Shown: positions 1 to 64,000 of the stretch, piece by piece
How the letters are laid out: every line of letters begins with the position of its first letter
Numbering within the stretch: position 1 is the first letter of the stretch
Translations under genes and position numbers: made by a program
Notes under the pieces: generated by a model
What the model was told of the DNA's origin: nothing
Databases searched by the model: none
The model's input: only the letters and a program-made list of their open reading frames with translations
From: Gammaproteobacteria bacterium
GTDB lineage: Bacteria > Pseudomonadota > Gammaproteobacteria > HK1
Length of the DNA stretch: 64,000 nt
Direction: 5' to 3'
NCBI GenBank assembly: GCA_965202895.1
Contig: OZ241901.1
Location: 3,850,770-3,914,769 of the forward strand

Positions 1-882
1 GCCGAAGAACCCGTGGATCATGCCCGCGAACGGGGCGTGCTCGCACGAGCTCCCGGACCCGGCCAGGCGCTCGGCGTAGGCGATGCCCTCGTCACGGAGC
101 ACGTCGCATTCGGCGGTGATGACGAGGGCGGGAGGGAGGCCGGCGTGGTCGGCGGCGAGGAGCGGCGATGCCCGCCAGTCGCCCGCGGCGTCCGGCCCTC
201 CCAGGTAATGGCGCTGGAACCAGCGCATGGATTCGGCCTCCAGGGTCCCGTAGCCTCGGGCATAGCGTTCGTAGGACGCCCCGCGGCAACGGTAGTCGGT
301 CACCGGGTAGACGAGGAGCTGGTGGCGGAGCGCGGGGCCTCCCTCGTCGCGGGCGAGGAGGGCCGTCACCGCCGCGAGGTTCCCGCCCGCGGAGTCGCCG
401 CCGACCGCGATGCGCGCCGGGTCCGCCCCGATGCGCCCGCCATGCCCGGCGAGCCACCGCACGACCGCGAGGCAGTCGTCGACGGCGGCCGGGAAGGGGT
501 GCTCGGGCCCCATGCGGTAATCGACCGAGACCACCATGCATCCGGCTTCCCGGCAGAGGCTGCGCGCGATCGTGTCGTGGGTGTCGAGGCTGCCGATCAC
601 GTGCCCGCCGCCGTGAAAGTAGGCGAGCACGGGCCGGGGTCCGCCCGGCGCGTCCGGTTCCCGGTAGACCCGGACCGGCACCGGGCCGGCCGGGCCGGGG
701 AGCTCCCGATCCTCGACCGCGGCGACGGGCGGGGGAGGGAACACCTCGAGGCGCGCCTTCATCCCCGCCTCGAACTGCGCGCGCGCCTCCTCGGGGGCGA
801 GCTCCTGGATGGACGGCAGCCCGGCCGCGGCGACCTGCCGGAGAAAGGCCTGGATCTCGGGATGCACGTCGGTCGGGATCAT
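1..882 (-). CDS. alpha/beta hydrolase fold-3 esterase/lipase (start inside window, 3' end runs off the left edge)
   Basis: The minus-strand frame is open from the ATG (rc of 880-882) to position 1. It is absent from the ORF track because there is no stop in the window. My translation begins MIPTDVHPEIQAFLRQ... It contains the HGGG oxyanion motif (AYFHGGGH, rc of 601-624) and the GDSAGG nucleophile motif (VGGDSAGGN, rc of ~379-405). Confidence 0.8.
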   Translation of the reverse strand, partial: MIPTDVHPEIQAFLRQVAAAGLPSIQELAPEEARAQFEAGMKARLEVFPPPPVAAVEDRELPGPAGPVPVRVYREPDAPGGPRPVLAYFHGGGHVIGSLDTHDTIARSLCREAGCMVVSVDYRMGPEHPFPAAVDDCLAVVRWLAGHGGRIGADPARIAVGGDSAGGNLAAVTALLARDEGGPALRHQLLVYPVTDYRCRGASYERYARGYGTLEAESMRWFQRHYLGGPDAAGDWRASPLLAADHAGLPPALVITAECDVLRDEGIAYAERLAGSGSSCEHAPFAGMIHGFFG

Positions 883-1004
883 CCATCGGCTCCGGCGGCG
901 GATCGGAAGGGGCGCCGCCCCGCGGGCGCCGATGGTACGAGATCGCGGCGTTCCGTGCAGGCGCGCGAGAACGGGCTGGGTGGGGGACGTTCCCCGATGC
1001 CGCA

Positions 1005-1040
1005 CCCTGCCCGGCGAAAACCCCACCGCGCACATGCCTC
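1005..1040 (+). repeat. solo 3'-end fragment of the type-1 MITE-like repeat
   Basis: ctgcccggcgaaaaccccaccgcgcacatgcctc matches the 3' terminus of the six full type-1 copies (...ggcgaaaaccccacagcgcacatgcctc). Confidence 0.5.
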
Positions 1041-1118
1041 CGGCCGCGCGGGTCTTGCATTGCGGCCGCGCGGGGCGCAGCATTTCCGCCCGTTCCGAAC
1101 GGAAGGGAGGGCCTCCAG

Positions 1119-1679
1119 GTGGAGGGTGCAGGAGGAACCGCGACACCGGACGCCGCATCCGGGCCGTCGGTCAAGGGGCTTCACCACGCGGCCTTTCGCT
1201 GCCGCGATTCCGAGGAGACCCGCCGGTTCTACGAGGACTTCCTCGGGCTCCCGCTCGTGGAGGCGTTCGAGATCCGGGAGACGATGACGGGCCGGGCGAC
1301 CAGGGTGCTCCATACCTTCTTCGAGATGGGCGACGGGTCGTGCATGGCGTTCTTCGAGGCGCCCGGCCGGCCGTTCGAGTTCAAGGCCCAGCACGATTTC
1401 GACCTTCACATCGCGCTCGAGGTGGACGCTGCCGGGCTCGAGGCCAGGTTCGAGCAGGGGAGGGCGCTCGGAATCGAGACCCGCGGCATCGCGGACCACG
1501 GGTTCATCCGGTCCATCTACTTCCGCGACCCGAACGGGTACGTCGTGGAGCTGTCCGCCAAGAAGGCGGACCCGGCGCCCCCTGGTACGGGGGACCGTAC
1601 CCGCGCCGCCCGCGATGCACTCGACGAGTGGCAGAGGTCCAAGCCGGACGCCGCCCGCCCGGACGAGACCGGCCCATGA
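1119..1679 (+). CDS. VOC family (glyoxalase/bleomycin-resistance/dioxygenase fold) protein
   Basis: This is the C-terminal part of ORF 168..1679: VKGLHHAAFRCRDSEETRRFYEDFLGLPLVE...IRSIYFRDPNGYVVELS. An in-frame GTG at 1119 lies 8 nt after GGAGG (1106-1110). Upstream of that the ORF is antisense to the esterase. Confidence 0.8.
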   Translation: MEGAGGTATPDAASGPSVKGLHHAAFRCRDSEETRRFYEDFLGLPLVEAFEIRETMTGRATRVLHTFFEMGDGSCMAFFEAPGRPFEFKAQHDFDLHIALEVDAAGLEARFEQGRALGIETRGIADHGFIRSIYFRDPNGYVVELSAKKADPAPPGTGDRTRAARDALDEWQRSKPDAARPDETGP

Positions 1680-1707
1680 ACCGAAACGATCCCCGGGAGA
1701 AGCAGCC

Positions 1708-2625
1708 ATGAACACCGCCGCCAGCCTGGCGACCCCCGCCCTCGAATCCGCCTGCGCCCAGCGTGCGCTCTACTGGTCCGCCGCCAACAACTTCCGGAAG
1801 GGTCAGCCGGACGTTCCGCGCCACGTCTTCGTCCGAGAGCGCGACCGGGCGCTCGACGACGGGACGGGCACCGCCCTCATCCCCCTCGACCTCTCCGACC
1901 GGCTCGGGCTCGACTATCCCGCGAGCGTCCCGAACCTTCTCGCCCGCTACGTGCGGGTGGAAGGCGGGGACGAGATCGCATACGAGCTCGCCTCGTCCGG
2001 CGAGGCGTATTACGTCATGGAGGGGGACGGCGAGGCCGAAAAGGCGGACGAGCGGTTCGCCTGGGCGGCGGGAGACGTGTTCGTGCTGCCGGGGGCCGGC
2101 GGGCCGACCCGGATCCGCGCGGGCGGGAGCGGCGCGCTCCTGTGGATGGTGACCGACGAGCCGGTGTTCTCCTACTTCGGGGTCGGGGAGGCCCCGTTCC
2201 GCAACGGCCCCGGGGCGGTCCACTACCCGGCCGAGGCCATCGAGGCCGAGATGGCCCTCATCCACCGGCGGGTGGACGACGGCCGGCAGTCCGGCAAGGC
2301 GGTCCTGTTCAGCCGCGCCGACCTCGAGGCGAACCACCTCGCGACCCCTACCGTCGCGTTCGCCTTCAACTCCCTCCCGCCCGAGGAAGACCAGCCCCCG
2401 CACCGCCACAACGCGGCCGCCCTCACCCTCTGCGTGCGGGGCGAAGGGGTCTACTCGATGGTGGACGGGCGGAAGGTGGACTGGATGGACCGTGCGGTCA
2501 TGGTGACCCCGCCCTCGGCCCTGCACTCCCACCACAACCGGGGGCCGGAGATGATGTACAGCGTCGTCGCCCAGGACGGCGGGGTCTTCTACAACGCCCG
2601 AACGCTCGGCTACGCCCCGGACTGA
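1708..2625 (+). CDS. bicupin protein, gentisate 1,2-dioxygenase-like
   Basis: ATG 1708 (MNTAASL...) follows GGGAGA. There are two cupin-like halves: GEAYYVMEGDGE...GDVFVLPG and HRHNAAALTLCVRGEGVYSMVDGRKVDWMDRAVMVTPPSALHSHHN. Confidence 0.75.
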   Translation: MNTAASLATPALESACAQRALYWSAANNFRKGQPDVPRHVFVRERDRALDDGTGTALIPLDLSDRLGLDYPASVPNLLARYVRVEGGDEIAYELASSGEAYYVMEGDGEAEKADERFAWAAGDVFVLPGAGGPTRIRAGGSGALLWMVTDEPVFSYFGVGEAPFRNGPGAVHYPAEAIEAEMALIHRRVDDGRQSGKAVLFSRADLEANHLATPTVAFAFNSLPPEEDQPPHRHNAAALTLCVRGEGVYSMVDGRKVDWMDRAVMVTPPSALHSHHNRGPEMMYSVVAQDGGVFYNARTLGYAPD

Positions 2626-2967
2626 CCTGGGGGAGACGGGAGGAGGCGGGCGGGCCGGCGGCGGACCCCGAGGGGTTCCCGGAGGGGAGTCATGCGGAAT
2701 GGTCGACCGACCGGTTCGGCCCCCGTCGGGCAGGGATGCCGCTCCACTTCTTCTCGCTCAGCGTCCGGGAGGACCCGGGACGGCGCCGAACGCAGGCCGT
2801 TGCGCCGAATGGACCAGGCAGGGCTATCGCCCCACCGTCGACCATTCCGGATGATCCCCTTCCGAGGCGTCTCGCACCGCCTGCCGCCGGGGTGCGATCG
2901 GGCTCGGGAGCGGCGCATCGGGAGCGGTGCATCGCCGGCTTCCGCCGGCCGCCGCACCGCGACCGGG

Positions 2968-3261
2968 TCAATCGGCGGCGGCGGGCTCGCTTGGCGGAGC
3001 GGGCCGCCACGGCCCTTCCAGCCGGGCCAGCCGCTCACCCTGATCGATTTGACGTGCGGCGACGGAGGCGAGCACGGCGCGCACGCGCTCCTGACCCTGT
3101 TCGAGCCTGGCGAGCCGTTCGCCTTGATCGATCTGGCGCTTGGCGAGGTCCGCCACGTCCGCCCGGAGCGTGCTGTTCATGCGCCACGTGGACCCGATGA
3201 TCGCCACCGCGGCCCCGACGATGGCGATCAGGATCGTGGTGGCGCCCGCGTCGAAGGTCAT
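2968..3261 (-). CDS. small membrane-anchored coiled-coil protein (hypothetical)
   Basis: Internal ATG of ORF 2968..3435. The product has an N-terminal TM segment (ATTILIAIVGAAVAIIGS) and then two copies of RQIDQGERLARLE. There is no strong SD. Confidence 0.4.
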   Translation of the reverse strand: MTFDAGATTILIAIVGAAVAIIGSTWRMNSTLRADVADLAKRQIDQGERLARLEQGQERVRAVLASVAARQIDQGERLARLEGPWRPAPPSEPAAAD

Positions 3262-3452
3262 GATGCGGCTCGGGGGTGGCGTCGGGGCGGGAAGGCGATC
3301 CGGCGACCGGACCCGCCGGTACTCCGCTTCTCGTGGGGTCGGGGCGGGCGGTGAAGCACGCGGCAACGAAGCGTGCCGGTGTCCTCGACGCCTGTACAAG
3401 CCGCGATTCCCTTCCACGACGTCATGGATTTTCAACAGGTACTCGCATCGTC

Positions 3453-3528
3453 TGGCTCCCCGGGAGGGACTCGAACCCCCGACCTAGTGGTTAACAGCCA
3501 CCCGCTCTACCGGCTGAGCTACCGAGGA
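3453..3528 (-). tRNA. tRNA-Asn (anticodon GTT)
   Basis: The rc reads TCCTCGGTAGCTCAGCCGGTAGAGCGGGTGGCTGTTAACCACTAGGTCGGGGGTTCGAGTCCCTCCCGGGGAGCCA. It folds as a cloverleaf with GTT in the anticodon loop and an encoded CCA. Confidence 0.9.
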
Positions 3529-3604
3529 ACGCGCGGGATCGTAAGGGCGCGCGGCGGCCGGGGTCAATGGCCGGCGCCCCGTCGCCGGCGCCCCGTCGCG
3601 GGAT

Positions 3605-3847
3605 CGTTTCACCCCGACCGATTCGCGGCCAAGTGCCAATCAATGCCCACCGCTCCTCCTGGGAACGCTTGTGTCCCGCCCGCAAATGGGATGGCAAGAC
3701 CACTGCGGACCGATGCGGGCGGGACACAAGCGTTCCCAGGACGCCCGCATCCGTGGAAGGCGTCGTTCCCAGGACCTCCACCGCCCCGATCCGACCGAAC
3801 CGGGTTCGCCCGCGCGAACCGATCCCGCAGCGTGAACCGGCCCTGCC
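3605..3847 (+). repeat. type-2 composite palindromic (REP/BIME-like) element
   Basis: Left arm: gtttcaccccgaccgattcgcggcc...caatgcccaccgc. Central long hairpin: tgggaacgcttgtgtcccgcccgca...tgcgggcgggacacaagcgttccca. Right arm: ...gaaccgggttcgcccgcgcgaaccgatcccgcagcgtgaacc. Homologous copies lie at 33335, 42717 and 56895. Confidence 0.7.
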
Positions 3848-3860
3848 CCGCCGCCTCCGG

Positions 3861-5054
3861 CTACTTCGTGCCCATCGCCTCCGCGAGCCGGTCGAGGGCG
3901 GCTTGGAGGTTCTCCATGCTGGTCGCGAACGAGAGGCGCATGAAGCCGGGGGCGCCGAAGGCGGACCCGGGCACCACCGCGACCCGGGCCGCCTCCAGGA
4001 GCCACTCCGCGTAGGCGACGTCGTCGTTGGCGTTGCGGTGCGCGGCGATGGCGCCCCCGAAGTCCGGGAAGGCGTAGAACGCGCCTCGCCCCGGTACGCA
4101 GCTCACCCCCGCGAGCTCGTTGAGCCGCCGGTTCACGTAGTCGTGGCGTTCGTGGAAGATGCGGCTCCGCTCCTCGACGTAGGCGTGGTCCCCGGAGAGG
4201 GCGGCCGCCGCGGCGGCCTGGGAGATGGAGCAGGGATTCGAGGTGCACTGGGACTGGATCTTCCGCATCGCGGCGCTGATCGCGTCCGGGGCCGCCGCGT
4301 AGCCGATGCGCCAGCCGGTCATCGCATAGGCCTTGGAGACCCCGTTCAGCACCACCGTGCGGTCCATGAGGTCCGGCGCGGCGTCGAGGACGTTCGAGAA
4401 CGGCTCGTCGTCCCACATGATCTTCTCGTACATGTCGTCGGTGGCGACCACGACGCCGGGGTGGCGGCGGAGCACCTCCGCGAGCCCCTCGAGCTCGCTC
4501 CGCCGGTAGCAGGCGCCGGTCGGATTGGAGGGGCTGTTGAGGATGAGGAGCCGGGTGCGCGGGGTGATGGCCGATTCGAGCTGCTCGGGGGTCATCTTGA
4601 ACCCGGAGGCGGCGCCCGTCTCCACCACCACCGGCGCCCCGCCCGCGAGGAGGACCACGTCCGTGTACGAGACCCAGTAGGGTGCGGGCACGATGGCCTC
4701 GTCGCCGGTGTCGACGATGCACTGCACGAGGTTGTAGAGCGAGTTCTTGCCCCCGCTCGACACCACGACCTGGGACGGCCGGTAGTCGAGATCGTGGTCC
4801 CGCTTCATCTTGGCTATGATCGCTTCCTTGATCTCCGGGGTTCCGTCCACCGCCGTGTACCTCGTCCGGCCCGCGTCCATCGCGTCCTTCGCGGCCTGGA
4901 GGACGAAGCCGGCCGTGTCGAAATCCGGCTCCCCGGCGCCGAGGCCGATGACGTCGTGCCCCGCCTCCCGGAGCCGGCGGGCCTTGTCCGTGACCGCGAT
5001 GGTGGGAGATTCCTTGATGGCGTGGATTCGATTCGAGAGATTCACGGAACGCAT
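3861..5054 (-). CDS. pyridoxal-phosphate-dependent aspartate/aromatic aminotransferase (class I)
   Basis: These are the last 397 aa of track ORF 3861..7223(-): [21 protein letters not shown]...NSPSNPTG...[13 protein letters not shown]...MRLSFA. The rest of that ORF is antisense to uvrB. Confidence 0.9.
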
Positions 5055-5126
5055 GCTCCTCGTTCGCCGGCCGCCCGGCGGTGGGGTTGGAACCGCGTCA
5101 TTGTAGGCGAGAGCGCGGGCCGCTTC

Positions 5127-7178
5127 ATGGAGCACGGGGACGGAAACGGAAGCGCCCGGGGCGGCCGCCGCGACCGCTTCGAGCTCGAAGCGGGCTTCCG
5201 GCCCTCCGGCGACCAGGGGCCGGCCGCCGCCGCCCTCGTGGACGGGCTCGGGAACGGGCTCGCCCACCAGACCCTGCTGGGGGTGACCGGGTCCGGAAAG
5301 ACCTTCACCATCGCCAACGTCATCCGCTCCATCCAGCGGCCGACCCTGGTGCTCGCGCCCAACAAGACCCTCGCCGCCCAGCTCTACGGGGAGATGCGCG
5401 AGTTCTTTCCGCGCAACGCGGTCGAGTACTTCGTCTCCTACTACGACTACTACCAGCCCGAAGCGTACATCCCCTCGACCGACACCTACATCGAGAAGGA
5501 CGCCTCGATCAACGAGCACGTGGAGCAGATGCGCCTCTCCGCCACGAAGGCGCTCCTCGAGCGCGCGGACACGATCATCGTCGCCACCGTCTCGGCGATC
5601 TACGGCCTCGGCGACCCCGAACGCTTCCATGCCATGGTGCTCCACCTGGTGCGGGGAGGGCGGATCGACCAGCGCGAGCTGCTGCGCCGCCTCGCCGAGC
5701 TCCAGTACACGCGCACTTCCCTCGAGCTGCGCCGCGGCAGCTACCGGGTGCGCGGCGACGTCATCGACGTCTACCCCGCCGAGTCGGAGCGCGAGGCGGT
5801 GCGGATCGAGCTCTTCGACGACGAGATCGAGGCGCTCTCGCGCTTCGACCCCCTGACCGGCGAGGTGTCCGCGACCATCCCGCGGTACACGATCTACCCC
5901 AAGAACCACTACGTGACCCCGCGCGACACGGTCGTCGACGCGGTCGACGCGATCCGCGAGGAGCTGAGGGGGCGGCTGCACGAGCTGCGGGCGGGGCAGA
6001 AGCTGGTGGAGGCGCAGCGTCTCGAGCAGCGCACCCGCTTCGACCTCGAGATGCTCCAGGAGATCGGCCACTGCAAGGGGATCGAGAACTACTCGCGCTA
6101 CCTCTCCGGGAGGGCTCCGGGCGAGCCGCCGCCCACCCTGTTCGACTACCTCCCGGCAGGGGCGCTGCTCGTCATCGACGAGAGCCACGTCACCGTGCCC
6201 CAGCTCGGCGCGATGTACCGCGGGGACCGCTCGCGCAAGGAGACCCTGGTGCGGTACGGGTTCCGCCTGCCGTCGGCGCTCGACAACCGGCCGCTGCGCT
6301 TCGACGAGCTCGAACGCATCTCGCCCCAGACGGTGTACGTGTCGGCCACCCCGGGTTCCTACGAGCGGGAGCGTTCCGGCGACGTGGTGGAGCAGCTCGT
6401 GCGGCCGACGGGGCTCGTGGACCCGGAGGTCGAGATACGCCCCGCGATCACCCAGGTCGACGACGTGCTGGGGGAGATCAACCGCCGCGCCGGGGCGGGG
6501 GAGCGGGTGCTCGTGACCGTGCTCACCAAGCGGATGGCCGAGGACCTGACCGAGTACCTCGCCGAGCACCAGGTGCGGGTGCGCTACCTCCACTCCGACA
6601 TCGATACGATCGAGCGGGTCGAGATCATCCGGGACCTTCGCCTCGGCGAGTTCGACGTCCTCGTCGGCATCAACCTGCTCCGGGAAGGGCTCGACATGCC
6701 GGAGGTCTCCCTCGTCGCGATCCTCGATGCCGACAAGGAGGGCTTCCTCCGCTCCGAGCGCTCGCTCATCCAGACCATCGGGCGGGCGGCGCGCAACATC
6801 AACGGTACGGCCATCCTGTACGCCGATGCGCCGACCGACTCGATGAAGCGGGCGATCCGGGAGACCGACCGGCGCCGTGCGCGCCAGGTCGACTACAACC
6901 GGGAGCACGGGGTCACGCCGCGCGGGATCCGGAAGGCGGTGATGGACGTCATGGAGGGAGCGCGGCAGGGGCCGGCCGCGAGCCCGCGGAAGTTCGTCGA
7001 AGGGGCGAACGCCTTCATCCGGGACGCCGCCCTCGGGCGCGAAGACCTCGACGCGCGCATCGCCGACCTCGAGCGCCGGATGTTCAAGCACGCCGATGAT
7101 CTCGAATTCGAGGAGGCGGCCCGGATCCGGGACCGTATCCAGCAGCTTCAGGCGGCGGGGCTCGGGCTCGCGAGCTGA
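5127..7178 (+). CDS. uvrB: excinuclease ABC subunit B
   Basis: GDQGPA...[26 protein letters not shown], the helicase motifs, and a C-terminal UVR domain ([14 protein letters not shown]). ATG 5127 is in frame within ORF 3567..7178. Confidence 0.95.
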
Positions 7179-7351
7179 ATGCGGCCCGCGCGGCGCAACG
7201 CCTGCGCCGCGCCCGTACGACACGCGTGGCGGCGCGGCGCGCCCGTTGCGCTGCTTCCCCCGGACCGGGAACGAGGCGATCCGCGGGTACGGCCCGCCGG
7301 CCGTTCGCGGCTCGGCGTGCGGTCATCAGGTGTGATCCACCGATCCCCGCC

Positions 7352-7452
7352 GGCATTTGGACGATACCCAAATAGACAATCGGACGCTTCCATAACCAGC
7401 AATCAGACGCTTCCATCATCGGCAAATGGACGATATTCTGATCGGCAAATGG
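7352..7452. promoter_or_regulatory. nested direct repeats in an AT-richer leader, upstream of and overlapping the ATPase start
   Basis: CGGCA(T/A)(T/A)TGGACGATA occurs at 7351-7366 and 7420-7435, with a third partial copy CGGCAAATGG at 7443-7452. CAATC(G/A)GACGCTTCCAT occurs at 7377-7393 and 7400-7416. Confidence 0.3.
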
Positions 7453-8693
7453 CCGCTCCGAATACACTGTTGCCGCGGCACTTGGCGCCGGTCGTCCGAT
7501 CGGCGTTGCAGGATACGCCGGTCGTCTGCGTGCTCGGGCCGCGCCAGAGCGGCAAGACGACCCTGGTGCGGAGCCTGGCCCCGGAGAGGGCCTTCGTCAG
7601 CCTGGACGAGCCGGACTACCTGTACGCTGCCGCCATCGATCCGGCAGGTTTCATCGCAAGCCTGCCGCAGGAGGTGACCCTCGACGAAGTGCAGCGGGCG
7701 CCCGGATTGCTGCCCGCCATCAAGCTGGCAGTGGACCGCAACCGCCGGCCCGCCCGCTTTCTGCTGACGGGTTCGGCCAATCTCCTGCTGCTGCCCAAGG
7801 TCACCGAATCCCTTGCCGGGCGTATGGAGATCGCCCAACTGCACCCGCTGACGGAGGCGGAGAAGGCCCGCCGTCCGGGCCGCTTCGTCCAGGCCCTGCT
7901 GGAGGGGGCCCTCGCGCCCTCGATCGACCCGCCGCCCGCGGAAGCGCCGCCATTGCCGGAACGGCTCGTGGCCGGCGGCTATCCCGAGCCGCTGACGCGG
8001 ACGCCGGCGCGGGCCCGGCAATGGCGCCGGCAGTATCTGCGCAGCGTGATCGAGCGGGACGTGAGGGACGTGGCGCGGGTCAAGGACGCCGACGACCTGG
8101 CGCGGCTGCTGGAGCTCCTCGCCCTGCGCGGCGCGCATCTGCTCAACGTCAGCCGCCTGGCTGGCGGGCTCGGCCTGCGCCGGGAGACGGTGGAACGCTA
8201 TCTCTCGGTGCTCGAGCGGCTGTTCCTGCTGCGCCGGCTGCGGCCCTGGCACGGCAACGCCGCCAAGCGCCTCGTCAAGTCCCCCAAGGCGCATCTGCTG
8301 GACAGCGGCCTCGCCGCCACCCTGGCCGATCTGACGGAGCGGGACTGGCTCCGCCAGCGGCAGCGAATGGGGCGCCTGCTGGAGTCCTTCGTGGTCCAGC
8401 AACTCGTCGCGCAGGCCTCGTGGACGGACCCCGATCTGCGGTTCTGGCACTACCGGGACAAGGATCAGGCAGAGGTGGACGTGGTGATGACCCGCGGCCG
8501 CAGTGTCTGGGGCGTGGAGATCAAGGCGGCCCGCTCCCTGGCCGGCGGTGACGGACGCGGCCTCGCCCGGCTCGCCGCCATCTGCGGTGCGGACTTCCGG
8601 CAAGGCGTGCTGTTCCATACCGGAACGGATCTGCTGCCGATGGCCGACGAGCGTATGCTCGCGGCGCCGCTCTCGGCGTTGTGGGAGTGGTAG
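7449..8693 (+). CDS. AAA family ATPase with DUF4143-type C-terminal domain
   Basis: MAAPNTLLPRHL...VLGPRQSGKTTL (Walker A)...FLLTGSANL...HLLDSGL...YRDKDQAEVDVV. ATG 7449 is in frame in ORF 7179..8693. Confidence 0.85.
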   Translation: MAAPNTLLPRHLAPVVRSALQDTPVVCVLGPRQSGKTTLVRSLAPERAFVSLDEPDYLYAAAIDPAGFIASLPQEVTLDEVQRAPGLLPAIKLAVDRNRRPARFLLTGSANLLLLPKVTESLAGRMEIAQLHPLTEAEKARRPGRFVQALLEGALAPSIDPPPAEAPPLPERLVAGGYPEPLTRTPARARQWRRQYLRSVIERDVRDVARVKDADDLARLLELLALRGAHLLNVSRLAGGLGLRRETVERYLSVLERLFLLRRLRPWHGNAAKRLVKSPKAHLLDSGLAATLADLTERDWLRQRQRMGRLLESFVVQQLVAQASWTDPDLRFWHYRDKDQAEVDVVMTRGRSVWGVEIKAARSLAGGDGRGLARLAAICGADFRQGVLFHTGTDLLPMADERMLAAPLSALWEW

Positions 8694-8742
8694 CCGCCCG
8701 GGACCTTCTTCCAGGCCATGTACTCGCCGATCCGGACCGGAC

Positions 8743-8785
8743 CAGGGCCGTTTCACGCTCCGGAATCGGTTCGCGCGGACTGGAC
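8743..8785 (-). repeat. fragment (one arm) of the type-2 repeat
   Basis: ccgtttcacgctccggaatcggttcgcgcgg matches the gtttcacgc(t/c)gcggaatcggttcgcggg arm of the other type-2 copies. Confidence 0.4.
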
Positions 8786-9119
8786 TTGCCCCGGTCCGTG
8801 GACGATTGATGGTTTTCGCCCCCGTTGGTCCGAGGAGCAAGCACCGGTGAGGATGGATTCTCCTCAGGTCCCGGGGGCGGGAAGCCTCCCCGAGGGTGGT
8901 TCGGGGCCTCGGCGTGTGCGAGCGCGTCGGTCGCGGCGCGGCGTTCATGGGCCGGCCGTACTCGCCGGACGCGGAGGCCCGCGAAATCGTCCGTGGTCAT
9001 CCGCTCCCGTGGCCGGATGGGATCGGAAGCGTTACCGAGGGAAAGCGGTCATACTGACGGCGGCCTGGAACAGCCGGACGGTGCATGACGGTGCGCCGAT
9101 GGAGGCGAGGAACCGAACC

Positions 9120-9656
9120 ATGCGCCACTTCAACACCACCGGCCCGGTCAAACCCGACAAGCACTACTGCATCCCGCCGCTCGCCCGTCCGGATCCGGAC
9201 GAGGTCCTCCGGCTGGTAGACGGCGAGAAGTACTTCGTGCTGCACGCTCCCCGGCAGACGGGCAAGACCTCCGCTCTCCCGGCGCTGTGCGACCTGCTCA
9301 ACGGGTAAGGCTACGCCTGCGTGTACACCACCGTCGAGACCGCACGTACGGCCCGCGAAGACGTGGAACAGGCAATGCGGACGGTGCTCCCCCGACTGGG
9401 ATCGGATGCGTGGTCGGCGTTGGGTGACGATTTTCTGGCCAGGGAGTGGTCCGGCATTCTGGCCGGGTTCGGTCCGAACGGGGCGCTGGGCGAGGCGCCG
9501 AGGCGCTGGGCGGAGGCGTCGCCGAAGCCGCTGGTGCTGCTCATCGACGAGATCGACACGCTCCAGGGCGACCCGCTGCTCTTGGCGCTCCAGCAGCTAC
9601 GCGCGGGCTACCCCATGCGCCCGGACGGCTTTCCGTACACCGGCGACGTCCCTTGA
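9120..9656 (+). pseudogene. AAA-ATPase-like protein, interrupted by an in-frame TAA and 3'-truncated
   Basis: MRHFNTTGPVKPDKHYCIPPL...YFVLHAPRQTGKTSAL...LLNG is followed by TAA (9306-9308). The same frame then continues GYACVYTTVETAR...LVLLIDEIDTL...RAGYPMRPDGFP and ends abruptly at 9656, just before the autotransporter. Confidence 0.7.
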
Positions 9657-9711
9657 CGCCGTCCGGTTTCGATTTCCAGGGCTGCATATCTTCGATTCGA
9701 TGGAGGTTTCG

Positions 9712-12700
9712 ATGGCCATGCCGAAGCGTATCCCGACCCTCGCCGGCGTCCTCGCCACCGCCCTGTTTCTCGCACCGGGCGGCGTGTGGGCGCAGCCCAG
9801 GGGGCGCGTCATGAGCGTCCGGGCGCGGGCCGCCGCGCGGCGCTTCGCCTTGGCGACGCTCCTCGCGCTCCCCGGCGCGGGGGAGGCGCAGGCCGCGGCG
9901 GTGTGCAGCGATACCCCGGGGCCGAACGACAGGGTCTATTGCACGCGCGCCTTCGGTACCGACATCGACATCGACCTCGACCTCACGAACCGGGCCATCG
10001 CGACGTCGGGAGTCTACGAAAACGGCTTCTATGCCGTTCAACGAGGAAGCGGCGCGATATCCATCGGCACGACGGGCGGCTCCATCGTGACGACGGGCAC
10101 AAGAAACTCCAGCGGCATCGCCGCGTGGACCGCGAATGCCGCGAACGAGGCGGTGCTCGCTATCGGCATGACGCGGGGCTCCGTCAATACATCGGGCTCG
10201 AACAGCCACGGCATCGATGGCGTTCACACAGGCGCGGGCCGAATCGACATCGACATGACGAGAGCCTCCATCTCGACGGAGGGCTCGCGAGCCCACGGCA
10301 TCTTCGGCTATCACCGGGGCGCGGGCGGAGTCGACATCGACATGAGGGGCGGCTCCGTCATGGCGATCGGCGAAGGGGCCCACGGCGTTTACGGCCTTAA
10401 TTACTCCGGCACGGGCGGAATCGACATCGACGTGACGGGCGGCTCCATCGCGACGACGGGCGCAAGCTCCAGGGGTATCACCGCGTGGATCGCGAATGCC
10501 GCGAACGAGGCGGCGATCGCTATCGGCATGACGCGGGGCTCCGTCGATACATCGGGCTCGCGCGGCCACGGCATCTATGGCGTTCACGCAGGCGCGGGCA
10601 GAATCGCCATCGACATGACGAGCGGCTCGATCTCCACGACGGGTGGGCGCGCCTACGGCATCCACGGCTATCACTCGGGCGCGGGCGGAGTCGACATCGC
10701 CATGAGGGGCGGCTCCGTCATGACGACGGGCGAAAGGGCCCACGGCGTTTACGGCCTCAATTACTCCGGCGCGGCGGGCGGAATCGACATCGACGTGACG
10801 GGCGGCTCCGTCATGGCGACGGGCGAGAGGGCCCACGGCGTCTACGGCGTTCATGCGGGCGCGGGCGGAATCGACATCGACATGACGGGCGGAACCGTCA
10901 CGGCGGTGGGCCAAAGCGCCTACGGCATCCAGGGCTTTATCCACAATGCCGCGAACGAGGCGGCGATCGACATCGACGTGAAGGGCGGAACCGTCGTGGG
11001 GGAGGGTCTCTTCGGTTACGGCGCACACGGAGCTCACGACGGTCTCGGTTCCGCCTCGTTGACGACGGGCGCGGAGGCCAGGGTCAAGGCGCCTTTCTCC
11101 ATCGGCGTGGTCGGCCGGCTGGCGAACGCCGCGAACGCGGCGGGGCGGCTCGTCATCGCGCACGGGGGCGCGGTGGAGGCGCGGAACATCGGCCTTCAGG
11201 CGTGGGCCACCCGGTCGAGCGGCCACACATTCGGCGACGGCGCGCAGACGGCGGACGGCGCGGCCCGGACCGAACCGATGATCGCCGTCGCCTCGAGCGG
11301 AACGGTCACGGTCGGCGCCTCGGTGACGGACGCCTTCGTCAGGGACAGGATCGCGGGCGCCGACGAGACGTTGTCGGCCGCCGAGCGCGCGGTCCTCGAC
11401 GCCGTCGCGGCGAGGGATTCGGACGCGCTGGACACGGCGCTCGCGGCGCTTCCCGCCGCCTACGACGCCGCCTGGAAAGCGGAGGCGCGGAATCTTCTGG
11501 GGAAGCTCGCGGCCGAGCCGAGCGCCGCCGTCGCGGCATACCGGGCGGCCGACGAGATCCTGGGCCTTTCCCGCGCCGGCGTCCGCGCCGCGGCGTTGTC
11601 CCACCCCAGGATCGCCTCCTTCGTCCGTCAGGGCGACCGCGACCCGGCGATCCTGGCCACCGCGGCGGAGGATCGAACGCCGCAGCAGAGGGCGGCGCTG
11701 GCGGAGCAGGAGATGCTCTCGGCCGCCGAGCGGACGGTGCTGGAAGCCGTGCTGACGGGCGGCGATCCGACGGCGGCTCTGGCCGCCCTTCCCGCCGCCT
11801 ATACGGACGACTGGAAGGACGGGGTCCGGCAGCGCGCGGCGAGCTACAACGATGGCGGCATCCGGGTGGACGTGACGGGAGGCTCGATCGCCGCCGAAGG
11901 GAACGGCGTGGAGGCGTTCTACGCCGTTCCGCATGACCGCAACGGCGCCATCGCGGTCGCGGTGGCCGAGGGCGCGCGCGTCACGGGCAGCCGGAACGGT
12001 GTCCACGTCCGCGGCGCGGGCGCCGGAGAAGGGAGTTTCCGAGCCCAGAGCGTGACGGTGAACGGCGCGGTGACGGGCGGAACCGGCGCGGGCGTGCACA
12101 TGGCCGGCGGCGGGCGGCTCACCGTCGGCAAGACCGGGCGTGTCGGCGCGGCTTCGGGCGTGGGCGTCCTCGCCGACGGACCGGGCGACCTCCACGCCAC
12201 GGTGGCCGGGACGGTCGACGGCGACATCCGGAGCACGGGCGCGGGGACGCTGACGCTGGCGGTATCGGAAGGCGGCGTCGTCACGGGAACGGTGCACGAC
12301 CCGGTCGGCCCGCTGACGGTGGCCGGCAGTATCGGGCGGCTGCTCTACACCAACGGCGCCACGGTCACCGTGGCCGGCACCGGCAAGCTCACGGGCGTCG
12401 AGGTCGACGGCCGGACCGAGGCGCTACGCAGCGAGGCCGGCGACCTGAGCCTGACCGTGGCCGACATGGGCATGGTGACCGGCGACGTCCGGGCGCGCGG
12501 CGGCCGGCTCACCCTGGACTTGAAGGCAGGCGGGACGATCGCGGGCACGGTGCACGATCCGGCCGGCCCGCTGACGGTGGCGGGCAGTATCGGGCGGCTG
12601 CTCTACGCCAACGGCGCCACGGTGACGGTGGCCCGGACCGGCAGGCTCACCGGCGTCGAGGTCGAGGGCCGGAGAGAGGCGTTGCGCAGCGAGGCCGGCG

Positions 12701-14154
12701 ATCTGGACCTCACCGTGGCGGGCATGGTCACCGGGGACGTGTTCGGCCTGGGGGCGGGCGAGCACACGGTCACCGTCTCCAACGGCGGCACGGTGACGGG
12801 CACCGTGCGTCTGGCCGCGAGCACGGTAACGGTGCACGGCAGGGCCGGGCGGGTGCGCTTCGACGACGGCGGCACGGTGACGGTGGGCAGTACCGGCTGG
12901 ATCACGGGCATCGAGGACGACGGCCGGACCGAGGCCATCAAGAACGAGGCCGGGGACCTGGTGGTGAGCGTGGCCGGCAGGGTCGGAGGAGACATCGATG
13001 TAGCCGGTGCGGGCAGTGAGTTGCGGGTCGACGGCACGGTCGAGGGGCGCGTCCGGTTCCGTCAGGGCGGGATGGTGACGGTCGGAGAGAACGGCAAGAT
13101 TGAAGGAAGGGTATCGAGGGACGAGGGCGAGCTCGTGGCGGTGATCGAACGAAAGCCGGAGGAGACGACGAGGGCCGCGGCCGTGGGGCGGGCGTTCCCG
13201 GGCGGTATCGACCTGCCACACGATGAAATCCTGCTGAAGCCCGAGCTCGCGGACCATGAGCCGCGTATGCGGGTGTACGAGGCGTTGCCCTCGGTGCTGC
13301 TGGGGCTGAACCGCCTGCCGGAGTTCCGGGACCGGATGGCCGCGCCGCGGACGGCGAACGGAGCGGGCTGGGCTCGCGTGGAGGCGTTCCGCGGCAAGTG
13401 GAAGGCGGACGAGTCGACGACGGCGGGCTTGGAGTACGACCACCGCCGCCACGGCCTGAAGGCGGGGATGGACGCCGCGGTGGGCGAACGCGGCCTGCTC
13501 GGCGTCTCCTTCCATCACCGGCGGGGGACGGCGGAGGTGCCGAACGGGGGTGAGATCGATCTGTCCGGCAACGGCGTGGGGGTGTCCGGCGCCGCTTGGC
13601 TCGGGGACGACGTCTACGTGGACGTGCAGGCCGAGGCGACGTGGTACGAGGCCGACCTGAGCGCCGCGCGCCACGGGGTGCTGAAGACGGACGTGCCGGG
13701 CCGCGGCCATGCGTTGGGGGTGGAAGCGGGCCGGCGGGTCACCCTGGAGCGCCTGCCGGCGGGGATGGTGCTCACGCCGCGGGCCGGGCTGGTGCATTCG
13801 AAGGTGTCGGTGGGCGGTTTCACCGACGCGGTGGGCGCGCGCGTGTCGGTGGAGGACGGGCGCAGCCTGAAGGGCCGTGCGGGCGTGGCGGTGGAGATGG
13901 AGCCGGGCGGAGCTTCGCGGAGCCGGGTGTTCGGCTCGGTGGACGTGGAGCGCGAGTTCTCGCGGGATACGAAGGTGGTGGTGTCGGGGACGGAGTTGCG
14001 GTCGGAGGCCGAGGCGACGTGGCTGCGCCTGGGTCTGAACGGGGTCCATGCCTGGGACGACGGGCGGTACGCGGTGCAGGGCGGGATGAGCTACGCGACG
14101 AGCGGCGGCGGCCACGAGCTCGGCGGCGGATTGCACCTGACGGTGCGGTTCTGA
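9712..14154 (+). CDS. autotransporter outer-membrane protein with a repeat-rich passenger domain
   Basis: The N-terminus is signal-like (MAMPKRIPTLAGVLATALFLAPGGVWA). The passenger carries about 8 copies of the unit HGI.G.H.GAG.IDIDM..GS. The C-terminus is a beta-barrel translocator ending ...GGGLHLTVRF. Alternative starts are 9700, 9718 and 9814. Confidence 0.85.
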   Translation: MAMPKRIPTLAGVLATALFLAPGGVWAQPRGRVMSVRARAAARRFALATLLALPGAGEAQAAAVCSDTPGPNDRVYCTRAFGTDIDIDLDLTNRAIATSGVYENGFYAVQRGSGAISIGTTGGSIVTTGTRNSSGIAAWTANAANEAVLAIGMTRGSVNTSGSNSHGIDGVHTGAGRIDIDMTRASISTEGSRAHGIFGYHRGAGGVDIDMRGGSVMAIGEGAHGVYGLNYSGTGGIDIDVTGGSIATTGASSRGITAWIANAANEAAIAIGMTRGSVDTSGSRGHGIYGVHAGAGRIAIDMTSGSISTTGGRAYGIHGYHSGAGGVDIAMRGGSVMTTGERAHGVYGLNYSGAAGGIDIDVTGGSVMATGERAHGVYGVHAGAGGIDIDMTGGTVTAVGQSAYGIQGFIHNAANEAAIDIDVKGGTVVGEGLFGYGAHGAHDGLGSASLTTGAEARVKAPFSIGVVGRLANAANAAGRLVIAHGGAVEARNIGLQAWATRSSGHTFGDGAQTADGAARTEPMIAVASSGTVTVGASVTDAFVRDRIAGADETLSAAERAVLDAVAARDSDALDTALAALPAAYDAAWKAEARNLLGKLAAEPSAAVAAYRAADEILGLSRAGVRAAALSHPRIASFVRQGDRDPAILATAAEDRTPQQRAALAEQEMLSAAERTVLEAVLTGGDPTAALAALPAAYTDDWKDGVRQRAASYNDGGIRVDVTGGSIAAEGNGVEAFYAVPHDRNGAIAVAVAEGARVTGSRNGVHVRGAGAGEGSFRAQSVTVNGAVTGGTGAGVHMAGGGRLTVGKTGRVGAASGVGVLADGPGDLHATVAGTVDGDIRSTGAGTLTLAVSEGGVVTGTVHDPVGPLTVAGSIGRLLYTNGATVTVAGTGKLTGVEVDGRTEALRSEAGDLSLTVADMGMVTGDVRARGGRLTLDLKAGGTIAGTVHDPAGPLTVAGSIGRLLYANGATVTVARTGRLTGVEVEGRREALRSEAGDLDLTVAGMVTGDVFGLGAGEHTVTVSNGGTVTGTVRLAASTVTVHGRAGRVRFDDGGTVTVGSTGWITGIEDDGRTEAIKNEAGDLVVSVAGRVGGDIDVAGAGSELRVDGTVEGRVRFRQGGMVTVGENGKIEGRVSRDEGELVAVIERKPEETTRAAAVGRAFPGGIDLPHDEILLKPELADHEPRMRVYEALPSVLLGLNRLPEFRDRMAAPRTANGAGWARVEAFRGKWKADESTTAGLEYDHRRHGLKAGMDAAVGERGLLGVSFHHRRGTAEVPNGGEIDLSGNGVGVSGAAWLGDDVYVDVQAEATWYEADLSAARHGVLKTDVPGRGHALGVEAGRRVTLERLPAGMVLTPRAGLVHSKVSVGGFTDAVGARVSVEDGRSLKGRAGVAVEMEPGGASRSRVFGSVDVEREFSRDTKVVVSGTELRSEAEATWLRLGLNGVHAWDDGRYAVQGGMSYATSGGGHELGGGLHLTVRF

Positions 14155-14814
14155 GCGGGCATCCCCCCCAACCGCCGAGACCTCATCGACGTCCCGCACC
14201 CGGGACGGACGAGGACGTTCTCCGGGCGCCGCCGGTTCCCGGCGGCTCGGCGAGGCCGGGCAGCACCTCGTGATCGAGCCCGCGATGGAGGCTCTCGAAG
14301 GCGCCGCCGGCGTGCTCGCTACCCTCACCATCCTCGCCGGAGTGTTCCAGCTCGCCGGCCCATTCGTCCCGGAGGGGCCGTCATCGGCCGCTCGCCTCCT
14401 CCTTCGCCGGCAGGCCCCGGGCGCCCGGAACCGACGGGCGAGCCCGATCCACCAGCAGCGGCGCCGACCGCCGCCGGGGGGTGGGAGACGGACGTGGAAG
14501 CGTCCGCGCTTCTCCGGGCTCTCGAAGGCGAGGATGGCCTCCGGCATGTACCGCTCGGGCCGGTCCCATGCGCCCGCCAGGTCGCAGTCGAGGCGGGCGG
14601 GCGGCCGCCCGCGATGATGCTGCCGGGGAGCCGGTAGAGGATCCAGGCGCCGTCCTCGACGAAGAGCCGCAGGCCCTTCTCGAGGAATCCGCGCCGTTGG
14701 TGCTCGATCCACTTCCCTCGGGGGAACTTCTCCCCTTCGGGGAACTCGCCGGTGGTGCGGGGCCTCCTGGCCCATTGCCGGGCCGGCGGGAGGGGAGTAT
14801 CTTTGCGTCCCGGC

Positions 14815-14889
14815 AGGCGCGTAGCTCAGTGGTAGAGCACTACCTTGACATGGTAGGGGTCGCTGGTTCAATCCCAGCCGCGCCTACCA
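14815..14889 (+). tRNA. tRNA-Val (anticodon GAC)
   Basis: AGGCGCGTAGCTCAGTGGTAGAGCACTACCTTGACATGGTAGGGGTCGCTGGTTCAATCCCAGCCGCGCCTACCA. It folds as a cloverleaf with the anticodon loop ttGACat. Confidence 0.9.
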
Positions 14890-15131
14890 ACCTTGCGGCG
14901 GGCCTGATCGGCGGATCGAGTTCGCCGGGGACCGCGCCGATCGGTCCGGGTCGGCGGATGCGGGCCGGCATGGCCGCGCGCCGGTCCGGAATCCTGAGCG
15001 GGGCGCCGCTCCCGGAGCGGAGCGCCCGAGACCTTCGGTTCCGTTCATGGCTCGATGGTTCGAGGCGGCGCTTCGTTCGTGATGCCGGGCGGGTAACGGC
15101 CGGCGGGGCATGACCGAAGGCATCGCCGGTC

Positions 15132-16307
15132 GTGAGATCGCTCTGCCGCCACCCCGCCGGGCCGGCTCTCGGCGGCTTCCTGGCGCTTGCCGCCGCTCTC
15201 GGGGTCGGGCGCTTCGTCTATACGCCGATCCTGCCGTACATGGCAGCGGGCCTCGGGCTCAGCAAGTCCGAAGCCGGCCTCATCGCGTCGGCGAACTTCC
15301 TCGGCTACCTGCTCGGCGCGCTCGCCGCCGCCCGGGGGAGCGTACCCGGCGCCCGGCGTTCGTGGCTGCTCGGCGCCCTCGCGGTGAGCGCGCTCACCAC
15401 CGGAGCGATGGCCCTCCCTGCCTCGCTCGGCCCGTTTCTCGCTCTCCGCTTCGCGGGCGGGGCCGCGAGCGCGCTGGTGATGGTCTTCGCCTCGGCCCTC
15501 GTCCTCGACCGGCTGTCCGCGATGGGCCGCTCCGAATGGGCGGCGATGCTCCATGCCGGGGTCGACGGGGGGATCGCGATCTCGTCCCTGGCGGTCTCGG
15601 GTGTCGCCGCGGGCGACGACGACTGGCCGCGCCCGTGGATGGCGAGCGGGGCCATCGCGGCCGCGGCATTGCTGCCGTCATGGTGGCTGATTTCACGGGG
15701 AGAGAGGCACTCGCCGGTCGTGGCCGTGGCCGCCGACCGGCCCGGGGCCGTCGGGGACGGCGCCCGCTTTCCCCGGTTCCTCCTCGCCTACGGCCTGTTC
15801 GGCTTCGCCTGCGTGATCACCGCCACCTTCGTCTCCGACATGGTGCGCGCGGACCCCGTCCTGCGGCCGGCGGAGCATCCGGTGTGGCTCTGGGTCGGCC
15901 TGACCGCGGCGCCGTCGGTGCTGCTGTGGACCTGGGCCGGACGGCGCTGGGGAAACGAACGCGCCTTCGCCGCCGCCTGCCTGATCGAGTCGGCGGGGGT
16001 CGCCCTCGGCGTCCTCGCGGGCGACGTCCGGCTCCTGCTGCTGGCGACGGGCCTCTTCGGCGGGACGTTCATGGGCCTCACCGCCCTCGGCCTCATCACC
16101 GGCCGCCTGCTGTCCGCCGGGAACCCGCGCCGCGCCCTCGCCCTGATGACCGCGTCGTTCGGAGCGGGACAGACCATCGGCCCGCTCGTCGCGGGCCTGC
16201 TCTTCGACCTGTGGGGCAGCTACCTGCTTCCTTCCCTGCTGGCGGCGGCCGCTCTCGCCGCCGCGGCCGTCCTCGCCGTCCACCCGCCGCGCCCCCATGC
16301 GGCATGA
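15132..16307 (+). CDS. MFS transporter, YbfB/YjiJ-like
   Basis: 391 aa, strongly hydrophobic, with about 12 predicted TM segments. The N-terminus reads GVGRFVYTPILPYM...SANFLGYLLGA. Confidence 0.75.
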   Translation: MRSLCRHPAGPALGGFLALAAALGVGRFVYTPILPYMAAGLGLSKSEAGLIASANFLGYLLGALAAARGSVPGARRSWLLGALAVSALTTGAMALPASLGPFLALRFAGGAASALVMVFASALVLDRLSAMGRSEWAAMLHAGVDGGIAISSLAVSGVAAGDDDWPRPWMASGAIAAAALLPSWWLISRGERHSPVVAVAADRPGAVGDGARFPRFLLAYGLFGFACVITATFVSDMVRADPVLRPAEHPVWLWVGLTAAPSVLLWTWAGRRWGNERAFAAACLIESAGVALGVLAGDVRLLLLATGLFGGTFMGLTALGLITGRLLSAGNPRRALALMTASFGAGQTIGPLVAGLLFDLWGSYLLPSLLAAAALAAAAVLAVHPPRPHAA

Positions 16308-16337
16308 GCCGCCCGGCGTCCGGGCGGCGCGGGGGGA

Positions 16338-18287
16338 TCAGTCGGCGGCCTCCGGCCGGATCATCCCCGGCGGCGGCGCCTTCGCGGCCGCCTCGGCCGC
16401 GAGGGCCGCGACCGCCGCCTCCACCGGCGCCGTCTCCTGCCGCCGGACCCCGAGCCGGCGCACGGTCACCGTGCCGTCGTCCGCCTCCTTGCGTCCCGCG
16501 ACCAGGATCGCGGGCGCCTTCGCGAGGCTGTGCTGGCGCACCTTGTAGGAGATCGTCTCGTTGCGGAGGTCGGTCCGAGCGCGCAAGCCCGCCGCTTCCA
16601 GCCGGCGTGCGCACTCGCGGGCGTGGTCGTCGGCGTCGGAGACCACCGTGGCCACGACCGCCTGCACCGGCGCGAGCCACAGGGGGAGGCTCCCCGCATA
16701 GTGCTCGATGAGGATCCCGGCGAACCGCTCCAGCGAGCCGAACAGGGCCCGGTGGAGCATCACCGGGACGTGCTTGCGGCCGTCCTCGCCGACGTAGGCC
16801 GCCCCGAGGCGTTCCGGCAGGTTGAGGTCGACCTGGAGGGTGCCGCACTGCCAGTCGCGTCCGATCGCGTCGCGCAGCACGAACTCGAGCTTCGGGCCGT
16901 AGAAGGCGCCTTCGCCGGGGTTGACGGTGTAGTCGAGCCCGGTCGACTCGACCGCCGCCCGGAGCGCGGCTTCGGATCGGTCCCAGATCTCGTCCGAGCC
17001 GACCCGCCGCTCCGGCCGGTCGGCGAACTTGACGTGCACGTCCTCGAAGCCGAAGTCGCGGTAGATGCGGAGGATCAGCTCGCACACCCCGCGGCACTCG
17101 TCCGTGATCTGCTCCGGCGTGCAGTAGATGTGCGCGTCGTCCTGGGTGAACGCGCGCACCCGCAGCAGGCCGTGCAGGGCGCCGGAGGGCTCGTAGCGGT
17201 GGACCTTGCCGAACTCGCTCATGCGAAGGGGCAGGTCCTTGTAGCTCCTGAGCCCGTGGTTGAAGACCTGGAGGCTGCCGGGGCAATTCATCGGCTTGAG
17301 CGCGAACGTGCGTTCGTCCTCGGTCTCGGTGGTGTACATGTGTTCGGCGAACGTCTCCCAGTGGCCGGACGCCTCCCAGAGCGATCGAGCCATGACGTCG
17401 GGCGTGTTCACCTCCCGGTAGCCCGCCGCGTCCTGACGGGCGCGCATGTAGCCGATGAGGCCCTGGAACAGGGTCCAGCCGTCCGGGTGCCAGAACACCG
17501 CCCCCGGCGCCTCCTCCTGGAAGTGGAAGAGGTCCATCTGGCGTCCGAGCTTCCGGTGGTCGCGCCGCTCGGCCTCTTCGAGGCGCCGCAGGTGCGTGCG
17601 GAGGGCTTTCGCGTCCGCCCAGGCGGTGCCGTAGATCCGCTGGAGCATCGGGTTGCGCGGGTCCCCCCGCCAGTACGCCCCCGCGACCGAGGTGAGCTTG
17701 AACGCGGTTCCGAGCCGGCCGGTGGAGGGAAGGTGCGGCCCGCGGCAGAGATCGGTGAACGCTCCCTGGCGGTAGACGGTGATCGCTTCGCCGGACGGGA
17801 TGCCCTCGACGATCTCCGCCTTGTATCCCTCACCGATCCCGCGGAAGAACTCCACCGCATCGGCGCGGTCCCAGACCTCCCGCCGGACGGGCTCGTCCCG
17901 GGCCACGATCTCGCGCATCCGCTCCTCGATCCGCTCGAGGTCGTCGGGGGTGAACGGGTCGTCTCGCGCGAAGTCGTAGTAGAAGCCGTTCTCGATCGTG
18001 GGGCCGATGGTGACCTGGGTCTCGGGATGAAGCTCCTTGACGGCTTCGGCGAGGACGTGGGCCGCATCGTGGCGCAGGAGGTCGAGCCCCTCCGGCTCGG
18101 AGCGGGTGACGATGGCCGCGGCGGCGTCCGCCTCGATGACGGTCGCGAGGTCGCGAAGCTCGCCGTCGATCCGGATGGCGACCGCGTCGCGGGCCAGCCC
18201 CTTGCCGATGGACCCGGCGATCTCGATCCCGCTCACCGGGCGGTCGAACCCGCGGACGGACCCGTCGGGAAGGGTGACGTCAGGCAT
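16338..18287 (-). CDS. thrS: threonine--tRNA ligase
   Basis: 649 aa. The N-terminal TGS domain reads [14 protein letters not shown]. Class II motifs are present (FRGIGEGYK..., [11 protein letters not shown]), followed by the anticodon-binding C-terminus. Confidence 0.95.
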
Positions 18288-18431
18288 GAGTCGGTCCTCG
18301 TTACCCGGAGGCGCACGTTCGACAGGGAGGCCGGCGGCGGGCCGCCCGACCGGTGCACAGCCTACCGAAGCGCGGGCGGGATCGCAACGCGCCGGCTCAC
18401 GCTCGCAGGCTCACGTCTCGTTGGACGGAGG

Positions 18432-18736
18432 CCCGGGCGCTGTTCGTAACCTCTTGATATAGCGGGTGGAGATCGGGGTTCGAGATATCTTTTACCCCCA
18501 CGGAGACGGCGTTCTTCCGTGGTTTGGGTTCGGTTCGAGGGGGTTGCTGGCGGATTTCACCCACGGAGCCACTTGCGCGGGCACGGCGTCCTGGGAACGC
18601 TTGTGTCCCGCCCGCAAATGGGACGGCGAGGCCGCCGCCGATCAATGCGGGCGGGACGCCCGCGTTCCCAGGACGCCATGCCCAAGAGCGTTCGCGAGAG
18701 GCATGCCCGACGAAAACCCCACAGCGCACATGCCTC
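18432..18736 (+). repeat. type-1 MITE-like repeat, copy A
   Basis: cccgggcgctgttcgtaacctcttgatatagcggg...long hairpin ggcgtcctgggaacgc...gcgttcccaggacgcc...cacagcgcacatgcctc. It has an imperfect terminal inverted repeat (G-GCGCTGT) and is about 80-90% similar by eye to copies B-F. Confidence 0.75.
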
Positions 18737-18849
18737 GACGAGGCTCGGGGTTGAGTATCCCGGATCGCGTGAGTATGATTCGCCGCCAAGCGGCGCGGAG
18801 CACCGTGCGGGGCACGGTCGGCACGAATCGCGGCAGTGGAGGAGCGGGC

Positions 18850-19485
18850 ATCGCAGCGGAAAAGCGTAATCGCGTAAATGGCGAGATCCGGGCCGAAAAG
18901 CTTCGGCTGATCGGCGAGGACGGCGCCCAGCTCGGGATCGTCTCCGTGGACGAGGCGCTGGCGGAAGCCGAGCAGCGGGGCTTCGACGTGGTCGAGATGT
19001 CCCCCAACGCCGATCCACCCGTCTGCCGGTTGATGGACTATGGAAAGTTCCAGTTCCAGCAGAGCAAGAAGAGACAGGCGGCCCGGCGCAAGCAGCAGCA
19101 GACCCAGATCAAGGAGGTCAAGTTCCGGCCGGGAACCGATGACGGAGACTACCAGGTCAAGCTGCGGAACCTGAGGCGTTTCCTCGACCACGGACACAAG
19201 ATCAAGGTCACGTTGTGGTTCCGGGGCCGGGAGATGGCTCACCAGGACCTCGGCCTCAAGCTTCTCCAGCGCATCGAGGGCGACCTGGAGGAAGAGGCCA
19301 AGGTCGAGCAGTTTCCGAAGCTGGAAGGCCGCCGGCTCGCTATGGTGATGACCCCGCGAAAGCCCGCGGCCGCCCGCCAGGGCCGCCGGCACGCTTCGGC
19401 GGCGGAGAAGGCGGATCCGGTGGACCCGGCCGCCTCGGTTCGCTCTTCGGGCGAAGGGGTTCGTGACGAGGCCGCCGCCGGCTGA
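18850..19485 (+). CDS. infC: translation initiation factor IF-3 (probable non-AUG start)
   Basis: ...[28 protein letters not shown]...[12 protein letters not shown]...[23 protein letters not shown] (18838-18842) lies 7 nt before an in-frame ATC at 18850. An alternative GTG is at 18805. infC in E. coli uses AUU. Confidence 0.85.
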
Positions 19486-19542
19486 CCCCGCCCGGACCGA
19501 GCCCTTCCATTCCGAGCCGCCAGGACGAAATACGAGAATCAG

Positions 19543-19740
19543 ATGCCCAAGATGAAGACCAACCGCGGAGCGGCGAAGCGTTTCAAGCGCGCCGCCAACG
19601 GCAGCCTGCGGCGCCGGCAGTCGTATCGGAACCACATCCTGACCAAGAAGGCCCCGAAGCGCAAGCGCCAGCTCCGTTCGCCGGCCGTCATCGCTCCGGC
19701 CGACGCCCCGGGTGTCGGCCGTCTTCTGCCCTACGCCTGA
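19543..19740 (+). CDS. rpmI: 50S ribosomal protein L35
   Basis: [36 protein letters not shown]. Confidence 0.95.
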
Positions 19741-19754
19741 CCGGAGACCCGGCG

Positions 19755-20108
19755 ATGCCCCGAGCAAGGAATCCCGTGCAGTCGCGCGCCCGCCGCAAGA
19801 AGATCCTGAAGCAGGCGAAGGGCTACTACGGCGCGCGGAGCCGCAGCTTTCGCGTTGCCAAGCAGGCGGTGATCAAGGCCGGCCAGTACGCCTATCGGGA
19901 CCGCCGGCAGCGCAAGCGTCAGTTCCGGGCGCTCTGGATCGCGCGGATCAACGCGGCGGCCCGGGAGCACGGCCTGTCGTACAGCCGCTTCATGAACGGG
20001 CTCGACAGGGCGGGAATCGCCCTCGACCGCAAGGTCCTGGCCGAGCTGGCGGTCGAAGACAAGGCGGCGTTCGGGGTCATCGCCCGGCAGGCCGCGGCGG
20101 CCCTCTAG
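19755..20108 (+). CDS. rplT: 50S ribosomal protein L20
   Basis: [30 protein letters not shown]...[17 protein letters not shown]. Confidence 0.95.
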
Positions 20109-20263
20109 CCCGTCCCGCCGCCGGGCGGGCGGACCCCCGGCCCGATCCCTCCGGCCGCGCGGCCGTCCCGTACCGCACGGACGGCCCGGCTCGCAGCGGA
20201 CGTGAACCTGCTCGAAGCTGGATTCCACTGCATCCGGGTGATCGGGAAATCCTCAAAAAATCA

Positions 20264-20279
20264 ATAGATTGCAATCTAT
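20264..20279. promoter_or_regulatory. perfect 16-bp palindrome ATAGATTGCAATCTAT upstream of pheS
   Basis: Read directly from the sequence. It sits in an AT-rich patch about 45 bp upstream of the pheS ATG (20325). Confidence 0.3.
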
Positions 20280-20309
20280 GCTTGGGTGGTCCATGCTCCT
20301 AGATGTTGA

Positions 20310-21353
<1,044 letters not shown>

Positions 21354-21370
21354 GCGGGCGGGGCGGCCGC

Positions 21371-23815
21371 ATGAAGTTCAACGAGGACTGGCTCCGGGAA
21401 TGGGTGGACCCGGGCGTGGAGTCCGGGGTGCTCGCCGAGCAGCTCACCCGGGCCGGCCTGGAGGTGGACGCGGTGGAGCCGGCCGCCTCGTCCCCCGGGC
21501 TCTCCGGGGTGGTGGTCGCCGAGGTGCTGGAGAGCCGGCCGCATCCCAACGCGGACCGGCTGAAGCTCTGCGTGGTCGACCCCGGCGGAGGCGACCGTGT
21601 CGAGGTGGTGTGCGGCGCGCCGAATGCGCGCGCGGGGATACGGGCCGCACTGGCCCGGCCCGGGGCCCGGGTCGCGGACGGCCTCAAGGTTCGGCGCGCG
21701 AAGATCCGGGGATCGGCATCGGAGGGAATGCTCCTGTCCATGCGCGAGCTCGGGATCGGCGACGACCACGACGGGATCGTCGAGCTCGAACCGGGCGCGC
21801 CTCCGGGGGCGGACGTCCGGGCGGTGCTGGGGCTCGACGACTCCGTCTTCGCGCTGAGCGTGACGCCGGACCGCGGCGACTGTCTCAGTGTGGCCGGCGT
21901 CGCACGCGAGGTCGGCGCCATCAACCGGCTTCCCGTCCGCGGTCCTTCGCCGGATCCGGTGCCCCCCGCGATCGAGGACCGTCTCACCGTCGCGCTCGAA
22001 GCCCCCGAAGGGTGCGCCCGCTACGCGGGCCGGGTGGTACGGGGGATCGATCCCGCCGCCAGGACCCCTCTCCGGATCACCGAACGTTTGCGCAGATGCG
22101 GGGTCCGCGCCGTCTCCCCGGTCGTCGACGTGACCAACTACGTCATGCTCGAGCTCGGGCAGCCCCTGCACGCATTCGACCTCCGACGGCTGGAGGGAGG
22201 CATCCGGGTCCGCCGCGCGTGCGCCGGCGAACGCCTGACCTTGCTCGACGAACGGGAGGTCGAGCTTCGACCGTCCACCCTGGTCATCGCCGATCACCGG
22301 CGCCCGGTCGCACTCGCCGGGATCATGGGCGGGCTCGATACCGCGGTGTCGGGAGCGACCCGCGACGTGTTCCTCGAGAGCGCGTGGTTCGACCCTTCCG
22401 ATCTCATGGGAGAGCCGCGGTTCTACAAGCTCGACACGGACGCCTCCCACCGGTTCGAACGCGGGGTCGACCCCGAGCTCCAGAAGGCCGCGATCGAGCG
22501 GGCGACCCGGCTCCTGATCGACGTCGCCGGCGGACGGCCCGGTCCGATCACGGACGAAAGGGCGCCCTCCCATCTGCCCGGCCGCTCGACGATCCGTCTC
22601 CGGGCGAAGCGGATCGAACGTCTCCTCGGCATGGCGCTGCCGGCGGACGAGGTCGCGGGCGGCCTGGAGCGGCTCGGAATGGAGGTCGCGGAGACCGAAG
22701 GCGGCTGGTCGGTCACCCCCCCGGCCCGCCGCTTCGACGTCGCGATCGAGGAGGACCTGATCGAGGAGGTGGTCCGCCTCGCGGGCTACGATCGGGTCCC
22801 GCCGGTGGAGATCGAAGGAACCGTCCGTCCCGGAGGGGACCCCGAGACCGGGGTTCCGGTCTCCCGGCTCCGCCGGGTGCTGGTGGATCGGGGGTACCAG
22901 GAAGCGGTGACCTACAGCTTCGTGGACCCGGCGATGCAATCGCGGCTCGATCCGGAGGTGGCCCCGATCCGGCTCGCGAACCCCATTTCGACGGAGCTCG
23001 CGGTCATGCGTTCCCATCTCTGGATGGGGCTGTGCGGGGCGCTCGTCCGCAACGCCAAGCGGCAGGAACGCCGGGTCCGGCTGTTCGAGACCGGGCTCCG
23101 CTTCCGGCGGGACCCGAAGCTCGAGGCCCGGATCGGGGACGTGGAAGGGTGGGGCGACCGTGGCCGGGACCAGGTCGCGGACGTCGACCAGGAGCGCTGC
23201 ATCGCGGCCGTCGCGATGGGCCCGGTCGATCCCGAGCAGTGGGGAAGCGCGGCCCGGGACGCCGACTTCTTCGACCTCAAGTCCGACGTCGAGGCTCTGC
23301 TGGGGCTCACCGGGGAGCCGGATCGGTTCTCGTTCGCGCCGTTCGTCCATCCCGCCCTGCACCCGGCGCAGACGGCCGAGATCCGCGACGGCGGCGAGCC
23401 GGTGGGTCTGATCGGCGCGCTGCACCCGAACGTGCGCGGGGAGCTCGGGCTGCCCTCCCCGGTATTCGTGTTCGAGATCGCTCTCGCCCCTCTCACGGCC
23501 GCCCGGCTCCCCGGATACGTGCCCGTGTCGCGCTATCCATCGGTGCGGAGGGACCTCGCGGTCATCGTGGAAGACGGGGTTGCGGCCGGCCGGATCCTGG
23601 ACGAGGTGCGGCGAGGGGCTCCCGCGACCCTGAGCGACGCGGTGGTCTTCGACCTGTACCGGGGCGAAGGGATCGGGGCGGGCAGGAAGAGCGTCGCGAT
23701 CGGCTTGACCTTCCGATCCGAATCGCGCACGCTAGACGACATGGAGGTCGATGGGTTCGTCGAGGCCATCGTCGCCGGGCTGGAAGCCGAAGTGGGAGCC
23801 GAGCTGCGGGGTTAG
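21371..23815 (+). CDS. pheT: phenylalanine--tRNA ligase beta subunit
   Basis: [14 protein letters not shown]... with a tRNA-binding domain ([13 protein letters not shown]) and B3/4, B5 and FDX-ACB regions. ATG 21371 is in frame in ORF 20303..23815. Confidence 0.95.
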
Positions 23816-23816
23816 G

Positions 23817-24119
23817 ATGGCGCTGACCAAGGTGGACATGGCCGAGTGCATCTTCAACGAGCTCGGGCTCAACAAGCGCGAAGCCCGGGAGTTCGTGGAC
23901 CACCTGTTCGAGGAGCTGCGCCTCTCCCTGGAGTCCGGCGAGCCGGTGAAGCTCTCCGGCTTCGGCAACTTCGATCTTCGCGACAAGGCCGAACGCCCGG
24001 GACGGAATCCGAAGACGGGCACGGAGGCGACGATTTCCGCCCGGCGGGTGGTGACCTTTCGGCCCGGAATCAAGCTGAAGACCAGGGTGGAGGCCGGTGT
24101 TCGATCCCTCGGCAAATAG
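23817..24119 (+). CDS. ihfA: integration host factor alpha subunit
   Basis: [33 protein letters not shown]...[23 protein letters not shown]. Confidence 0.9.
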
Positions 24120-24453
24120 CGAGCTTCCCCCCATCCCGGCGAAGAGGTACTTCACGATCGGGGAGGTGAGCGAGCTCTGCGCGGTCAAGCAGCACGTGCT
24201 CCGGTACTGGGAGCAGGAGTTCCCGACCCTGAACCCGATCAAGCGCCGCGGAAACCGGCGCTACTACCAGCGGCAGGACGTGATCCTGATCAGACAGATC
24301 CGCAGCCTGCTCTGGGAGCACGAATACACGATTGCCGGAGCGCGGCAGAAGCTTGCGAGCGGCGAATCGAAGCGCGACAGCGAACAGAGCCGGCAGATCG
24401 TCCGCCAGGTGCGGATAGAGCTCGAGGAGATCCTCGCGATTCTGCGGCACTAG
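24097..24453 (+). CDS. MerR family transcriptional regulator
   Basis: [25 protein letters not shown]...[13 protein letters not shown] forms the HTH. The GTG start overlaps the ihfA 3' end. This is the usual partner downstream of ihfA. Confidence 0.8.
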
Positions 24454-24556
24454 CCGGATATCTTTCGCGGCCGGGGCGGAGCGGCGCGGGTTTGATGGCG
24501 CCAGGCGGGTGAGGCCGCCCACGCCGGCTCGCAGGAAGGCCCGGCATCCGGTTCCA

Positions 24557-24633
<77 letters not shown>

Positions 24634-24879
24634 GACACCGGCTCCGAATCCGTCCCCCGATCATCCAGCCGCCTGCGAGACGCGGCGGGCGCCGGAGCCG
24701 ATCCGGGCCGTCCGCGTGCCGGGGCGGATCGGCAAGGCTCCGGGCGCCGAAGAGGCGCGTCGGCGTGGAGGGGTTTCCCCGGCACATCGTCGTCGGCGGC
24801 GCCGGGAACGAGCTACCCACCGGCCGAGGCGGAAGTCTCCGGGACCCCCCGGCCGGCGTGCGCGGACGGCCCTCTGCAA

Positions 24880-25064
24880 GATCGGGATGGCGGGTGGTCG
24901 ACGGGTCGGGGGAGGGTCGAGATGCCGCCGGTCCGGGACGCTACCCTCGGAAAGTCCGCGTGGCGGTGAACCGCCCTGCCATCTCTGGGACCGCATCTAC
25001 CCAGCTCCCGGCGACGGGCGCATCGTAGCATGAGTGACCGGGTGTGCGCCCGCGCGAAGTGCGG
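24880..25064 (+). repeat. left copy of a ~185-bp direct repeat (relic of the gp7-like gene 3' end plus downstream sequence)
   Basis: 24919-25064 is near-identical to 61763-61905 (a few substitutions and a 3-bp indel). Weaker similarity extends about 40 bp upstream. Confidence 0.75.
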
Positions 25065-25118
25065 CCGGCCGCTCCCGGCCGGAAGGCCCCCGGCCCGGCG
25101 CGCGCGGGCGGCCCCGGC

Positions 25119-27413
25119 CTACCGCGCCGCGCCGGCGGGGCGGCGCGCGTCCATCGTCTCGAGCAGGCGGGGAGGGGACATGGGCAGTCCGGTCATCCGC
25201 ACCCCGACCGCGTCCTCGATCGCATTCGCGACCGCGGCCATCGGCGGGCAGATGTTGACCTCTCCGACGCCCTTGACCCCGTAGGGGTGGCCGGGGTTCG
25301 GCACCTCCACCAGCACCGCCTCGATCATCGGAAGGTCCGAGGCGACCGGCATCCGGTAGTCGAGGAAGCCCGGGTTCTCGAGCCGGCCCTCGCCGTCGTA
25401 GACGTACTCCTCGTTCAGCGCCCAACCGATCCCCTGGACCGCGCCGCCCTGGATCTGGCCCTCGACGTAGCTCGGGTGGATCGCACGGCCGACGTCCTGC
25501 GCGGCGGTCCACCTGAGTATGGTGACCTTTCCGGTCTCCGGGTCCACCTCCACGTCGCAGACCTGGGTCGAGAAGCCCGGGCCGACCCCGGCCGCGTTCA
25601 CCGACGCGCTGGCGCCGATGGGCCCGCCGGTCTGGGTCTTCTTCGCCGCGATCTCCCGGAGGGAGAGCGGCTCGAACTCGCCCACGTTGCTGCTCGCGGG
25701 CTTCGCGTGCCCGTCCTCCCAGACGACCCCGTCGACGTCGACGTCCCAGATGAGGGCGGCGCGGCGCCGCAGCTCCTCGATGAGCTTCCGAGCCGCGGTG
25801 ACCACCGCGAGGCCGGTGGCCAGGGTGACCCGGCTGCCGCCGGTCACCCCGGTGAAGCCGATCGAGGCGGTGTCGGCCACGATCGGCCGAACCCGCTCGT
25901 AGTCGATGCCGAGGGTCTCCGCGGCCATGATCGCCATCGACGCCCGGGAGCCCCCGATGTCCGGGCTCCCGGTCGCGACCATCGCGGTACCGTCCTCCCC
26001 GAGGTGGATCGTGGCGCTCGATTCGCCGCCGGCGTTGAACCAGTACCCGGAGGCGACCCCCCGCCCCTGGTTCGGTCCGAGAGGGGTGCGGTAGTGGGGA
26101 TGGTTCTGCAGGGCCTCGATCGTCTCCGCGTAGCCGATGGACCCGAACTTCGGCCCGTAGGCGGCCTGGGTGCCCTCCAGGGCCGCGTTGCGTCGGCGAA
26201 GCTCGAGCGGATCGATGCCGAGCTTGCGGGCGAGCACGTCCATGGCGCTCTCGACGGCGAAGGCGGAGATCGGTGATCCGGGAGCGCGGTAGGCGGCGGA
26301 CTTCGGCCGGTTGCACACCACGTCGTAGCCCACCGTGCGCACGTTCGCGAGGGCGTAGGGGGCGAACGCGCACATGCAGGCGTTCACCACCGGGGACCCC
26401 GGAAACGCCCCCGCCTGGAACCGGAAGGCGCCCTCGGCGGCGGTGATCCGGCCGTCGCGGGTCGCCCCGATCCTCACCGTCATCGCCGCCCCGGAGGTCG
26501 GGCCGGTGGCCTTGAAGACCTCCTCCCGGCTCATCGCGAGCTTGACCGGCCGCCCGCTCTTCCGGGCGAGGGAGAGGGCGATGGGCTCGAGGTACACCAC
26601 CGTCTTCCCGCCGAACCCGCCTCCGATCTCGGCCGGGGTCACCCGCAGGTCCGAGAGCGCGAGGCCGAGGAGCTTGGCGGTGAAGGCGCGGATCTGGAAG
26701 TGGCCCTGGCTCGACCCCCAGATCTCCGCCTGTCCGTCCTCGTTGCAGCGCGCAACGCAGGCGTGGGGCTCGATGTAGCCCTGATGGACCGGCCGGGTCG
26801 TGAACTCCATCTCGACCGTCTCTTCCGCCTCGCGGAAGCCCGCCTCGACGTCGCCGATCCCCATTTCGGCGCGTTTGGCGACGTTCGACGGCCGGTCCGG
26901 GGCCGGGTCTACCCCGCGGGTGTACATGTCCGGATGGAGCAGCGGGGCGTCGGGGCGCATCGCCTCCTTCACGTCGATGACGTGCGGCAGGACCTCGTAG
27001 TCGACCTCGATGAGGGAGAGCGCCTCCTCGGCGACCGCCTTCGTGGTGGCCGCCACCGCCGCCACCGAATGCCCTTCGTACAGCGCCTTCTCGCGGGCCA
27101 TGACGTTCCTCGTCATGTGCGCGAAGTTGATCTGGACCCGTTCGGGGCCGACGTATACCGACGGGTGGTCGGGGAGATCGTCCCCCCTGACGACCGCCTT
27201 CACCCCGGGCAGGGCCTCCGCCCGGGAGGTGTCGATGGACCGGATCCGCGCATGGGCGTGGGGACTGCGGAGGATCGCGCCGACGAGCATCCCCGGCAAC
27301 GACTGGTCGGCCGCGAACCTGGCGCGTCCGGTCACCTTGTCCACCCCGTCGGGCCGAACCGGCCGCGATCCGACCCACTTGAAGCCGTTCCGAGAGTCCT
27401 GGTTCACGCTCAC
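25119..27413 (-). CDS. xanthine dehydrogenase/aldehyde oxidase family, molybdopterin-binding subunit
   Basis: 764 aa: VGSRPVRPDGVDKVTGRARFAAD...ILRSPHAHARI...GGGFGGK...; typical CoxL/XdhB-like large subunit. No adjacent 2Fe-2S or FAD subunit genes were seen. Confidence 0.85.
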   Translation of the reverse strand: MSVNQDSRNGFKWVGSRPVRPDGVDKVTGRARFAADQSLPGMLVGAILRSPHAHARIRSIDTSRAEALPGVKAVVRGDDLPDHPSVYVGPERVQINFAHMTRNVMAREKALYEGHSVAAVAATTKAVAEEALSLIEVDYEVLPHVIDVKEAMRPDAPLLHPDMYTRGVDPAPDRPSNVAKRAEMGIGDVEAGFREAEETVEMEFTTRPVHQGYIEPHACVARCNEDGQAEIWGSSQGHFQIRAFTAKLLGLALSDLRVTPAEIGGGFGGKTVVYLEPIALSLARKSGRPVKLAMSREEVFKATGPTSGAAMTVRIGATRDGRITAAEGAFRFQAGAFPGSPVVNACMCAFAPYALANVRTVGYDVVCNRPKSAAYRAPGSPISAFAVESAMDVLARKLGIDPLELRRRNAALEGTQAAYGPKFGSIGYAETIEALQNHPHYRTPLGPNQGRGVASGYWFNAGGESSATIHLGEDGTAMVATGSPDIGGSRASMAIMAAETLGIDYERVRPIVADTASIGFTGVTGGSRVTLATGLAVVTAARKLIEELRRRAALIWDVDVDGVVWEDGHAKPASSNVGEFEPLSLREIAAKKTQTGGPIGASASVNAAGVGPGFSTQVCDVEVDPETGKVTILRWTAAQDVGRAIHPSYVEGQIQGGAVQGIGWALNEEYVYDGEGRLENPGFLDYRMPVASDLPMIEAVLVEVPNPGHPYGVKGVGEVNICPPMAAVANAIEDAVGVRMTGLPMSPPRLLETMDARRPAGAAR

Positions 27414-27455
27414 TCCCTTCTCCGAATTGCCGAATGTACCCGTCCGGGCGGGCGA

Positions 27456-27545
27456 TCAGTGCCGCTTGCCGGCGAGGCTCACGCATAAGAGCACGGCCGC
27501 GACGAGGACGGCGGCGACGATGACGACGAGGCCCAGTTGGTCCAT
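27456..27545 (-). CDS. possible 29-aa hydrophobic micro-protein
   Basis: MDQLGLVVIVAAVLVAAVLLCVSLAGKRH. GGAGA lies 6 nt upstream of the ATG, and the ORF ends 42 bp upstream of the Mo-subunit start. Speculative. Confidence 0.3.
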   Translation of the reverse strand: MDQLGLVVIVAAVLVAAVLLCVSLAGKRH

Positions 27546-27792
27546 GTTCGGTCTCCGTTGGGGGTTCAGCTCCGGTCGCCGGCGCGGTCCCGGCTCCGGG
27601 CCGGAAACCGATCCCGCAGCGCGAGATGAATCGGCACGTAGAGGGCCAGCGCCGCCAGCGACCAGACCGCGTGCCCGGTGAGCTGGTAGACGGCGTAGGC
27701 GATCAGGGCGCCGATCGCTCCATGGACGACGTCGCGCATGTCCGTATTCTGCCCGATCGGGGCGGCGGTCGTCACCGGCCGGCCCGCAGGCT

Positions 27793-28077
27793 GGCATGTG
27801 CGCTGTAGGGATTTTCGCCAAACACGCCTCTCGCGAACGTTTTTGGGCACGGCGTCCTGGGAACGCGGGCGTCCCGCCCGCAAATGGGATGGCGAGGCCG
27901 CCGCCGAGCAATGCGGGCGGGACACAAGCGTTCCCAGGACGCCGTGCCCGCGCAAGAGGCTCCGTGGGGTGAAATCCGCCAGCAACCCTCTCGAACCGAC
28001 CTCGAACCACGGAAAAACGCCGTCTCCGTGGGGGTAAAAGATATCTCGACCTGCCTATATATCAATAACCTACGAAC
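27793..28077 (-). repeat. type-1 MITE-like repeat, copy B (inverted orientation)
   Basis: The reverse complement aligns end to end with copies A and C-F. Confidence 0.75.
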
Positions 28078-28431
28078 AGCGCCCGGGGCTCCAACACCGG
28101 CCGGCCCACGGATTGCCGGCCCGAGGACCGGCCGGAGCGAATGGTCCGTCCGGTTCGGCAGCCCGCGATCCGTCCGGTCCGAGTGAGGGCCGGGGAGGCG
28201 CCCTGGAACCCGGACGCGAGCGCTCGACGGATGAGGTCCGTGGAAGCCCGCGAAGGCCGGCCGCCGCGGCGGTCGCCCGGGGGAGGAGGCGGTTCGGTTC
28301 GTGCGAGCGCACGGTCCGCCCCCGCCGAGCTCGTGCCCGGGGCAGCGGGTAGCCGCGGCTCCGGCGCCGGACCGCGGCGAGGACGGGCGGAGGGGGAGGG
28401 CGAGGGGGCGGACTTCTCGGCGACCGGACGG

Positions 28432-29133
28432 TCAGCCGCCCGCGACCGCGGCGAGCCCGCCCGGATCCAGTATCTCGATCTTCCTCGGTCCGTCGCGCCG
28501 GATGAAGCCGGCCTGTTCGAGCGCGCGCAACGAGCGGCTGACCGTTTCCGCCCGCAGGCCGAGCAGATCGGCGATGTCGTCCCGGGAGAAGGGGAGGTTG
28601 ACGGCGCGGCCTTCCGGGTCCAGGCGCTCCCGCAGACCGGCCAGCAGGTGCGCGAGCCGTTCCTTCGGATCGAGCCGGGCGAGCGCCGCGATCATGTCGC
28701 GCAGCGCCTCCACGTGGTCGACCGCGTCGGAGCGGATGTAGCGATCCAGACAATGGCAGTCGGCCGGGTCGAACTCCGCTTCCAGGCTCGGGATCAGGCA
28801 CAGGAGGAAGTCGGAGGACGTGGTGATCTCCCGTCCTCCCCGATTCCCCCCTTCCTTCGCGTGGAGCAGCTCGCCGGGGACCATGAAGTCGGTGATCGCG
28901 CGCCGTCCGTCCTCGAACGTGTTCCGCACGGAAACGGTTCCGCGCGAGACGACGGCGAGGTCCCACCTCCTCGCCCCGCCGCCGTCCTCGCCTCCCGGCG
29001 GCCACGGTGCGGCGGGTCGCACGGCTTCCCGGAACCGCTCCTGGAGCGGCTCCGGCAGGCGGCCGCAGAAGCCGCGGTCGCGCGCGGGGCAGGCCGCGCA
29101 GTGCGGAGGTCGGGACGGCTCTCCGTGTTCCAT
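28432..29133 (-). CDS. Crp/Fnr family transcriptional regulator (FNR-like N-terminal Cys cluster)
   Basis: The N-terminus reads HCAACPARDRGFCG. A cNMP-like barrel follows, and the C-terminal HTH reads RDDIADLLGLRAETVSRSLRALEQAGFI. Confidence 0.85.
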   Translation of the reverse strand: MEHGEPSRPPHCAACPARDRGFCGRLPEPLQERFREAVRPAAPWPPGGEDGGGARRWDLAVVSRGTVSVRNTFEDGRRAITDFMVPGELLHAKEGGNRGGREITTSSDFLLCLIPSLEAEFDPADCHCLDRYIRSDAVDHVEALRDMIAALARLDPKERLAHLLAGLRERLDPEGRAVNLPFSRDDIADLLGLRAETVSRSLRALEQAGFIRRDGPRKIEILDPGGLAAVAGG

Positions 29134-29420
29134 CAGCCCTTCTTCGAGGTCCGGGACGCTGCGGCGATCATAACGGCCTCCGCGTCCGCGTCCGCCATGC
29201 TTCGCCGTGGCGGCTTCTCGTTCGCTGCCGCCGTCCCGCTCCCGCCGCCGGACCGGGAAGGCGCCCCGACCCCCCGGAGCGAGTGCAACGGCACGAATTC
29301 CGTCCGCGTCCCGACAGGAATCCCGTCCACGGTGAAACGACGGATCGATGCGCTACGCGACCAGGCGCCGACACGGACCGACGGGAATTCCGGAGGACGT
29401 CCCACAGGCTGTGGAGTGAG

Positions 29421-29678
29421 CCCCGCGCGCTGTTCGTAACCTCCTGATATAGAGGGTGCAGAGAGGGGGTCGAGATATTCCTTGCCCCACGGGGACGGGC
29501 TGACTCCACGGTTTCGGGGCGGTTCGTGGGTCTGGTTGGTGGATTTCACCTCATGGAGCCGCTTGCGCGGGCACGGCGTCCTGGGAACGCGGGCGGGACA
29601 CAAGCGTTCCCAGGACGCCGTGCCCAAGAACGTTCGCGAGAGGCGTGTTTGGCGAAAACCCCACCGCGCACATGCCTC
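29421..29678 (+). repeat. type-1 MITE-like repeat, copy C (central hairpin shortened)
   Basis: It shares the termini and flanking modules of the other copies. The inner loop of the hairpin is deleted. Confidence 0.7.
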
Positions 29679-29817
29679 GAAGTGGTCCGAGGGGGGGCGC
29701 GCGGACCGAGGTGCTACAGTGGCGGACCGCCGACCGGGCCGAACCCACTCGACCACCGCGGCCCAACGCCCGGAATTTCCGACCCCCCGGCGTACCAAGG
29801 GCCGACGGCAGCAGGCA

Positions 29818-32800
29818 ATGAACGGCAACCCTCCGCTATTCGAAGGGCAGGTTCTCACCGGCGAGCTCTTCGACGAGCCCATGCGGATCGAGACCATCCA
29901 TGCGAACGGCCCCGGCGCATGGGATGCCGGCCTGGTCGGGGTCCGGTCGGAACGGTTCCGTCGGGTCACGCTGACGGCCGAGGACGTCGCGAGCCTCACC
30001 GTCACCGACCGGACGCTCTCCTACGACGGCGATGCAAGGCTGCTCCGCCTCGGGCTCCAGGCGTACTCCCTCGGCATCGCCTACGAGTTCGACCCCTTCT
30101 TCGGCCTCTCCATCTCCCGCGTGGACCCTCTTCCCCACCAGCTCGAAGCGGTCTACGAACACCTCCTCAAGCTCCCCGCCGTGCGCTTCCTCCTCGCCGA
30201 CGACGCCGGCGCCGGCAAGACCGTGATGGCGGGGCTTCTCGTCCGGGAGCTCAAGCTCCGGGGCCTCGCCGAACGGATCCTCGTCGTGTGCCCCGCGAAC
30301 CTCGCCTTCCAGTGGCAGCGCGAGCTCAAGGAGAAGTTCGACGAGAAGTTCCTCGTCTTCAAGGGCGGCGACGTCAGGGAACAGTTCGGCGTCAACCAGT
30401 GGCTCGAGCAGAAGCAGATCGTCACGTCGCTCGACCTTGCCAAACGCGGCGACGTCCTTCCGGGACTGCGGCAAGCGCACTGGGATCTGGTGATCGTGGA
30501 CGAGGCGCACCGGATGTCGGCGCGCGACGAAGCCCACAAGAGCCAGCGCTACCGGCTGGGCGAGCTGCTGCGCGACCGCGCCGATCACATCCTGCTGCTG
30601 ACCGCGACGCCCCACAAGGGCGATCCGCAGAACTTCACCCTGTTCCTCCAGCTCCTCGACCGCGATGCGTACGCGGACGTGCGCTCCATCCGGAAGGCGA
30701 TGGAGCGCCAGCGGGCGCCTTTCTACCTCCGCCGGACCAAGGAGGCGATGATCCATTTCCCGGAGCGCCGGGCGGACGGCCGTTGGGCGGCCCGACCCGT
30801 GTTCACGAAGCGGATCCCGCGCACCGCGAGCTTCGCCATCGACGGCGCGGAGCTCGACCTCTACCGGGAGGTGACGCAATTCGTGAAGCGACAGAGCCGG
30901 CGCGCCGCGGAGCGGCAGGACGACCCCAGGGCGCGGGCGGTCGGGTTCCTGATGTCCCTCTACCAGCGCCGCCTCGCCTCCAGCACCTGCGCCATGCGCC
31001 GCTCGCTCGAGAAACGGGCCGAACGGCTCGAAGACGGCCTCGCCCGAGCCGAGGACCTGGTGCGCACGGCTCCGCCCGGACTGCCCGATCCGGAAGACCT
31101 CGACGAGATGGAGGACGCCGAACGCGAGAGGATCGAACGGCAGCTCGATGCCGTCACCCTCGCCGGCAATGCGGCGCAGGTGCGCGAGGAGGTAGCCGAG
31201 CTCCGCCAGCTTGCCGCGAAGGCGAAGGAAGTCGAGGGCTCGGACGGCGAGGAGAAGCTCGGCCGGCTCGAGAAGATCATGCGCGAAGAAGGCTTCTTCG
31301 ACCGCCCCGATCAACGCCTCCTCCTCTTCACCGAGTTCACCGACACCCTCCGCTACCTGATGGGCCGGTTGGAGAGGTGGGGCTTCCGCGTCGGGTGCAT
31401 CCACGGCGGGATGAAACCCGGATCTCGCGACGAGCCGGGCACCCGGCTGTACGCGGAGCAGCGGTTCCGGGAAGGGGCCATCCAGGTGCTCATCGCCACC
31501 GAGGCGGCGGGCGAAGGGATCAACCTCCAGTGCTGCCACGTCCTGTTCAACTACGACATCCCCTGGAACCCCAACCGGCTCGAGCAGCGCATGGGGCGCA
31601 TCCACCGGTACGGCCAGCGGCAGGACTGCCTCATCTTCAACTTCGTCGCCGCCAACACGATCGAGGGGCGGGTGCTCGACCGCCTGCTCGCGAAGTTGCA
31701 GGAGATCCGGGACGCCCTCGACGACGACGCGGTCTTCAACGTGGTGGGCGAGGTGCTGCCCGGCGCCCAGGTGGAACGCGTGCTGCGGGACTACTACGCG
31801 GGCAGGCTGGGCGATGCCGACCTGGAAGATCGGCTCCTGAAGGACGTGGACGAAGCGCATTTCCGCTCGATCTGCCGGACGGCGCTGGAAGGTCTCGCGT
31901 CGAAGAAGCTCGACCTCGAGATGCTCGTGGAACGCCGGGCGCGAGCCCAGGAGCGGCGGGTCGTGCCGGAGACCATCGCGCGGTTCATGAGGGAGAGCGC
32001 CCGGGACGCGGGGCTTCCACTCGAACCGGTGGGGTCCCTGCCCCATGCCTTCGAGCCGGGACGGACCCCGGCGGCGCTGAAGGCGTTCGAACGGGAGGCA
32101 AGCGGGAAGACGGCGAGCCTCGCGGACCGCTATCCGCGTCTGTCGACGGACCGGGAGACGGCGGAGGAGCACGACCTCGAATGGGTGACCCCGGGACACC
32201 CGTTGTTCGAGGCCCTGCGCCGATGCAGCCTCGCGCGGGGGCGGGACGCCTTCTCCAGGGGCGCCTGCTTCCATTCCCTGGAGCACGAGGCGCCAGCCCG
32301 GCTCGATTTCTACCGGGCGCGGTTCGTGGACGGTCTCGGGCGCACCATCCACGAACGCCTCTTCACCGTGGAGCTCGTGCAGGGGAGGGCGCCGGCCCTG
32401 CGAGCCCCTGACGTCCTCGGGGACCTGAGCCCCGCGGCGACGCCCCCCGGCGTGCCGCCGCCTTCCATCGCTTCCTCGCCGGAGGAGACCCCGTGGCTCA
32501 ACGAGAATGCGTTGATGCGGCTGCTCCGCGAGGTGCGGAGGGAACGGGCCGCGGAGGTCGAGCGCATCGCCGGGCACGTCGATCTCTCGTTGACCGAGGT
32601 GTTGCAACGCACCGATGAGGAGATCGGGCGGGCGAGCGTGGACGTGGAGAAGGGAGTCGCCGGAGCGGAGGGCCGGCTCGTGCAGGCCGAGGCCCGGCAC
32701 TCCGAGGTTCTGGCGCGGCGCGAGAGGCGCCGCAAGGAGCTCGGGCAACAGCGCGCGGTCACCCTGCAGGGCGTCGAACGGATGGCGAGCGCCTTGGTGC

Positions 32801-33291
32801 TGCCCCACCCCGAACGCGGGTCCGAGGACGTGCGGCGCCTGAAGCCGAACCCCGAGACCGAGACGACGGCGATGGAGGTCGTCATGGAGTACGAGAGGGA
32901 GCAAGGACGGCAGGTCTACGACGTCCACAGGGAGAACCTCGGCTACGACGTGACCAGCCTCGATCTCGCGTCGGGCGAGCTGCGGCTGATCGAGGTGAAG
33001 GGGCTGGCCGCCCCGGCCGGGAGCATCCTGCTGACGCCGAACGAGCGCCGGGTGGCCGAGGATCGGCGCGACTGCTACTGGCTCTACGTGGTGACGGGCT
33101 GTGCGGCGGAGCCCGAGCTGCAGGAACCGATCAGGGACCCCGCCCGGTTCCCGTGGCATGAGGTCAGGAAGGTGCAGCACTACCGGCTGGACGTGGATGC
33201 GATGCGCGGGGGTCGGCCCGAAGCCGGCGCCGGCCGGGGGGCGACCGATCGATCCCGCCGCGCCGGAACCACCGGAAGGGGCGCGCCATGA
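29818..33291 (+). CDS. SNF2-family helicase with C-terminal DUF3883 (PD-(D/E)xK-like) domain
   Basis: LPHQLEAV...LADDAGAGKT (motif I), VIVDEAHR (motif II), LLLTATPHKG, then the helicase C-terminal region (LIATEAAGEGINLQ...WNPNRLEQRMGRIHRYGQ). The C-terminus is GYDVTSLDL...LRLIEVKG...LTPNERRVAE...YWLYVV. ATG 29818 is in frame in ORF 29482..33291. Confidence 0.9.
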   Translation: MNGNPPLFEGQVLTGELFDEPMRIETIHANGPGAWDAGLVGVRSERFRRVTLTAEDVASLTVTDRTLSYDGDARLLRLGLQAYSLGIAYEFDPFFGLSISRVDPLPHQLEAVYEHLLKLPAVRFLLADDAGAGKTVMAGLLVRELKLRGLAERILVVCPANLAFQWQRELKEKFDEKFLVFKGGDVREQFGVNQWLEQKQIVTSLDLAKRGDVLPGLRQAHWDLVIVDEAHRMSARDEAHKSQRYRLGELLRDRADHILLLTATPHKGDPQNFTLFLQLLDRDAYADVRSIRKAMERQRAPFYLRRTKEAMIHFPERRADGRWAARPVFTKRIPRTASFAIDGAELDLYREVTQFVKRQSRRAAERQDDPRARAVGFLMSLYQRRLASSTCAMRRSLEKRAERLEDGLARAEDLVRTAPPGLPDPEDLDEMEDAERERIERQLDAVTLAGNAAQVREEVAELRQLAAKAKEVEGSDGEEKLGRLEKIMREEGFFDRPDQRLLLFTEFTDTLRYLMGRLERWGFRVGCIHGGMKPGSRDEPGTRLYAEQRFREGAIQVLIATEAAGEGINLQCCHVLFNYDIPWNPNRLEQRMGRIHRYGQRQDCLIFNFVAANTIEGRVLDRLLAKLQEIRDALDDDAVFNVVGEVLPGAQVERVLRDYYAGRLGDADLEDRLLKDVDEAHFRSICRTALEGLASKKLDLEMLVERRARAQERRVVPETIARFMRESARDAGLPLEPVGSLPHAFEPGRTPAALKAFEREASGKTASLADRYPRLSTDRETAEEHDLEWVTPGHPLFEALRRCSLARGRDAFSRGACFHSLEHEAPARLDFYRARFVDGLGRTIHERLFTVELVQGRAPALRAPDVLGDLSPAATPPGVPPPSIASSPEETPWLNENALMRLLREVRRERAAEVERIAGHVDLSLTEVLQRTDEEIGRASVDVEKGVAGAEGRLVQAEARHSEVLARRERRRKELGQQRAVTLQGVERMASALVLPHPERGSEDVRRLKPNPETETTAMEVVMEYEREQGRQVYDVHRENLGYDVTSLDLASGELRLIEVKGLAAPAGSILLTPNERRVAEDRRDCYWLYVVTGCAAEPELQEPIRDPARFPWHEVRKVQHYRLDVDAMRGGRPEAGAGRGATDRSRRAGTTGRGAP

Positions 33292-33334
33292 ACCAAGCGC
33301 CTGAGCCCGCACGTGTGCGTTCCATCGCCAGGAT

Positions 33335-33590
33335 CGTTTCACGCTGCGGAATCGGTTCGCGGGGGTGAACCCGGTTCGGTCGAATCGGAGCGGCGAAGGT
33401 CCGGGGAACGGCGCCTCCCACGGATGCGGGCGTCCTCCGAACGCTTGTGTCCCGCCCGCAAATGGGGCGGCAAGACCGCCGCCGATCGATGCGGGCGAGA
33501 CACAAGCGTCCGGAGGACGCGCCGTTCCCAGGAAGAGCGGTGGGTATCGATGCCTGGCCGCGAGTCGGTCGGCGTGAAAGGGCCTTGGTT
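33335..33590 (-). repeat. type-2 composite palindromic element (inverted)
   Basis: cgtttcacgctgcggaatcggttcgcggggg...central hairpin cgaacgcttgtgtcccgcccgca...tgcgggcgagacacaagcgtccg...gtcggcgtgaaaggg. Confidence 0.7.
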
Positions 33591-33672
33591 CCATCGCGCG
33601 ACGGGGCGCCTCTGCGGTGCGGTGTAAGGCGTATGATGGCGGGGGTCCGTTTCCCACCGGGACACACTCGCC

Positions 33673-34419
33673 ATGAGCGCCCCCGCCACCATGCACACCG
33701 GCCCCCTCGGCTCCACCATCCACGTCCTCCGCGCCGACGCCGACACCATCGCCGAGCTCGCCGCCATCGACTGGAACCGCTGCTTCCGCCGGGTCTGCCT
33801 CGATCCGGTGCGCGGGATCATCACCCTGATGGCGCCTTCGTTCCGCCACGAAGACCTGTCTGAAATCATCGGCAACGTCGTGGACGATGTGGGGGACGCC
33901 ATCACCAGCGCCACGAAGGGGATCCGCAGCACCCGGCTTCGCGGGCGGGGCGAGCCGCCCGGCACGGGGATGGAGCCCGACTGCGCGTTCTACGTCGGCG
34001 AGCGCGCCAGAGGCTTTTACGTGGCCCGCGCCGAAGGGGAGGCGGCAGCCGACGCCTTCGTCGAGCGCACTGCGCCCGACTTGGTGGTGGAGGTCGAGAT
34101 CACGCACGCCGACGAGGGAAAGGCCGAGCGCTACGGCCAGATGGGGGTGCGGGAGCTGTGGCGGCTGCATGGGCGCAGAGGGACGAGGGAGCTGCGGGCG
34201 GACTTTCTGGCCCTGGGTCCCGGGAGGGCGCCGCGCCGGCTCGGCGCCTCGGTGGTGCTGGAAGGGCTGACCCCGGATGACGTCTGCGAGGCGGTGGAAG
34301 AGGTCGGGGCCGGCGAGACCCGCCGCCAACGGGCGGAGGCGGTGGCCCGCATCGTGCGCCGTCGGCGGCAGGCGAGCGCGCGGGTGCGGGAGGAGGCGGC
34401 GGCGTACTCCGTCCACTGA
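33673..34419 (+). CDS. Uma2 (DUF820) family putative PD-(D/E)xK endonuclease, paralog 1
   Basis: ...ITLMAPSFRHEDL..., GMEPDCAFYVG, APDLVVEVEITHADEGKAERYGQMGVRELWRLH. The pattern is the Uma2 signature (P..H / E-PD / D-x-V-E-V / K..Y...GV.EYW). Confidence 0.8.
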   Translation: MSAPATMHTGPLGSTIHVLRADADTIAELAAIDWNRCFRRVCLDPVRGIITLMAPSFRHEDLSEIIGNVVDDVGDAITSATKGIRSTRLRGRGEPPGTGMEPDCAFYVGERARGFYVARAEGEAAADAFVERTAPDLVVEVEITHADEGKAERYGQMGVRELWRLHGRRGTRELRADFLALGPGRAPRRLGASVVLEGLTPDDVCEAVEEVGAGETRRQRAEAVARIVRRRRQASARVREEAAAYSVH

Positions 34420-34485
34420 GGCGAGCGCGAGCCGCCGATCCTGCGAAGAAGACGGCGCCGGAAGGGGCGCGCCACGAAGAAAACG

Positions 34486-34803
34486 CCCCGGGCGCTGTTT
34501 GCAACCTCTTGATATAGCGGGTGGAGGTCGGGGGTCGAGATATTTTTTACCCTACGGGGACGGGCTGACTCCACGGTTTCGGGGCGGTTCGTGGGTCTGG
34601 TTAGCGGATTTCACCTCACGGAGCCGCTTGCGCGGGCACGGCGTCCTGGGAACGCTTGTGTCCCGCCCGCATTTTCTTCCGGGCGTATCGCTCTCGTGCG
34701 GGCGGGACACCCGCGTCTGGAAGACGCGCCGTTCCCAGGACGCCGTGCCCAAGAACGTTCGCGAGAGGCGTGTTTGGCGAAAGCCCCACAGCGCACATGC
34801 CTC
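34486..34803 (+). repeat. type-1 MITE-like repeat, copy D
   Basis: Full-length copy located in the spacer between Uma2 paralogs 1 and 2. Confidence 0.75.
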
Positions 34804-34879
34804 ATCGCACGGCGGGGCCTACGCGGTGCGGTGGAAGGCGTATGATGGGGGGTCCGCTTCCCACCGGGACACACTCGCC

Positions 34880-35620
34880 ATGAACGCCCCCGCCACCATG
34901 CACACCGGCCCCCTCGGCTCCACCATCCACGTCCTCCACGCCGACGCCGGCACCATCGCCGAGCTGGCCGCCATCGACTGGAACCGCTGTTTCCGCCGGG
35001 TCTGCCTCGACCCGGTGCGCGGGATCATCACCCTGATGGCGCCTTCGTTCCGCCACGACGATCTGGCCAGGATCCTGGACGATATCGTGGACATTGCCGG
35101 GAGTGCGACCGCCGGCGTATCGAAGGGGATCCGCAGCACCCGGCTTCGGGGACGGGGCGAGCCGCCCGGCACGGGGATGGAGCCCGATTGCGCGTTCTAC
35201 GTCGGCGAGCGCGCCAGAGGCTTCTACGCGGCCCGCGCCGAAGGGGAGGCGGCCGCCTTCGTCGAACGGACCGCGCCCGACCTGGTGGTGGAGGTCGAGA
35301 TCACGCACGCCGACGAGGGCAAGGCCGAACGCTACGGTGAGATGGGGGTGCGGGAGCTGTGGCGGCTGCATGGCCGCAAGGAGACGAGGGAGCTGCGGGC
35401 GGACTTCCTCGCCCTGGGTCCCGGGAGCGCGCCGCGCCGGCTCGACACCTCGGTGGTGCTGGAGGGGCTGACCCCGGATGACGTCTGCGAGGCGGTGGAA
35501 GAGGTCGGGGCCGGCCAGACCCACAGCCAACGGGCGGAGGCGGTGGCCCGCATCGTGCGCCGTCGGCGGCAGGCGAGCGCGCGGGTGCGGGAGGAGGCGG
35601 CGGCGTACTCCGTCCACTGA
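34880..35620 (+). CDS. Uma2 (DUF820) family putative endonuclease, paralog 2
   Basis: MNAPATMHTGPLGSTIHVLHADAGT... It is collinear with paralog 1. The ATG is in frame in ORF 34277..35620. Confidence 0.8.
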   Translation: MNAPATMHTGPLGSTIHVLHADAGTIAELAAIDWNRCFRRVCLDPVRGIITLMAPSFRHDDLARILDDIVDIAGSATAGVSKGIRSTRLRGRGEPPGTGMEPDCAFYVGERARGFYAARAEGEAAAFVERTAPDLVVEVEITHADEGKAERYGEMGVRELWRLHGRKETRELRADFLALGPGSAPRRLDTSVVLEGLTPDDVCEAVEEVGAGQTHSQRAEAVARIVRRRRQASARVREEAAAYSVH

Positions 35621-35786
35621 GGCGAGCGTGAGACACCGATCCTGCGAGGAAGACGGCGTCGGAAGGGGCGCGCCATGAACGAAGGGCCTGAACACGCACG
35701 TGTGCGTTCCATCGCGCGGCGGCGCTTGCGCGGTGCGGTGGAAGGCGTATGATGGCGAGTGTCCGTTTCCCGCCGGGACCCCCGCC

Positions 35787-36527
35787 ATGAACGCCCCCGC
35801 CACCATGCACACCGGCCCCCTCGGCTCCACCATCCACGTCCTCCACGCCGACGCCGGCACCATCGCCGAGCTCGCCGCCATCGACTGGAACCGCTGTTTC
35901 CGCCGGGTCTGCCTCGACCCGGTGCGCGGGATCATCACCCTGATGGCGCCCTCCCGTCTCCATGAGGACCTGTCCGAGATTCTCGGTGACATCGTGAAAG
36001 GCGCGGGAAACGCCATCGCCACCAAGAGCATCGGCAGCACCCGGCTTCGGGGACGGGGCGAGCCGCCCGGTACGGGGATGGAGCCCGATTGCGCGTTCTA
36101 CGTCGGCGAGCGCGCCAGAGGCTACTACGCGGTCCAGGCCGAAGGGGAAGCGGCCCTGGACGCCTTCGTTGAGCGCACCGCGCCCGACCTGGTGGTCGAG
36201 GTCGAGATCACGCACGTCGATGAGAGCAAGATCGAGCGATACGGTGAGATAGGGGTGCGGGAGCTGTGGCGGTTGCACGGGCGCAGAGGGACGAGGGAGC
36301 GGCGGGCGGATTTCCTCGCCCTGCGGGCCGGGAGGGCGCCGCGCCGGCTCGACGCCTCGATGGTGCTGGAAGGGCTGACCCCGGATGACGTCTGCGAGGC
36401 GGTGGAAGCGGTCGGGACCAGCCTGACCCACGACCAACGGACGGAGGCGGTGGCCCGAATCGTGCGCCGTCGGCGGCAGGCGAGCGTGCGGGTGCGGGAG
36501 GAGGCGGCGGCGTACTCCGTCCACTGA
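35787..36527 (+). CDS. Uma2 (DUF820) family putative endonuclease, paralog 3
   Basis: Same architecture as paralogs 1 and 2. The ATG is in frame in ORF 35700..36527. Confidence 0.8.
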   Translation: MNAPATMHTGPLGSTIHVLHADAGTIAELAAIDWNRCFRRVCLDPVRGIITLMAPSRLHEDLSEILGDIVKGAGNAIATKSIGSTRLRGRGEPPGTGMEPDCAFYVGERARGYYAVQAEGEAALDAFVERTAPDLVVEVEITHVDESKIERYGEIGVRELWRLHGRRGTRERRADFLALRAGRAPRRLDASMVLEGLTPDDVCEAVEAVGTSLTHDQRTEAVARIVRRRRQASVRVREEAAAYSVH

Positions 36528-36593
36528 AACGAGCGCGACCCGCCGGTCATGCGAAGAAGATGGCTTTGGAAGGGGCGCGCCATGAAGAAGGAG

Positions 36594-36911
36594 CCCCGGG
36601 CGCTGTTTGTAACCTATTGATATAGCGGGTGGAGATCGGGGTCGAGATATTCTTTACCCCCACGGAGACGGCGTTCTTCCGTGGTTTGGGTTCGGTTCGA
36701 GGGGGTTGCTGGCGGATTTCACCCCGCGGAGCCGCTTGCGCGGGCACGGCGTCCTGGGAACGCTTGTGTCCCGCCCGCATTTTCTTCCGGGTGCATCGCT
36801 CTCGTGCGGGCGGGACGCCCGCGTCTGGAAGACGCGCCGTTCCCAGGATGCCGTGCCCAAGAACGTTCGCGAGAGGCGTGTTTGGCGAAAGCCCCACAGC
36901 GCACATGCCTC
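36594..36911 (+). repeat. type-1 MITE-like repeat, copy E
   Basis: Full-length copy located in the spacer between Uma2 paralogs 3 and 4. Confidence 0.75.
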
Positions 36912-36988
36912 ATCGCACGGCGGCGCCTTCCGCGGTGCGGTGGAAGGCGTATGATGGCGGGTGTCCGTTTCCCACCGGGACCCCCGGC

Positions 36989-37735
36989 ATGAACGCCCCC
37001 GCCACCATGCACACCGGCCCCCTCGGCTCCACCATCCACGTCCTCCACGCCGACGCCGGCACCATCGCCGAGCTCGCCGCCATCGACTGGAACCGCTGTT
37101 TCCGCCGGGTCTGCCTCGACCCGGTGCGCGGGATCATCACCCTGATGGCGCCATCGTTCCCCCACGACGACCTGTCCGAAATCATCGGCGACGTCGTGAA
37201 AGACGCGGGAAGCGCCATCGCCGGCGTCATCAAGAGCATCGGCAGCACCCGGCTTCGGGGACGGGGCGAGCCGCCCGGCACGGGGATGGAGCCCGACTGC
37301 GCGTTCTACGTCGGCGAGCGCGCCAGAGGCTTTTATGCGGCCCGCGCCGATGGGGATGCGGCGGCCCTCGCCTTCGTCGAGCGCACCGCGCCCGACCTGG
37401 TGGTCGAGGTCGAGATCACGCATGTCGATGAGAGCAAGATCGAGCGCTACGGTGAGATGGGGGTGCGGGAGCTGTGGCGGTTGCACGGGCGCAAAGGGAC
37501 GAGGGAGCTGCGGGCGGACTTCCTCGCCCTGCGGGCCGGGAACGATCCGCGCCGGCTCGACGCTTCGGTGGTGCTGGAAGGACTGACCCCGGATGACGTC
37601 TGCGAGGCGGTAAAGGCGGTCGGGGACAGCCAGGCCCGCGACCAACAGACGGAGGCGGTGGCCCGCATCGTGCGCCGGCGGCGGCAGGCGAGCGCGCGGG
37701 TGCGGGAGGAGGCTGCGGCGTACTCCGTCCACTGA
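36989..37735 (+). CDS. Uma2 (DUF820) family putative endonuclease, paralog 4
   Basis: Same architecture as the other paralogs. The ATG is in frame in ORF 36629..37735. Confidence 0.8.
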   Translation: MNAPATMHTGPLGSTIHVLHADAGTIAELAAIDWNRCFRRVCLDPVRGIITLMAPSFPHDDLSEIIGDVVKDAGSAIAGVIKSIGSTRLRGRGEPPGTGMEPDCAFYVGERARGFYAARADGDAAALAFVERTAPDLVVEVEITHVDESKIERYGEMGVRELWRLHGRKGTRELRADFLALRAGNDPRRLDASVVLEGLTPDDVCEAVKAVGDSQARDQQTEAVARIVRRRRQASARVREEAAAYSVH

Positions 37736-37913
37736 GGCGAGCGCGACCCGCACCCTGTACAATCGACGGACCTCGGGCGCACGGGGTGCTGAAGAAGATG
37801 GAATCGAAGGAGGTTCTCCGCCGTGTGCCGAAACCATCGGAAGGGGCGCTCGCCACGAGCGGAATACCCCCCCGACCCGTACCATGACCAACCAACCACG
37901 GAGGCCAGGAGAC

Positions 37914-38120
37914 ATGGCTGATCACATACTGACGACCCGCGCGGTCCGACGACCGTACCAGACCTTCCCTGCCATGCCGGATCACGTTCGGTATGATCCC
38001 GGAAGGGGTTATTGGCTCAAAGACGGAGAGCCGCTGGTCGCTGCGCCCGATTTCTTGAGCGACATTTCCAACAGCAAGAAGTGTGATCAGGAAACAGGAG
38101 AGGATCAGAAAGGCGAATGA
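37914..38120 (+). CDS. small ORF (68 aa; 78 aa from ATG 37884), candidate substrate/precursor peptide of the downstream ATP-grasp
   Basis: GGAGG (37900-37904) lies 9 nt before ATG 37914. The stop overlaps the next start (ATGA at 38117-38120). The C-terminal tail FLSDISNSKKCDQETGEDQKGE is rich in Ser/Thr, Lys and Asp/Glu. There is no homology evidence. Confidence 0.4.
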   Translation: MADHILTTRAVRRPYQTFPAMPDHVRYDPGRGYWLKDGEPLVAAPDFLSDISNSKKCDQETGEDQKGE

Positions 38121-39079
38121 ATCCCCGTGTTCTCATACTTTCAGGCCTGTACGATTTTTCGGCGGACCTCGTTGCCTTGCGGCTGCGACACAGCGGAGCG
38201 CCTTATATCCGCCTGAATAGAGAACAGCTTGCCGATCATTCACTTACGCTCGATCCCCTCGTCCCCGAGCTGACCATACGTGGCCCGGCAGGCACCTGCA
38301 ACGTGGGTCAGGATCTGCGATCCATCTGGTTCCGCCAACCCGTTTTCTTGCGAAATACCCCTCCGACCCCGCTTTCGCTCCAGGATCAGTTTGAACGTTC
38401 TCAATGGACGGCCTTTCTTCGGGCGCTATGTGTCTTCCGCGACGCGGCTTGGATGAATTTTCCGGCCGCCACGTATCTTGCGGAATCCAAACCGTATCAG
38501 CTATCCATTGCATCCAGTTGCGGATTTCAGGTTCCGGAAACGCTGGTGACCAACGATGCACATCGCATCCGTAGCGCGTTTCCAGGAACTCTCGTCATCA
38601 AATCGCTGGACACGGTGTTGCTGCGTGATGGAGACGACTGTCTGTTCACCTATACGACCCTGGATCCGGAAAATGAATTAACGGAAGAAAACATCAATAC
38701 GGCGCCCCTGCTCGCACAATATGCCTTGGAAGACAAGATCGATCTGCGAGTCACCGTGATCGGCGATGAGATATTCGCGGTCCGTATACTTTCGCATGGA
38801 TCCGGGATTCCCGGCGACTGGCGTTTGATACCGAAAGCCGATCTTGAATACGAGGACTTTGCGCCGACCGAAGATATGGCTCGATGCTGCTTCCTGTTGA
38901 CACGCCGTCTTGGTCTTTCCTTTTCCGCCATCGATCTGATTGAAACCACCCAAGGGATATTTTTCATCGAAGTCAATCCTACCGGGGAATGGGGATGGCT
39001 ATCAACGCCTGAGCGGCCAATGGATCGCGCCATAGCTTCCTGGCTGGAGAATCCTTCCTGTGCGAAGGAGTGGAGCTGA
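38117..39079 (+). CDS. ATP-grasp enzyme, microviridin-type (MdnB/C, MvdC/D-like) peptide ligase family
   Basis: 320 aa. The segments ESKPYQLSIASSCGFQVPETLVTND, DLRVTVIGDEIFAV, GDWR and FSAIDLIETTQGIFFIEVNPTGEWGWL match, from memory, the conserved blocks of graspetide maturases (..LRITIVG..IF.., DWR, AIDMI....IFLEINPVGEF.WL). The gene lies in AT-richer DNA. Confidence 0.85.
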   Translation: MNPRVLILSGLYDFSADLVALRLRHSGAPYIRLNREQLADHSLTLDPLVPELTIRGPAGTCNVGQDLRSIWFRQPVFLRNTPPTPLSLQDQFERSQWTAFLRALCVFRDAAWMNFPAATYLAESKPYQLSIASSCGFQVPETLVTNDAHRIRSAFPGTLVIKSLDTVLLRDGDDCLFTYTTLDPENELTEENINTAPLLAQYALEDKIDLRVTVIGDEIFAVRILSHGSGIPGDWRLIPKADLEYEDFAPTEDMARCCFLLTRRLGLSFSAIDLIETTQGIFFIEVNPTGEWGWLSTPERPMDRAIASWLENPSCAKEWS

Positions 39080-39084
39080 TTCCG

Positions 39085-39708
39085 ATGCGTATTCCTCGGT
39101 TTCTTGAAGAGATATTCCCCTTTGTCAGTTATCTCGTATACTCTCGCCGCCTGAGACGACGTAGTGAATCGGGAGAAATCCTGAGCGAGAGAGAATTCAA
39201 AAACTACATCGATCTTTCCGAAGACATGATCAAGGAAAGATTGAAGGAGGAACACCAGCGGGCGTCGACGATGGATGAGAAGACATCGAAGTTGACGTTT
39301 TCAATTTCCATGGCACTGACTTTCGTTGGAGCCGCGGTAGTCTTCTTGAAAAATACCATATCTCCCGTCGCTATGCAGGCCGGTCTTTCCGTGCTGATAA
39401 ATTCCCTGATCTTCCTCGGTTTGTTTTATAGCACAATGGCTGGTCTGGTGGCGCTGGGCGCGCTGCGTACTGCGCCCCGGCACGGTTACGGCACCCAATT
39501 CTTGCTGGAACAGAATAAGCCCATGAATGAGAAATTGGCGGAATCCCTTGCTCGTCAGGAAGTCATCAACCTTGTTCGGCATTTACGCAATGAAGCAGCC
39601 TTTCAGTGTTTGAGAAACGGTCTTTTGCTCTTTATCGTAGTGATCATGATGTTTACGGGAATTTTCGTATGGCGGTTTCTTTCTGCGTTCTCATTGAGCA
39701 TTAGTTGA
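39085..39708 (+). CDS. multi-pass membrane protein (hypothetical; effector- or transporter-like)
   Basis: GGAG lies 8 nt before ATG 39085, and the track gives GTG 39070 as an alternative start. The N-terminal ~65 aa are charged and soluble. Hydrophobic segments follow: LTFSISMALTFVGAAVVFL, LSVLINSLIFLGLFYSTMAGLVALGAL and LLLFIVVIMMFTGIFVWRFLSAF. The TGA at 39706-39708 directly abuts the next ATG. Confidence 0.65.
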   Translation: MRIPRFLEEIFPFVSYLVYSRRLRRRSESGEILSEREFKNYIDLSEDMIKERLKEEHQRASTMDEKTSKLTFSISMALTFVGAAVVFLKNTISPVAMQAGLSVLINSLIFLGLFYSTMAGLVALGALRTAPRHGYGTQFLLEQNKPMNEKLAESLARQEVINLVRHLRNEAAFQCLRNGLLLFIVVIMMFTGIFVWRFLSAFSLSIS

Positions 39709-42708
39709 ATGATCCCCAAGGCGTGCAAGCGGCTGGCGGAGGTCGATTTCCCCATCGCCGAGGTCTCGCGGCACGCGGCGCGGGAGAAGTCGATCCGGCA
39801 CGGGCATCCTTCGACCCTGCATCTGTGGTGGGCGCGCCGCCCGCTGGCCTCCTCGCGGGCGGTGCTGATGGCGCTGCTGCTGCCGGACCCCTGCGACCCG
39901 CAATGCCCGGAGGCGTTCAGGAAGGAGGCGCGGCGGATCCTTCTCGGGATGCACGGGCGTCCGGGTGGATGGACCGGCGCCATCCGGTCGGACGAAGGGT
40001 TGCGGCGGATCCTTCTCAAGTTCATCGCCGACTTCGCCGATTGGGACCATGCCGCGGATCGCATCTGGCTCGATACGGGCCGCGCGCTGGTGAGGGCGGC
40101 GCACGGCGAGGGGCCGCCTCTGGTCGTGGATCCGTTCGCGGGCGGCGGCTCGATCCCGCTCGAAGCCCTGCGGCTCGGCTGCGAGGCGTTCGCCAGCGAC
40201 CTGAACCCGGTCGCCTGCCTGATCCTCAAGGTGATGCTGGAGGACGTCCCGCGCCACGGGCCGGGGCTGGCCGACGAGCTGCGCAGGGTCGGCGGCGAGA
40301 TCAGGCAGGCGGCGGAACGGGAACTGGCCGGTCTCTACCCCGCGGACCTGGACGGGAGCACGCCCATCGCCTACTTGTGGGCGCGCACGGTGCTCTGCGA
40401 GGCCCCGAGCTGCGGGGCGGAGATCCCGCTGCTGCGTTCGCTGTGGCTTGCGAAGAAGGCGGTCTTCAGGAGGGAGCGCGGCGAGCGGATCAAGGTCAGA
40501 GGCCGTCAGGCGCTTCGGTATCGGATCGTGCGAGCGGCCAAGGGGCCGCCGCGGGTCGAGTGGGAAGTGTTCGAGCCGGCCACCGACAAGGACGTGCGCG
40601 ACGGCACGGTCACGCGGGCGAAGGCCGCCTGCCCGTGCTGCGGCGCGGTCCTGCCGCCGGAGCGGGTGCGGGTGCAGCTCTCCGAGCAGCGCGGCGGCGC
40701 GGACATGATCTTCGACGGCAAAGGGAGGCGCATCGGCGGCGCGCGCATGACCGCGGTGGTGACGCTGAAGGAGAACGAGCCGGGCCGGCGCTATCGGCTG
40801 CCGACGGATGCCGATTATGCGGCGGTGCACGAGGCGCAGGCGCGGCTGGCAGGGATTCTCGACGAATGGGAGCGGGGCGGGAGGCAGGGGCTTTGCCCGG
40901 TGCCGGATGAACCGATTTCGCTGAACGAGATTCGACGCATCAGCGTACCAATCTACGGAATGACGACATGGGGGGACCTGTTCACGGCGCGGCAGAAGGT
41001 AGTCTTGGTCGAACTCCTCCTCGCCATCCGGAAAACCGATGTAGTCGACACGGAGCATATGCTCGCCTGTGCGTTCAACCGTATATCCATGAGCAACATG
41101 TCTTGCACTCGATGGAACGCTGTAGCAGAGAAGATGCAGCATACCTTTGGCCGGCAAGCTCTTCCCATCGTGTGGGATTTCGCCGAGATCGCAGTGACGG
41201 CGGAAGCTCCAGGTAACTGGAAAAGTGGATACTGTCTTGTAGCTGACGTTGTCGACGCGGCGCGTAGTATGCAGAGTGCGCAAACTCAATTCGCCGACGC
41301 AATAGAACATCCCCTGCCCGACGAAGCCGCCGGAGTCTGGTTCACCGATCCACCCTACTACGATGCCGTCCCGTATGCGCACTTGTCGGATTTCTTCTTC
41401 GTCTGGCTCAAGCGCGCCGTGCCGGAACAAATGATGACTCTTTGCAATCTCGTCGATCCGCAAGACTTGACTCCGAAGGAAAGGGAGATTGTCGTTGATC
41501 GACCGCATCGGCTCAGCACTTCGACCAAGACGGCAGAGACCTACGAATCAGGAATGGCTCGGGCGTTTACCGAAGGGCGACGTATCCTGCACCAGGACGG
41601 TATCGGATCGGTCGTCTTCGCCCACAAGACAACCGAGGGCTGGGAGGCTCTGCTGACCGGGATAATCAGCGGCGGTTGGACCATTACCGGCTCGTGGCCG
41701 GTAGCGACGGAGATGGGTTCTCGTCTCAATGCCCGTGATACCGCGTCCCTCGCCACCAGCGTCCATCTCGTCTGCCGGCCTCGGCCCGACGACGCGCCGG
41801 TGGGCGATTGGGCGGACGTGCTGCGCGAGCTGCCGAGGCGCGTGGGCGACTGGATGGAGCGGCTTCAGGGCGAGGGCGTGCGCGGGGCGGATCTGGTCTT
41901 CGCCTGTATCGGCCCGGCGCTGGAGATCTTCAGCCGGTACTCGGTCGTCGAGACGCCGGAAGGTGCGGAAGTCCGTCTGCCCGTCTACTTGGAACGGGTC
42001 TGGGAGGTGGTGGGCCGGACCGCGCTCGAGACCGTGCTCGGCGCCGGAGAGGCGAAGGCCCGCAACGGGCAGGTCGGCGCGCTGGAGGAGGACGCCCGCC
42101 TCACGGCCCTGTTCCTCTGGACCCTCCAGAGCACGGAGGACCCCGAGGAGAACGACGCGAAGGAAGCACGGGACGAGGAAGGGAACGAAGCGGGCAGGGG
42201 GCTCGCGCTCCCCTTCGACGTGGTGCGCCGTTTCGCCCAGCCCATGGGGATCGACCTCGACGCCTGGACGGACCGGATCATCGGACAGGACAAGGGGGTG
42301 GTGCGCCTGCTGCCGGTTCTCGAACGTGCGCAACGGCTCTTCGGCGAGGACGGGGCCGGTGCGGCGGCGGAATGGATCGAAGCGGACCCGGGCGGGGCTG
42401 CCCAGCTCGACCTCTTTCCCTCGGCGCAGGCCCGACCGCGAAGCAGGAGGCATCGCCGACGCAAGCCGTCCATCGTGGAAGACGGCGCCGAGCTTCAGGC
42501 GGTCGACGCGACGACGCTGGATCGCGTCCATGCGGCCATGCTCCTCCAGGCAAGCGGTCACGCCAATGCGCTCAGGACGCTGATCGCCGCGGAGCAGGAA
42601 CGCGGCCCGGACTTCCTGCGGCTCGCCAACTCGCTCTCGGCCCTGTACTCGAGAGGCAGCGAGGAGAAGCGGTTGCTCGACGCGATGCTGCTGGCGGTCC
42701 CCCGGTGA
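39709..42708 (+). CDS. DUF1156 (COG1743-like) DNA methyltransferase with Zn-ribbon
   Basis: N-terminus: FPIAEVSRHAAREKSIRHGHPSTLHLWWARRP. SAM motif I: VVDPFAGGGSIPLEA. Cys pairs: CEAPSCG...CPCCG. Catalytic motif: TDPPYYD. Confidence 0.9.
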   Translation: MIPKACKRLAEVDFPIAEVSRHAAREKSIRHGHPSTLHLWWARRPLASSRAVLMALLLPDPCDPQCPEAFRKEARRILLGMHGRPGGWTGAIRSDEGLRRILLKFIADFADWDHAADRIWLDTGRALVRAAHGEGPPLVVDPFAGGGSIPLEALRLGCEAFASDLNPVACLILKVMLEDVPRHGPGLADELRRVGGEIRQAAERELAGLYPADLDGSTPIAYLWARTVLCEAPSCGAEIPLLRSLWLAKKAVFRRERGERIKVRGRQALRYRIVRAAKGPPRVEWEVFEPATDKDVRDGTVTRAKAACPCCGAVLPPERVRVQLSEQRGGADMIFDGKGRRIGGARMTAVVTLKENEPGRRYRLPTDADYAAVHEAQARLAGILDEWERGGRQGLCPVPDEPISLNEIRRISVPIYGMTTWGDLFTARQKVVLVELLLAIRKTDVVDTEHMLACAFNRISMSNMSCTRWNAVAEKMQHTFGRQALPIVWDFAEIAVTAEAPGNWKSGYCLVADVVDAARSMQSAQTQFADAIEHPLPDEAAGVWFTDPPYYDAVPYAHLSDFFFVWLKRAVPEQMMTLCNLVDPQDLTPKEREIVVDRPHRLSTSTKTAETYESGMARAFTEGRRILHQDGIGSVVFAHKTTEGWEALLTGIISGGWTITGSWPVATEMGSRLNARDTASLATSVHLVCRPRPDDAPVGDWADVLRELPRRVGDWMERLQGEGVRGADLVFACIGPALEIFSRYSVVETPEGAEVRLPVYLERVWEVVGRTALETVLGAGEAKARNGQVGALEEDARLTALFLWTLQSTEDPEENDAKEARDEEGNEAGRGLALPFDVVRRFAQPMGIDLDAWTDRIIGQDKGVVRLLPVLERAQRLFGEDGAGAAAEWIEADPGGAAQLDLFPSAQARPRSRRHRRRKPSIVEDGAELQAVDATTLDRVHAAMLLQASGHANALRTLIAAEQERGPDFLRLANSLSALYSRGSEEKRLLDAMLLAVPR

Positions 42709-42716
42709 CCAGGGTC

Positions 42717-43060
42717 CTTTCATGCCGACCGACTCGCGGCCGGGCATCAATGCCCACCGCTCTTCGTGGGAACGGCGTGTCCTTCGGACGCGGGGGTCCT
42801 GCCCACATCGATCGGCGGCGGTTTTGCCCTCCCATTGAAGGTGCGCCGCCGATCCTCGTCACCCGGATCCGACGCCCGCATCGATCGGCGGCGGTCTTGC
42901 CGTCCCATTTGCGGGCGGGACGCCCGCGTTCCGCAGGACGCGCCGTTCCCAGGACGCCCGCATCCGTGGGAGGCGCCGTCCCCGGCACCTTCGCCGCTCT
43001 CATTCGACCGAACCGGGTTCACCCCCGCGAACCGATTCCGCGGCGTGAAACGACCCTGCC
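42717..43060 (+). repeat. type-2 composite palindromic element (extended, two hairpin modules)
   Basis: cctttcatgccgaccgactcgcggcc...catcaatgcccaccgc...gcgggcgggacgcccgcgttcc...ccgaaccgggttcacccccgcgaaccgattccgcggcgtgaaacg. Confidence 0.7.
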
Positions 43061-43077
43061 GGTGACGGTCCCCCGAG

Positions 43078-43379
43078 GCTCGGGCGATGTTCGTAGATTA
43101 TTGATATATAAAGTGTAGAGAGGGGGTCGAGATATTTTTTACCCCCACAGAGATGGCGTTGTTCCGTGGTTTGGAGTCGGTTCGAGGGGCATTTCGGCGG
43201 ATTTCACCCCACGGAGCCTCTTGCGCGGGCACGGCGTCCTGGGAACGCGGGCGTCCCGCCCGCATTTTCTTCCGGGCGCTTCGCCCCCGTGCGGGCGGGA
43301 CGCCCGCGTTCCCAGGACGCCGTGCCCAAGAGCGTTCGCGAGAGGGTGCCCGGCGAAAACTCCACAGCGCGCATGCCTC
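43078..43379 (+). repeat. type-1 MITE-like repeat, copy F
   Basis: Full-length copy lying immediately after the type-2 element and upstream of the DUF499 gene. Confidence 0.75.
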
Positions 43380-43512
43380 GTCCCCCGGTGACGAAATGAC
43401 AGGCAGATGAAAAGACTGCACAATGCGTGAGGCAGCGGCGCGCATATCGGGCCGGCGAAGCTGCGGACGTTCGAGCCGTTCCCGCGTGAAGCCAGCCGAA
43501 CCGGAGATCCGA

Positions 43513-46290
43513 ATGGACCCCTGGTACAAGGTCGTGGCCCCTCGCAAGGAGGTGCGCGAGGGCCGCTCGTTCAGCCCGGATGAGTTCGCGATCGCTCTCG
43601 AGCAGGTGGTCGCGGGAACCGCGCCCGAGGACTACCGGGATGCGGCGCAGTTCTTCTCCCGCACCTGCTTCACCCGCGCCCTGAAGGAGCACACCGGGAT
43701 GGTGCTCCGGAGGCTCTCGGGGAAGACCGGGAACACCGCCCCGGTCGTGACCCTGATCACCCAGTTCGGCGGCGGCAAGACGCACACGCTCGCCTCGCTC
43801 TACCACCTCGCCGAGGCCGGCGAAGACGCCCTGGAGCTCCCCGGGGTCCTGGAGCTGCTGGCCGACGAGAACGTCGACTCGCCCCCGTCCGCCCAGGTCG
43901 GGGTGTTCGTCGGCAACGCGTGGGACCCGATGGAAGGCCGGGAGACGCCCTGGATCGATCTGGCCCGGCAGCTTGCCGGCGAGCAGGGGGTCCGGGCGCT
44001 CGGAACCGACGCGAGGGCGACCCCGCCCGGAACGGAAGCGCTCGGCCGGGTCTTCGCCGCCGCGAACGCCCCCGTGCTGCTGCTCTTCGACGAGGTGCTC
44101 AACTTCGTGAACCGCCACCGCGGCATGGCGGAGAAGTTCCATGCCTTCCTCCAGAACCTGACCGTAGCGGTCACCGGCGCCACACACGCCGCCGCGGTCA
44201 TCAGCCTGCCGCGGAGCCAGGTCGAGATGACCGCGTGGGACCAGGAATGGCAGGAGCGGATCACCAAGGTCGTCCGCCGCGTCGCCCGCGACCTGATCGC
44301 CAACGACGAGTCGGAGATCAGCGAGGTGGTGCGGCGGCGGCTGTTCGAGGACCCGGGCAGCGAGAGGGTTCGCCGAAGGGTCGCGAAGACCTACGCGGAC
44401 TGGTGCTTCGAGAGGAGGCATCAGCTTCCGCCGGAGTGGATGGCCGTCGATACGGCGGCGACCGAAGCCAGGGCGCGCGAGCTCCTGAGAGATCGGTTCG
44501 ATGCCTGCTACCCGTTCCATCCCGCGACCCTCTCGGTGTTCCAGCGCAAGTGGCGGGCCCTGAGCCAGTTCCAGCAGACCCGGGGGATCCTCGCGATGCT
44601 CGGCCAATGGATCTCCCGGGCCGCCGCCAGGCACTTCCGCGAAGCACGGACCGAGCCGCTGATCACCTTGGGATCGGCGCCTCTGGAGGTCCCCGAATTT
44701 CGCGCCGTCGTCCTTGGACAGCTGGGGGAATCGAGGCTCGACGCGGCGATCGAGGCCGATCTGGCCGGGGCGACGGCGCACGCCAGGGCGCTGGATGCGG
44801 ACACGGCCGGGCCGCTTCGGGACATCCACCGGCGGGTGGGAGCCGCGATCCTCTTCGAGTCTTCCGGCGGACAGGTGGACAAGGTGGCGCATCTGCCCGA
44901 GCTTCGCTTCGCGCTCGGGGAGCCCGAGGTGGACACCACGACCATCGACAGCTCCGCCACCGCCCTCGAGAGCGCGGGGTTCTTCCTCCGGAAGGTGGGT
45001 ACGGACGGCTTCCGGGTCCACCATCAAGCGACCTTGAAGAAGGTCGTCAGCGATCGGAGGGCATCGCTCGACGAGGAGAGCGAGATCAAGCCCGCCATGA
45101 GGAGCCTGGTCGGCAACGGGTTCGCGAAGGGCGCCGAGCTGCCCCTGGTCAGGTTTCCCTCGGACGGCAAGGCGATCGAGGACCGGCCGCGCCTCACGCT
45201 GGTCGTCGTGGACCCGGAGACCGAGTGGAGCGGCGATGGCCGGACACGAGAATGCCTCGTACGGTGGACGCGGGAGCGCGGAACGTCGCCGCGGCTCTAT
45301 CCGGGCTCCCTCGTCTGGTGCGTGAAGAAGCCGGGGCGGGAGCTTCGAGACAAGGTCGAGCACTGGCTCGCCTGGCAGAGGGTCGAGCGGGAGGTCGCGG
45401 AAGGGATACTCGGAGCGGAGTACGACCGGGCCGACAGGACGGAGGTACGCGCGAAGCGGAAGGAGGCGGAAGATGCGGCCCTGGACGAGGTGTGGGGCAG
45501 CTACCGTTTCGCCGTCTTCGCCGACTCCGGCCGGGAGGGAGGCATCGGAAGCATCGACCTCGGGGCCGGGCACTCGAGCGCGAACGAGACGCTCTGCGGC
45601 CGGGTCGTCGCCGCCCTGAAGTCCGAGGGGCTGCTGAACGAAGGGATCGGGGCCGGCTACCTCGACCGGCACTGGCCGCCGGCCCTCGAGGAGGCGGGCG
45701 CATGGCCTCTCACGAGCCTGCGGCAGAGCTTCCTCGACGGCTCGCTGACCCGTCTGGTGGATCCCGAGAAGGTGCTGCAACGGAAGGTCGTCGAGTTCGT
45801 CGAGAGCGGCGCGTTCGGGCTGGCGTCGGGGACCAGGGAGGAGGGCGGGTACGAACGGCTGTGGTATGCCGAGCCGGTCGGGCGCGACGAAGTCGCCTTC
45901 GAGCGGGACGTCTTCCTGCTGACCAGGGCGAAGGCGGAGCAGCTTCGGGCCGCCCCGCCCGGCGGCGCGCCGCAAGCGGAGGGAGGACCGGATCCGGAGA
46001 CGACGCACAGGCCCGCGCCGGAGACGGAGACAGGGCCGCCCCCCGGTCCTGCGCCCGGGCCCCGCGAGCGGACCGCGACCCTTCGCATGAAGGGCGCCGT
46101 GCCGCCCGAGGTCTGGAACCGTCTCGGGACGAAGGTCATCCCGAAGCTGCGGGCCGGCGACGGGCTCACGGTGGGCGTGGACTTCCACGTGAGCCTCCCC
46201 GCACGGCAGGCGGAGGCGCTGGAATCGGAGCTTCGGCAGGTGCTCGCCGACCTTGAATTGACCGCTGCCGTGCGCATGGAACGGTCATAG
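43513..46290 (+). CDS. DUF499 (COG1483-like) ATPase
   Basis: MDPWYKVVAPRKEVREGRSFSPDEFAIALEQVV...ITQFGGGKTHTLASLYHL (Walker A)...VLLLFDEV (Walker B-like). GGAG lies 6 nt before ATG 43513, which is in frame in ORF 43423..46290. Confidence 0.9.
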   Translation: MDPWYKVVAPRKEVREGRSFSPDEFAIALEQVVAGTAPEDYRDAAQFFSRTCFTRALKEHTGMVLRRLSGKTGNTAPVVTLITQFGGGKTHTLASLYHLAEAGEDALELPGVLELLADENVDSPPSAQVGVFVGNAWDPMEGRETPWIDLARQLAGEQGVRALGTDARATPPGTEALGRVFAAANAPVLLLFDEVLNFVNRHRGMAEKFHAFLQNLTVAVTGATHAAAVISLPRSQVEMTAWDQEWQERITKVVRRVARDLIANDESEISEVVRRRLFEDPGSERVRRRVAKTYADWCFERRHQLPPEWMAVDTAATEARARELLRDRFDACYPFHPATLSVFQRKWRALSQFQQTRGILAMLGQWISRAAARHFREARTEPLITLGSAPLEVPEFRAVVLGQLGESRLDAAIEADLAGATAHARALDADTAGPLRDIHRRVGAAILFESSGGQVDKVAHLPELRFALGEPEVDTTTIDSSATALESAGFFLRKVGTDGFRVHHQATLKKVVSDRRASLDEESEIKPAMRSLVGNGFAKGAELPLVRFPSDGKAIEDRPRLTLVVVDPETEWSGDGRTRECLVRWTRERGTSPRLYPGSLVWCVKKPGRELRDKVEHWLAWQRVEREVAEGILGAEYDRADRTEVRAKRKEAEDAALDEVWGSYRFAVFADSGREGGIGSIDLGAGHSSANETLCGRVVAALKSEGLLNEGIGAGYLDRHWPPALEEAGAWPLTSLRQSFLDGSLTRLVDPEKVLQRKVVEFVESGAFGLASGTREEGGYERLWYAEPVGRDEVAFERDVFLLTRAKAEQLRAAPPGGAPQAEGGPDPETTHRPAPETETGPPPGPAPGPRERTATLRMKGAVPPEVWNRLGTKVIPKLRAGDGLTVGVDFHVSLPARQAEALESELRQVLADLELTAAVRMERS

Positions 46291-46607
46291 AAGCCGGGCG
46301 CCGGCGCCTTGCCGGCCAGCCGGAACCAGAACAAGGGCGAGGTGTGCAGCCACGGCCCGGACGGGAGCCCCCGCCTGTTCATCGACGCCCGACTGCGACG
46401 AGGGGAGCTTCGACGTCTTCCCGAGACGTCCCCTTGTTTTCATCCACGACGACGATCCTGCAATCCTCGAAGACCATCCGGACGCGCCTCGACGAGGCCG
46501 CGACGCGGGGGAGGGGGGAATACCCCCGAGGCGACGGAAAGCGTCGATCACGGCCAACCGTGCCTGCCGCCCCGGATCGGCTTCGGTCGAATGGCGACGC
46601 CGACTTT

Positions 46608-46621
46608 CTGATTGAGGTCAA
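46608..46621. promoter_or_regulatory. FNR/CRP-family-like box CTGAT-TGAG-GTCAA upstream of narK1
   Basis: 8/10 match to TTGAT-N4-ATCAA with an intact TGA-N6-TCA core. It lies about 140 bp upstream of the narK1 ATG. Confidence 0.3.
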
Positions 46622-46761
46622 GGCAAACCGCCGCACCCTCTGGTTTGATGGCTGCCGTGCCGGCCCGCGCGGCCGGGGGCGGCCCGCGCGGCTGATGCCG
46701 TCGCGCGCCGGCGGCCTCCTCGCGCGGGCCGGCCGTCACCGCGATTGCCGAGAGAGGGACG

Positions 46762-48132
46762 ATGCAGGCTCGCGACGGCGTTCCGGCCCGCCTTCGACAC
46801 CAGGCCCTCGGCCTGAGCACCTTCGCGTTCACGGTCTGCTTCGCGGTCTGGACCATCTTCTCCATCATCGGGATCCGCATCAAGCAGGATCTCGGGCTCA
46901 GCGACACCGAGTTCGGCATCCTGGTGGCCACCCCGATCCTGACCGGCTCGCTCAGCCGCATCTTTCTCGGGATCTGGACCGACCAGTACGGCGGGCGCGC
47001 CGTGTACACGCTGCTGATGGCGGTCACCGCGGCCGCCACCTGGATGCTCTCGACGGTCGGCACGTACCCGATGTTCCTGCTCGCCGCCCTCGGGGTGGGG
47101 CTTGCCGGAGGCTCGTTCGCGGTCGGCATCGCGTTCGTGTCGCGCTGGTTCGACCGCGCGCACCAGGGGACCGCGCTCGGGGTGTTCGGCATCGGCAACG
47201 TGGGGGCGGCCGTCACCAACTTCGGGGCGCCGTTCCTGCTCCTCGCGGTCGGCTGGGAGCGGGCCGCCCAGGTCTACGCGGTGGTCCTCCTCGCCACCGC
47301 GGCGGTGTTCTTCTTCGCGACGAAGGAGGACCCGGGCACCGCCCGGCGCCGGGCGATGGGCGAGAAGCCGCGGTCGGCCTTCCTCCAGCTCGAGCCGCTG
47401 CGCCACCTCCAGGTCTGGAGGTTCTCGCTCTACTACTTCTTCGTCTTCGGGGCGTTCGTGGCGCTCGCGCTCTGGCTGCCGCGGTACTACGTCGGCGTCT
47501 ACGACCTGGACATCAGGACCGCGGGGATGCTGGCCGCGGCCTACGCGCTGCCCGGAAGCGTCTTCCGGGCCCTCGGCGGCTACCTCTCCGATCGCTTCGG
47601 CGCCCGCGCGGTGATGTACTGGACGTTCCTCGTGAGCGTCGTCGTCTGCTTCTTCCTGAGCTATCCGTCCACGGACTACGTGGTCCGGGGGGTCGAGGGG
47701 CCGATCGCGTTCAACCTCACCATCTCGCTGCCGGTCTTCGTCGCGCTGACGGTGGTGCTCGGCTTCGTGATGTCGCTCGGGAAGGCGGCGGTCTACAAGC
47801 ACATCCCCGTCTACTACCCGGAGCACGTGGGCTCGGTCGGCGGGCTCGTCGGCATGATCGGCGGGCTCGGAGGGTTCATCCTTCCGATCTGCTTCGGGGT
47901 GATGAACGACCTCATCGGGGTGTGGACGAGCTGCTTCATGCTGCTCTTCACCCTGGTCGGAATCGCCCTCGTGTGGATGCACCTCGCGATCCGCCGGATG
48001 GAGCGCCGGGAGGCGGCCGAGCGTCTCGACGAGCTTCCCGAGCTTCCCGAGCTGCTCTCCGTGCACGCGCCGGAGCACCGGGGGGCGCTCGGTCCCCGGG
48101 GCCGGCCGGCTCCCGGAACCGGGACCGCCTGA
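46762..48132 (+). CDS. narK: nitrate/nitrite transporter, MFS NNP family (NarK1-type)
   Basis: 456 aa, 12-TM-like. Signature blocks are GLAGGSFAVGIAFVSRWF and GALGGYLSDRFGAR. It sits directly upstream of the nar genes. Confidence 0.9.
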   Translation: MQARDGVPARLRHQALGLSTFAFTVCFAVWTIFSIIGIRIKQDLGLSDTEFGILVATPILTGSLSRIFLGIWTDQYGGRAVYTLLMAVTAAATWMLSTVGTYPMFLLAALGVGLAGGSFAVGIAFVSRWFDRAHQGTALGVFGIGNVGAAVTNFGAPFLLLAVGWERAAQVYAVVLLATAAVFFFATKEDPGTARRRAMGEKPRSAFLQLEPLRHLQVWRFSLYYFFVFGAFVALALWLPRYYVGVYDLDIRTAGMLAAAYALPGSVFRALGGYLSDRFGARAVMYWTFLVSVVVCFFLSYPSTDYVVRGVEGPIAFNLTISLPVFVALTVVLGFVMSLGKAAVYKHIPVYYPEHVGSVGGLVGMIGGLGGFILPICFGVMNDLIGVWTSCFMLLFTLVGIALVWMHLAIRRMERREAAERLDELPELPELLSVHAPEHRGALGPRGRPAPGTGTA

Positions 48133-48168
48133 GCGGCGGCGCCGGACCGCGCGGCGAGGAGGACGCTC

Positions 48169-49776
48169 ATGGGCAAGGACATCCGGGGCTGGACCCCCGA
48201 GGACGAAGGCTTCTGGGAGCGGGGCGGGCGCGCGGTCGCCAACCGGAACCTGTGGATCTCGATCCCGAGCCTCCTCTGCGGCTTCGCGGTATGGCTGTAC
48301 TGGGGGATCATCACCGTCCAGATGCTCAACCTCGGCTTTCCGTTCGAGAAGCCGGAGCTGTTCACCCTGTCGGCCGTCGCCGGCCTGGCCGGCGCGACCC
48401 TGCGCATCCCGAGCACCTTCTTCATCCGCATCGCGGGGGGGCGCAACACGATCTTCCTCACCACGCTCCTGCTGGTCATTCCGGCCGCCGGAACCGGCCT
48501 CGCCCTGCGGGACCCGGCCACCCCGCTCTGGCAGTTCCAGATCCTCGCCTTCCTCTCGGGAATCGGCGGCGGGAACTTCGCATCCTCGATGTCGAACATC
48601 AGCTTCTTCTTTCCCAAGCGGGTGCAGGGCTACGCCCTCGGCATGAACGCGGGGCTCGGGAACTTCGGCGTCACCACCATGCAGATCCTGGTGCCCCTGG
48701 TGATGACGATGAGCGTGTTCGGGGGCGAGCCGCTGGTCCTCGAGAACACGAGCGGCACCCTCATCGGGAAGATCCCGGCCGGCAGCGACACCTGGATCCA
48801 CAACGCGGGCTTCGTCTGGCTCGTGTTCCTGATCCCCCTCGGCTTCGCGACCTGGTTCGGGATGAACAACGTCCGCGACGAGCACGTGTCCCCGAACATC
48901 GGCCCCCCCTTCCGCGGCTTCGCGATCATCCTCGTGATGCTGGGGATCGGCCTCTTCACCGCCGCGTGCGGCCTGTGGCTCATGCTGCCGGAGGAGGTCG
49001 GCGGCTCCGGGTTCGACCTGAGCAAGTGGCTCGTGCTCCCCCTCGTGATCGCCGGCACGGTGGGGCTGCTGAGGCTGCTGCCGGGGGAGGTCGGCCGGAA
49101 CCTCCACCACCAGTACCGGATCTTCGACAACAAGCACACCTGGGCGATGACCGTCATCTACACCATGACGTTCGGCTCCTTCATCGGCTATGCGGCGACC
49201 TTCGCCCTCGCCACCAAGGTGGTGTTCGGGTTCTCCCACGTGATGGTCGACGGGGTGATGACGCACGACACGGTGAACCCGAACGGCCCGAGCGCCCTGA
49301 CCTGGGCCTGGATGGGCCCCTTCGTCGGCGCGTTGATCCGTCCCGTCGGGGGAACGATCTCGGACCGGATCGGCGGCGCGAAGGTGACCCAGATCATCTC
49401 CGTGGTGATGGTCGCGAGCGCGCTCGGGGTCGCCTGGGTCCTCGGGCGGGCCTATGCGTCCGCGACCCCGGAGCAGTACTTCGCCCCCTTCCTGATCCTG
49501 TTCCTCATCCTGTTCGCGGCCACCGGGATCGGCAACGGCTCGACCTTCCGCACCATCGCGGTGGTGTTCGACCGCGAGCAGGCGGGGCCGGTGCTCGGCT
49601 GGACCTCGGCGGTGGCGGCCTACGGCGCGTTCGTCATCCCGAAGGTGTTCGGCGAGCAGATCCGGGCCACCACCCCGGAGTACGCGCTCTACGGCTTCGC
49701 CGCCTTCTACGCGGTGTGCATCGTCATCAACTGGTGGTTCTACCTGCGGAAGGACGCCTATGTCCGGAATCCTTGA
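48169..49776 (+). CDS. narK2: nitrate/nitrite antiporter (NarK2-type)
   Basis: 535 aa: NLWISIPSLLCGFAVW..., GGGNFASSMSNISFFFP, and a second NNP signature, GGTISDRIGG. Confidence 0.9.
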   Translation: MGKDIRGWTPEDEGFWERGGRAVANRNLWISIPSLLCGFAVWLYWGIITVQMLNLGFPFEKPELFTLSAVAGLAGATLRIPSTFFIRIAGGRNTIFLTTLLLVIPAAGTGLALRDPATPLWQFQILAFLSGIGGGNFASSMSNISFFFPKRVQGYALGMNAGLGNFGVTTMQILVPLVMTMSVFGGEPLVLENTSGTLIGKIPAGSDTWIHNAGFVWLVFLIPLGFATWFGMNNVRDEHVSPNIGPPFRGFAIILVMLGIGLFTAACGLWLMLPEEVGGSGFDLSKWLVLPLVIAGTVGLLRLLPGEVGRNLHHQYRIFDNKHTWAMTVIYTMTFGSFIGYAATFALATKVVFGFSHVMVDGVMTHDTVNPNGPSALTWAWMGPFVGALIRPVGGTISDRIGGAKVTQIISVVMVASALGVAWVLGRAYASATPEQYFAPFLILFLILFAATGIGNGSTFRTIAVVFDREQAGPVLGWTSAVAAYGAFVIPKVFGEQIRATTPEYALYGFAAFYAVCIVINWWFYLRKDAYVRNP

Positions 49777-49830
49777 AGCGTTCGGCAACGCCGCTGCCAA
49801 GGGGCCGCCCCGGCCCCGGGAGAGGGAGAG

Positions 49831-52800
49831 ATGAGCCACCTGATCGACCGGTTGAACTTCTTCCGGGCGACGAACGCCGGGACGTTCGCGGACGGCCACG
49901 GGGTGACGACCACGGAGAGCCGCGGCTGGGAGGACGCGTACCGCAAGCGCTGGCAGCACGACAAGATCGTCCGCTCCACCCACGGGGTGAACTGCACGGG
50001 CTCGTGCTCGTGGAAGATCTACGTCAAGGGCGGGATCGTCACCTGGGAGACCCAGCAGACCGACTACCCGCGGACCCGCCCCGACCTTCCCGACCACGAG
50101 CCGCGGGGGTGCTCGCGGGGCGCGAGCTATAGCTGGTACCTCTACTCGGGCGGCCGGCTCAAGTACCCGCTCGTGCGTTCGCGGCTGCTCAAGCTCTGGC
50201 GCGAGGCGCGCGCGGACCTCGCCCCCGTCGCCGCCTGGCGCTCGATCGTCGAGGACCCGGAGAAGCGCGCCTCGTACACCTCGCGGCGCGGGCTCGGGGG
50301 CTTCGTCCGCTCCCACTGGGACGAGGTGACCGAGATCGTCGCGGCCGCCAACGCCTACACGATCCGCGCCTACGGCCCGGACCGGATCTTCGGCTTCTCC
50401 CCGATCCCCGCGATGTCCATGGTCTCCTACGCGGCGGGGTCCCGCTACCTCTCCCTGCTCGGCGGGGTGTGCATGTCGTTCTACGACTGGTACTGCGACC
50501 TCCCGCCGTCGAGCCCCCAGACCTGGGGCGAGCAGACGGACGTTCCCGAATCGGCCGACTGGTACAACTCGGGCTTCCTCATCCTGTGGGGCTCGAACGT
50601 GCCGCAGACCCGCACCCCGGACGCCCACTTCTTCACCGAAGCGCGCTACAAGGGGGCGAAGTCGGTGGTGATCTGCCCGGACTACTCCGAGGCGAGCAAG
50701 TTCGCGGACGTGTGGCTCGACGTGAAGCAGGGCACCGACGCGGCCCTCGCGATGGCGTTCGGACACGTCATCCTGCGCGAGTTCCACCTCGACCGGCAGG
50801 TGGAGTACTTCACGGACTACTGCCGGCGGTACACGGACCTGCCGATGCTGGTGCGCCTGGTCGAGCGGGGCGGCTACCTGGTCCCGGAGCGCCTGCTGCG
50901 GGCCTCCGATCTCGAGGGCGCGGGCGGCGAGGCCAACAACCCCGAGTGGAAGCCCCTCGCCTTCGACGACCGGACCGGATCGGTGGTCGTGCCGCGGGGG
51001 TCGATCGGGTTCCGGTGGGGGGAGCAGGGCAAGTGGAACCTGGAGCCCCGGGACGGGGAGGGCCGCGAGGTGACGCTTCGCCTGTCCCTCCTGGACGACC
51101 GCGACGAGGCCGCCGCGGTCGGCTTTCCCTACTTCGGCAACCTCGAACACGCCCACTTCGCGGGCACCGACCATCCGAGCGTGCTCGTGCGGAACGTCCC
51201 CGCGAAGCGCCTCCGGCTGGCGGGGGGCGATGTGCTCGCCGCCACCGTCTACGATCTCCTGCTCGCGAGCTACGGGCTCGACCGGGGGCTCGGAGGGGCG
51301 CACGTCGCCGGCTCCTACGACGACCCGGAGCCCTGTACCCCGGCCTGGGCGGAGGCGATCACCGGCATCGCGCGGGATCGGATCGCGTCCGTCGCGCGCG
51401 GCTTCGCCGGCAACGCGGAGCGCACCCGGGGCCGCTCGATGGTGATCATCGGGGCGGCGATGAACCACTGGTACCACATGGACATGAACTACCGCGGGGT
51501 CATCAACCTGCTGGTGATGTGCGGCTGCGTGGGCCAGTCGGGAGGGGGCTGGTCGCACTACGTGGGCCAGGAGAAGCTGCGGCCCCAGACCGGGTGGCTG
51601 CCGCTCGCGTTCGCCCTCGACTGGACCCGGCCGCCCCGGCAGATGAACTCCACCTCCATGTGGTACGCGCACACGGACCAGTGGCGCTACGAGACCCTCG
51701 ACGTCGAGGACATCCTGTCCCCGACCGCACCCGAGGGCGACTGGGGCGGGGCGCTCATCGACTACAACGTGCGGGCGGAGCGGATGGGCTGGCTGCCGTC
51801 CGCCCCCCAGCTCGGGGCGAACCCCCTCGCCGTCGCCCGGGCGGCCGCCGAGGCGGGCCGCGAGGCGGGCGGGTACGTGGCGGAGCAGCTTCGCTCCGGC
51901 GGGCTCCGCATGGCCTGCGAAGACCCCGACGCCCCCGTCAACTGGCCCCGCAACCTCTTCGTGTGGCGCTCGAACCTCCTCGGCTCGTCCGGAAAGGGGC
52001 ACGAGTACTTCCTGAAGCACCTCCTCGGCACCGCGCACGGGGTCATGGGCCAGGACCTCGGAGAGACGGGCGGGAAGAAGCCGCGCGAGGTCGCCTGGCG
52101 CGACCCCGCCCCGGAAGGCAAGCTCGATCTCCTCGTCACCCTCGACTTCCGCATGTCCACCACCTGCCTGTACTCCGACGTGGTGCTGCCGACCGCCACC
52201 TGGTACGAGAAGAACGACCTCAACACGACGGACATGCACCCCTTCATCCACCCGCTCACCGCGGCGGTCGACCCGGTGTGGGAGTGCAAGAGCGACTGGG
52301 AGATCTACAAGGCCATCGCGCGCAAGTTCTCCGAGGTCGCGCCGGAGGTCCTCGGGGTCGAGCAGGACGTGGTGCTCGCGCCGATCCTCCACGACACCCC
52401 GGGCGAGCTCGCCCAACCCTTCGGGGTCGAGGACTGGAAGGCGGGCGGCGCCGAGCCGGTCCCCGGACGGACCATGCCGTCGGTCGTCACCGTCGAGCGC
52501 GACTACCCGGGGCTCTACGAGCGGTTCACCGCCCTCGGCCCGCTCCTGGAGCGCGCCGGCAACGGCGGCAAGGGGATCTCGTGGGACACCGGCGGCGAGG
52601 TGCGGGCGCTTCGCCGGCTGAACGGCGAGGCGGCCCGCGACGGCCCGGCCCGGGGCCTCGCCCGCATCGAGAGCGACGTCGACGCGGCGGAGGTCATCCT
52701 CATGCTCGCGCCGGAGACCAACGGCGAGGTCGCGGTCAAGGCGTGGGAGGCGCTCGGGGCGAACACCGGCCTCGATCACACCCACCTCGCGGCGCCCAGG

Positions 52801-53583
52801 AAGGACGAGAAGGTCCGGTTCCGGGACGTGGTCGCGCAGCCCCGGAAGATCATCTCTTCGCCCACCTGGTCGGGCCTCGAGTCGGAGCACGTCTGCTACA
52901 ACGCGGGCTACACGAACGTCCACGAGCGGATCCCGTGGCGGACCCTGACCGGCCGGCAGCAGATCTACCAGGACCACCCGTGGATGCGGGCCTTCGGGGA
53001 GTCGCTTCCCGCGTACCGCCCTCCCATCGACACCCGGACCATCGCACCGGTCGCGGAGGAGGGCGGCGGCGGCCGGCCTTCGCTGGTCCTGAACTTCATC
53101 ACCCCACACCAGAAATGGGGAATACATTCCACGTATTCCGATAATCTCCTCATGCTGACCCTCAATCGAGGCGGGCCCGTGGTCTGGCTCTCGGAGACGG
53201 ACGCGGCGCGGGTCGGCATCGAGGACAACGACTGGGTGGAGGCGTACAACGCGAACGGCGCGCTCACCGCCCGCGCGGTCGTCTCGCAGCGGATCCGGGA
53301 AGGGACCCTCTTCATGTACCACGCGCAGGAGAAGATCGTGAACACGCCAGGCTCGGAGGTGACCGGCCGGCGGGGCGGGATCCACAACTCGGTGACCCGG
53401 ACGATCACCAAGCCGACCCACATGATCGGCGGCTACGCCCAGCTCTCCTGGGGGTTCAACTACTACGGCACGGTGGGGTCGAACCGCGACGAGTTCGTGA
53501 TCGTGCGGAAGATGGAACGGGTGGACTGGCTGGACCCGCCGGCGGTTCCGGCGGTCCCGGCGGCGGAGGAGGCGGCGCGATGA
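49831..53583 (+). CDS. narG: respiratory nitrate reductase alpha subunit
   Basis: 1250 aa: KIVRSTHGVNCTGSCSWKIYVKGGIVTWETQQTDYP (FS0 cluster motif) plus Mo-bisMGD domains. Confidence 0.97.
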   Translation: MSHLIDRLNFFRATNAGTFADGHGVTTTESRGWEDAYRKRWQHDKIVRSTHGVNCTGSCSWKIYVKGGIVTWETQQTDYPRTRPDLPDHEPRGCSRGASYSWYLYSGGRLKYPLVRSRLLKLWREARADLAPVAAWRSIVEDPEKRASYTSRRGLGGFVRSHWDEVTEIVAAANAYTIRAYGPDRIFGFSPIPAMSMVSYAAGSRYLSLLGGVCMSFYDWYCDLPPSSPQTWGEQTDVPESADWYNSGFLILWGSNVPQTRTPDAHFFTEARYKGAKSVVICPDYSEASKFADVWLDVKQGTDAALAMAFGHVILREFHLDRQVEYFTDYCRRYTDLPMLVRLVERGGYLVPERLLRASDLEGAGGEANNPEWKPLAFDDRTGSVVVPRGSIGFRWGEQGKWNLEPRDGEGREVTLRLSLLDDRDEAAAVGFPYFGNLEHAHFAGTDHPSVLVRNVPAKRLRLAGGDVLAATVYDLLLASYGLDRGLGGAHVAGSYDDPEPCTPAWAEAITGIARDRIASVARGFAGNAERTRGRSMVIIGAAMNHWYHMDMNYRGVINLLVMCGCVGQSGGGWSHYVGQEKLRPQTGWLPLAFALDWTRPPRQMNSTSMWYAHTDQWRYETLDVEDILSPTAPEGDWGGALIDYNVRAERMGWLPSAPQLGANPLAVARAAAEAGREAGGYVAEQLRSGGLRMACEDPDAPVNWPRNLFVWRSNLLGSSGKGHEYFLKHLLGTAHGVMGQDLGETGGKKPREVAWRDPAPEGKLDLLVTLDFRMSTTCLYSDVVLPTATWYEKNDLNTTDMHPFIHPLTAAVDPVWECKSDWEIYKAIARKFSEVAPEVLGVEQDVVLAPILHDTPGELAQPFGVEDWKAGGAEPVPGRTMPSVVTVERDYPGLYERFTALGPLLERAGNGGKGISWDTGGEVRALRRLNGEAARDGPARGLARIESDVDAAEVILMLAPETNGEVAVKAWEALGANTGLDHTHLAAPRKDEKVRFRDVVAQPRKIISSPTWSGLESEHVCYNAGYTNVHERIPWRTLTGRQQIYQDHPWMRAFGESLPAYRPPIDTRTIAPVAEEGGGGRPSLVLNFITPHQKWGIHSTYSDNLLMLTLNRGGPVVWLSETDAARVGIEDNDWVEAYNANGALTARAVVSQRIREGTLFMYHAQEKIVNTPGSEVTGRRGGIHNSVTRTITKPTHMIGGYAQLSWGFNYYGTVGSNRDEFVIVRKMERVDWLDPPAVPAVPAAEEAAR

Positions 53584-55115
53584 AGGTTCGAGCCCAGATC
53601 GGCAAGGTACTGAACCTCGACAAGTGCATCGGGTGCCATACCTGCTCGGTGACCTGCAAGAACGTGTGGACCAACCGGGAAGGCATGGAGTACGCCTGGT
53701 TCAACAACGTCGAGACGAAGCCCGGCACCGGCTATCCCGACGACTGGGAGGACCAGGAGCGGTGGAACGGGGGCTGGAAGCGGACCCGCTCGGGAAGGAT
53801 CAAGCCGAAGATGGGGGGGAAGCTCGCCATCCTCGCGAAGCTCTTCGGCAACCCGGACCTCCCCCGGATCGACGACTACTACGAGCCCTTCACCTTCGAC
53901 TACGAGCACCTCCAGCGCGCGCCGGAAGGAGACGCCTCCCCGACCGCGCGGCCCCGCTCGCTCCTGACCGGCGAGCGCATGGAGAAGATCGAGGGCGGAC
54001 CCAACTGGGAGGAGATCCTCGGCGGGGAGTTCTCCAAGCGGTCCCGCGACACCAACTTCGAGGGGCTCGAGCGGGAGATCTACGGCGAGTTCAAGAACAC
54101 GTTCATGATGTACCTGCCGCGCCTGTGCGAGCACTGTCTCAACCCTTCCTGCGTGGCGGCCTGTCCGTCGGGGGCGATCTACAAGCGCGAGGAAGACGGG
54201 ATCGTGCTCATCGACCAGGAGAAGTGCCGGGGGTGGCGGATGTGCGTCTCCGGATGCCCGTACAAGAAGATCTACTTCAACTGGTCCTCGGGGAAGTCGG
54301 AGAAGTGCACCTTCTGCTATCCGCGGATCGAGAGCGGGCAGCCCACGGTGTGTTCGGAGACCTGCGTCGGGCGCATCCGCTACCTCGGGGTGGTCCTCTA
54401 CGACGCCGACCGCATCGAGTCGGCGGCGAGCGTCGAGGATCCGGCCCGTCTCTACCACGAGCAGCTCGACCTGTTCCTCGATCCGGCCGACCCCGCGGTG
54501 ATCGGGCAGGCGCGGCGGGACGGCGTACCGGAGGCATGGCTCGAGGCGGCGGCGCGTTCCCCGGTCTACCGGCTCGCCATGGACTGGCGGGTGGCGTTCC
54601 CGCTGCACCCGGAGTTCCGCACCCTCCCCATGGTCTGGTACGTGCCGCCGCTCTCTCCGCTTCAATCCGCCGCGGAGGCGGGGATGATCGAGATGGACGG
54701 CGCCGTTCCGGACGTGCGCTCCCTGCGGATCCCGGTCCGCTATCTCGCGAACCTCCTGACGGCCGGGGAGGAGGGGCCGATCGTGCGGGCCCTGGAGCGG
54801 ATGCTGGCGATGCGGGCGTACATGCGCTCGAAGACGGTGGAGGAGGCGGCGGACGAGGCGGTCGCGGCGCGGGTCGGGCTCACCGGGGCGCAGATCGAGG
54901 ACATGTACCGCCTCATGGCCCTCGCCCGCTACGAGGACCGGTTCGTGATCCCCACCGCCCATCGCGAGACGGCCGAGGACGCCTACGACCTCCAGGGGTC
55001 GTGCGGCTTCAGCTTCGGCAACGAGGGTTCCGGCGGATCGTCCCGGCCGAACCTGTTCGGAAGCCCGCGCCGGCGGTCGGTCACGGTCCGGACCCCGACG
55101 GAGTTCCTCCGGTGA
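53580..55115 (+). CDS. narH: respiratory nitrate reductase beta subunit
   Basis: MKVRAQIGKVLNLDKCIGCHTCSVTCKNVW..., with multiple ferredoxin Cys clusters (CEHCLNPSCVAACPSGAI, CRGWRMCVSGCPY). Confidence 0.97.
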   Translation: MKVRAQIGKVLNLDKCIGCHTCSVTCKNVWTNREGMEYAWFNNVETKPGTGYPDDWEDQERWNGGWKRTRSGRIKPKMGGKLAILAKLFGNPDLPRIDDYYEPFTFDYEHLQRAPEGDASPTARPRSLLTGERMEKIEGGPNWEEILGGEFSKRSRDTNFEGLEREIYGEFKNTFMMYLPRLCEHCLNPSCVAACPSGAIYKREEDGIVLIDQEKCRGWRMCVSGCPYKKIYFNWSSGKSEKCTFCYPRIESGQPTVCSETCVGRIRYLGVVLYDADRIESAASVEDPARLYHEQLDLFLDPADPAVIGQARRDGVPEAWLEAAARSPVYRLAMDWRVAFPLHPEFRTLPMVWYVPPLSPLQSAAEAGMIEMDGAVPDVRSLRIPVRYLANLLTAGEEGPIVRALERMLAMRAYMRSKTVEEAADEAVAARVGLTGAQIEDMYRLMALARYEDRFVIPTAHRETAEDAYDLQGSCGFSFGNEGSGGSSRPNLFGSPRRRSVTVRTPTEFLR

Positions 55116-55852
55116 TCCGCTCCCTCAAGGTGCTGTCCCTCCTGCTCACCTACCCGACCGGGGAGATCGCGGCGGCGGCCTCGTCCTTCCCCGCGGCTCT
55201 GGACGAAGAGGGCCTGGTGCCCGAGGGTCGGCGCGGACCGCTTCGGCGGCTCGCCTCCCAGCTCTCCGAGCGGGAGCTCTACGACCTCGAGGAACGCTAC
55301 GTCCTGCTCTTCGACCGCACCCGCTCGCTCTCGCTGCACCTCTTCGAGCACGTGCACGGAGAGAGCCGGGACCGGGGGCAGGCCATGGTGGAGCTGAAGG
55401 AGCTCTACGCGGCGAACGGTCTCGAGATGCCCGCCAACGAGCTGCCGGACTACCTCCCGCTCTTCCTCGAGTTCCTGTCCACGAGGCCGCTCGACGAGGC
55501 CCGGGGTTACCTCGCGGACGTCGTGCACATCGTCTCCGTCCTTGGCGAGCGCCTGCGGAGGCGAAGAAGCATCTACGCCGGCGTCTTCGCGGGGCTCGAG
55601 GCGCTGGCCGGGGCGAAGGCGGAGCGGCAGGACGTGGAAGAGCTGCTCGAACGGCCGGACGACGATCCGAACGACCTCGAAGCCCTCGACCGGGTGTGGG
55701 AGGAGGAGCCGGTGACGTTCGGCGGCCCCGCCCCGAACGCGGCGGCGTCGTGCGGGCCGGACCGGGTGGCCGCGCAGATCCGCGCCGGACGGCGGCCCCC
55801 GCCCCCGGCGGGGCGCCCGTCCCCGGCGGACGCCGGCCGCGGCGCCGGTTGA
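55112..55852 (+). CDS. narJ: nitrate reductase molybdenum cofactor assembly chaperone
   Basis: GTG 55112 overlaps the narH stop. The sequence reads LKVLSLLLTYPT...YVLLFDRTRSLSLHLFEHVHGESRDRGQAMVEL...ELPDYLPLFLEFLS, followed by a Pro/Arg-rich C-terminal tail. Confidence 0.9.
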   Translation: MIRSLKVLSLLLTYPTGEIAAAASSFPAALDEEGLVPEGRRGPLRRLASQLSERELYDLEERYVLLFDRTRSLSLHLFEHVHGESRDRGQAMVELKELYAANGLEMPANELPDYLPLFLEFLSTRPLDEARGYLADVVHIVSVLGERLRRRRSIYAGVFAGLEALAGAKAERQDVEELLERPDDDPNDLEALDRVWEEEPVTFGGPAPNAAASCGPDRVAAQIRAGRRPPPPAGRPSPADAGRGAG

Positions 55853-55909
55853 GGCTCCGGGACCGGCGCGCGCGGGAAGGCGGGAAGGAGCACAAGGAGG
55901 GAGGGGCCC

Positions 55910-56647
55910 ATGGCCGGCTATCTCGATACCCTGGCGTTCGGCATCTACCCCTACGTCGCGCTCGCCGTGCTCGTGGTCGGCTCCGTCGTCCGTTACGACC
56001 GGGAGCCCTATACGTGGCGCTCCGGGTCGAGCCAGCTCCTCCGCCGCCGGCAGCTCATCGTGGGCTCGGTGCTGTTCCACGCCGGGGTGCTGGTGGTGTT
56101 CTTCGGCCACCTGGTGGGTCTCCTGACCCCGATCCAGGTCTTCGAAGCGCTCGGCGTCAGCCACGGCTTCAAGCAGCTCATGGCGATCGTGGTGGGGGGA
56201 GCGGCCGGCGCGGCGGCGCTCGCCGGGGCGACGATGCTCGCCCATCGGCGCTTCTTCGACGCGCGGGTGCGGGCGCAGTCCTCGTTCTCCGACAACCTGG
56301 TGATCGCGATCCTGTGGGTCCAGCTCGTCCTCGGCCTCCTCACCATTCCGGTGTCCCTCGGCCACCTCGACGGGGCCGAGATGGTGAAGCTGATGGCCTG
56401 GGCGCAAGGCATCTTCACCTTCGACCCGGAGGCGGCCGGCTACGTCGCGGGCGCGCACCCCATCTTCAAGCTCCACCTCCTTCTCGGGCTCACGATCTTC
56501 GTCATCTTCCCGTTCACCCGCCTCGTGCACATGCTGAGCGTGCCGATCCGCTATCTGTGGCGCCCGGGCTACCAGGTGGTGCGGTCGCGTCCCGCTCCCC
56601 GGTCGAGGGTCGGTAGGGGCTCGAGCCCGGCCGGCGGCAACCGCTGA
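55910..56647 (+). CDS. narI: respiratory nitrate reductase gamma subunit
   Basis: 245 aa, about 5 TM segments: FGIYPYVALAVLVVGSVVRYDREPYTWRSGSSQLL, with the haem-ligand His context FHAGVL. Confidence 0.95.
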   Translation: MAGYLDTLAFGIYPYVALAVLVVGSVVRYDREPYTWRSGSSQLLRRRQLIVGSVLFHAGVLVVFFGHLVGLLTPIQVFEALGVSHGFKQLMAIVVGGAAGAAALAGATMLAHRRFFDARVRAQSSFSDNLVIAILWVQLVLGLLTIPVSLGHLDGAEMVKLMAWAQGIFTFDPEAAGYVAGAHPIFKLHLLLGLTIFVIFPFTRLVHMLSVPIRYLWRPGYQVVRSRPAPRSRVGRGSSPAGGNR

Positions 56648-56659
56648 CGCGGTTGCCTG

Positions 56660-56682
56660 GCGATTCCGCGGCGCGGAATCGC
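56660..56682 (+). terminator. GC-rich hairpin just after narI (possible terminator; no U-tract)
   Basis: gcgattccgcg-g-cgcggaatcgc is a near-perfect 11-bp inverted repeat that begins 13 bp after the narI stop. Confidence 0.3.
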
Positions 56683-56894
56683 GGGCGCTCCGGCCAGTGC
56701 CTCATCAGTCGGATACTCGAGCCGATCCGTGTGGAATATCCAGGTGACAGGGATGTCGGAATCCCTGTTCCGGTGCTGGAACGGCCAGGGTCGACCGGGA
56801 GGTTCCGCTTGCGTACCCGACCCGTGTGTACGCACGAGGAACGGTCCGGGACCGCGGAGGTGCGCAACCTGGCGACGCCCTGGACGCACGAGAT

Positions 56895-57072
56895 CCGCGC
56901 TTCCTGGGAACGCTTGTGTCCCGCCCGCAAGTGGGACGGCAAGACCACCGCCGATCGATGCGGGGGGGATGTCCGCGTTCCCAGGAAGCGCCGTTCCCAG
57001 GACCTTCACTGCCCTGATCGGCCGAACCGGTTTCATCCACGCTAGCCAGTTCCGCGGCGTGAAACGACCTTG
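56895..57072 (+). repeat. type-2 palindromic element, partial (hairpin plus right arm)
   Basis: cctgggaacgcttgtgtcccgcccgcaagtggg...gcgttcccagg...gaaccggtttcatcc...ttccgcggcgtgaaacgacc. Confidence 0.65.
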
Positions 57073-57076
57073 CGCG

Positions 57077-57778
57077 TCAACGGTTGCCGGCCGCCTCGTT
57101 CATGAGCTGCTCGAACATCCGGGTCTCCGTCTCGCCGAGGGGCCCGAGCCTCCGGAGGCGCTCCAGCCGGACGCGCGCTTCTTCGGCCCGGTCTTCGTGA
57201 AGGGCCGCGATGGCCGCGAACCACAACGCCTTGCGGTGGTCGGGGGCGAGAGCCAGGGCCCGTTCGACCAGCCGGGCCGGCTCACCCTCGAGCCGGTTGC
57301 GGTTCGCCCGGGCGATCGCTTCCGCTTCGGCGAGTAGCCGGACGACCTCCTCGCCGGCCGCCTCCCGCGGCGGCGCGGCATTCCGGACGGCGAAGGGATC
57401 GAGCCCGCGGGGCTCGCCGAGCAGGGCATAGACCCCGGCCGCGAGGAGTGGAAACGCGAGCCCGAGGAAGAGGGCGGCGCCCCGGCGGGGCCGCGCCGCC
57501 GCCGGGTCGGGGCGGACGCCGGCCGGGAGGGCCGCAGGGTCGAGATCCCGCAGCAGCGAGCGGGCGACGTCGTCGTGCGCCGCACGGGTCGCCGGCGGCG
57601 CCCCGGAAGGGTCCTCTTCCCCGGCTTCGATCTCCGTGAGGCGGGCCCGATGCGCCGCGAGTGCCGCGTCGCGCCGATCGGGGCGCGCGGGGTGGGTGCG
57701 CCGCAGGAGCGGCCACGCGAGGAAGCCGGCCCCGGCGGCGGCGAGCCCGGCGGCGAGGACCCAGAACAGCGCGGTCAA
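57077..57778 (-). CDS. ccmI: cytochrome c-type biogenesis protein CcmI/CycH-like (short form)
   Basis: A TTG start overlaps the ccmH stop. The sequence reads LTALFWVLAAGLAAAGAGFLAWPLLRR..., has a second TM segment (AALFLGLAFPLLAAGVYALLG), and ends in a TPR-like tail. The start is uncertain. Confidence 0.7.
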   Translation of the reverse strand: MTALFWVLAAGLAAAGAGFLAWPLLRRTHPARPDRRDAALAAHRARLTEIEAGEEDPSGAPPATRAAHDDVARSLLRDLDPAALPAGVRPDPAAARPRRGAALFLGLAFPLLAAGVYALLGEPRGLDPFAVRNAAPPREAAGEEVVRLLAEAEAIARANRNRLEGEPARLVERALALAPDHRKALWFAAIAALHEDRAEEARVRLERLRRLGPLGETETRMFEQLMNEAAGNR

Positions 57779-58287
57779 TCCGGCGGCCCGGGCCTGCGCT
57801 CCGCTTCCAGGAGCCCGGCGAGCCGGCGCCGGTCCTCCCCGGTGATCCTCTCGCCGGCCGGGGCGCGCCTTCGGACCCGCACCAGGAGCCCGGCGAGGGC
57901 CGCGAGCGCGAGGGCGAAGGGGCCGCACCAGAGCAGGGCCGTCGCCGCGTCGAAGGGCGGCCGGTAGCGCACGAAGTTGCCGTAGCGGGCCACCATGTAC
58001 GCGAGGATCTCCTCGTCGGAACGCCCGTCCCGAAGCATCTCGTCGACCTTGTCGCGAAGGTCGCGGGCGAGGTCCGCATTCGAGTCCGCGATGCTCTGGT
58101 TCTGGCAGACGAGGCAGCGGATCTCTTCGACCAGGCCGCGGTACCGGTCCGCGAGCTCGGGAGAGGGGAAGGAACGCGGCTCCATCCCCGGCGCCGGCGA
58201 AGCGACCAGGCCGGCCGCGAAGAGCATCGCGCCCGCGAGCCGCCACCGCCTGCGTTTCGGTCCCATCGGCGCGGCAATGTCCTTCAT
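57775..58287 (-). CDS. ccmH: cytochrome c-type biogenesis protein CcmH/CycL
   Basis: FPSPELADRYRGLVEEIRCLVCQNQSIADSNADLARDLR (CXXC motif) with a C-terminal TM segment. An alternative start is at 58266. Confidence 0.85.
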   Translation of the reverse strand: MKDIAAPMGPKRRRWRLAGAMLFAAGLVASPAPGMEPRSFPSPELADRYRGLVEEIRCLVCQNQSIADSNADLARDLRDKVDEMLRDGRSDEEILAYMVARYGNFVRYRPPFDAATALLWCGPFALALAALAGLLVRVRRRAPAGERITGEDRRRLAGLLEAERRPGPPD

Positions 58288-58926
58288 TCCGGCCCGGAAG
58301 GGAAGGGGGCGCGGGCCGCGCGTCGGGGTGATGTCACGCTGAGAACGAGGCGCGTCTCGGTGGGGAGCGGCGTGGCGGGTCGAGGGCCCCTGCGATGCGA
58401 GGGGCGACTGGCCTTCGGCCGGCGTCCGGGTTCGTTTCCGCCGCGGCTTGCGGTCGCATCCGCCCCGGTCGAGGACGGTGGCCGCCGGGAATCGCCGGAG
58501 CGTTCCGGGGATGGCGGCGATGGACGCGGAAAGGCTGCCCGGGCGAGAGGGCGGCGTCGAAGGCCTCCTCGCGGCGCATATCGAGAAGTGGTCGAGGGGT
58601 TCGGGCACGAAGCGCAAGCCGCCGCGCCGAACGACGGCGAGGGCGACGTGGTTCATGATGGCGTTGTCGGCCGGCGCGTGGCGGGCGCGGACGCGGCAGG
58701 CGTCCGCGCCCAGGCTGGCGTCGCGGGGGCGTTCTCGACCATCCAGTGGCCGCGTTCAGGGACCCGGATTGTGGTTGACGGACCCGCTCCGGGCCGCTAG
58801 CCTTCACCTGCCGTCCCGACTATCCTGAATGGGACGGTTAGCTAGGAGGCCCCTTCGGGGGCCTTCCTATTCGGCGGTGGACCGGTTCGGAGCGCTCGGT
58901 TTCCGGACTCGATCTCGGAGGGAGCC

Positions 58927-60318
58927 GTGATGGATCGAGTAGCAGCCTTCGTCGACGCGGGTTACCTGTTCGCGCAAGGCTCGAAGGAGATATCCGGCAG
59001 ACAACTGCGACGTGGAGAAACTTCCCTCGATCACCAGGCCCTGATCCGCGCGCTGAAGGCATTTGCGGAGAAGATATCCGGACTTCCATTGCTGCGGATC
59101 TACTGGTACGACGGCACTTCTCAAGGCCCGACGCCCCAGCACAATACCCTGGCGGATCGAGCAGACATGAAAGTACGTCTCGGGTTCGTGAATTCCGCAG
59201 GACAACAGAAGGGCGTCGATTCCCTGATTGTGACGGACATGATCTCACTGGCCCGTAACCACGCGATGGCGGATTGTCTCCTCCTTTCGGGAGACGAAGA
59301 TCTCAGGGTCGGTGTCCAACAGGCTCAGGGATACGGGGTGCGGGTCCATCTCCTCGGAATCAGACCCGCACGGGGAAGCCAATCCCTGTTTCTTCTCCGG
59401 GAAGCGGACTCATCGCACGAATGGAGCTCCGACGTCCTTCGCACGTTCCTGGAATGCGGCCCCGATGGGGTCGAGCCGATGGACGTGGATGGTCGGTCGG
59501 GGTCACCGGCGCCAGCGTCGAGTCACGCTACCGAGTCCGTACTCCCGGACAGGGACGGACAGTCGGATCATGGGCGGAGGACGCTACGGCAAGTTGCAAG
59601 ACGAGTGGCCGATGACGTGCCTCTTGCGGACGTTCCTTCCCTGGTTGTGCTCTGGGACGTGACCCTGACGGGGGCGACGCAGGAGCAGATCGATGCGCGG
59701 CGCCGCGACATCCACGCACCCGCCGCGAACGACGTCCGGGTGCACAACGAGGGGGAGATCTGGCGGGCCGTGACCGCCGATCTCAAGTCCTACGACGCGT
59801 CCGCCGCCGCGCGCCTGCACCGCAACCACATCCTCTCCGGCGTCGGCGCGATCCCGGAGCACTGGTCGGGCGGGGGCGGGGACGTGAACCGGGCGACGGC
59901 GGCCGAGATGGGGGACCCGGCCCACAAGCAGATGGCGATGCGTCAGCAGCTCTGGGCCGAGATCCTGCGCCGGGTCGCACGATACGTGATCTGGCGCCGG
60001 CTCGATCCGCTGGGCCTCTCCGCGCCGGACCCGGCGGACCCGGACCCCGAGCTGGAGCCGGCGGTCGAGTGGCCGGAGATGGTGGAGCGGGACGTGACCC
60101 GCCACTCGACCGCGCTCCAGCAGACGGTCGCGGCGGTGTCGGTCGCGCTCGGCGAGGGGCTGCTCGGGGCCGAGACCGCGGCGCGCCTGGTGGCGACCGT
60201 CGCGGAGAGGCTCGGGATCGAGATCGACCCGGCAGCGGAGCTCCGGGCGGCGGCCGGCCGGGGGGAGGGGGAGGACGCCTTCCCCGCCGCCGGGGACGGG
60301 GACGCCGGCGCGGCCTGA
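58927..60318 (+). CDS. chimeric ORF: N-terminal NYN/LabA-like domain fused to a phage portal-protein C-terminal fragment
   Basis: The N-terminus MMDRVAAFVDAGYL...QKGVDSLIVTDMISLA...DCLLLSGDEDL is NYN-like and lies in AT-richer DNA up to ~59640. From ~59650 the DNA is high-GC and encodes a portal-like tail (...GAIPEHWSGGGGDVNRATAAEMGDP...) that ends directly before the gp7-like gene. Confidence 0.7.
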   Translation: MMDRVAAFVDAGYLFAQGSKEISGRQLRRGETSLDHQALIRALKAFAEKISGLPLLRIYWYDGTSQGPTPQHNTLADRADMKVRLGFVNSAGQQKGVDSLIVTDMISLARNHAMADCLLLSGDEDLRVGVQQAQGYGVRVHLLGIRPARGSQSLFLLREADSSHEWSSDVLRTFLECGPDGVEPMDVDGRSGSPAPASSHATESVLPDRDGQSDHGRRTLRQVARRVADDVPLADVPSLVVLWDVTLTGATQEQIDARRRDIHAPAANDVRVHNEGEIWRAVTADLKSYDASAAARLHRNHILSGVGAIPEHWSGGGGDVNRATAAEMGDPAHKQMAMRQQLWAEILRRVARYVIWRRLDPLGLSAPDPADPDPELEPAVEWPEMVERDVTRHSTALQQTVAAVSVALGEGLLGAETAARLVATVAERLGIEIDPAAELRAAAGRGEGEDAFPAAGDGDAGAA

Positions 60319-61764
60319 GTGGCGACGGATGCGGAGCGGGACCGGGCGATGGCGGCCGAGCGCCGCCGGCGCACGCGGGCGCTCCCCCGGATCCAGCGCG
60401 AGACGGACGCGGAGATCGGGCGTCTCCTCCGGCGGGCGGACCGCGAGCTCCGGGCGCGGATCGCCGGGGGCGGGGGGACGGAGTGGGAGCGGTGGCTGAC
60501 CCCGCGGTTCCGGGCGGCGGTGCGGCGGACGATCGAGGAGATCGCCGCGCCCGCCGGGGAGGCGATGGCGGCGGCGGCGTCCGCCGCCTGGCAGGCCGGG
60601 CAGGACCTCGTGGACGCGCCGATCGATGCGGCCCTCGCCCTCGAAGCGCCGCGGGCGCGGGTCGCGGCGGCGCTCACGTCCCCGGACGTGCGGCAGCTCC
60701 GGGCGATGCGGGGGTTCCTCACGGGGAAGATGGCCGAGGTCACCACGGACATGGCGAACCGGGCGAACACCCAGCTCGGGCTCATCATGCTCGGGGTGAA
60801 GACGCCGAGCGAGGCGGCGGCCGAGGTGGGGCGGATCACCGGGCGGACCCGGCGCCGGGCGCGCACCATCATCCGCACGGAGCTCGGGCGCGCGTACTCG
60901 ACGGCCGGCCAGGAGCGGATGCAGCAGGCGCGGGCCGCCGGCCTCGACATCCGGAAGCAGTGGCGGCGCTCGAGCAAGCTCCACAGCCGGCCCGCGCACG
61001 ACGCGGCGGACGGGCAGGTGCGGCCGGTGGACGAGCCGTTCATCGTGGGGGGGGAGCGGCTGCTGTACCCGCGCGACCCGTCCGCCCCGCCCGCGGAGAC
61101 GATCAACTGCGGGTGCCAGAGCCTGCCGTACATGGCGTCGTGGGCGGCGCGGGACCGGATCGCCCATCCCGGCCGCCGGCCGTACACGGACGAGGAGCGC
61201 GCGGCCGAGCCGGCCCGGGCGGACCTGGAGGGCCAGCCGTCCGCCCCGCTCCCCGGCGCGCCGGACGGCTGGATGCGGTGGAGGCGGGACGGGTTCCAGC
61301 CGGGGCGGGAGCCCGAGGCGGTCGATCTGGCGACGATGGCGCCGCGGGTCGCGCGGGGGGTGCGGGAGGCGGCCCCGCGCGGGATGAAGCGCCGCCGGAT
61401 CCCGCGGCGCATCACACTCTCCCGGTCTCGGCTCCGACACGCCGCCCGCCCCTCCAAGGCGCGTCGAGGGGCGGCGCTCGACGCGGCCGATCTCGACCGG
61501 GTGCCGCAGATCCTCGCCCGCCCGGACGCCGTGCTGTACGACCCCGTGGACGATGCCCTGGCGTTCATCGCGCCGGCGTCGACCGGCGCTCCGGACCGCA
61601 CGATCAAGATCGTCGTGCGGCCGGCCCGCAAGGAGAGCCTCAAGATGGGCCGCGGCCCGGTCGAGAGCGTCGTGACCAGTTCGGTGCGGACGATGGGCTA
61701 CGTCCGTCGGGTCAATATGCGAGATCCGAGATGGCGAGTGGTCGCCGGGTCGGTGGAGGGTTGA
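60319..61764 (+). CDS. phage minor head/morphogenesis protein, SPP1 gp7 / Mu F family
   Basis: RARTIIRTELGRAYSTAG...SRPAHDAADGQVRPVDEPF...YPRDPSAPPAETINCGCQ is the Phage_Mu_F signature. The GTG start lies directly after the upstream stop. Confidence 0.85.
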   Translation: MATDAERDRAMAAERRRRTRALPRIQRETDAEIGRLLRRADRELRARIAGGGGTEWERWLTPRFRAAVRRTIEEIAAPAGEAMAAAASAAWQAGQDLVDAPIDAALALEAPRARVAAALTSPDVRQLRAMRGFLTGKMAEVTTDMANRANTQLGLIMLGVKTPSEAAAEVGRITGRTRRRARTIIRTELGRAYSTAGQERMQQARAAGLDIRKQWRRSSKLHSRPAHDAADGQVRPVDEPFIVGGERLLYPRDPSAPPAETINCGCQSLPYMASWAARDRIAHPGRRPYTDEERAAEPARADLEGQPSAPLPGAPDGWMRWRRDGFQPGREPEAVDLATMAPRVARGVREAAPRGMKRRRIPRRITLSRSRLRHAARPSKARRGAALDAADLDRVPQILARPDAVLYDPVDDALAFIAPASTGAPDRTIKIVVRPARKESLKMGRGPVESVVTSSVRTMGYVRRVNMRDPRWRVVAGSVEG

Positions 61765-61905
61765 GATGCCGCCGGTCCGGGACGCTACCCCCGGAAAGTC
61801 CGCATGGCGGTGAACCGCGATGCCATCTCTGGGACCGCTACCCAGCTCCCGGCGACGGGCGCATCGTAGCATGAGTGACCGGGTGTGCGCCCGCGCGAAG
61901 TGCGG
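61722..61905 (+). repeat. right copy of the ~185-bp direct repeat
   Basis: See 24880..25064. It covers the last ~45 bp of the gp7-like gene plus about 140 bp downstream. Confidence 0.75.
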
Positions 61906-61932
61906 TCGCCGCTCCCGCGCCCGGCAGCAGCG

Positions 61933-62187
61933 ATGAGCCCGCTCGTCACGCTCCGGGCCCGTCGTGCGGAGATGGAGTCGATGTCGGATGAGGAGCTCCG
62001 CGAGTGGACCGCGTATCTGCGGATCGAACGGGTGGACGATCTGGTCTCCGCCTGCCTGCGGCACAACACGCGGATGGAGATCGAGTACGTGCTGGCGGAC
62101 CGCGCGTACTATCGGGCTCGGCGCGTGAGAGCTGCACTCCGAGGGATGCCGGACCCCATCGCCGGCGCCCGACCGGATATCGTCTGA
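61933..62187 (+). CDS. hypothetical phage-region protein
   Basis: MSPLVTLRARRAEMESMSDEELREWTAYLRIERVDDL... It has coding-like composition but no recognisable motif. Confidence 0.4.
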   Translation: MSPLVTLRARRAEMESMSDEELREWTAYLRIERVDDLVSACLRHNTRMEIEYVLADRAYYRARRVRAALRGMPDPIAGARPDIV

Positions 62188-62406
62188 GCAGTCGGGTCCG
62201 CACCGTGGAGAGGTCCCGGTGAGACTTCTTTAGATTGCCTTTTAATCGCTTTTAATTCGAGCGATCTCCAGACGGCGCACCCACCTGTACCGCTCCGGGG
62301 GTCGGGCCGCTCACAGGGCCGACGTCAGTACATATAACGCTTTATCTGTCAGGCGAGGCGGACGGGTGGTTACCATCCGCGTGGTCCGATGCCAGGTAGA
62401 TGCGCC

Positions 62407-62592
62407 ATGCCCGATCCCCAGCTCCCGACCGCCGCCAAGGTCGCCCGCGTCCTCAATCTGAAGCCGTCGGCGGCCGAGCGCGCCGACGGCTACGAGTCCG
62501 GCGCCTCGCTCGTCGAGTCGATCACCGAGGTCGGCGACGAGGTCGTCGTGATCACGGTCCGCGGCGGCAAGCACCGGCTGCCGAGGGACTGA
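62407..62592 (+). CDS. hypothetical small protein
   Basis: MPDPQLPTAAKVARVLNLKPS...EVVVITVRGGKHRLPRD. It ends 2 nt before the next ORF. The track gives an alternative start at 62389. Confidence 0.35.
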   Translation: MPDPQLPTAAKVARVLNLKPSAAERADGYESGASLVESITEVGDEVVVITVRGGKHRLPRD

Positions 62593-62594
62593 CG

Positions 62595-64000
62595 GTGCGG
62601 CTCGGGGCACGCCTCGCCGCCCTCGCCCGCGAGCGGGGGCTCCCGCACGCCCGGCTCGCCGAGGCGATGGGGGTGGACGAGCCCCTGCTCGCGCGGATCC
62701 TCTCGGGGGAGATCGCGCGGCCCCCGGACCGGCGGATCGACGCCGCGGCCCGCGCGCTCGGGGTGAGCGCCGAGGAGCTGCGGGCGCTCGCGCCGGCGGA
62801 CCTCCGCGAGGCGGCCCACGGGTCCTACGAGTGGCGCGAGGAGATCCTCCGCCGCGCGCTCGTCCGGATGGTCGAGACCGAGGGCGGCTCCTACTGCTTC
62901 CCGGTCGCGATCTTCGATGGCTCCGTCGTGGTGCGGAGGGATGACGGAGTCCTCACCCGCTACACCTACAAGATCGACGGCGAGGGCCTGGTGGCTCGCC
63001 TATCCGACCCGGAGCGGGTGGTCGAGACCTTCAGCCCGGCGGCCGACGCCGGGATGCACGAGGCCGCCCGGCTCGTCGCGGGCGGGGAGCGCGACCCGGA
63101 GGGGTCGCGCTGGCGGATCCGGGTGATCCGCGCGGGCCGCAGCGCCAACGGTACGGTCTATCCGGCCGAGGTCCTGCGCGAGGCGGCCGCCCGCGTGAAC
63201 GGTGTCCGGGTCCTCGCGCGGAGCGACGAGGACCACCTCCGGGGGCGGGGGCGGGACGCGCGCAACATCATCGGTAACTTGTCGGAGTCGGCGTACGTCG
63301 ACGCGGACGGCGGCAGCATCGAGGCCGACCTCACCCTCCTCGATCCGGCCGGCCCGGTGGGCCGGCAGCTCGCCGGCGCATGGCGGCGCGGGATGACCGA
63401 CGTCATGGGCTTCAGCATCGACGCGACCGGCCGCGTGAGGTCGGGCGCGATCGACGGTCGCCCGGTGCGGATCGCCGAGTCCATCACCGAGTTCCACTCG
63501 GTCGACCTCGTCCTCGATCCCGCGGCCGGCGGGCACATCATCCGGCTCATCGAGTCCAGAGGGGATCCAGACATGCCGCTCCGCGATCGCATGATCGAGG
63601 CCATCCGCCGCGCGCTCGGCGAGACTCGCCTCGCGGCCATCGACACCACCGACGACGAGGCGCTGGAGGGTCTCTACCGCGAGGCCGTCCGGGGCCCCGC
63701 ACCCGCACAACCCGCAGCGCCCGCTCCTGCCCCCGGCAGTCCGCTCCCGGCTCCGGCCGGGGGCGGCCCGGGGGCTGGCGCTCCGGCCGGCGGGGCCACC
63801 CTCAGCCCGGCCGACGTCGACGCCCGCATCGCGGCCTCGATGCGGCTCGCCGAGGCGCGCCGGACGGCGGAGGGCGCGATCGCGGCGAGCGGCCTCCCCG
63901 CGCCGGCGCAGGCGCGGCTGCGCCGGCGCCTCGCGGAGGGCGCGATCCCGCCCGGCGCGGAGGGCGACGCCATCCGCGCCGAGCGCGAGTACCTCGCGGA
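62595..64000 (+). CDS. phage structural-module protein: N-terminal HTH-like segment plus protease/scaffold-like region (3' end runs off the window)
   Basis: I translated this frame by hand from GTG 62595 to the window end and found no stop. It is not in the track because it lacks a stop. The sequence reads LARERGLPHARLAEAMGVDEPLLARILSGE (HTH-like), RWRIRVIRAGRSANGTVYPAEVLREAA..., then an Ala/Pro-rich linker. Its position after portal and gp7 suggests a protease/scaffold role. Confidence 0.55.
   Translation, partial: MRLGARLAALARERGLPHARLAEAMGVDEPLLARILSGEIARPPDRRIDAAARALGVSAEELRALAPADLREAAHGSYEWREEILRRALVRMVETEGGSYCFPVAIFDGSVVVRRDDGVLTRYTYKIDGEGLVARLSDPERVVETFSPAADAGMHEAARLVAGGERDPEGSRWRIRVIRAGRSANGTVYPAEVLREAAARVNGVRVLARSDEDHLRGRGRDARNIIGNLSESAYVDADGGSIEADLTLLDPAGPVGRQLAGAWRRGMTDVMGFSIDATGRVRSGAIDGRPVRIAESITEFHSVDLVLDPAAGGHIIRLIESRGDPDMPLRDRMIEAIRRALGETRLAAIDTTDDEALEGLYREAVRGPAPAQPAAPAPAPGSPLPAPAGGGPGAGAPAGGATLSPADVDARIAASMRLAEARRTAEGAIAASGLPAPAQARLRRRLAEGAIPPGAEGDAIRAEREYLA

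Follow-up and report, generated by a model that had tools for sequence, protein, structure and literature searches.

A mosaic intergenic repeat with a REPIN-type core whose right end stands in register with predicted promoter boxes of downstream genes

A stretch of 64,000 nucleotides from a 70% GC bacterial genome, referred to here as the window and with most of its genes on the + strand, carries six copies of a repeat named element A. Element A is a non-coding mosaic of three modules, a left arm (A-L), a palindrome (H) and a right arm (A-R). At seven independent junctions, five in the window and two in contigs of related strains, the right end of the element is followed in the same register, 36-41 nt downstream in the window, by a hexamer that resembles the -10 box of sigma-70 promoters. 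We infer from these predicted boxes that A-R ends at about position -50 of sigma-70-type promoters. The best explanation, to which we give slightly less than even confidence, is that A is a mobile mosaic which, by target choice at integration, comes to lie in a single orientation at about -50 of promoters. Element A would land at the upstream edge of a promoter through an orientation-specific choice of target, and homologous recombination together with palindrome deletion at H would afterwards reshuffle or remove modules.

The preliminary description of this DNA had listed six full copies and one solo 3' end, and both stand. When the six copies were aligned and turned into an nhmmer profile, the 64-kb window gave six full elements and no more, with E-values from 1e-80 to 1e-103. 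Their coordinates agree with the earlier ones within ~5 nt, except for the far (5') end of the minus-strand copy, placed here at 28091, 14 nt further out than the 28077 given before. Alignment of the six regions with MAFFT delimits a common block of ~300 nt with sharp ends and a mean column identity of 74%. The copies are 262-322 nt long and occupy five unlinked sites; a common coding frame is disfavoured by the indels between them, whose lengths are not divisible by three. Two copies lie in a 2108-bp segmental duplication that corresponds to repeat families D1-D3 and D13. In blastn the solo end is 91-100% identical to the final 33 nt of three copies, and the A-R profile finds it too. The distances from the 3' end of A to the genes downstream reported previously were reproduced for VOC, infC, the helicase, Uma2 and DUF499. 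The copies, with the neighbouring genes of the reference copy as assigned by Pfam, and their internal features are the following.

18428-18737, + strand: element A, reference copy (nhmmer E = 4e-98), between thrS (-) and infC (+); 112-113 nt from its 3' end to infC
~18428-18578, + strand: A-L of the reference copy, from the alignment
18579-18683, + strand: H of the reference copy, from the alignment
18684-18737, + strand: A-R of the reference copy, from the alignment
18447-18459, - strand: perfect match to the IHF consensus WATCAANNNNTTR, in A-L
27792-28091, - strand: element A, between a Crp-family gene (-) and a small-ORF/XDH operon (-); the gap of 53 nt hinges on a small putative ORF (27739->27563)
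29418-29679, + strand: element A without the loop and 5' arm of H; its neighbours are the Crp-family gene (-) and the hmaA helicase gene (+), with 138-139 nt to the helicase
34484-34804, + strand: element A inside the 2108-bp segmental duplication, between Uma2-1 and Uma2-2; 75-76 nt to Uma2
36591-36912, + strand: element A, duplicate of the 34484 event, between Uma2-3 and Uma2-4
34502-34514 and 36610-36622: perfect matches to WATCAANNNNTTR, in A-L
43075-43380, + strand: element A with GTCCCCC at both flanks, between an element B (after hmaB/DUF1156) and hmaC/DUF499; 132-133 nt to DUF499
1005-1040, + strand: solo A-R end (A-R profile match 1008-1039), upstream of a glyoxalase-family (VOC) gene; 78 nt to VOC

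The left arm, of ~160 nt, features a weak terminal inverted repeat, an IHF-consensus site and two AT boxes. Its outer sequence GAGCCCCGGGCGCTGT agrees with the reverse complement of the 3' end, GAGGCATGTGCGCTGT, at ~12 of 16 positions, weak for a transposase site; the terminal repeats G.GCGCTGT / ACAGCGC.C described before are thus present, with a core of 7-8 bp. The AT boxes TTGATATAG and GAGATATTTTTTAC are conserved, conspicuous against the 70% GC background, and spaced by 26 nt in every copy except 27792; the AT box of the preliminary description is invariant. A site for IHF is predicted by consensus match 20-32 nt from the A-L end; three copies match perfectly, and each of the remaining three has a single mismatch. 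The consensus occurs four times in the window, against 0.04 expected, and three of the four occurrences fall within A-L. The right arm, of ~60 nt, terminates with ACAGCGCACATGCCTC and is the best conserved of the modules. Both hairpins of the preliminary description were found in part of the copies. The short one (CCACGGA...TCCGTGG) pairs in four of them and is replaced by a non-pairing variant in 29418 and 34484; the hairpin of ~100 nt is present in five, copy 29418 having lost its 5' arm and loop. The element may also contain a nested inner stretch, bounded by CCCCACRG. Three other readings of these motifs were discarded: no tRNA or tmRNA is called inside any copy, which disposes of a tRNA-derived origin suggested by a GGTTCGA motif; copies also occur outside arrays, contrary to an integron attC-like cassette boundary; and the dyad symmetry of an FNR/CRP box is absent, by eye, from the AT box and the A-R end.

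Outside the window, profiles of A-L and A-R match five contigs only, all from close relatives (L001, L087, L209, L210 and L211). They gave no match in 80 ThrRS loci of the nearest GTDB genomes or in 120 JGI loci, nor in seven related loci (L082-L086, L208 and L212) that carry Uma2 cassettes 85-92% identical to those of the window. An eighth Uma2-cassette locus, L213, has a weak and diverged A-L-like pair only, which hints at more distant relatives of A. An exact 23-mer from the most conserved stretch of A had no match in one genome per GTDB species, a 21-mer from A-R had none in JGI metagenomes, and blastn of one copy against plasmids found none. The best identity of the host ThrRS is 70%, to MAGs of Azospirillaceae and Rhodospirillales, the nearest GTDB representatives found. 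In the collections searched, A-L and A-R were found only in what appears to be one narrow alphaproteobacterial lineage.

The palindrome H has a much wider distribution and is common in soil bacteria, in many of which it stands by itself. It is made of two inverted 26-nt arms, each with its own mini-hairpin GCGGGCG-TCC-CGCCCGC, and is predicted to fold as a hairpin of ~35 bp. The window has ten copies, and H is found alone, in A and in a second repeat, element B. The loci scanned for H yielded 129 non-overlapping matches, full or partial, and the arm pattern CCTGGGAACGCNNGNGTCCCGCCCGC was detected in at least 120 stretches of JGI metagenomes. There, H copies are intergenic hairpins of 70-90 nt, many of them directly after stop codons. 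In four of the 120 JGI loci listed (L117, L118, L145 and L107) H adjoins a Y1_Tnp/RayT gene, and L118 has an H copy on either side of it, at 6903-6972 and 7549-7631. The proteins encoded beside H keep the HUH motif NHVHV and are named in JGI/NCBI as RayT (in JGI 'REP element-mobilizing transposase RayT'), or REP-associated tyrosine transposase, a very large family (background on RAYTs in PMC5581495). H is therefore a REPIN-type element, with inverted REP-like units in many copies and, in metagenome loci, a RayT gene flanked by the same repeats. Of at least 7,982 RayT homologues, the best 120 include none from the source contig, and the 64-kb window has no transposase gene; H may be mobilised by a RayT in this genome.

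Element B has left and right arms of its own, with 17-nt terminal inverted repeats (CAGGnnCnTTTCAyGC), and shares H with element A. It makes target duplications of 8-10 bp, and the site upstream of Uma2-3 is the empty site for the B copy upstream of Uma2-1. Element B is a proper MITE and illustrates the classical form in this DNA. Its orientation is mixed, and B and H-only copies are found in convergent spacers and at gene 3' positions. The copies of B, with the H stretches that lie outside A, are the following.

3598-3846, + strand: element B; H at 3657-3745
33329-33587, - strand: element B; H at 33429-33533
42711-43059, + strand: element B; H at 42763-42974
~56880-57075, + strand: element B, 5'-truncated; H at 56899-56994
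8736-8778: solo end of element B

Contigs of related strains, found through exact-protein matching, reveal that the modules are exchanged between the two repeats. Besides A-L+H+A-R and B-L+H+B-R, the arrangements A-L+H+B-R (L087) and B-L+H+A-R (L209) are seen, as well as A-L+A-R without H (L209 and L210). At the Crp/helicase site of copy 29418, related strains have A copies with a partial H or none, as well as a full copy; the full copy is found in L209 and H-less ones in L087 and L210, while L208 has no A at the Crp site, where the surrounding sequence is diverged. At the site of copy 27792, L211 has an A copy and L209 a reverse-complemented element B, likewise in diverged surroundings. The H loop is found in both orientations within otherwise co-linear A copies, that of 27792 being inverted relative to 18428. 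Its presence alone, in B and in hybrids, together with these loop flips, identifies H as a separate unit. It acts as a recombination hub, and is prone to deletion as long palindromes are.

This mosaic build sets a limit to the MITE-like character proposed for A. The element is short, non-coding and dispersed, but its modules swap with those of B and it lacks a regular target-site duplication. Duplications of a fixed length were not found among the A copies. One copy (43075) has GTCCCCC on both sides, and another has a 13-nt direct repeat that is displaced by 3 and 6 nt relative to the element ends; the remaining copies showed nothing above control level. At the Uma2 site, A replaces 26-32 nt of the empty-site sequence. 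No clean empty site was found in L209 or L208, and the regions upstream of hmaC in relatives lacking A do not align.

The relation of A to its neighbours was assessed in the flank from the 3' end of the element to the next start codon, the Uma2 duplicate being counted once. A -10-like hexamer was defined as one with A at position 2, T at position 6 and at least 4 of 6 matches to TATAAT. The hexamers found at the junctions are the following.

18774-18779, + strand: TATGAT, infC junction, 37 nt past the A end; TTGAGT ahead with 17-nt spacing
27746-27751, - strand: CAGAAT, XDH junction, 41 nt past the A end
29715-29720, + strand: TACAGT, hmaA junction, 36 nt past the A end, with TGC in front; conserved in L087, L209 and L210
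34841-34846, + strand: TATGAT, Uma2 junction, 37-38 nt past the A end; the same box lies at 36950-36955 (Uma2-4)
43419-43424, + strand: CACAAT, hmaC junction, 39 nt past the A end; ATGACA ahead with 17-nt spacing
L001, outside the window: TATGCT, Uma2-313 junction, same register
L211, outside the window: TATCAT, PepN junction, same register, examined once the rule was already in place

Each of the five independent junctions of the window has exactly one such hexamer in the first 350 nt of its flank; a second one is present in a single flank, at +354 of the 378 nt of the XDH flank. No hexamer of this kind occurs within 240 nt outward of the A 5' ends. Hexamers satisfying the rule start at 0.22% of the positions of the window and at 0.52% of the intergenic ones. 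The coincidence of seven out of seven within one 5-nt window has p ~5e-10 after correction for the choice of window and p <1e-6 after a look-elsewhere correction, and p stays <1e-5 at a fourfold higher local hexamer frequency; these values cover junctions drawn from one small genomic neighbourhood, a few kilobases in extent, in a handful of related strains. Differences in the right flank of L001 may reflect a real rearrangement or an assembly chimera (3.3x coverage), and this contig was used as one extra junction only. The flanks have no similarity among them besides the hexamer. The distance from the box to the start codon is variable (76 nt for infC, 103 for hmaA, 39 for Uma2, 94 for hmaC and 12 for the small ORF), showing that the register is tied to the box and not to the gene start. 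At the XDH junction the ATG of the small ORF follows the hexamer by exactly 7 nt, making this ORF a candidate for a leaderless mRNA. A promoter scan of the 64 kb returned seven full sigma-70-like sites, two of them beginning 14 and 16 nt beyond A ends, and a good -35 sequence is present at just 3-4 of 7-8 junctions. The hexamers are probably working -10 boxes. Several observations count against the main reading, among them the small number of junctions, the scarcity of good -35 sequences, and the missing regular target duplication and clean empty site. The spread of 5-6 nt in the distances is loose for a molecular ruler, and the promoter at the Uma2 junction belongs to the Uma2 cassette, which keeps it also where A is missing.

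The register bears on the orientation of the copies, all seven of which had been reported to point to the downstream gene. This polarity is real, but the 7/7 count is weak as a statistic. Copies 34484 and 36591 belong to one segmental duplication and count as a single event, while 1005, 18428 and 29418 lie between divergent genes, where either orientation would face a gene start; three informative events are left. The polarity is borne out by the register kept at seven independent junctions. Of the options put forward to explain it, a polarity-dependent preference of insertion is viable and is the one preferred here, leaving target choice and selection as the two remaining readings.

The other options were that A carries an outward promoter or is a structured 5'-UTR or riboregulator of the downstream gene, both of which we now consider very improbable. 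A promoter was suggested by the AT boxes, so prominent in a 70% GC genome, and in copy 27792 a 10-bp deletion in A-L indeed brings them to TTGATA-16-TATCTT, directed at the downstream genes. In the five other copies the boxes are 26 nt apart, and the promoter scan detected no internal sigma-70-type promoter except in this deletion copy. The -10-like boxes are outside A, 36-41 nt downstream of it, too distant for a hybrid promoter of the kind formed at IS ends; since the -35 and -10 positions are both in the flank, such a hybrid does not apply. The strong hairpins of A favour a leader RNA. Rfam searches, at the gathering score on the window and with E <= 10 on one copy, returned only noise, however, and the predicted folding of A-L is no more stable than that of shuffled sequence (z = +0.84 and +0.11). 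The short hairpin is lost in variant copies and H is deleted or inverted in several while the rest of the element is kept. Covariation is almost absent, 3 of 84 predicted pairs being compensatory in an alignment of 7 sequences that gives low power. Should the hexamers be genuine -10 boxes, transcription starts downstream of A, and A does not belong to a leader.

Element A might alternatively be a portable upstream regulatory module that inserts about randomly and whose copies are kept by selection at about -50 to -60, where RNA polymerase would be acted on by the A-L arm bent by IHF, or by a protein that binds the conserved end of A-R. We regard this as possible but on balance unlikely. The fixed register and the orientation fit such a module, as do the high conservation of A-R, the solo A-R remnant kept at the usual distance from a weak box (CAGCAT), the B-L+H+A-R hybrid that retains A-R beside the promoter, and the IHF-consensus site in A-L. 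There is also a precedent in IS5 for orientation-specific upstream activation (PMC11894529). Target choice is favoured over selection because B and H copies survive at neutral sites, where no A junction is found. Moreover, the L087 hybrids have B-R in place of A-R with the Uma2 promoter unmoved, and Uma2-1 and Uma2-3 have the same TATGAT box upstream without A. The downstream genes (infC, XDH, defence genes and PepN) form no obvious regulon; a spread of 5-6 nt, half a helical turn, suits a phased activator poorly; and ~290 nt separate the promoter from the IHF site, which lies at the opposite end of the element. A more trivial explanation would be that A is ordinary intergenic filler of the REP/BIME type, its orientation and register arising from a small sample, from shared ancestry of the flanks or from the narrowness of the permissive space in short intergenic regions. 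Removal of duplicate and divergent contexts does leave just three orientation-informative junctions, the known junctions all come from one small genomic neighbourhood, and at the Uma2 promoter element B inserted within 7 nt of where A joins the flank, possibly the sign of a permissive hot spot. We nevertheless judge it improbable: the flanks are dissimilar apart from the hexamer, seven of seven in a 5-nt window is far above chance even at a local hexamer frequency of 2%, the PepN junction of L211 was predicted by the rule, and the divergent thrS-infC spacer offers a wide permissive space. Hardly any weight is given to a strand bias coupled to replication, in which a Y1/HUH single-strand transposase would insert in an orientation set by the fork, with genes co-oriented with replication. 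Insertion in one orientation relative to the replication fork is a property of IS608 and ISDra2. GC skew is positive across the window, indicating that the + strand is leading, 6 of 7 copies are on this strand, and the H core belongs to a RayT-associated family. However, the minus-strand copy 27792 lies among minus-strand genes and keeps the promoter register, and L211 has two A copies back to back, each facing outwards, one of them facing PepN in register (the contig ends inside the second). Element B, which shares H, is in mixed orientation, and a bias of this kind leaves the fixed distance to the -10-like box unexplained.

Placement by target choice, the preferred reading, could operate through recognition of the promoter itself, with A integrating ~50 nt upstream of the transcription start in one orientation by contact with the RNA polymerase holoenzyme or with DNA bent at the upstream edge. 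We put this specific mechanism forward with considerable reservation, and we know of no established bacterial precedent for orientation-specific promoter targeting. If true, A would be a bacterial counterpart of Ty3 and TRE5-A, a non-autonomous repeat marking the sigma-70 promoters of a genome. If the register extends genome-wide, the copies of A would naturally map the upstream edges of promoters in an uncultured alphaproteobacterium of 70% GC. Element A would then be either the first bacterial repeat to target promoters at a set distance and in a set orientation, or a mobile upstream module by which expression is rewired. In that case A may also affect expression of the split Hma defence operon, as two of the three Hma genes have a copy directly upstream. 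The case of H illustrates how the arms of two unrelated repeats can be shuffled through a REPIN-type palindrome that acts as the hub of recombination. It also calls for caution in repeat annotation, since one apparent MITE is a composite of modules with different distributions.

Several known systems share parts of this organization. H resembles the REP/REPIN-RAYT systems in being a doublet of inverted arms, highly repeated and intergenic, that adjoins Y1_Tnp in four metagenome loci. Element A is like BIMEs in combining a palindrome with alternative flanking motifs, one of which (A-L) has an IHF consensus; BIMEs of E. coli include the RIB/RIP type that bears an IHF site. Unlike BIME linkers, A-L and A-R are much longer, and the whole A combination disperses as a unit. 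REPs and BIMEs are mostly found at gene 3' ends and, to our knowledge, have no register with promoters. RIME and NIME, the intergenic mosaic repeats of Rhizobium and Neisseria (alpha- and beta-proteobacteria), are likewise built of palindromic units and variable modules, but they have no sequence relation to A and we know of no promoter register or orientation rule reported for them. The Correia elements (CREE) of Neisseria and other bacterial MITEs are, like A, short, non-coding and multi-copy; they have terminal inverted repeats and an IHF site, to which the weak inverted repeat and the predicted IHF site of A would correspond, and both CREE and element A lie beside genes with possible effects on expression. 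Correia elements have 26-bp inverted repeats, duplicate TA and carry promoter elements in their ends, whereas in A the inverted repeat is weak, duplications are irregular and the end is free of a promoter.

Among mobile elements that act on promoters, IS5 activates transcription at glpFK and flhDC from upstream positions in one orientation. Upstream of E. coli fucAO, IS5 activates in one orientation, with contributions of an IHF site and bent DNA (PMC11894529). The likeness to A lies in a mobile element positioned upstream of a promoter in one orientation with an IHF site, predicted in A, in the element. With IS5, each case is one selected insertion of an autonomous IS and the distance to the promoter differs from case to case, in contrast to a non-autonomous family at one distance, and the IHF-like site of A is at its far end. 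The closest analogues to promoter targeting are yeast Ty3 and Dictyostelium TRE5-A, which target Pol III promoters and insert at a fixed distance and orientation upstream of transcription units guided by the transcription machinery. They are eukaryotic retroelements with known integrases, and a contact of A with RNA polymerase would be an analogy only. Element A thus has a core of the REPIN/RAYT kind within a mosaic of the BIME/RIME type, to which the promoter register adds a new feature.

The Hma defence system called by PADLOC at positions 29818-46290 of the window is made up of three genes:

29818-33291, HmaA, SNF2/NOV_C helicase
39709-42708, HmaB, DUF1156 methylase
43513-46290, HmaC, DUF499 ATPase

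The Hma genes appear to have been pulled apart in this segment. Their spacers carry four Uma2 cassettes, two uncharacterised ORFs within a stretch of 62% GC (38117-39708), and the repeats A and B. The cassette, a DNA unit of ~840 bp composed of the Uma2 gene plus a -10 box and leader of its own, is a dispersed repeat in itself, found at 33588-37751 of the window and also in loci L082, L083, L086 and L208-L213. Its nucleotide identity is 85-92%, both between loci and across different genomes of 5-6 Mb. Homologues of the Uma2 protein number 1,827 at E <= 1e-10, the majority originating from ENA long-read metagenomes.

DUF1156 methylase reading frames of two JGI metagenome loci accommodate a RayT gene together with its H palindromes (the REPIN-type palindrome common to A and B), in frame and without stop codons:

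L117, 3901-6699, stretch with RayT and H inside the DUF1156 frame
L118, 6802-7698, stretch with RayT and H inside the DUF1156 frame

The two RayTs share just 57% identity, and several homologues bear the JGI name 'putative DNA methylase'.

A contig from a close relative (L001, 1-6285), compared with the window from 18744, has the order thrS-A-Uma2 (313 aa) in place of thrS-A-infC. The two strains are 99.8% identical outside element A. The A copy of the relative is a patchwork of other A copies; its arrangement reflects either a rearrangement at element A or an assembly chimera (3.3x coverage). A diverged head-to-head pair similar to A-L, the left module of A, is present in the Uma2 cassette locus L213 at 1549-1656 (-) and 1815-1894 (+), within a called 323-aa gene that has no Pfam match. 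This pair probably represents a remoter relative of A, carried by another organism of the same samples. At 36700-36900 of the window, and in the corresponding part of other A copies, the palindrome within A reaches ~25-30 nt past the H core on either side. The direct repeat CCCCAC(G/A)G borders this extended unit, which could be an older nested insertion.

A small 58-codon ORF (27563-27739, -) that precedes the XDH gene has its ATG 7 nt past a -10-like CAGAAT, a spacing that makes it a candidate leaderless mRNA. A fragment similar to B-R, the right arm of element B, overlaps this ORF at 27580-27635.

The window also features a 200-nt direct repeat of 92% identity (24875-25077 and 61718-61917) unrelated to A, B and H, and an autotransporter gene (9400-14154) with tandem coding repeats of 87 nt and about 255 nt. 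The 98-nt tRNA-Phe called by ARAGORN at 57745-57842 (-) is not reported there by Rfam; it is probably either a spurious prediction or a gene that has been disrupted.

Element B, which is a MITE in the proper sense, occupies these positions of the window:

3598-3846
8736-8778
33329-33587
42711-43059
about 56880-57075

It ends in inverted repeats of 17 nt, CAGGnnCnTTTCAyGC, and its target duplications are GTTCCATCGC, CCGGTGAC and CCCCG(T/C)CGC. Upstream of Uma2-3 an empty site for the element can be seen. In its ends and duplication length, element B may resemble the ISAs1 family.

Follow-up and report, generated by a model that had tools for sequence, protein, structure and literature searches.

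A probable Hma defence locus with a Uma2 nuclease array and a predicted graspetide module embedded between hmaA and hmaB

Introduction

The Hma systems (Payne et al. 2021, PMC8565338), also described as Type-1 DUF499-centred BREX-related systems (Rakesh & Krishnan 2026, PMC12839542), consist of a helicase-nuclease, a DUF1156 methylase whose insert bears a Zn finger and a DUF499 ATPase. In Type-1 systems the helicase additionally carries an N-terminal TUDOR domain, an inactive REase and alpha+beta domains, the ATPase ends in an RRM-like domain and the methylase in an HTH triad (PMC12839542); about half of these systems contain a HEPN fusion. Published surveys found embedded genes, mostly co-oriented with the core, in 62.7% (931/1,485) and about 66.5% of Hma loci, and the PADLOC-based survey permitted up to three embedded genes per gap. 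The same nesting of co-oriented genes between hma genes led Payne et al. (2024, preprint), through 'guilt by embedding', to the HEC (Hma-embedded candidate) and PDC (phage defence candidate) systems. Seven of nine Hma-embedded candidates that were tested defended against phage.

The experimental background comes from the Hma system of Halomonas meridiana (Liu et al. 2024, PMC11232893), in which Septu cargo is located between hmaA and hmaB. HmaA alone protected E. coli from phage T4, it required both its helicase and its nuclease domain, and it is a nickase. Phage grown on a host overexpressing HmaB gained no protection in this study, which leaves restriction-modification unproven as the working principle of the family. 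Type-3 BREX and the BREX-related systems of Types 2 and 3 have a homologous ATPase, N6-methylase and Swi2/Snf2 helicase in common with the locus described here. This locus lies in a 64,000-nt stretch of gammaproteobacterial DNA, which was analyzed as a whole and is referred to as the window.

Results

Identification of the core genes

The original prediction had placed a helicase, a DUF1156 methyltransferase and a DUF499 ATPase at this locus and had interpreted them as a restriction-modification-like cassette of the kind predicted from defence islands. Profile searches confirmed the three genes (Table 1) and identified the cassette as Hma. Using Pfam, we found SNF2-rel_dom (1e-16), Helicase_C (4e-23) and NOV_C (=DUF3883; 2e-21) in HmaA, DUF1156 (3e-22) in HmaB and DUF499 (1.5e-14) in HmaC. 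The best PADLOC models were HmaA (5.4e-169, 562 bits, profile positions 54-1131 of 1176 with the nuclease tail included), HmaB (3e-105) and HmaC (4.6e-89, profile positions 3-817 of 941), and they outscored the DrmD, BrxH, PLD_Helicase, DUF1156_MTase and DUF499 models by far. Since the Hma models rank first by wide margins and the Pfam domains agree with them, we consider the locus an intact Hma system (Type-1 DUF499-centred BREX-related system) carrying embedded cargo, with a probability of roughly 85%. The trio passed no NCBIfam model; the scores for the anti-phage PLD, DUF1156 and DUF499 models were below the cut-offs, the latter two far below. Judged from these profiles, such scores would fit a different subtype, yet they leave the Hma assignment without curated equivalog support.

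The three genes are uninterrupted and oriented in the same direction, as had been described, and the catalytic motifs are present in all products. HmaA contains GAGKT, DEAH, TAT, QRMGR and D...EVK, HmaB contains motif I (DPFAGGG), motif IV (DPPY) and the Zn-ribbon cysteines Cx4C and CPCC, and HmaC contains Walker A (GGGKT) and Walker B (LLLFDE). The GC3 values of 0.82-0.89 are typical of host coding sequence. For hmaA and hmaC we used the starts at 29818 and 43513, which agree with the starts of the HMM matches and with alignments to relatives. Both are clear of a dispersed repeat, whereas the longer open reading frames from 29482 and 43423 read into it.

Table 1. Positions of the annotated features in the window.
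Feature	Position	Strand	Description	Basis
Dispersed repeat copy	29418..29692	+	Directly upstream of hmaA; the ORF from 29482 traverses it	
hmaA	29818..33291	+	Swi2/Snf2 helicase with C-terminal PD-(D/E)XK nuclease (NOV_C/DUF3883)	Pfam, PADLOC, motifs
Dispersed-repeat modules	33323..33600	.	hmaA-uma2 spacer	Repeat comparison
Uma2 paralog 1	33673..34419	+	248 aa, PD-(D/E)XK family	Pfam
Dispersed repeat copy	34483..34820	+	About 330 nt; precedes Uma2 paralog 2	
Uma2 paralog 2	34880..35620	+	246 aa	Pfam
Uma2 paralog 3	35787..36527	+	246 aa	Pfam
Dispersed repeat copy	36591..36928	+	About 330 nt; precedes Uma2 paralog 4	
Uma2 paralog 4	36989..37735	+	248 aa	Pfam
Graspetide precursor-like peptide	37915..38120	+	68 aa	Conserved leader; nearly invariant C-terminal core SKKCDQETGEDQKGE
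ATP-grasp RiPP maturase	38117..39079	+	320 aa	Closest to group-7 (marinomonasin) graspetide synthetase
Partner protein	39085..39708	+	207 aa, three predicted transmembrane segments, no family assignment	Conserved
hmaB	39709..42708	+	DUF1156 amino-methyltransferase, Zn-ribbon	Pfam, PADLOC, motifs
Dispersed-repeat module block	42710..43392	.	683 nt, fills the hmaB-hmaC spacer	
hmaC	43513..46290	+	DUF499 ORC/Cdc6-like AAA+ ATPase	Pfam, PADLOC, motifs

Comparison with named systems

The locus agrees with the described Hma and Type-1 systems in its three proteins, their order and their strand, and it shares the co-oriented embedded genes; in contrast to about half of the Type-1 systems, an N-terminal HEPN fusion is absent from HmaC. 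It belongs to the same family as the Halomonas system, with conserved catalytic motifs in HmaA, and differs from it in cargo and host lineage.

Other assignments were rejected. Against a Type-2 BREX-related system, HmaA has no N-terminal HKD/PLD nuclease, the island has no DUF3780, and the PLD_Helicase model reaches 101 bits compared with 562 bits for HmaA. BREX and the Type-3 BREX-related systems were dismissed because neither PglZ nor an inactive STAND (BrxB-like) protein was detected in the flanking genes or in any ORF of the 29.4-46.3 kb region. The likeness to DISARM is confined to the helicase core of DrmD, with a score under that of HmaA and under the NCBIfam cut-off, and DrmB (DUF1998) and DrmC (PLD) are absent. 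The methylation-associated system MADS, a type that had been named as an example of a possible match, could be discarded as well: with the models mad1-mad8 the sole match was HmaB to mad2, at 16 bits.

The split layout and the genes between hmaA and hmaB

The order hmaA, hmaB, hmaC on a single strand is kept, with gaps of variable size, in all of the 29 complete relatives, which come from many phyla. The HmaA homolog precedes hmaB in each of them, and from this collinearity we conclude that the helicase belongs to the same system, in agreement with the original prediction. The four Uma2 paralogs and the ATP-grasp cassette that had been reported to separate the helicase from the other two genes are present as placed, and the resulting gap measures 6,418 nt; between hmaB and hmaC it is 804 nt. 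The view that the three genes are normally adjacent did not hold, considering that about 63-66% of published Hma loci contain embedded genes and that gaps of more than 500 nt occur in most of the 29 relatives (hmaA-hmaB in 24, hmaB-hmaC in 26). Among these relatives the hmaA-hmaB gap is 1.5 kb at the median and 6.3 kb at most, and the gap in the window is the largest of the 30 loci. The relatives' cargo corresponds to the published repertoire, with AAA_21/AAA_15, DUF4276, Schlafen, GmrSD and HEPN/MNT. A split layout is not unusual for Hma, and the seven genes lying between the first two core genes are passengers of a kind that is common in this family. They are co-oriented with the core and probably co-transcribed with it.

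As Hma cargo, Uma2 and the graspetide module are neither among the reported families nor seen in the gaps of the relatives, and neither occurs in any of 43 hmaB-related loci from GTDB species representatives. Three of the Uma2 paralogs score about 30 bits with Pfam, the fourth 26.7 bits at a cut-off of 27. With dN/dS values of 0.2-0.5 these four tandem nuclease paralogs are under purifying selection and maintained as distinct copies. Their match to the PADLOC model PDC-S17 is weak and covers mostly a stretch of about 35 residues.

A recent disruption by the cargo is contradicted by its conservation. Locus L045, in another genome, has the same composite order (hmaA, four Uma2 genes, ATP-grasp module, hmaB) at about 80% nucleotide identity in another chromosomal setting, and L132 is 96% identical to the window locus. 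There is no one-to-one orthology between the four Uma2 genes of the window and those of L045, which is consistent with concerted evolution. L133 and L046 contain the module and lack Uma2. In all five loci the module joins hmaB in the same way, the stop codon of the partner gene abutting the start codon (ATG in the window) of hmaB. The graspetide module has long been carried at the 5' side of hmaB in a sub-lineage of this gene.

This conservation also bears on the idea that the seven embedded genes are parts of a ten-gene composite, a new Hma subtype in which the Uma2 proteins would be extra effectors and the module would regulate or guard the methylase. The complete order kept in L045, the junction kept in five loci, the common orientation of all genes and the position of close relatives of the module next to N6-methylase enzymes (three Type ISP, one Type IIG) speak for such a composite. 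On the other hand, the absence from the 43 hmaB-related loci, the two loci with the module and without Uma2, the location of most module homologs outside Hma, the lack of HmaB, Type ISP or Type IIG neighbors at 77 metagenome loci and the finding that HmaA by itself suffices for defence in Halomonas argue against it. We therefore regard a ten-gene system as unlikely and prefer an Hma core with embedded cargo.

Base composition and repeats

The hmaB gene is a mosaic with a central segment of low GC3, which is common to high-GC homologs (16). In the window a low-GC stretch extends from 37.9 to 39.7 kb and a low-GC patch within hmaB from 40.9 to 41.6 kb, and these zones are separated by the first 1.2 kb of hmaB, which has 70-75% G+C. 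The cassette and the 5' end of hmaB form one old collinear block common to L045, L046 and L133. The G+C-rich 5' region, this block and the GC3 dip in the 16 homologs rule out a single recent insertion as the source of both low-GC zones.

Copies of a dispersed repeat family, about 330 nt in length, are scattered over the window at about 3.7, 18.4, 27.8, 29.4, 33.4, 34.5, 36.6, 43.0 and 57 kb. Stacked repeats between hmaB and hmaC had been noted before; the repeats are real, but with copies throughout the window they are neither specific to this locus nor part of the system. The block in the hmaB-hmaC spacer, bracketed by the 13-nt direct repeat GTCCCCCGGTGAC, contains a perfect inverted repeat of 38 nt. 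Because the spacer repeats occur window-wide and this direct repeat surrounds the 683-nt block, insertion of repeat elements would account for the widened hmaB-hmaC spacer. Repeat elements with perfect 38-nt hairpins are located in four spacers, and the strong hairpins between hmaB and hmaC could attenuate the expression of hmaC. A search of the whole window with Rfam yielded tRNAs only and nothing for the repeat, and a simple scan for promoters and terminators gave no signal above chance that accounts for it.

The hairpins in four spacers and the exceptional length of the hmaA-hmaB gap could be taken as signs that Uma2, the low-GC cassette and the repeats have uncoupled the three genes and left a decaying remnant. 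This is very improbable in view of the intact reading frames and catalytic motifs, the host-like GC3, the retention of the arrangement in relatives with 96% and about 80% identity, and the fact that working Hma loci normally have embedded genes. Least plausible of all is a helicase derived from another system (DISARM DrmD, BREX BrxH or a helicase-Uma2 pair) beside an hmaB-hmaC unit, since the strong matches of HmaA to DrmD (401 bits), BrxH (359 bits) and the NCBIfam DrmD model (355 bits, cut-off 610) stand against 562 bits over nearly the full length of the HmaA model, DrmD and BrxH span the helicase core only, genes for DrmA/B/C, PglZ and BrxA/B/L are absent, and an HmaA homolog lies ahead of hmaB in 29/29 complete loci.

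The graspetide module

Upstream of hmaB a precursor-like gene, an ATP-grasp ligase gene and the partner gene follow each other closely. The stop codon of the precursor overlaps the ligase ATG (ATGA), and an alternative GTG start of the partner gene is located at 39070. An alignment of 56 distinct precursor homologs revealed the C-terminal core (S/T)KK-x-D-x-ETGEDxKGE, which offers Ser/Thr/Lys donors and Asp/Glu acceptors. The ligase, an enzyme of the MvdC/MvdD type, matched the NCBIfam models GRASP_SAV_5884 (3e-50) and MvdC (5e-34), both under the curated cut-offs, and the PDB entries 9bou, 7m4s, 5ig8, 5ig9 and 7mgv. It is 51% identical to the group-7 synthetase over 124 aligned C-terminal residues, the reference comprising only the C-terminal 133 residues, and 30-38% identical to six other graspetide groups over all three alignment blocks. 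The ligase sequence, on which the membership rests, suggests a module of the marinomonasin type (group 7; Kaweewan 2021, as cited in PMC9576775 and PMC13097080). Group-7 clusters resemble it in ligase type, in the donor and acceptor residues of the core and in the duplicated precursors found at some loci. They differ in context: here a defence system surrounds the module, its partner is a membrane protein lacking annotation, and the GNAT, LysR and Bcr/CflA efflux families published as co-occurring with group 7 are absent.

No exporter or protease accompanies the module, and neither the ATP-grasp protein nor the 207-aa partner matched a model in PADLOC-DB v2. The core peptide stays nearly invariant across ligases that share only 38-97% identity, a pattern that suggests a single conserved target. 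The ligase has roughly 960 homologs. Copies of the module on plasmids lie near SIR2, Gabija-like and AbiE genes. Adjacency to N6-methylase enzymes did not prove general for the module. In JGI metagenome data none of 77 loci (37 of them flanked on one side by 3 kb or more) had HmaB, a Type ISP enzyme or a Type IIG enzyme as a neighbor, as detected with one HMM and only four query proteins. An origin as a counter-defence gene of phages is unsupported, as the ligase has only two remote homologs in phage genomes (29-33% identity). Searches of the literature on the core motif, OEP5 and ATP-grasp proteins in combination with defence islands brought up no description of this association.

Discussion

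By analogy with the family, the core would act in three steps. HmaB, an amino-methyltransferase with a Zn-ribbon-bearing recognition insert, would mark host DNA at a specific motif, HmaC would sense invading DNA and assemble the complex, and the translocase and nuclease of HmaA would nick or cut unmarked DNA. Only part of the HmaA step has been shown, in a homolog. Self-protection by methylation would likewise follow from the family and was not seen in the Halomonas study.

The trio itself is one more Hma or Type-1 BREX-related system and adds little, the split layout being the rule in this family. The length of the insertion has a practical consequence. With seven embedded genes in one gap, compared with the maximum of three, the window locus would have been missed by the PADLOC-based survey. 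Callers that allow few intervening genes probably report such a locus as incomplete or miss it, and for this reason surveys of embedded cargo undercount long insertions.

Through 'guilt by embedding' the locus nominates two candidates, the tandem array of Uma2 genes and the more interesting RiPP-type peptide-cyclising module. We regard the latter as a defence candidate. Its fixation 5' of hmaB in five loci, the adjacency to Type ISP and IIG enzymes in four loci, the defence genes near plasmid copies, the nearly invariant core, the lack of an exporter or protease and the lack of a PADLOC-DB v2 model allow the tentative, still rather doubtful, reading that the module is a resident of defence islands and not a secreted natural-product cluster. 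It may then be an anti-phage system of its own or a guard or regulator of large N6-methylase restriction enzymes. If a cross-linked peptide does act in phage defence or in the control of restriction-type enzymes, this would link RiPP natural products and bacterial immunity, two fields that have been studied apart so far.

Identity of the helicase, methylase and ATPase genes

Reading frames in the window (about 70% G+C) were picked by third-position GC, and shorter gene starts were preferred because the long ORFs from 29482, 34277 and 36629 extend into dispersed repeats. The ten listed genes from hmaA to hmaC are all located on the plus strand between a Crp-family regulator gene and a nitrate-respiration cluster. 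Elsewhere in the window, a very long ORF contains many tandem units (87-96 nt at 10.0-11.0 kb, ~255 nt at 12.2-13.0 kb) and resembles a repetitive protein of the surface or autotransporter type.

Coordinates of the genes and repeats in the window
Feature	Position	Strand	Remark
Very long ORF (~1,645 aa)	9220-14154
Crp-family regulator	28432..29133	minus	left neighbour of the genes
hmaA	29818..33291	+
Uma2 genes (four)	33673..34419, 34880..35620, 35787..36527, 36989..37735	+
Precursor ORF (68 codons)	37915..38120	+
ATP-grasp gene	38117..39079	+
Membrane-protein gene (207 codons)	39085..39708	+
hmaB	39709..42708	+
hmaC	43513..46290	+
Nitrate-respiration cluster narK-narK-narGH..I	46762 onward		right neighbour of the genes
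~330-nt repeat, full copies	18428-18750, 27808-28051 (-), 29418-29692, 34483-34820, 36591-36928, 43075-43394
~330-nt repeat, partial modules	3647-3850, 33323-33600, 42708-43060, 56892-57073
13-nt direct repeat GTCCCCCGGTGAC	42697-42709, 43380-43392
~180-nt segment, two copies	24883-25067, 61727-61908

Pfam backed every domain assigned in the original prediction: SNF2-rel_dom, Helicase_C and NOV_C (=DUF3883) in the helicase, DUF1156, DUF499 and four Uma2 proteins, one of the latter at 26.7 bits, where the cut-off is 27. Among the PADLOC models the helicase matched HmaA (E 5.4e-169, 562 bits, profile 54-1131 of 1176 including the nuclease tail), the methylase HmaB (E 3e-105, 351 bits) and the ATPase HmaC (E 4.6e-89, 298 bits, profile 3-817 of 941). 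All rival models scored much lower: DrmD (401 bits) and BrxH (359 bits), which each covered the helicase core only, then DUF1156_MTase (141 bits), PLD_Helicase (101), DUF499 (56) and mad2 (16). Three anti-phage models in NCBIfam (DUF1156, DUF499 and a PLD-domain protein), which in our reading describe the PLD-helicase variant, were all far under their cut-offs. The motifs are intact in HmaA (GAGKT, DEAH, TAT, QRMGR and the nuclease D...EVK), in HmaB (DPFAGGG, DPPY and the zinc-ribbon cysteines Cx4C and CPCC) and in HmaC (GGGKT, LLLFDE); the N-terminus of HmaC contains no HEPN domain.

The name Hma dates from 2021, when it was given to a candidate system of three genes that occurs in 26 phyla (PMC8565338); in 2026 the family was renamed DUF499-centred BREX-related systems (PMC12839542). 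In that scheme the hallmark of Type-1 is a C-terminal PD-(D/E)XK nuclease on the helicase, that of Type-2 an N-terminal HKD nuclease together with DUF3780, and that of Type-3 PglZ together with an inactive STAND protein (PMC12839542). Judged by its sequence, the trio fits a Type-1 system (Hma). Type-2, Type-3, BREX, DISARM and MADS were ruled out, since their defining features are absent from the window. With an intact locus, HmaA, HmaB and HmaC as top PADLOC models and conserved catalytic motifs, the proposal of a defence module held.

In Halomonas meridiana, HmaA by itself shielded E. coli from T4, which required both the helicase and the nickase nuclease, and propagation on a host overexpressing HmaB gave the phage no protection (PMC11232893). 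For the window we adopt the restriction-modification-like model of the family, in which the nuclease-helicase step is demonstrated in a homolog and the methylation and sensing steps are putative.

The split of the locus is ordinary

To place the locus among its relatives we used 43 loci from many phyla with HmaB relatives of 40-76% identity. All three genes were present in 29 of them, collinear and on one strand in every case (29/29), so that the helicase belongs with hmaB and hmaC. The earlier view that these genes are normally adjacent was contradicted: the hmaA-hmaB gap (median 1,510 nt, range 13-6,333 nt) exceeds 500 nt in 24/29 loci and the hmaB-hmaC gap (median 1,844 nt, range 56-6,738 nt) in 26/29. 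Published insertion frequencies are ~66.5% of hma loci (PMC11232893) and 62.7% (931/1,485 Hma systems with embedded genes; Payne et al., 2024 preprint, a survey limited to <=3 embedded genes per gap). In the window the gaps are 6,418 and 804 nt; the first tops the range, yet is not out of family.

The 101 cargo ORFs of the relatives represent the already known repertoire (AAA_21 18, AAA_15 17, Schlafen 9, DUF4276 6, GmrSD 6, HEPN 3, MNT 3, TIR 2), with neither Uma2 nor ATP-grasp among them. Since the relatives are also gapped and lack these two families, the split is ordinary; trio and layout are both known, and only the cargo is unusual.

Dispersed repeats and the Uma2 array

The stacked repeats noticed between methylase and ATPase are present, but they are a property of the genome rather than of the Hma system. 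Repeats in both direct and inverted orientation occur in this 804-nt spacer, one palindromic pair being perfect over 38 nt, and their sequences recur throughout the window. Alignment yielded six full copies of a ~330-nt element (78% mean column identity), which Rfam did not match; its core is AT-rich (TTGATATAG...TCGAGATATTTTTTACCCC) and its hairpin arms of 38 nt are perfect. All six are located upstream of the following gene in matching orientation (an infC-side operon, a xanthine-dehydrogenase-like gene, hmaA, Uma2-2, Uma2-4 and hmaC), and the element may be a MITE with a promoter or 5'-UTR element. The exact 13-nt repeat GTCCCCCGGTGAC, which in its first copy takes in the stop codon of hmaB, flanks a 683-nt block 3' of hmaB (chance expectation roughly 0.04). 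This pair may be a target-site duplication, and the block is consistent with insertion into a spacer that was originally ~120 nt long. A second, unrelated repeat of ~180 nt occurs in two copies, 92-99% identical and 36.8 kb apart.

The Uma2 array consists of two 2,108-nt units, each with two genes and one repeat element. The proteins are 85-89% identical to the first copy, all four retain EPDCAFYVG and APDLVVEVE, and pairwise dN/dS is 0.2-0.5. Alignment columns 55-90 are far more diverged at synonymous and non-synonymous sites alike, which suggests that the flanks were homogenised and this segment was held distinct. The match to the PADLOC phage defence candidate PDC-S17 was weak and restricted to ~35 residues in three of the four copies. 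Four tandem nuclease paralogs were found in two genomes (window 33673-37735; locus L045 6083-9674), with no one-to-one orthology between the two sets.

A graspetide module upstream of a mosaic hmaB

The region at 37.9-39.7 kb has 52% G+C compared with 69% in its flanks, and the module is lower in G+C than its surroundings in most hosts. Its ATP-grasp protein matched the RiPP maturase families GRASP_SAV_5884 (3e-50) and MvdC (5e-34), both under curated cut-offs, as well as solved microviridin-type ligases. Against the reference sequences given by a 2026 survey, identity was 51% to the group-7 (marinomonasin) synthetase over 124 aligned C-terminal residues, and 30-38% to six other groups when all three alignment blocks were compared. 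The precursor ORF occurs in 56 distinct versions, which share a leader and an almost invariant core at the C-terminus, (S/T)KK-x-D-x-ETGEDxKGE; the core of the 68-aa precursor in the window is SKKCDQETGEDQKGE. The stop codon of this ORF and the start codon of the ligase overlap, and a few loci have two precursor copies. For the 207-aa downstream protein three membrane segments are predicted, and neither Pfam nor the PADLOC models assign it to a family. The three genes of this marinomonasin-type graspetide module co-occur as a unit in nearly all of ~80 loci.

In five loci, the window included, the module lies directly 5' of hmaB. The block 37912-41013, which spans the module and 1.3 kb of the hmaB 5' end, is collinear in L045 (82% nucleotide identity), L133 (82%) and L046 (72%); therefore this hmaB sub-lineage has long carried the 5' module. 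L132 is 96% identical to the window over 5.9 kb. Four Uma2 genes occupy the same position in L045, and none were found in L133 and L046.

HmaB residues 1-380 and 681-740 are nearest to L045 or L046, and residues ~360-680 to other loci. A GC3 dip at residues ~400-640 (window 40900-41650) is shared by 16 homologs of high-GC genomes, so a local insertion was rejected. The gene hmaB is a mosaic and the dip a clade feature. Because the dip coincides with the change of closest relative, the low-GC3 segment was perhaps exchanged between hosts or lineages.

Genomic setting of the module

Other near relatives of the module adjoin Type ISP enzymes (L044, L124, L126), a Type IIG enzyme (L127) or, in L125, HEPN_AbiV, ParB and transposase genes. 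In L127, a 730-aa protein that lacks annotation and is encoded just 3' of the module (10069-12261) showed a weak HmaB-profile match (118 bits). Neighbours on annotated plasmids are integrases, SIR2, an OLD-type endonuclease with UvrD helicase, and AbiE. In metagenomes, 148 neighbouring proteins fall into 146 Pfam families, among them ResIII, PrrC-like AAA_13, Abi_alpha, ThsB-TIR, PIN, PLD, integrases and resolvases. The search of this more distant sample found no HmaB, Type ISP or Type IIG homolog adjoining the module, so that only the near clade has it beside methylase-bearing enzymes. Sequenced phages contain two remote homologs only.

The module lies in defence or mobile-element islands. 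That it is itself a defence-island function we consider possible but less likely than not, and we found no paper connecting it with defence. According to the survey, graspetide group 10 often has AAA_15 ATPases, PcrA helicases and integrases in its vicinity, which the authors consider possible self-resistance genes; co-occurrence in its Table S4 is 43% for AAA_15, 40% for PcrA helicase, 39% for integrase and 22% for SmpB (PMC13097080). This pattern looks like Gabija in an island adjoining the tmRNA gene, which suggests that other graspetide groups also reside in defence islands.

Follow-up and report, generated by a model that had tools for sequence, protein, structure and literature searches.

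Four closely related genes encoding Uma2 (DUF820) nuclease-like proteins stand in a row within an Hma defence locus in a 64,000-nt stretch of DNA from a Gammaproteobacteria bacterium (GCA_965202895.1, OZ241901.1:3850770-3914769; hereafter the window), which raises the question of whether the four serve the Hma system or only share its position. A reading made from the sequence alone (the sequence-only reading) had proposed that the system may draw nuclease or specificity modules from the array, and that localised differences between the paralogs reflect diversifying selection.

The array and the Hma locus around it

The four genes, which we call g1 to g4, are intact plus-strand ORFs of 246–248 codons (Table 1). 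Relative to g1, the proteins encoded by g2–g4 are 85–89% identical, and a copy from a related strain (locus L054) matches g1 itself at 99% identity. The sequence-only reading was accurate both in describing four tandem paralogs of this size and in noting that their N-termini, core motifs and C-termini are near-identical. The HmaA protein encoded upstream contains the Pfam domains SNF2-rel_dom, Helicase_C and NOV_C (residues 1015–1101), and the Hma system of the window, which PADLOC defines by HmaA, HmaB and HmaC only, is apparently complete. We considered g1 as a core component of this system and rejected it: g1 matches no HmaA, HmaB or HmaC model, and its sole PADLOC match is to the candidate PDC-S17, over a local 34-residue motif (residues 131–164, E = 2.6e-9). 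The array had been placed between helicase and methylase; it does lie between hmaA and hmaB, but a second embedded cassette separates g4 from hmaB. This cassette contains a 78-aa ORF, an ATP-grasp peptide-maturase-like gene (full-length match to TIGR04187 at 3.3e-50, yet below the curated cut-off) and a 212-aa membrane-like ORF, and it has no relatives in any retrieved locus. Published work identifies the hmaA–hmaB junction as a hotspot of insertion (Payne et al. 2024, bioRxiv 10.1101/2024.01.29.577857; Liu et al. 2024, PMC11232893), and 62.7% and ~66.5% of Hma systems have been reported to carry inserted genes (Payne et al. 2024; PMC11232893).

Each copy is preceded by a leader that is 86–93% identical among the four by blastn and 77–87% identical to those of copies at loci L002, L003 and L004. 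From its sequence the leader may act as a promoter; a promoter consensus scan did not call it. The 3′ end of hmaA recurs downstream of the array genes (motif search: 4 matches vs 0.38 expected), and its repetition after g1, g2 and g3 shows that the array expanded in situ through tandem duplication, the duplicated unit including the last 19–56 nt of hmaA. In a strain with ~94% DNA identity the order of copies after hmaA differs. The ~320-nt MITE/REP-like repeat found in two of the spacers is a dispersed intergenic element, with six full copies in the window, and is separate from the Uma2 unit. Homology among dispersed Uma2 copies stops ~10–100 nt ahead of the start codon and ~16 nt past the stop codon, that is, close to the ORF, and the unit is therefore essentially a naked gene; comparison of the homology between copies revealed no conserved partner ORF within it.

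Table 1 Features of the array and the surrounding Hma locus (positions in the window)
Feature	Position	Strand	Remarks
hmaA	29818-33291	+	SNF2 helicase with C-terminal NOV_C nuclease domain; PADLOC HmaA 4e-169
hmaA 3′ end with 37 nt downstream	33272-33328	+	direct-repeat families D9, D11; local alignments
Repeats of hmaA 3′ sequence	34458-34487, 35659-35715, 36566-36595		after g1, g2 and g3, respectively
Related 30 nt	37818-37849		after g4
Leader of g3, ~86 nt	35701-35786	+	possible -10 box TATGAT
Leaders of other copies	33588-33663, 34803-34870, 36911-36986	+	upstream of g1, g2 and g4, respectively
g1, Uma2-like	33673-34419	+	248 aa, intact ORF; Pfam Uma2 30.8 bits
g2, Uma2-like	34880-35620	+	246 aa, intact ORF; Pfam Uma2 31.6 bits
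g3, Uma2-like	35787-36527	+	246 aa, intact ORF; Pfam Uma2 30.6 bits
g4, Uma2-like	36989-37735	+	248 aa, intact ORF; Pfam Uma2 28.0 bits
MITE/REP-like repeat, ~320 nt	34485-34812	+	g1–g2 spacer
MITE/REP-like repeat, second copy	36593-36920		g3–g4 spacer
MITE/REP-like repeat, elsewhere	18432-18736, 27793-28089(-), 29420-29678, 43081-43388		
Low-GC (54%) cassette	37884-39708	+	second embedded cassette; three ORFs between g4 and hmaB
hmaB	39709-42708	+	DUF1156 methylase; PADLOC HmaB 3e-105; Pfam DUF1156
hmaC	43411-46290	+	DUF499 ATPase; PADLOC HmaC 4.7e-89; Pfam DUF499

Family, fold and conserved residues

The Uma2 (DUF820) nuclease-like identity proposed for the four proteins is borne out by their Pfam matches, by the modelled fold and by conserved acidic and lysine residues. 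Specifically, all four match the Pfam Uma2 family (PF05685) narrowly above its gathering cut-off (28.0–31.6 bits against 27 bits), over residues 46–168 and profile positions 18–133 of 172. An AF2 model of g1 (pLDDT 94.3, pTM 0.90) has the Uma2/DUF820 fold, and Foldseek recognises in it the restriction-endonuclease-like (PD-(D/E)xK) fold of 1wdj and 3ot2. At E <= 0.001, six Foldseek hits in the PDB come from the four entries 9y1l, 1wdj, 6okh and 3ot2, with 3ijm next, all of them uncharacterised Uma2/DUF820-type structures; the top seven hits have probability 1.0 and target-normalised TM-scores of 0.51–0.62. The residues conserved in the subfamily (H59, E/D60, E101, D103, D136, E140, D147 and K150) are all kept in g1–g4, and the acidic/lysine core (E...D...D-x3-E...K), whose individual residues would have roles in catalysis, varies little or not at all within the subfamily. 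Because we found no biochemically characterised Uma2 protein in the literature and PDB entry descriptions searched, the words nuclease, toxin and defence are applied to these proteins in an inferred sense only.

Variation, selection and gene conversion

The alignment of g1–g4 contains 57 variable or gapped codons, and these are clustered. Twenty of the 57 fall in residues 56–85 (patch 1; 6.9 expected, hypergeometric p = 4.5e-8) and ten in residues 209–221 (patch 2; 3.0 expected, p = 3.4e-5), so that the two patches noted earlier are both significant, but two weaker clusters had been missed (residues 115–129, p = 0.008; residues 181–194, p = 0.02). Placed on the modelled fold, the variability is restricted to surface elements: one face of helix α1 (57–78), a helical hairpin (115–129), a loop (181–194) and an inter-helix loop (209–221). 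Entropy along helix 57–78 has a periodicity of 95–100 degrees per residue, and the model puts the patch 1 variability on one exposed face of α1.

Tree-based counts over 37 close family copies gave omega values of 0.49 (residues 56–85), 0.54 (115–129) and 0.76 (209–221), against a background of 0.17–0.28. The sequence-only reading was thus right to expect a higher dN/dS in the patches (about 0.5–0.8) than outside them. Its appeal to diversifying selection is not supported: omega stays below 1 over the 37 copies, no region or site has an omega significantly above 1, and no site survives multiple testing. Pooling the other arrays gave patch values of 0.48 and 0.56, whole-gene omega is 0.36–0.53, and each of g1–g4 is intact and under purifying selection. 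In the window array alone, patch 2 has a nominal omega of ~5 (~14 nonsynonymous vs 1–2 synonymous changes), for which a binomial test against neutrality, done by hand, gives p ~0.08. Synonymous divergence in patch 1 is itself raised (pS 0.43 vs 0.13) and patch 1 haplotypes recur with identical codons in other species, a pattern that reflects mosaic gene conversion of old alleles.

The nearest neighbour switches along each of the four genes. Patch 1 of g2 is 96% identical in DNA to a copy from another species (L003_5146) and only 68–78% identical to its array neighbours; the first 135 nt of g3 are 99–100% identical to g2 and g4, while its middle part is 98% identical to copies at L001 and L005; and the nearest neighbours of g4 form a mosaic along the length of the gene. 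Once the array had formed, patchwise gene conversion reshuffled its copies, homogenising the 5′ 135 nt within the array, with patch 1 made up of old alleles common to copies in other species. The variable surfaces may tune specificity for a partner, a substrate or self-association, and their variation would reflect relaxed constraint and not strongly positive selection.

The tandem and dispersed copies might, on the other hand, be a store of sequence that gene conversion draws on to build new surface variants, chiefly of the exposed face of α1, with allelic classes kept by balancing or diversifying selection so as to recognise different invaders or inhibitors. Such a repertoire would explain why patch 1 classes reappear codon for codon in other species while their flanks are homogenised within arrays, why different patch 1 classes stand together within each of the arrays of the window, L002 and L003, and why omega is highest in the variable patches, with the excess of nonsynonymous changes in patch 2 of the window. 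We nonetheless consider it improbable: for every patch, omega in the 37 copies and in the other arrays is below 1, the pattern also fits conversion tracts blocked by local divergence together with relaxed surface constraint, and the repertoire has no known target.

Distribution of the subfamily and its relation to Hma

The subfamily to which g1–g4 belong is multi-copy and scattered. Clustered at 90% identity, it includes over 120 clusters that match g1 at 77% identity or more, and we found 53 genomic loci with the subfamily; OZ241870.1 carries no fewer than 12 intact copies, spread over 8 loci, and OZ242023.1 carries 9 copies (tblastn). Tandem sets of two to three copies occur at L007, L013, L023, L029, L033, L037, L039, L040 and L041. 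The retrieved loci hold 71 intact copies, a few fragments and, at only two loci, a frameshift-like split. The 118 immediate neighbours of the copies (50 loci) match 120 Pfam families, mostly metabolic, with Hma matches only at L002, L003 and L005, besides a weaker HmaA-model match at L036 that is a DISARM DrmD helicase. At over 40 of the 53 genomic loci, no Hma gene lies within 10 kb. A few copies adjoin HipA or PemK/MazF genes.

The sequence-only reading asked whether Uma2 arrays recur near DUF1156/DUF499 loci. They do so within the lineage of the window, where alone the subfamily and Hma occur together (L002, L003, L005 and L054), but for this subfamily not beyond it: tblastn and an HMM, both specific to the subfamily and not to canonical Uma2 genes, detected it at none of the 31 metagenomic loci that hold an HmaA relative (32–72% identity), ~9 of which have an hmaA–hmaB gap of 0.5–4 kb. 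Three related species have Uma2 copies lying in among their hma genes (the window and related strain L054; L002; L003/L005), which we ascribe to shared ancestry; a functional link would give the same result. Five further loci have copies within ~5 kb of an SNF2-type defence helicase, namely L012 (PbeA/SNF2), L021 (DpdE), L053 (BrxH-like), and L034 and L036 (both DrmD), and at L005 a HEC-04-like ATPase adjoins a copy. A looser functional tie of the subfamily to SNF2-based defence is possible.

On balance we think that g1–g4 are autonomous cargo at the hmaA–hmaB hotspot, i.e. lineage-specific, multi-copy predicted nucleases of the Uma2/DUF820 family and not components of Hma. Each protein would be a putative Mg2+-dependent nuclease acting alone as a toxin-like or defence-like effector, a view we take because Uma2 has been considered a likely solo toxin whose paralogs mostly stand together in cassettes (Makarova et al. 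2009, PMC2701414) and because of guilt by embedding. If instead the array supplied Hma with nuclease or specificity modules, each paralog serving a different target recognition, its position between hmaA and hmaB, the interleaving with hma genes in related species, the localised surface variation and the copies near other SNF2 helicases would all find a place. HmaA, however, has its own nuclease domain, NOV_C, which is an essential nickase in one characterised Hma system (PMC11232893); the PADLOC definition names no further component; the subfamily is absent from the 31 other Hma loci, and most copies lie far from any Hma gene, mostly beside metabolic genes; at L002, L003 and L005 the Uma2 genes are intact beside truncated hmaA and hmaB; and family-level omega is never above 1. 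Moreover, each copy has its own leader and the copies are 166–461 nt apart, with nothing to indicate translational coupling. With the hotspot position as well, these observations lead us away from the proposed module role, to which we give very little credence.

Better placed, if still unlikely in our estimation, is the idea that the copies are selfish, perhaps as addictive solo toxins or homing-like nucleases, and that they spread and persist without a role in host defence, building up at intergenic sites that are permissive, the Hma hotspot among them. The naked-gene unit and the dispersal of copies beside unrelated metabolic genes would suit selfish spread, as would the similarity of copies from different phyla (67–76% identical) to paralogs within one genome (70–96%). 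At L002, L003 and L005 copies adjoin IS1595 and Transposase_31 genes as well as the truncated hma genes, and mobile-element contexts of Uma2 in Gammaproteobacteria were noted by Steczkiewicz et al. 2012. Yet, short of a targeted search for terminal inverted repeats or target-site duplications, we saw neither terminal repeats nor a transposase or integrase of the unit's own, and IMG/VR and GenBank phages hold no relatives and plasmids only distant cyanobacterial Uma2, in collections where these symbiont lineages are poorly represented. Nearly all copies are, in addition, under purifying selection (omega ~0.4) with few pseudogenes, and orthologous positions are retained across Vicinamibacterales species.

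As autonomous cargo, g1–g4 can be compared with three kinds of known system. Like other members of Uma2/DUF820/TT1808 (PF05685, COG4636), the subfamily retains the core motif PDLVVEV...D..K...GV.E.W and has many paralogs per genome and cassettes of paralogous genes, an expansion described for the family before (Makarova 2009, PMC2701414; Omelchenko 2005). The branch is divergent, however, with Pfam scores of only 28–32 bits; a phmmer search with g1 finds no more than 584 representatives at E <= 0.001, and against solved structures the top sequence match has E = 0.0018. Its proteins are ~248 aa long, whereas solved Uma2 proteins have 146–186 residues and do not share the extra C-terminal two-helix extension (H201-213, H217-247) with an RRRR motif, and its hosts are uncultured Gammaproteobacteria and Vicinamibacterales MAGs, not cyanobacteria or Thermus. 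With solo toxins and type II toxin–antitoxin-related nucleases (PMC2701414) the subfamily shares small stand-alone nuclease-fold genes in many copies, both scattered and in cassettes; in contrast to a type II toxin–antitoxin pair, g1–g4 have no conserved adjacent partner ORF, and a toxin role is putative.

In the portions of the text and supplements of Payne et al. 2024 that were accessible, Uma2, DUF820 and PF05685 are not mentioned. A further parallel is with the Hma-embedded candidates (HEC, PDC): g1–g4 sit between hma core genes and their family is common outside Hma, as the authors expected of independent systems (Payne et al. 2024; PMC11232893). The window has seven embedded ORFs (four Uma2 genes and the three-ORF cassette), whereas in the published screen no pair of hma genes could have more than three genes embedded between them. 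By position, then, g1–g4 are candidate Hma-embedded defence genes with putative anti-phage activity, and they bring together two arrangements that have each been described already, the cassette of Uma2 paralogs and the embedding of genes in Hma.

The Uma2-like genes and their predicted fold

The sequence-only reading had described four tandem Uma2-like paralogs with localised differences, and this description was borne out. ORF listing and frame tracing place four genes (g1-g4; see the table) within a window whose GC profile gives a G+C content of ~70%, separated by spacers of 460, 166 and 461 nt; all four products narrowly pass the gathering score of the Pfam Uma2 model (PF05685; 28.0-31.6 bits against 27), and their differences are significantly clustered. 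The g2-g4 proteins are 85-89% identical to g1, and the four barely differ at either terminus or in the GMEPDCAFYVG and APDLVVEVEITH motifs. Of 57 codons that vary or contain a gap, 20 lie within residues 56-85 (patch 1; p = 4.5e-8) and 10 within residues 209-221 (patch 2; p = 3.4e-5). Weaker clusters at residues 115-129 and 181-194 had been absent from the earlier list.

Coordinates of the Uma2-like genes, their surroundings in the window, and features of fetched loci (L numbers)
Feature	Locus	Coordinates	Strand	Description
hmaA	window	29818-33291	+	PADLOC 4e-169; SNF2 helicase, C-terminal NOV_C domain at residues 1015-1101
g1	window	33673-34419	+	248 aa
g2	window	34880-35620	+	246 aa
g3	window	35787-36527	+	246 aa
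g4	window	36989-37735	+	248 aa
Low-GC cassette	window	37884-39708	+	54% GC; between g4 and hmaB, directly upstream of hmaB
78-aa ORF	window	37884-38120	+	overlaps start of ATP-grasp gene
ATP-grasp gene	window	38117-39079	+	ribosomal-peptide-maturase-like; TIGR04187 3.3e-50, full length, below cut-off
212-aa ORF	window	39070-39708	+	membrane-like; last ORF of low-GC cassette
hmaB	window	39709-42708	+	PADLOC 3e-105; DUF1156 methylase
hmaC	window	43411-46290	+	PADLOC 4.7e-89; DUF499 ATPase
~320-nt repeat	window	18432-18736, 29420-29678, 34485-34812, 36593-36920, 43081-43388	+	full copies
~320-nt repeat	window	27793-28089	-	full copy (six in all)
~320-nt repeat	window	3657-3745, 33429-33533, 42764-42958, 56899-56929		partial copies
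Array compared with window 33673-35620	L054	8627-11543		hmaA, new variant, g1-like copy (99%), third copy cut by contig end
HmaA C-terminus fragment	L055	2983-3159		
HmaA C-terminus fragment	L059	2416-2577		
HmaA C-terminus fragments	L074	1705-1878, 2899-3063		
Window-type Hma remnant	L002	12996-13358		
Window-type Hma remnant	L003	12930-13162		
Window-type Hma remnant	L005	8200-9735		
369-379 aa gene	L029, L037, L038, L039, L041	~10750-11950		
369-379 aa gene	L033	7583-8722		

A structure model of g1 built from a diverse 59-sequence alignment reached a pLDDT of 94.3 and a pTM of 0.90 (with 106 close homologues as input the pLDDT was only 44 and the model unusable). Its significant PDB matches are all of the Uma2/DUF820 type (9y1l, 1wdj (TT1808), 6okh, 3ot2 and 3ijm; probability 1.0 each) and are uncharacterised proteins of 146-186 residues; unlike these, the g1-g4 subfamily has two extra helices at the C-terminus (201-213 and 217-247), and the latter bears an RRRR motif. 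A search of viral folds returned no match. The branch is divergent: phmmer with g1 at E <= 0.001 recovered only 584 of 1.84 billion representatives, and E is 0.0018 for the top sequence-level match to a solved structure. The residues that are near-invariant in the wider subfamily (G13, S14, R40, D44, G48, P55, H59, R88, E101, D103, Y107, G109, P135, D136, E140, D147, K150, G158, E161 and W163) are all kept in g1-g4, and residue 60 is E or D. On the basis of the fold matches and these kept residues, g1-g4 look like active PD-(D/E)xK-type enzymes; because the literature we searched yielded no characterised member of the Uma2/DUF820 family and no experimentally established function, their nuclease activity is something that we infer.

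Mean column entropy over the 106 close homologues is highest at residues 209-221 (1.17 bits), followed by 115-129 (0.92 bits), 56-85 (0.87 bits) and 181-192 (0.74 bits), and is 0.20 bits at 193-208 and 0.09 bits across the EPD strand (86-114). Judged from predicted secondary structure together with helical periodicity, patch 1 corresponds to helix α1 (57-78), a long helix of the core, with the turn after it, and patch 2 to a loop and helix ends joining the two C-terminal helices. The periodicity of entropy along helix α1 is 95-100 degrees per residue, with a variable face (57/58, 63/64, 67/68, 71/72 and 75/76) and a fixed one (H59, D61, L62, I65, V70 and G74). The variable regions are all predicted to be surface elements.

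Selection and mosaicism in the variable patches

Pairwise Nei-Gojobori comparison of g1-g4 gave omega values of 0.37-0.53 for the whole gene and, outside the patches, a pS of 0.13, a pN of 0.04 and an omega of 0.28. Both synonymous and nonsynonymous divergence are elevated in patch 1 (pS 0.43, pN 0.23, omega 0.54). Patch 2 has an omega of about 5 (pS 0.05, pN 0.26), resting on ~14 nonsynonymous and 1-2 synonymous changes, for which a binomial test against neutrality, done by hand, gave p ~0.08. Over 37 close copies pN/pS was 0.50 in patch 1, 0.72 at residues 115-129 and 0.77 in patch 2 (0.41 overall), and the remaining arrays, when pooled, gave 0.48 and 0.56 for patches 1 and 2. A tree-based count over the same 37 copies gave omega values of 0.49, 0.54 and 0.76 for these three regions and 0.17-0.28 elsewhere; tested per site, none was significant after correction. 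The patches are therefore less constrained than the core, as the sequence-only reading at the least requires, but diversifying selection, which it proposed as the cause, is not demonstrated.

The genes are clearly mosaic. Over their first 135 nt g2, g3 and g4 are 99-100% identical, patch 1 of g2 is 96% identical to L003_5146, a copy from another species, compared with 68-78% to its array neighbours, and the middle section of g3 is 98% identical to copies in L001 and L005. Diversity-generating or other targeted mutagenesis of the patches was rejected on inspection by eye: the substitution types are mixed and the haplotypes are common to several genomes.

Growth of the array and spread of the subfamily

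The last 19-56 nt of hmaA are repeated ~40 nt past each of g1, g2 and g3 (4 motif matches compared with 0.38 expected), and a related 30 nt is found after g4. The array therefore expanded locally, through tandem duplication of a unit with the hmaA end in it. The GGAAGGGGCGCGCC motif marks this local duplication; as a general cassette attachment site it was rejected, since in the window it is confined to the hmaA end and the sites downstream of g1-g3, and in the related strain (L054) to the hmaA end alone. The arrays of these two strains, which share ~94% DNA identity, differ: in the related strain patch 1 of the first variant reads SEIIGNVVGAAASATVGAMKGIR, which is not present in the window, and the third copy bears the same patch 1. 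Closely related strains therefore differ in which copies they have and in the order of these. Homology among dispersed copies stops ~10-100 nt upstream and ~16 nt downstream of the coding sequence, no terminal repeats being noticed there in this comparison, and a promoter and terminator scan of the array did not rise above chance expectation.

Fragments of the HmaA C-terminus (query residues ~1071-1129, 70-76% identical) also occur 1.2-1.3 kb downstream of hmaA in three unrelated metagenomic Hma loci (L055, L059 and L074), flanking on both sides small embedded cassettes such as putative HEPN-domain ORFs (judged by eye). They may be the footprint of cassette entry into the hmaA 3' hotspot, and we liken these brackets to the hmaA-end repeats after g1-g3.

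The window holds two further kinds of insert. The low-GC cassette upstream of hmaB has no relatives among the fetched loci; it may encode a peptide cluster of the graspetide type or be a new defence candidate embedded in Hma. The ~320-nt repeat is intergenic, has an internal imperfect hairpin and is MITE- or REP-like; it takes up the g1-g2 and g3-g4 spacers of the array and is also found upstream of hmaA, in the hmaB-hmaC gap and at two more places. Four copies are away from Uma2 genes and the g2-g3 spacer has none, for which reason a place in the Uma2 unit and a role as attachment site were both rejected; it is an intergenic element dispersed independently of that unit. Other species' loci contain short fragments of it only, and Rfam gave no credible match.

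More than 120 clusters at the 90% identity level are at least 77% identical to g1, several of them on one contig. Scanning one genome per species yielded 53 loci with subfamily copies in uncultured Gammaproteobacteria (including Thiotrichales and Ectothiorhodospiraceae MAGs), Vicinamibacterales and other Acidobacteria, and one Spirochaetia MAG; several source MAG names (CAR2_bin, COS_bin, Langseth) are of a form that we take to denote sponge-metagenome bins. Contig OZ241870.1 carries at least 12 intact copies in 8 loci (pairwise identity 70-96%), OZ242023.1 carries 9 copies by tblastn, and 2-3 copies lie in tandem or within a few kb in L007, L013, L023, L029, L033, L037, L039, L040 and L041. 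The acidobacterial and the gammaproteobacterial copies group into two separate clades, and identity across the phyla (67-76%) is about the same as among paralogues within a genome, which points to old horizontal transfer and then expansion in each lineage. Carriage by phages or plasmids gained no support from collections in which these symbiont lineages are poorly represented: IMG/VR and GenBank phages contained no relatives, and plasmids matched only distant cyanobacterial Uma2 genes.

In Vicinamibacterales arrays a conserved 369-379 aa gene, probably of the alanine dehydrogenase/PNT family (matched by 7 neighbours), lies directly 3' of the first Uma2 copy, often followed by a DUF4143/AAA_14 ATPase (PADLOC PDC-S01-like); this locus is maintained in several species.

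Relationship to Hma and possible roles

The Hma system around g1-g4 is apparently complete. Among the fetched loci, Hma genes adjoin Uma2 copies in the window's own lineage only. In L002 and L003 a Uma2 gene is followed by hmaC, a second Uma2 gene, a 120-aa HmaB N-terminal fragment and a third Uma2 gene, and in L005 a truncated hmaA precedes a Uma2 gene and a HEC-04-like ATPase; parts of the Hma system in these loci are truncated, transposases are present (IS1595 in L002, Transposase_31 in L003) and the Uma2 genes are intact. Each window-type Hma remnant in these other species adjoins an intact Uma2 copy near transposases, and the L002 fragment is 95% identical to the window HmaB, whereas the full-length HmaB of L002 is just 68% identical.

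The sequence-only reading suggested that g1-g4 may supply nuclease or specificity modules to the neighbouring helicase-methylase system. The subfamily is absent from all 31 metagenomic loci that contain HmaA relatives (32-72% identity), although ~9 of the 31 have an hmaA-hmaB gap of 0.5-4 kb. The C-terminal PD-(D/E)xK domain of HmaA is the essential nickase (Liu et al. 2024, PMC11232893) and the window HmaA has the same domain, so that Hma needs no extra nuclease. A role as Hma accessory or specificity modules is improbable. Purely selfish multi-copy genes are a stronger candidate, if still a rather unlikely one. The 118 immediate neighbours at 50 loci match 120 Pfam families, mostly metabolic (including alanine dehydrogenase/PNT, peptidase M28, PrpD, solute-binding proteins and AMP-binding enzymes), with a few HipA, PemK or DUF4143 ATPases and few PADLOC matches. 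Other SNF2-type defence helicases lie ~5 kb or less from copies in L012 (PbeA/SNF2), L021 (DpdE), L034 and L036 (DrmD) and L053 (BrxH-like). By a rough hand estimate ~15% of independent loci are near SNF2 defence helicases, compared with a few per cent expected, which would be a modest enrichment.

We lean, by a little, towards g1-g4 being autonomous members of a multi-copy Uma2 subfamily that sit as cargo in the Hma insertion hotspot. Local tandem duplication expanded the array, gene conversion reshuffled the copies, and their surface patches would be evolving under relaxed constraint; 'guilt by embedding' and the earlier 'solo toxin' reading suggest a stand-alone toxin-like or defence-like nuclease role. 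The patches could instead belong to a conversion-driven repertoire of variable surfaces under balancing selection, a proposal that we hold to be doubtful: tandem and dispersed copies would then form a variable recognition system of a defence or toxin nuclease, not redundant paralogues, with long-standing allelic classes of the exposed α1 face kept across species and reassorted in arrays, and the repertoire shared horizontally between Gammaproteobacteria and Acidobacteria. Haplotypes common to several genomes sit well with this repertoire, while omega values below 1 in every patch across the 37 copies count against it.

Uma2/DUF820 is a large family with solved structures, whose paralogue-cassette habit has been noted since 2009 without explanation. 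The locus offers a compact test case, with four intact variants that differ mainly on defined surface patches at a defence-gene insertion hotspot, and could reveal whether Uma2 proteins act on their own as anti-phage or toxin nucleases, and which targets their variable surfaces recognise. It also cautions that genes inside a defence operon are not all components of that system.

The literature already describes both cassettes of Uma2 paralogues and the embedding of genes in Hma. [quoted passage not shown] 2009, PMC2701414), with lineage-specific expansions and mobile-element contexts in Gammaproteobacteria (Omelchenko et al. 2005; Steczkiewicz et al. 2012). A search of the Payne et al. (2024) supplements, as far as these were available, gave nothing usable on Uma2 or on the identity of the PADLOC candidate PDC-S17. 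Embedded genes occur in 62.7% of 1,485 Hma systems (Payne et al. 2024, bioRxiv 10.1101/2024.01.29.577857), and insertions are present in ~66.5% of Hma systems, the hmaA-hmaBC junction being a hotspot for them (Liu et al. 2024); the position of g1-g4 between hmaA and hmaB is exactly the arrangement of the embedded genes in these two studies.

Follow-up and report, generated by a model that had tools for sequence, protein, structure and literature searches.

Three tightly packed genes are found inside a defence operon in the 64,000-nt stretch of DNA considered here (the window; all coordinates are positions within it). The question is whether they form a new arm of this defence system or a separate element that was inserted into it. 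The original prediction left room for both, naming a hitch-hiking graspetide cluster on one side and, on the other, an arm of the defence module with an accessory or effector role. We consider it reasonably probable that these genes are a self-contained mobile graspetide cassette of the marinomonasin type (group 7) that was inserted between hmaA and hmaB of an Hma operon.

The 1.85-kb cassette is placed on the plus strand between a four-copy Uma2 array and the hmaB gene of the Hma system. Its GC content is 0.528 (positions 37859-39708), compared with 0.702 for the whole window. Windows of the same size have a mean of 0.701 with a standard deviation of 0.032, and the cassette is the lowest-GC stretch of all. 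The GC3 values are 0.56-0.61 in the three cassette genes versus 0.89-0.91 in the HmaA, Uma2 and HmaC genes. The edges of the cassette, 37864..39716, were set by cross-genome nucleotide homology. In blastn comparisons the loci L082 and L009 are 82% identical to the window over exactly 37864-39708/39716, and the homology ends at the cassette edges. The cassette has been acquired horizontally and is foreign in composition. All three genes are intact and overlap or abut, encoding a 68-aa precursor peptide, a 320-aa ATP-grasp ligase, and a 207-aa membrane protein. The initial description of a foreign, AT-richer segment with three tightly packed same-strand ORFs agrees with these values and with the gene starts and overlaps, which were confirmed. 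A scan for promoters and terminators in and around the cassette yielded no convincing signal.

The first gene (37914..38120, plus strand) encodes a candidate graspetide precursor with a leader (residues 1-53) and a core (residues 54-68). The small ORF extends from 37884 to 38120. Its true start is the ATG at 37914, which is preceded by GGAGG 10 nt upstream and from which all homologues align. Thus of the two lengths proposed earlier, 68 and 78 aa, the former is correct, and the proposed overlap of the precursor stop with the ligase start, ATGA at 38117-38120, is indeed present. The gene is called with the same length of 68 aa in public assemblies. The leader has conserved motifs HILL..A and YD...G.W. 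The core, SKKCDQETGEDQKGE, is encoded at 38073..38117 on the plus strand and is the predicted cross-linked part. Its residues are S-K-K-C-D-Q-E-T-G-E-D-Q-K-G-E, and the homologue alignment gives the near-invariant C-terminal pattern (S/T)KKxDxETGEDQKG(E/Q) across phyla. A peptide secreted for competition would not usually be so nearly invariant from Firmicutes to Proteobacteria. The ligase gene is adjoined by the gene of a small precursor that combines a leader with a core rich in Ser/Thr/Lys donors and Asp/Glu acceptors, and in 73 of 80 loci a precursor homologue directly precedes the ligase. Searches of Pfam, PADLOC and NCBIfam with the precursor produced no match.

The second gene (38117..39079, plus strand) encodes a predicted graspetide macrocyclase of the ATP-grasp superfamily. 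Full-length matches were observed to the NCBIfam maturase profiles TIGR04187 (3e-50), MvdC (5e-34) and MvdD (8e-23). Their bit scores against the curated cut-offs are 171/350 for TIGR04187 (the GRASP_SAV_5884 subfamily), 118/425 for MvdC and 81/475 for MvdD. As all of them are under the cut-offs, the ligase belongs to no curated NCBIfam equivalog, though it is related to them. A profile search of the PDB retrieved graspetide ligases exclusively, namely AMdnB, CdnC, MdnB/C and PsnB (7m4s, 9bou, 7mgv, 5ig8, 5ig9, 7drm; 3e-34 to 5e-7). Together with the maturase profiles, this substantiates the earlier assignment of the enzyme to graspetide-type ligases. We found 971 homologues of the ligase; the family-invariant residues, including the E-x-N metal motif, are retained in the window copy. 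It has no family match in PADLOC-DB 2.0.

Judged by their sequences, the genes are a member of the described group 7/marinomonasin graspetide family, in line with the suggestion of a hitch-hiking RiPP cluster: both precursor and ligase belong to it. The precursor fits the group 7 consensus HILL..A...P....YD...G.W......TKKxDxETGEDQKGE. The precursor family "cluster171", with the consensus ...TKKxDVETGEDQKGE, carries the label gr_07, and Marinomonas fungiae JCM 18476 is among its members (Makarova et al. 2022, supplement, PMC8939145). Group 7 is linked to marinomonasin, which is reported to be a tricyclic peptide with three dehydrations (PMC9576775), and M. fungiae is its producer; the cluster is credited to Kaweewan et al. 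2021 (PMID 34480236). The marinomonasin locus of M. fungiae JCM 18476 is one of the loci in our set (L029). It has the same gene order, precursor, ATP-grasp ligase, membrane protein, as the window. In a pairwise comparison the two ligases are 51% identical over residues 1-310, and the precursors have equal length and common leader motifs. The window core differs from the marinomonasin core, TKKCDVETGEDQKGE, in two positions (S for T, Q for V). Marinomonasin is said to contain one ester and two isopeptide bonds. On the other hand, the host of the window copy is a 70%-GC bacterium, its cassette is situated inside an Hma operon and abuts hmaB, and its product is predicted from the genes alone.

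The microviridin-type ligases MdnB/MdnC, AMdnB, CdnC and PsnB (PDB 5ig8, 5ig9, 7m4s, 7mgv, 7drm) are of the same enzyme clade and length as the window enzyme, and these systems likewise have a leader-guided ligase that cross-links side chains of a ribosomal peptide. However, the cassette has a single ligase instead of the MdnB/MdnC pair, and no GNAT, ABC transporter or C39 protease gene. Its core is built on another motif, which is far more strongly conserved, and there is a dedicated small membrane protein.

This third obligate gene of the cassette (39085..39708, plus strand; homologues begin at the ATG at 39085) encodes a three-helix membrane protein of 207 aa, which is encoded downstream of the ligase in 77 of 81 loci; among the set of 80 loci it is present in 64-77. 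The length had been given as about 207 aa, with the TGA at 39706-39708 directly followed by the hmaB ATG at 39709, and these coordinates are correct. The hydrophobic segments are approximately 68-92, 99-127 and 172-200, and the counts of K and R predict an N-in topology. The AF2 model is all-helical with pLDDT 84.5. The alignment of 45 sequences contains invariant polar residues, and in the predicted topology these conserved polar motifs face the cytoplasm. A Foldseek comparison of the model with the PDB revealed no fold match (best E 0.45), and the window protein produced only noise in Pfam, PADLOC and NCBIfam (DUF5693, SecY, CARF_TM; E=0.077 for CARF_TM). Among the 45 homologues, weak matches to DUF6249 were observed in 20 and to Holin-X (Phage_holin_3_6) in 8, the latter with the best E 0.006. 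The holin match likely reflects the composition of the transmembrane segments. The comparison with SLATT and DUF5706 models that had been proposed as a check gives no match for the window protein: neither SLATT nor Pycsar-type (DUF5706) profiles match the window protein or occur among the families matched by its 45 homologues, and a precomputed match to PF18967 is present in one of 105 homologues. The protein nevertheless resembles the membrane effectors of abortive infection (Pycsar PycTM/DUF5706, SLATT, CBASS 2TM, holin-like proteins) in being small and helical, in its predicted cytoplasm-facing motifs, and in having its gene at the end of a compact operon within a defence island. It differs from them in having no significant Pfam, PADLOC or PDB fold match and no nucleotide cyclase partner in the cassette.

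The host operon was described initially as a DUF1156-DUF499-helicase operon with the cassette physically inside it. PADLOC identifies it as Hma, with all three components in one locus, and it is a bona fide Hma operon. The hmaA gene (29482..33291; PADLOC HmaA 5.4e-169) encodes an SNF2/DEAD helicase. It is followed by four tandem Uma2-family genes with repeated spacers (33673..37735; Pfam Uma2, PADLOC PDC-S17), whose units share 86-91% nucleotide identity. After the cassette come the DUF1156 methyltransferase gene hmaB (39709..42708; Pfam DUF1156 3e-22, PADLOC HmaB 3e-105, NCBIfam DUF1156_antiphage 6e-55) and the DUF499 ATPase gene hmaC (43423..46290; PADLOC HmaC 4.6e-89, with Pfam DUF499 on the same gene in L081). 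All of these are on the plus strand. Compared with the Hma system as known (HmaA helicase, HmaB DUF1156 methylase, HmaC DUF499 ATPase), the window copy bears the four Uma2 genes and the cassette as extra cargo between hmaA and hmaB.

The details of the insertion site differ from the original prediction. The 20-mer GGAAGGGGCGC(G/T)CGCCA(C/T)GA, thought to be a shared motif, matches only at 37839-37858, even if three mismatches are allowed. Repeat analysis showed that the truly shared motif is the 18-mer GGAAGGGGCGCGCCA(T/C)GA at 33274, 34460, 35661 and 36568; an over-permissive fuzzy motif search returned mostly noise. The first copy, 33274-33291, is the 3' end of hmaA with an overlapping ATGA stop/start. 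The junction motif directly left of the cassette (37839..37858, plus strand) is a variant fifth copy of GGAAGGGGCGCGCCAYGA with a 2-nt insertion. MITE-like elements of about 300 nt (34488-34804 and 36588-36912) begin 10-20 nt past two of the 18-mer copies, so their placement relative to the motif was recognised properly, although the letters of the motif were not. The hmaA-hmaB junction carries unrelated cargo elsewhere as well (Uma2 array, NTP_transf_2, 153-aa and 506-aa genes in L069), and is a hotspot for such cargo. As the last cassette stop abuts the hmaB ATG, the expression of hmaB has probably become coupled to read-through from the foreign cassette genes.

The cassette is widespread across phyla, and the possibility that it is unique to this genome, which had been named as refuting the original prediction, does not hold. 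In 80 loci from many phyla, only the three cassette genes are conserved together; the flanks differ everywhere, and no other gene family is present in more than 7 of the 80 loci. In 66 of 70 loci the GC content of the cassette is lower than that of its flanks, with a median difference of 10 GC points. Its taxonomic spread is patchy and very broad. No copy was found in E. coli genomes. Plasmid-borne cassettes exist, one of them broken by an IS element (L094). In phage collections the matches were limited to one IMG/VR contig and to GenBank phages at less than 33% identity, and thus the cassette does not appear to be phage-borne. Of the 80 genome loci, only L025 and L069 have Hma genes within 10 kb of the cassette; besides these two, Hma is near it only in the window's own lineage (L086). 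L086 has the same cassette-hmaB architecture, including the abutting TGA and ATG, the same four-copy Uma2 array, and a ligase 84% identical to that of the window. The cassettes of L025 and L069 are divergent in sequence; that of L025 is downstream of HmaC, and that of L069 is oriented divergently from HmaA. In L082 and L009 the cassette is intact, and behind it 23 residues of the DUF1156 N-terminus are left as a relic of a decayed hmaB. L081, where a gap of 527 nt seems to precede hmaB, was considered as a variant and rejected: it is the same organism (99.97% identity) in a 2x-coverage assembly with indels, and its gene calls were set aside.

The neighbours of the cassette are very often defence genes, which runs against the condition, set as refuting, that the ATP-grasp homologues have no such neighbours. 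Among the matches listed, the adjoining genes include AbiEi/Eii, Type ISP and Type IIG RM, BREX PglZ/BrxL, HmaC, DUF5131 candidate-system proteins, HamB (4e-273), LmuA (2e-267), ThsA (1e-152), ThsB, DruE, MkoA, PDC-S13 and PDC-S22. Farther out in the same loci, again among the matches listed, are PglX, DruD, HamA, SIR2-pAgo, NsnC and PD-T7-5. The systems flanking the cassettes are RM, BREX, Hachiman, Thoeris, Lamassu, Druantia, AbiE, Gabija-like systems and pAgo. Genes of RM, toxin-antitoxin, Abi or mobile elements are present in all of the 12 fully annotated neighbourhoods, and RM-like neighbours were seen in at least 15 loci by single-seed phmmer, an insensitive method; the association is a tally of the gene neighbours in these loci. 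Some cassette loci are flanked by housekeeping genes as well. The literature searched contained no report that marinomonasin-type cassettes are associated with defence islands.

These observations bear on the explanations that compete with a self-contained mobile graspetide cassette. In one of them the cassette would serve this Hma system as an accessory or effector arm, such as a membrane effector gated by peptide modification that Hma triggers. The zero distance from the cassette to hmaB within the operon, the same architecture in L086, and the Hma genes near the divergent cassettes of L025 and L069, if in other arrangements, speak for it. However, Hma is found near two loci of 80 and in one relative of the window, no flanking family is common to more than seven loci, unrelated cargo occupies the hmaA-hmaB junction in other genomes, HmaA, HmaB and HmaC of L025 are adjacent with no cassette gene between them, and the cassette outlives Hma in L082 and L009. 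Since the three genes travel alone, are AT-rich and are kept beside an hmaB relic, they constitute an autonomous mobile module rather than an Hma effector arm, and we regard the latter as very unlikely. As the cassette-hmaB junction is kept in L086 across approximately 16% ligase divergence, some functional link to Hma may exist in the window's lineage. It is still harder to believe that the cassette has at present no function in this genome and is decaying as an inert passenger, which its un-ameliorated foreign composition and the lack of a strong promoter or terminator inside it could suggest. The three ORFs are intact and have every family-invariant residue, the Shine-Dalgarno sequence and the start/stop overlaps are preserved, and the proteins of the window, L086 and L082 are full-length despite a nucleotide difference of about 18%.

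The idea of a broader role in conflict survives, as a property of the cassette family and not of Hma, because the family is widespread and very often adjoined by defence genes. Given its consistent residence in defence islands and plasmids, a conflict-related role of the peptide is our leading guess. One possibility, which we put forward tentatively, is that the family is a widespread unrecognised system against phages or plasmids and other mobile elements, in which the cross-linked peptide would gate a membrane effector or block a conserved viral protease. In one version the peptide controls the membrane protein, a membrane-disrupting abortive-infection effector; in another, it inhibits a phage protease inside the cell. 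Its position in an Hma operon would then be a usual case of systems stacked in a defence island. This is consistent with the adjoining RM, BREX, AbiE, Hachiman, Lamassu, Thoeris and Druantia genes, with the 12 annotated neighbourhoods, and with the compact AT-rich operon, plasmid carriage and patchy broad spread that are typical of defence cargo. A small membrane protein is common to many abortive-infection systems, and the invariance of the core points to a conserved partner inside the cell. On the other hand, the argument is one of guilt by association. None of the three proteins matches a PADLOC model, no SLATT or Pycsar-type signature was seen in the membrane protein, phages hardly carry the family at all, and housekeeping genes are found beside some loci. 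A labile "antitoxin" role would be awkward for graspetides, which are protease-resistant and stable. Toxin-antitoxin modules and other selfish cargo produce the same pattern of neighbourhoods. A selfish addiction module of the toxin-antitoxin type, with a toxic membrane protein neutralised by the peptide and ligase, would explain persistence on plasmids and islands with no benefit to the host. The tight three-gene operon with its conserved translational overlap, the plasmid carriage, the IS-broken plasmid copy and the adjoining classical pairs (HicAB, ParE, MazE, RES, AbiE) are compatible with such a module. However, toxicity is a postulate here, antitoxins do not typically consist of an ATP-consuming enzyme and a stable cross-linked peptide, and at least part of the marinomonasin cluster has been expressed in E. 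coli. We think an addiction module unlikely. We know of no bioactivity of group 7 graspetides, and in PMC8939145 their membrane protein is given no clear role.

For the mobile graspetide cassette, the following order of events can be proposed from the established chemistry of graspetide ligases. The 53-residue leader would dock on the ATP-grasp enzyme through its conserved motifs. The ligase would then spend ATP to activate Asp/Glu side chains of the core, and the activated residues would be joined to Ser/Thr hydroxyl and Lys amino groups, resulting in a compact tricyclic peptide. At the membrane, the modified peptide is most likely taken over by the membrane-anchored helical protein, which would export, anchor or scaffold it. 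Export or anchoring is a guess, since neither the sequence nor the fold of the membrane protein has an informative match, and genes for a leader protease or a recognisable transporter are missing from the cassette. It would take no part in the Hma mechanism.

Thus the cassette can be explained as a mobile graspetide cluster of a described family in the hmaA-hmaB hotspot, rather than as a new arm of Hma. A side effect of the insertion is that hmaB apparently depends on read-through from foreign genes. Across phyla, the family behaves like defence-island cargo: it is AT-rich, is found on plasmids and genomic islands, and has an almost invariant core. Were the anti-phage role to prove true, it would provide a function for a family of graspetide RiPPs, and peptide macrocyclisation would join the chemistry of bacterial immunity. 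If it proves false, the family would still illustrate how natural-product clusters hitch-hike in defence islands.

The segment at window positions 37859-39708 (plus strand) has a GC content of 52.8%, against 70.2% for the window (standard deviation of same-size windows, 3.2 points). It is the stretch of minimum GC anywhere in the 64 kb, with sharp edges. Its three genes have a GC3 of 0.56-0.61, compared with 0.89-0.91 for hmaA, Uma2 and hmaC. The comparison of same-size windows bears out the AT-richer segment of the original prediction, and the ORF coordinates agree with its three packed plus-strand ORFs. The small ORF, for which 68-78 codons had been proposed, is present; its true start is the ATG at 37914 (68 aa), as GGAGG lies 10 nt upstream and the homologue alignment begins there. 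Its stop overlaps the start of the ligase gene (38117..39079, 320 aa) within ATGA at 38117-38120. The membrane-protein gene (ATG at 39085, 207 aa) ends with TGA at 39706-39708, directly followed by the hmaB ATG at 39709, and translation of hmaB is now probably coupled to the cassette. Candidate promoters are an extended -10-like TGTACAAT at 37755-37762 of the window, TGTATAAT at about 9405-9412 of L082, and TTGACT-17-TACATT at about 9725-9755 of L086, the latter two being loci from the window's lineage; a consensus promoter scan reported none of the three.

The ligase has full-length matches to TIGR04187 (3e-50), MvdC (5e-34) and MvdD (8e-23), all scoring under the curated cut-offs, and the profile of its family retrieved only graspetide ligases from PDB (AMdnB, CdnC, MdnB/C, PsnB). 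In the alignment of precursor homologues, the leader is moderately conserved (HILL..A.R.P... and YD...G.W), and the C-terminus is near-invariant, (S/T)KKxDxETGEDQKG(E/Q). The latter is the consensus that the supplement of Makarova et al. 2022 (PMC8939145) gives for 'cluster171' of group gr_07. The cluster includes Marinomonas fungiae JCM 18476, and our locus L029 is the same M. fungiae locus. Marinomonasin, according to citing papers a tricyclic graspetide, comes from this species, and PMC9576775 ties group 7 to marinomonasin with three dehydrations. Therefore, the ligase matches, the precursor core and the identity of L029 with the marinomonasin locus assign the cassette, by sequence, to a described graspetide family, the marinomonasin type. 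Three loci (L045, L071, L075) have two tandem precursor genes 5' of one ligase, both ending in the conserved core.

The membrane protein has no explanatory match in Pfam, PADLOC, NCBIfam or PDB folds. In an alignment of 45 sequences, 23 positions are invariant, and 21 of these hold a polar residue or glycine (e.g. E8, E9, R52, E56, D64, K69, T129, G136, T137, E159, N162, R168, N169, E170, R177, N178). AF2 predicts long helices with good confidence (pLDDT 84.5), and hydropathy indicates three membrane segments. Judged by the distribution of K+R, the conserved motifs, which are in the N-terminus and the 130-172 loop, face the cytoplasm. Makarova et al. 2022 mention a graspetide-associated cluster of an 'uncharacterized membrane protein' with unclear role, which may or may not be the cassette protein.

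With each species represented by a single genome, the family survey yielded 263 relatives. The 80 loci analysed come from Proteobacteria, Acidobacteriota, Chloroflexota, Firmicutes, Bacteroidota, Myxococcota and other taxa. A precursor homologue lies immediately 5' of the ligase in 73 of the 80 loci, in many of these with the same one-base overlap. The membrane-protein homologue is immediately 3' in 64/80 loci by tblastn and in 77/81 by ORF clustering. When all ORFs of the 80 loci were clustered, no family beyond the three cassette genes occurred in more than seven loci. Of 70 loci compared, 66 have a cassette of lower GC than the flanks (median difference 10 GC points), and therefore the low GC content is a family trait rather than a local oddity. 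Eight plasmids carry members at no less than 43% identity; no member was found in E. coli genomes, and the family is practically absent from phage collections. In a Mesorhizobium plasmid (L094) the cassette is broken by IS66, the ligase is truncated, and a Tn3 transposase lies in the flank.

PADLOC was run, as two batches of loci, on the two nearest ORFs to either side of the cassette. Among the matches listed for 36 loci were AbiEi/Eii, Type IIG and Type I RM, DrmMI-like methylases, HmaC, PglZ, BrxL and PDC-M30B/M41B; among those listed for another 31 loci were HamB (4e-273), LmuA (2e-267), ThsA, ThsB, DruE, MkoA, Type I and IIG RM, AbiE, PDC-S13 and PDC-S22. Farther out in these loci, at distances of 5.5 kb or more, the ORFs gave, among the matches listed, PglZ/PglX, DruD, HamA, SIR2-pAgo, ThsB, NsnC and PD-T7-5. 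As defence matches are both adjacent and distant, the cassette lies inside multi-system defence islands. Targeted scans found directly adjacent Type ISP RM (L004), Type IIG RM (L015, L019, L065, L074, L078) and BREX ends (L014, L070). The last two come from unrelated bacteria, Rhodothermales and Desulfotomaculum, with the cassette just downstream of the pglZ-brxL end. In L082 a Type ISP RM gene is upstream of the cassette. Each of the 12 neighbourhoods with full annotation, seven from metagenomes and five from plasmids, contains RM, toxin-antitoxin, Abi, SIR2, OLD-UvrD, ABC-3C, integrase or transposase genes. Housekeeping genes also occur among the neighbours. An AAA_21 ATPase and DUF4276 pair recurs near cassettes of the window clade (L086 15650-18221, L087 6404-8205).

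By PADLOC, the host locus is the Hma system, with hmaA at 29482..33291 (5e-169), hmaB/DUF1156 at 39709..42708 (3e-105) and hmaC/DUF499 at 43423..46290 (5e-89), all on the plus strand; the island is bordered by pheT and narGH. Between hmaA and the cassette are four tandem Uma2-family genes (33673-37735, starts 33673, 34880, 35787, 36989; 246-248 aa), 'putative restriction endonucleases' similar to PADLOC PDC-S17, in repeat units sharing 86-91% nucleotide identity. L086 has the same four-copy array (6083-9674). Every unit is headed by the 18-mer GGAAGGGGCGCGCCA(T/C)GA (33274-33291, 34460, 35661, 36568). Since copy 1 is the hmaA 3' end, where the TGA stop overlaps ATG (33288-33291), the motif looks like the original junction of hmaA with the next gene, SD-like GGAAGGGG plus ATGA, duplicated with each inserted unit: there is one GGAAGGGGCGCGCCAYGA per unit, as if cargo had been added repeatedly at this junction. 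Copy 5 (37839-37858), with a 2-nt insertion, is directly left of the cassette. A motif at this place had been predicted, but the 20-mer then given matches copy 5 only. The predicted MITE-like repeats were also recovered, two motif copies having a palindromic element of about 300 nt just 3'. These MITE/REP-like elements form five copies that share 80-86% identity and have a long palindrome inside (18424-18737, 27793-28092 on the minus strand, 34488-34804, 36588-36912, 43075-43379); the copy in the hmaB-hmaC interval includes a terminator-like hairpin at 43247-43263. Within hmaB, a second low-GC patch (40909-41589, GC 0.557, GC3 0.63) coincides with the sole part lacking nucleotide homology to hmaB of L086 and L069, and GC is also low at the matching position of L086; the patch looks like an exchanged variable, perhaps specificity, segment. 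L081, another public assembly from the same organism (window 28118-46953, 99.97% identical, 2x coverage, with indels), has a 527-nt gap before hmaB; this is an artefact of indels shifting the hmaB call and is absent from the window.

Only two of the 80 genome loci have Hma genes at most 10 kb from the cassette, both with divergent cassettes and in differing arrangements, downstream of hmaC in L025 and in divergent orientation from hmaA in L069. L086 (ligase 84% identical) has the order hmaA, four Uma2 genes, cassette, hmaB and keeps the abutment of the membrane-gene stop and hmaB start; no DUF499 gene was found within 9 kb of its hmaB. Other cargo at the hmaA-hmaB junction includes NTP_transf_2 (L086) and genes of 153 and 506 aa (L069), and the junction behaves as a permissive insertion site. 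In L082 and L009, from the window's lineage (ligase 88% identical), nucleotide homology spans window 37864-39708/39716 and an upstream-spacer piece containing the variant motif. No hmaB gene follows the cassette there, only a 23-residue relic from the N-terminus of DUF1156 (HmaB), 74% identical, directly 3' of the intact cassette (11621-11689 in both). Because of this relic, the cassette is taken to have adjoined hmaB in this lineage too, Hma having decayed afterwards.

That the cassette survived intact is direct evidence against an effector arm dependent on Hma, one of the two original proposals, and we regard such a role as very improbable. The original interpretation is supported in part, through the other proposal, a hitch-hiking graspetide cluster, which agrees with the described family and the autonomy of the cassette. 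We tend to favour, with some reservation, a self-contained graspetide cassette of the marinomonasin type, which entered the Hma operon as a hitch-hiker at a cargo hotspot and is not mechanistically part of Hma; it would yield a tricyclic C-terminal peptide, which the dedicated membrane protein may handle. The main alternative, clearly less probable, is that the family itself may be a defence or conflict module, which would fit the invariant core, the membrane protein, the lack of a protease and a transporter, and the neighbourhoods. An addiction module or an inert passenger are minor, unlikely possibilities. Our literature search found no paper tying the marinomonasin-type cassette family to defence islands. 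The interest of the cassette lies in the family-wide association with defence islands.
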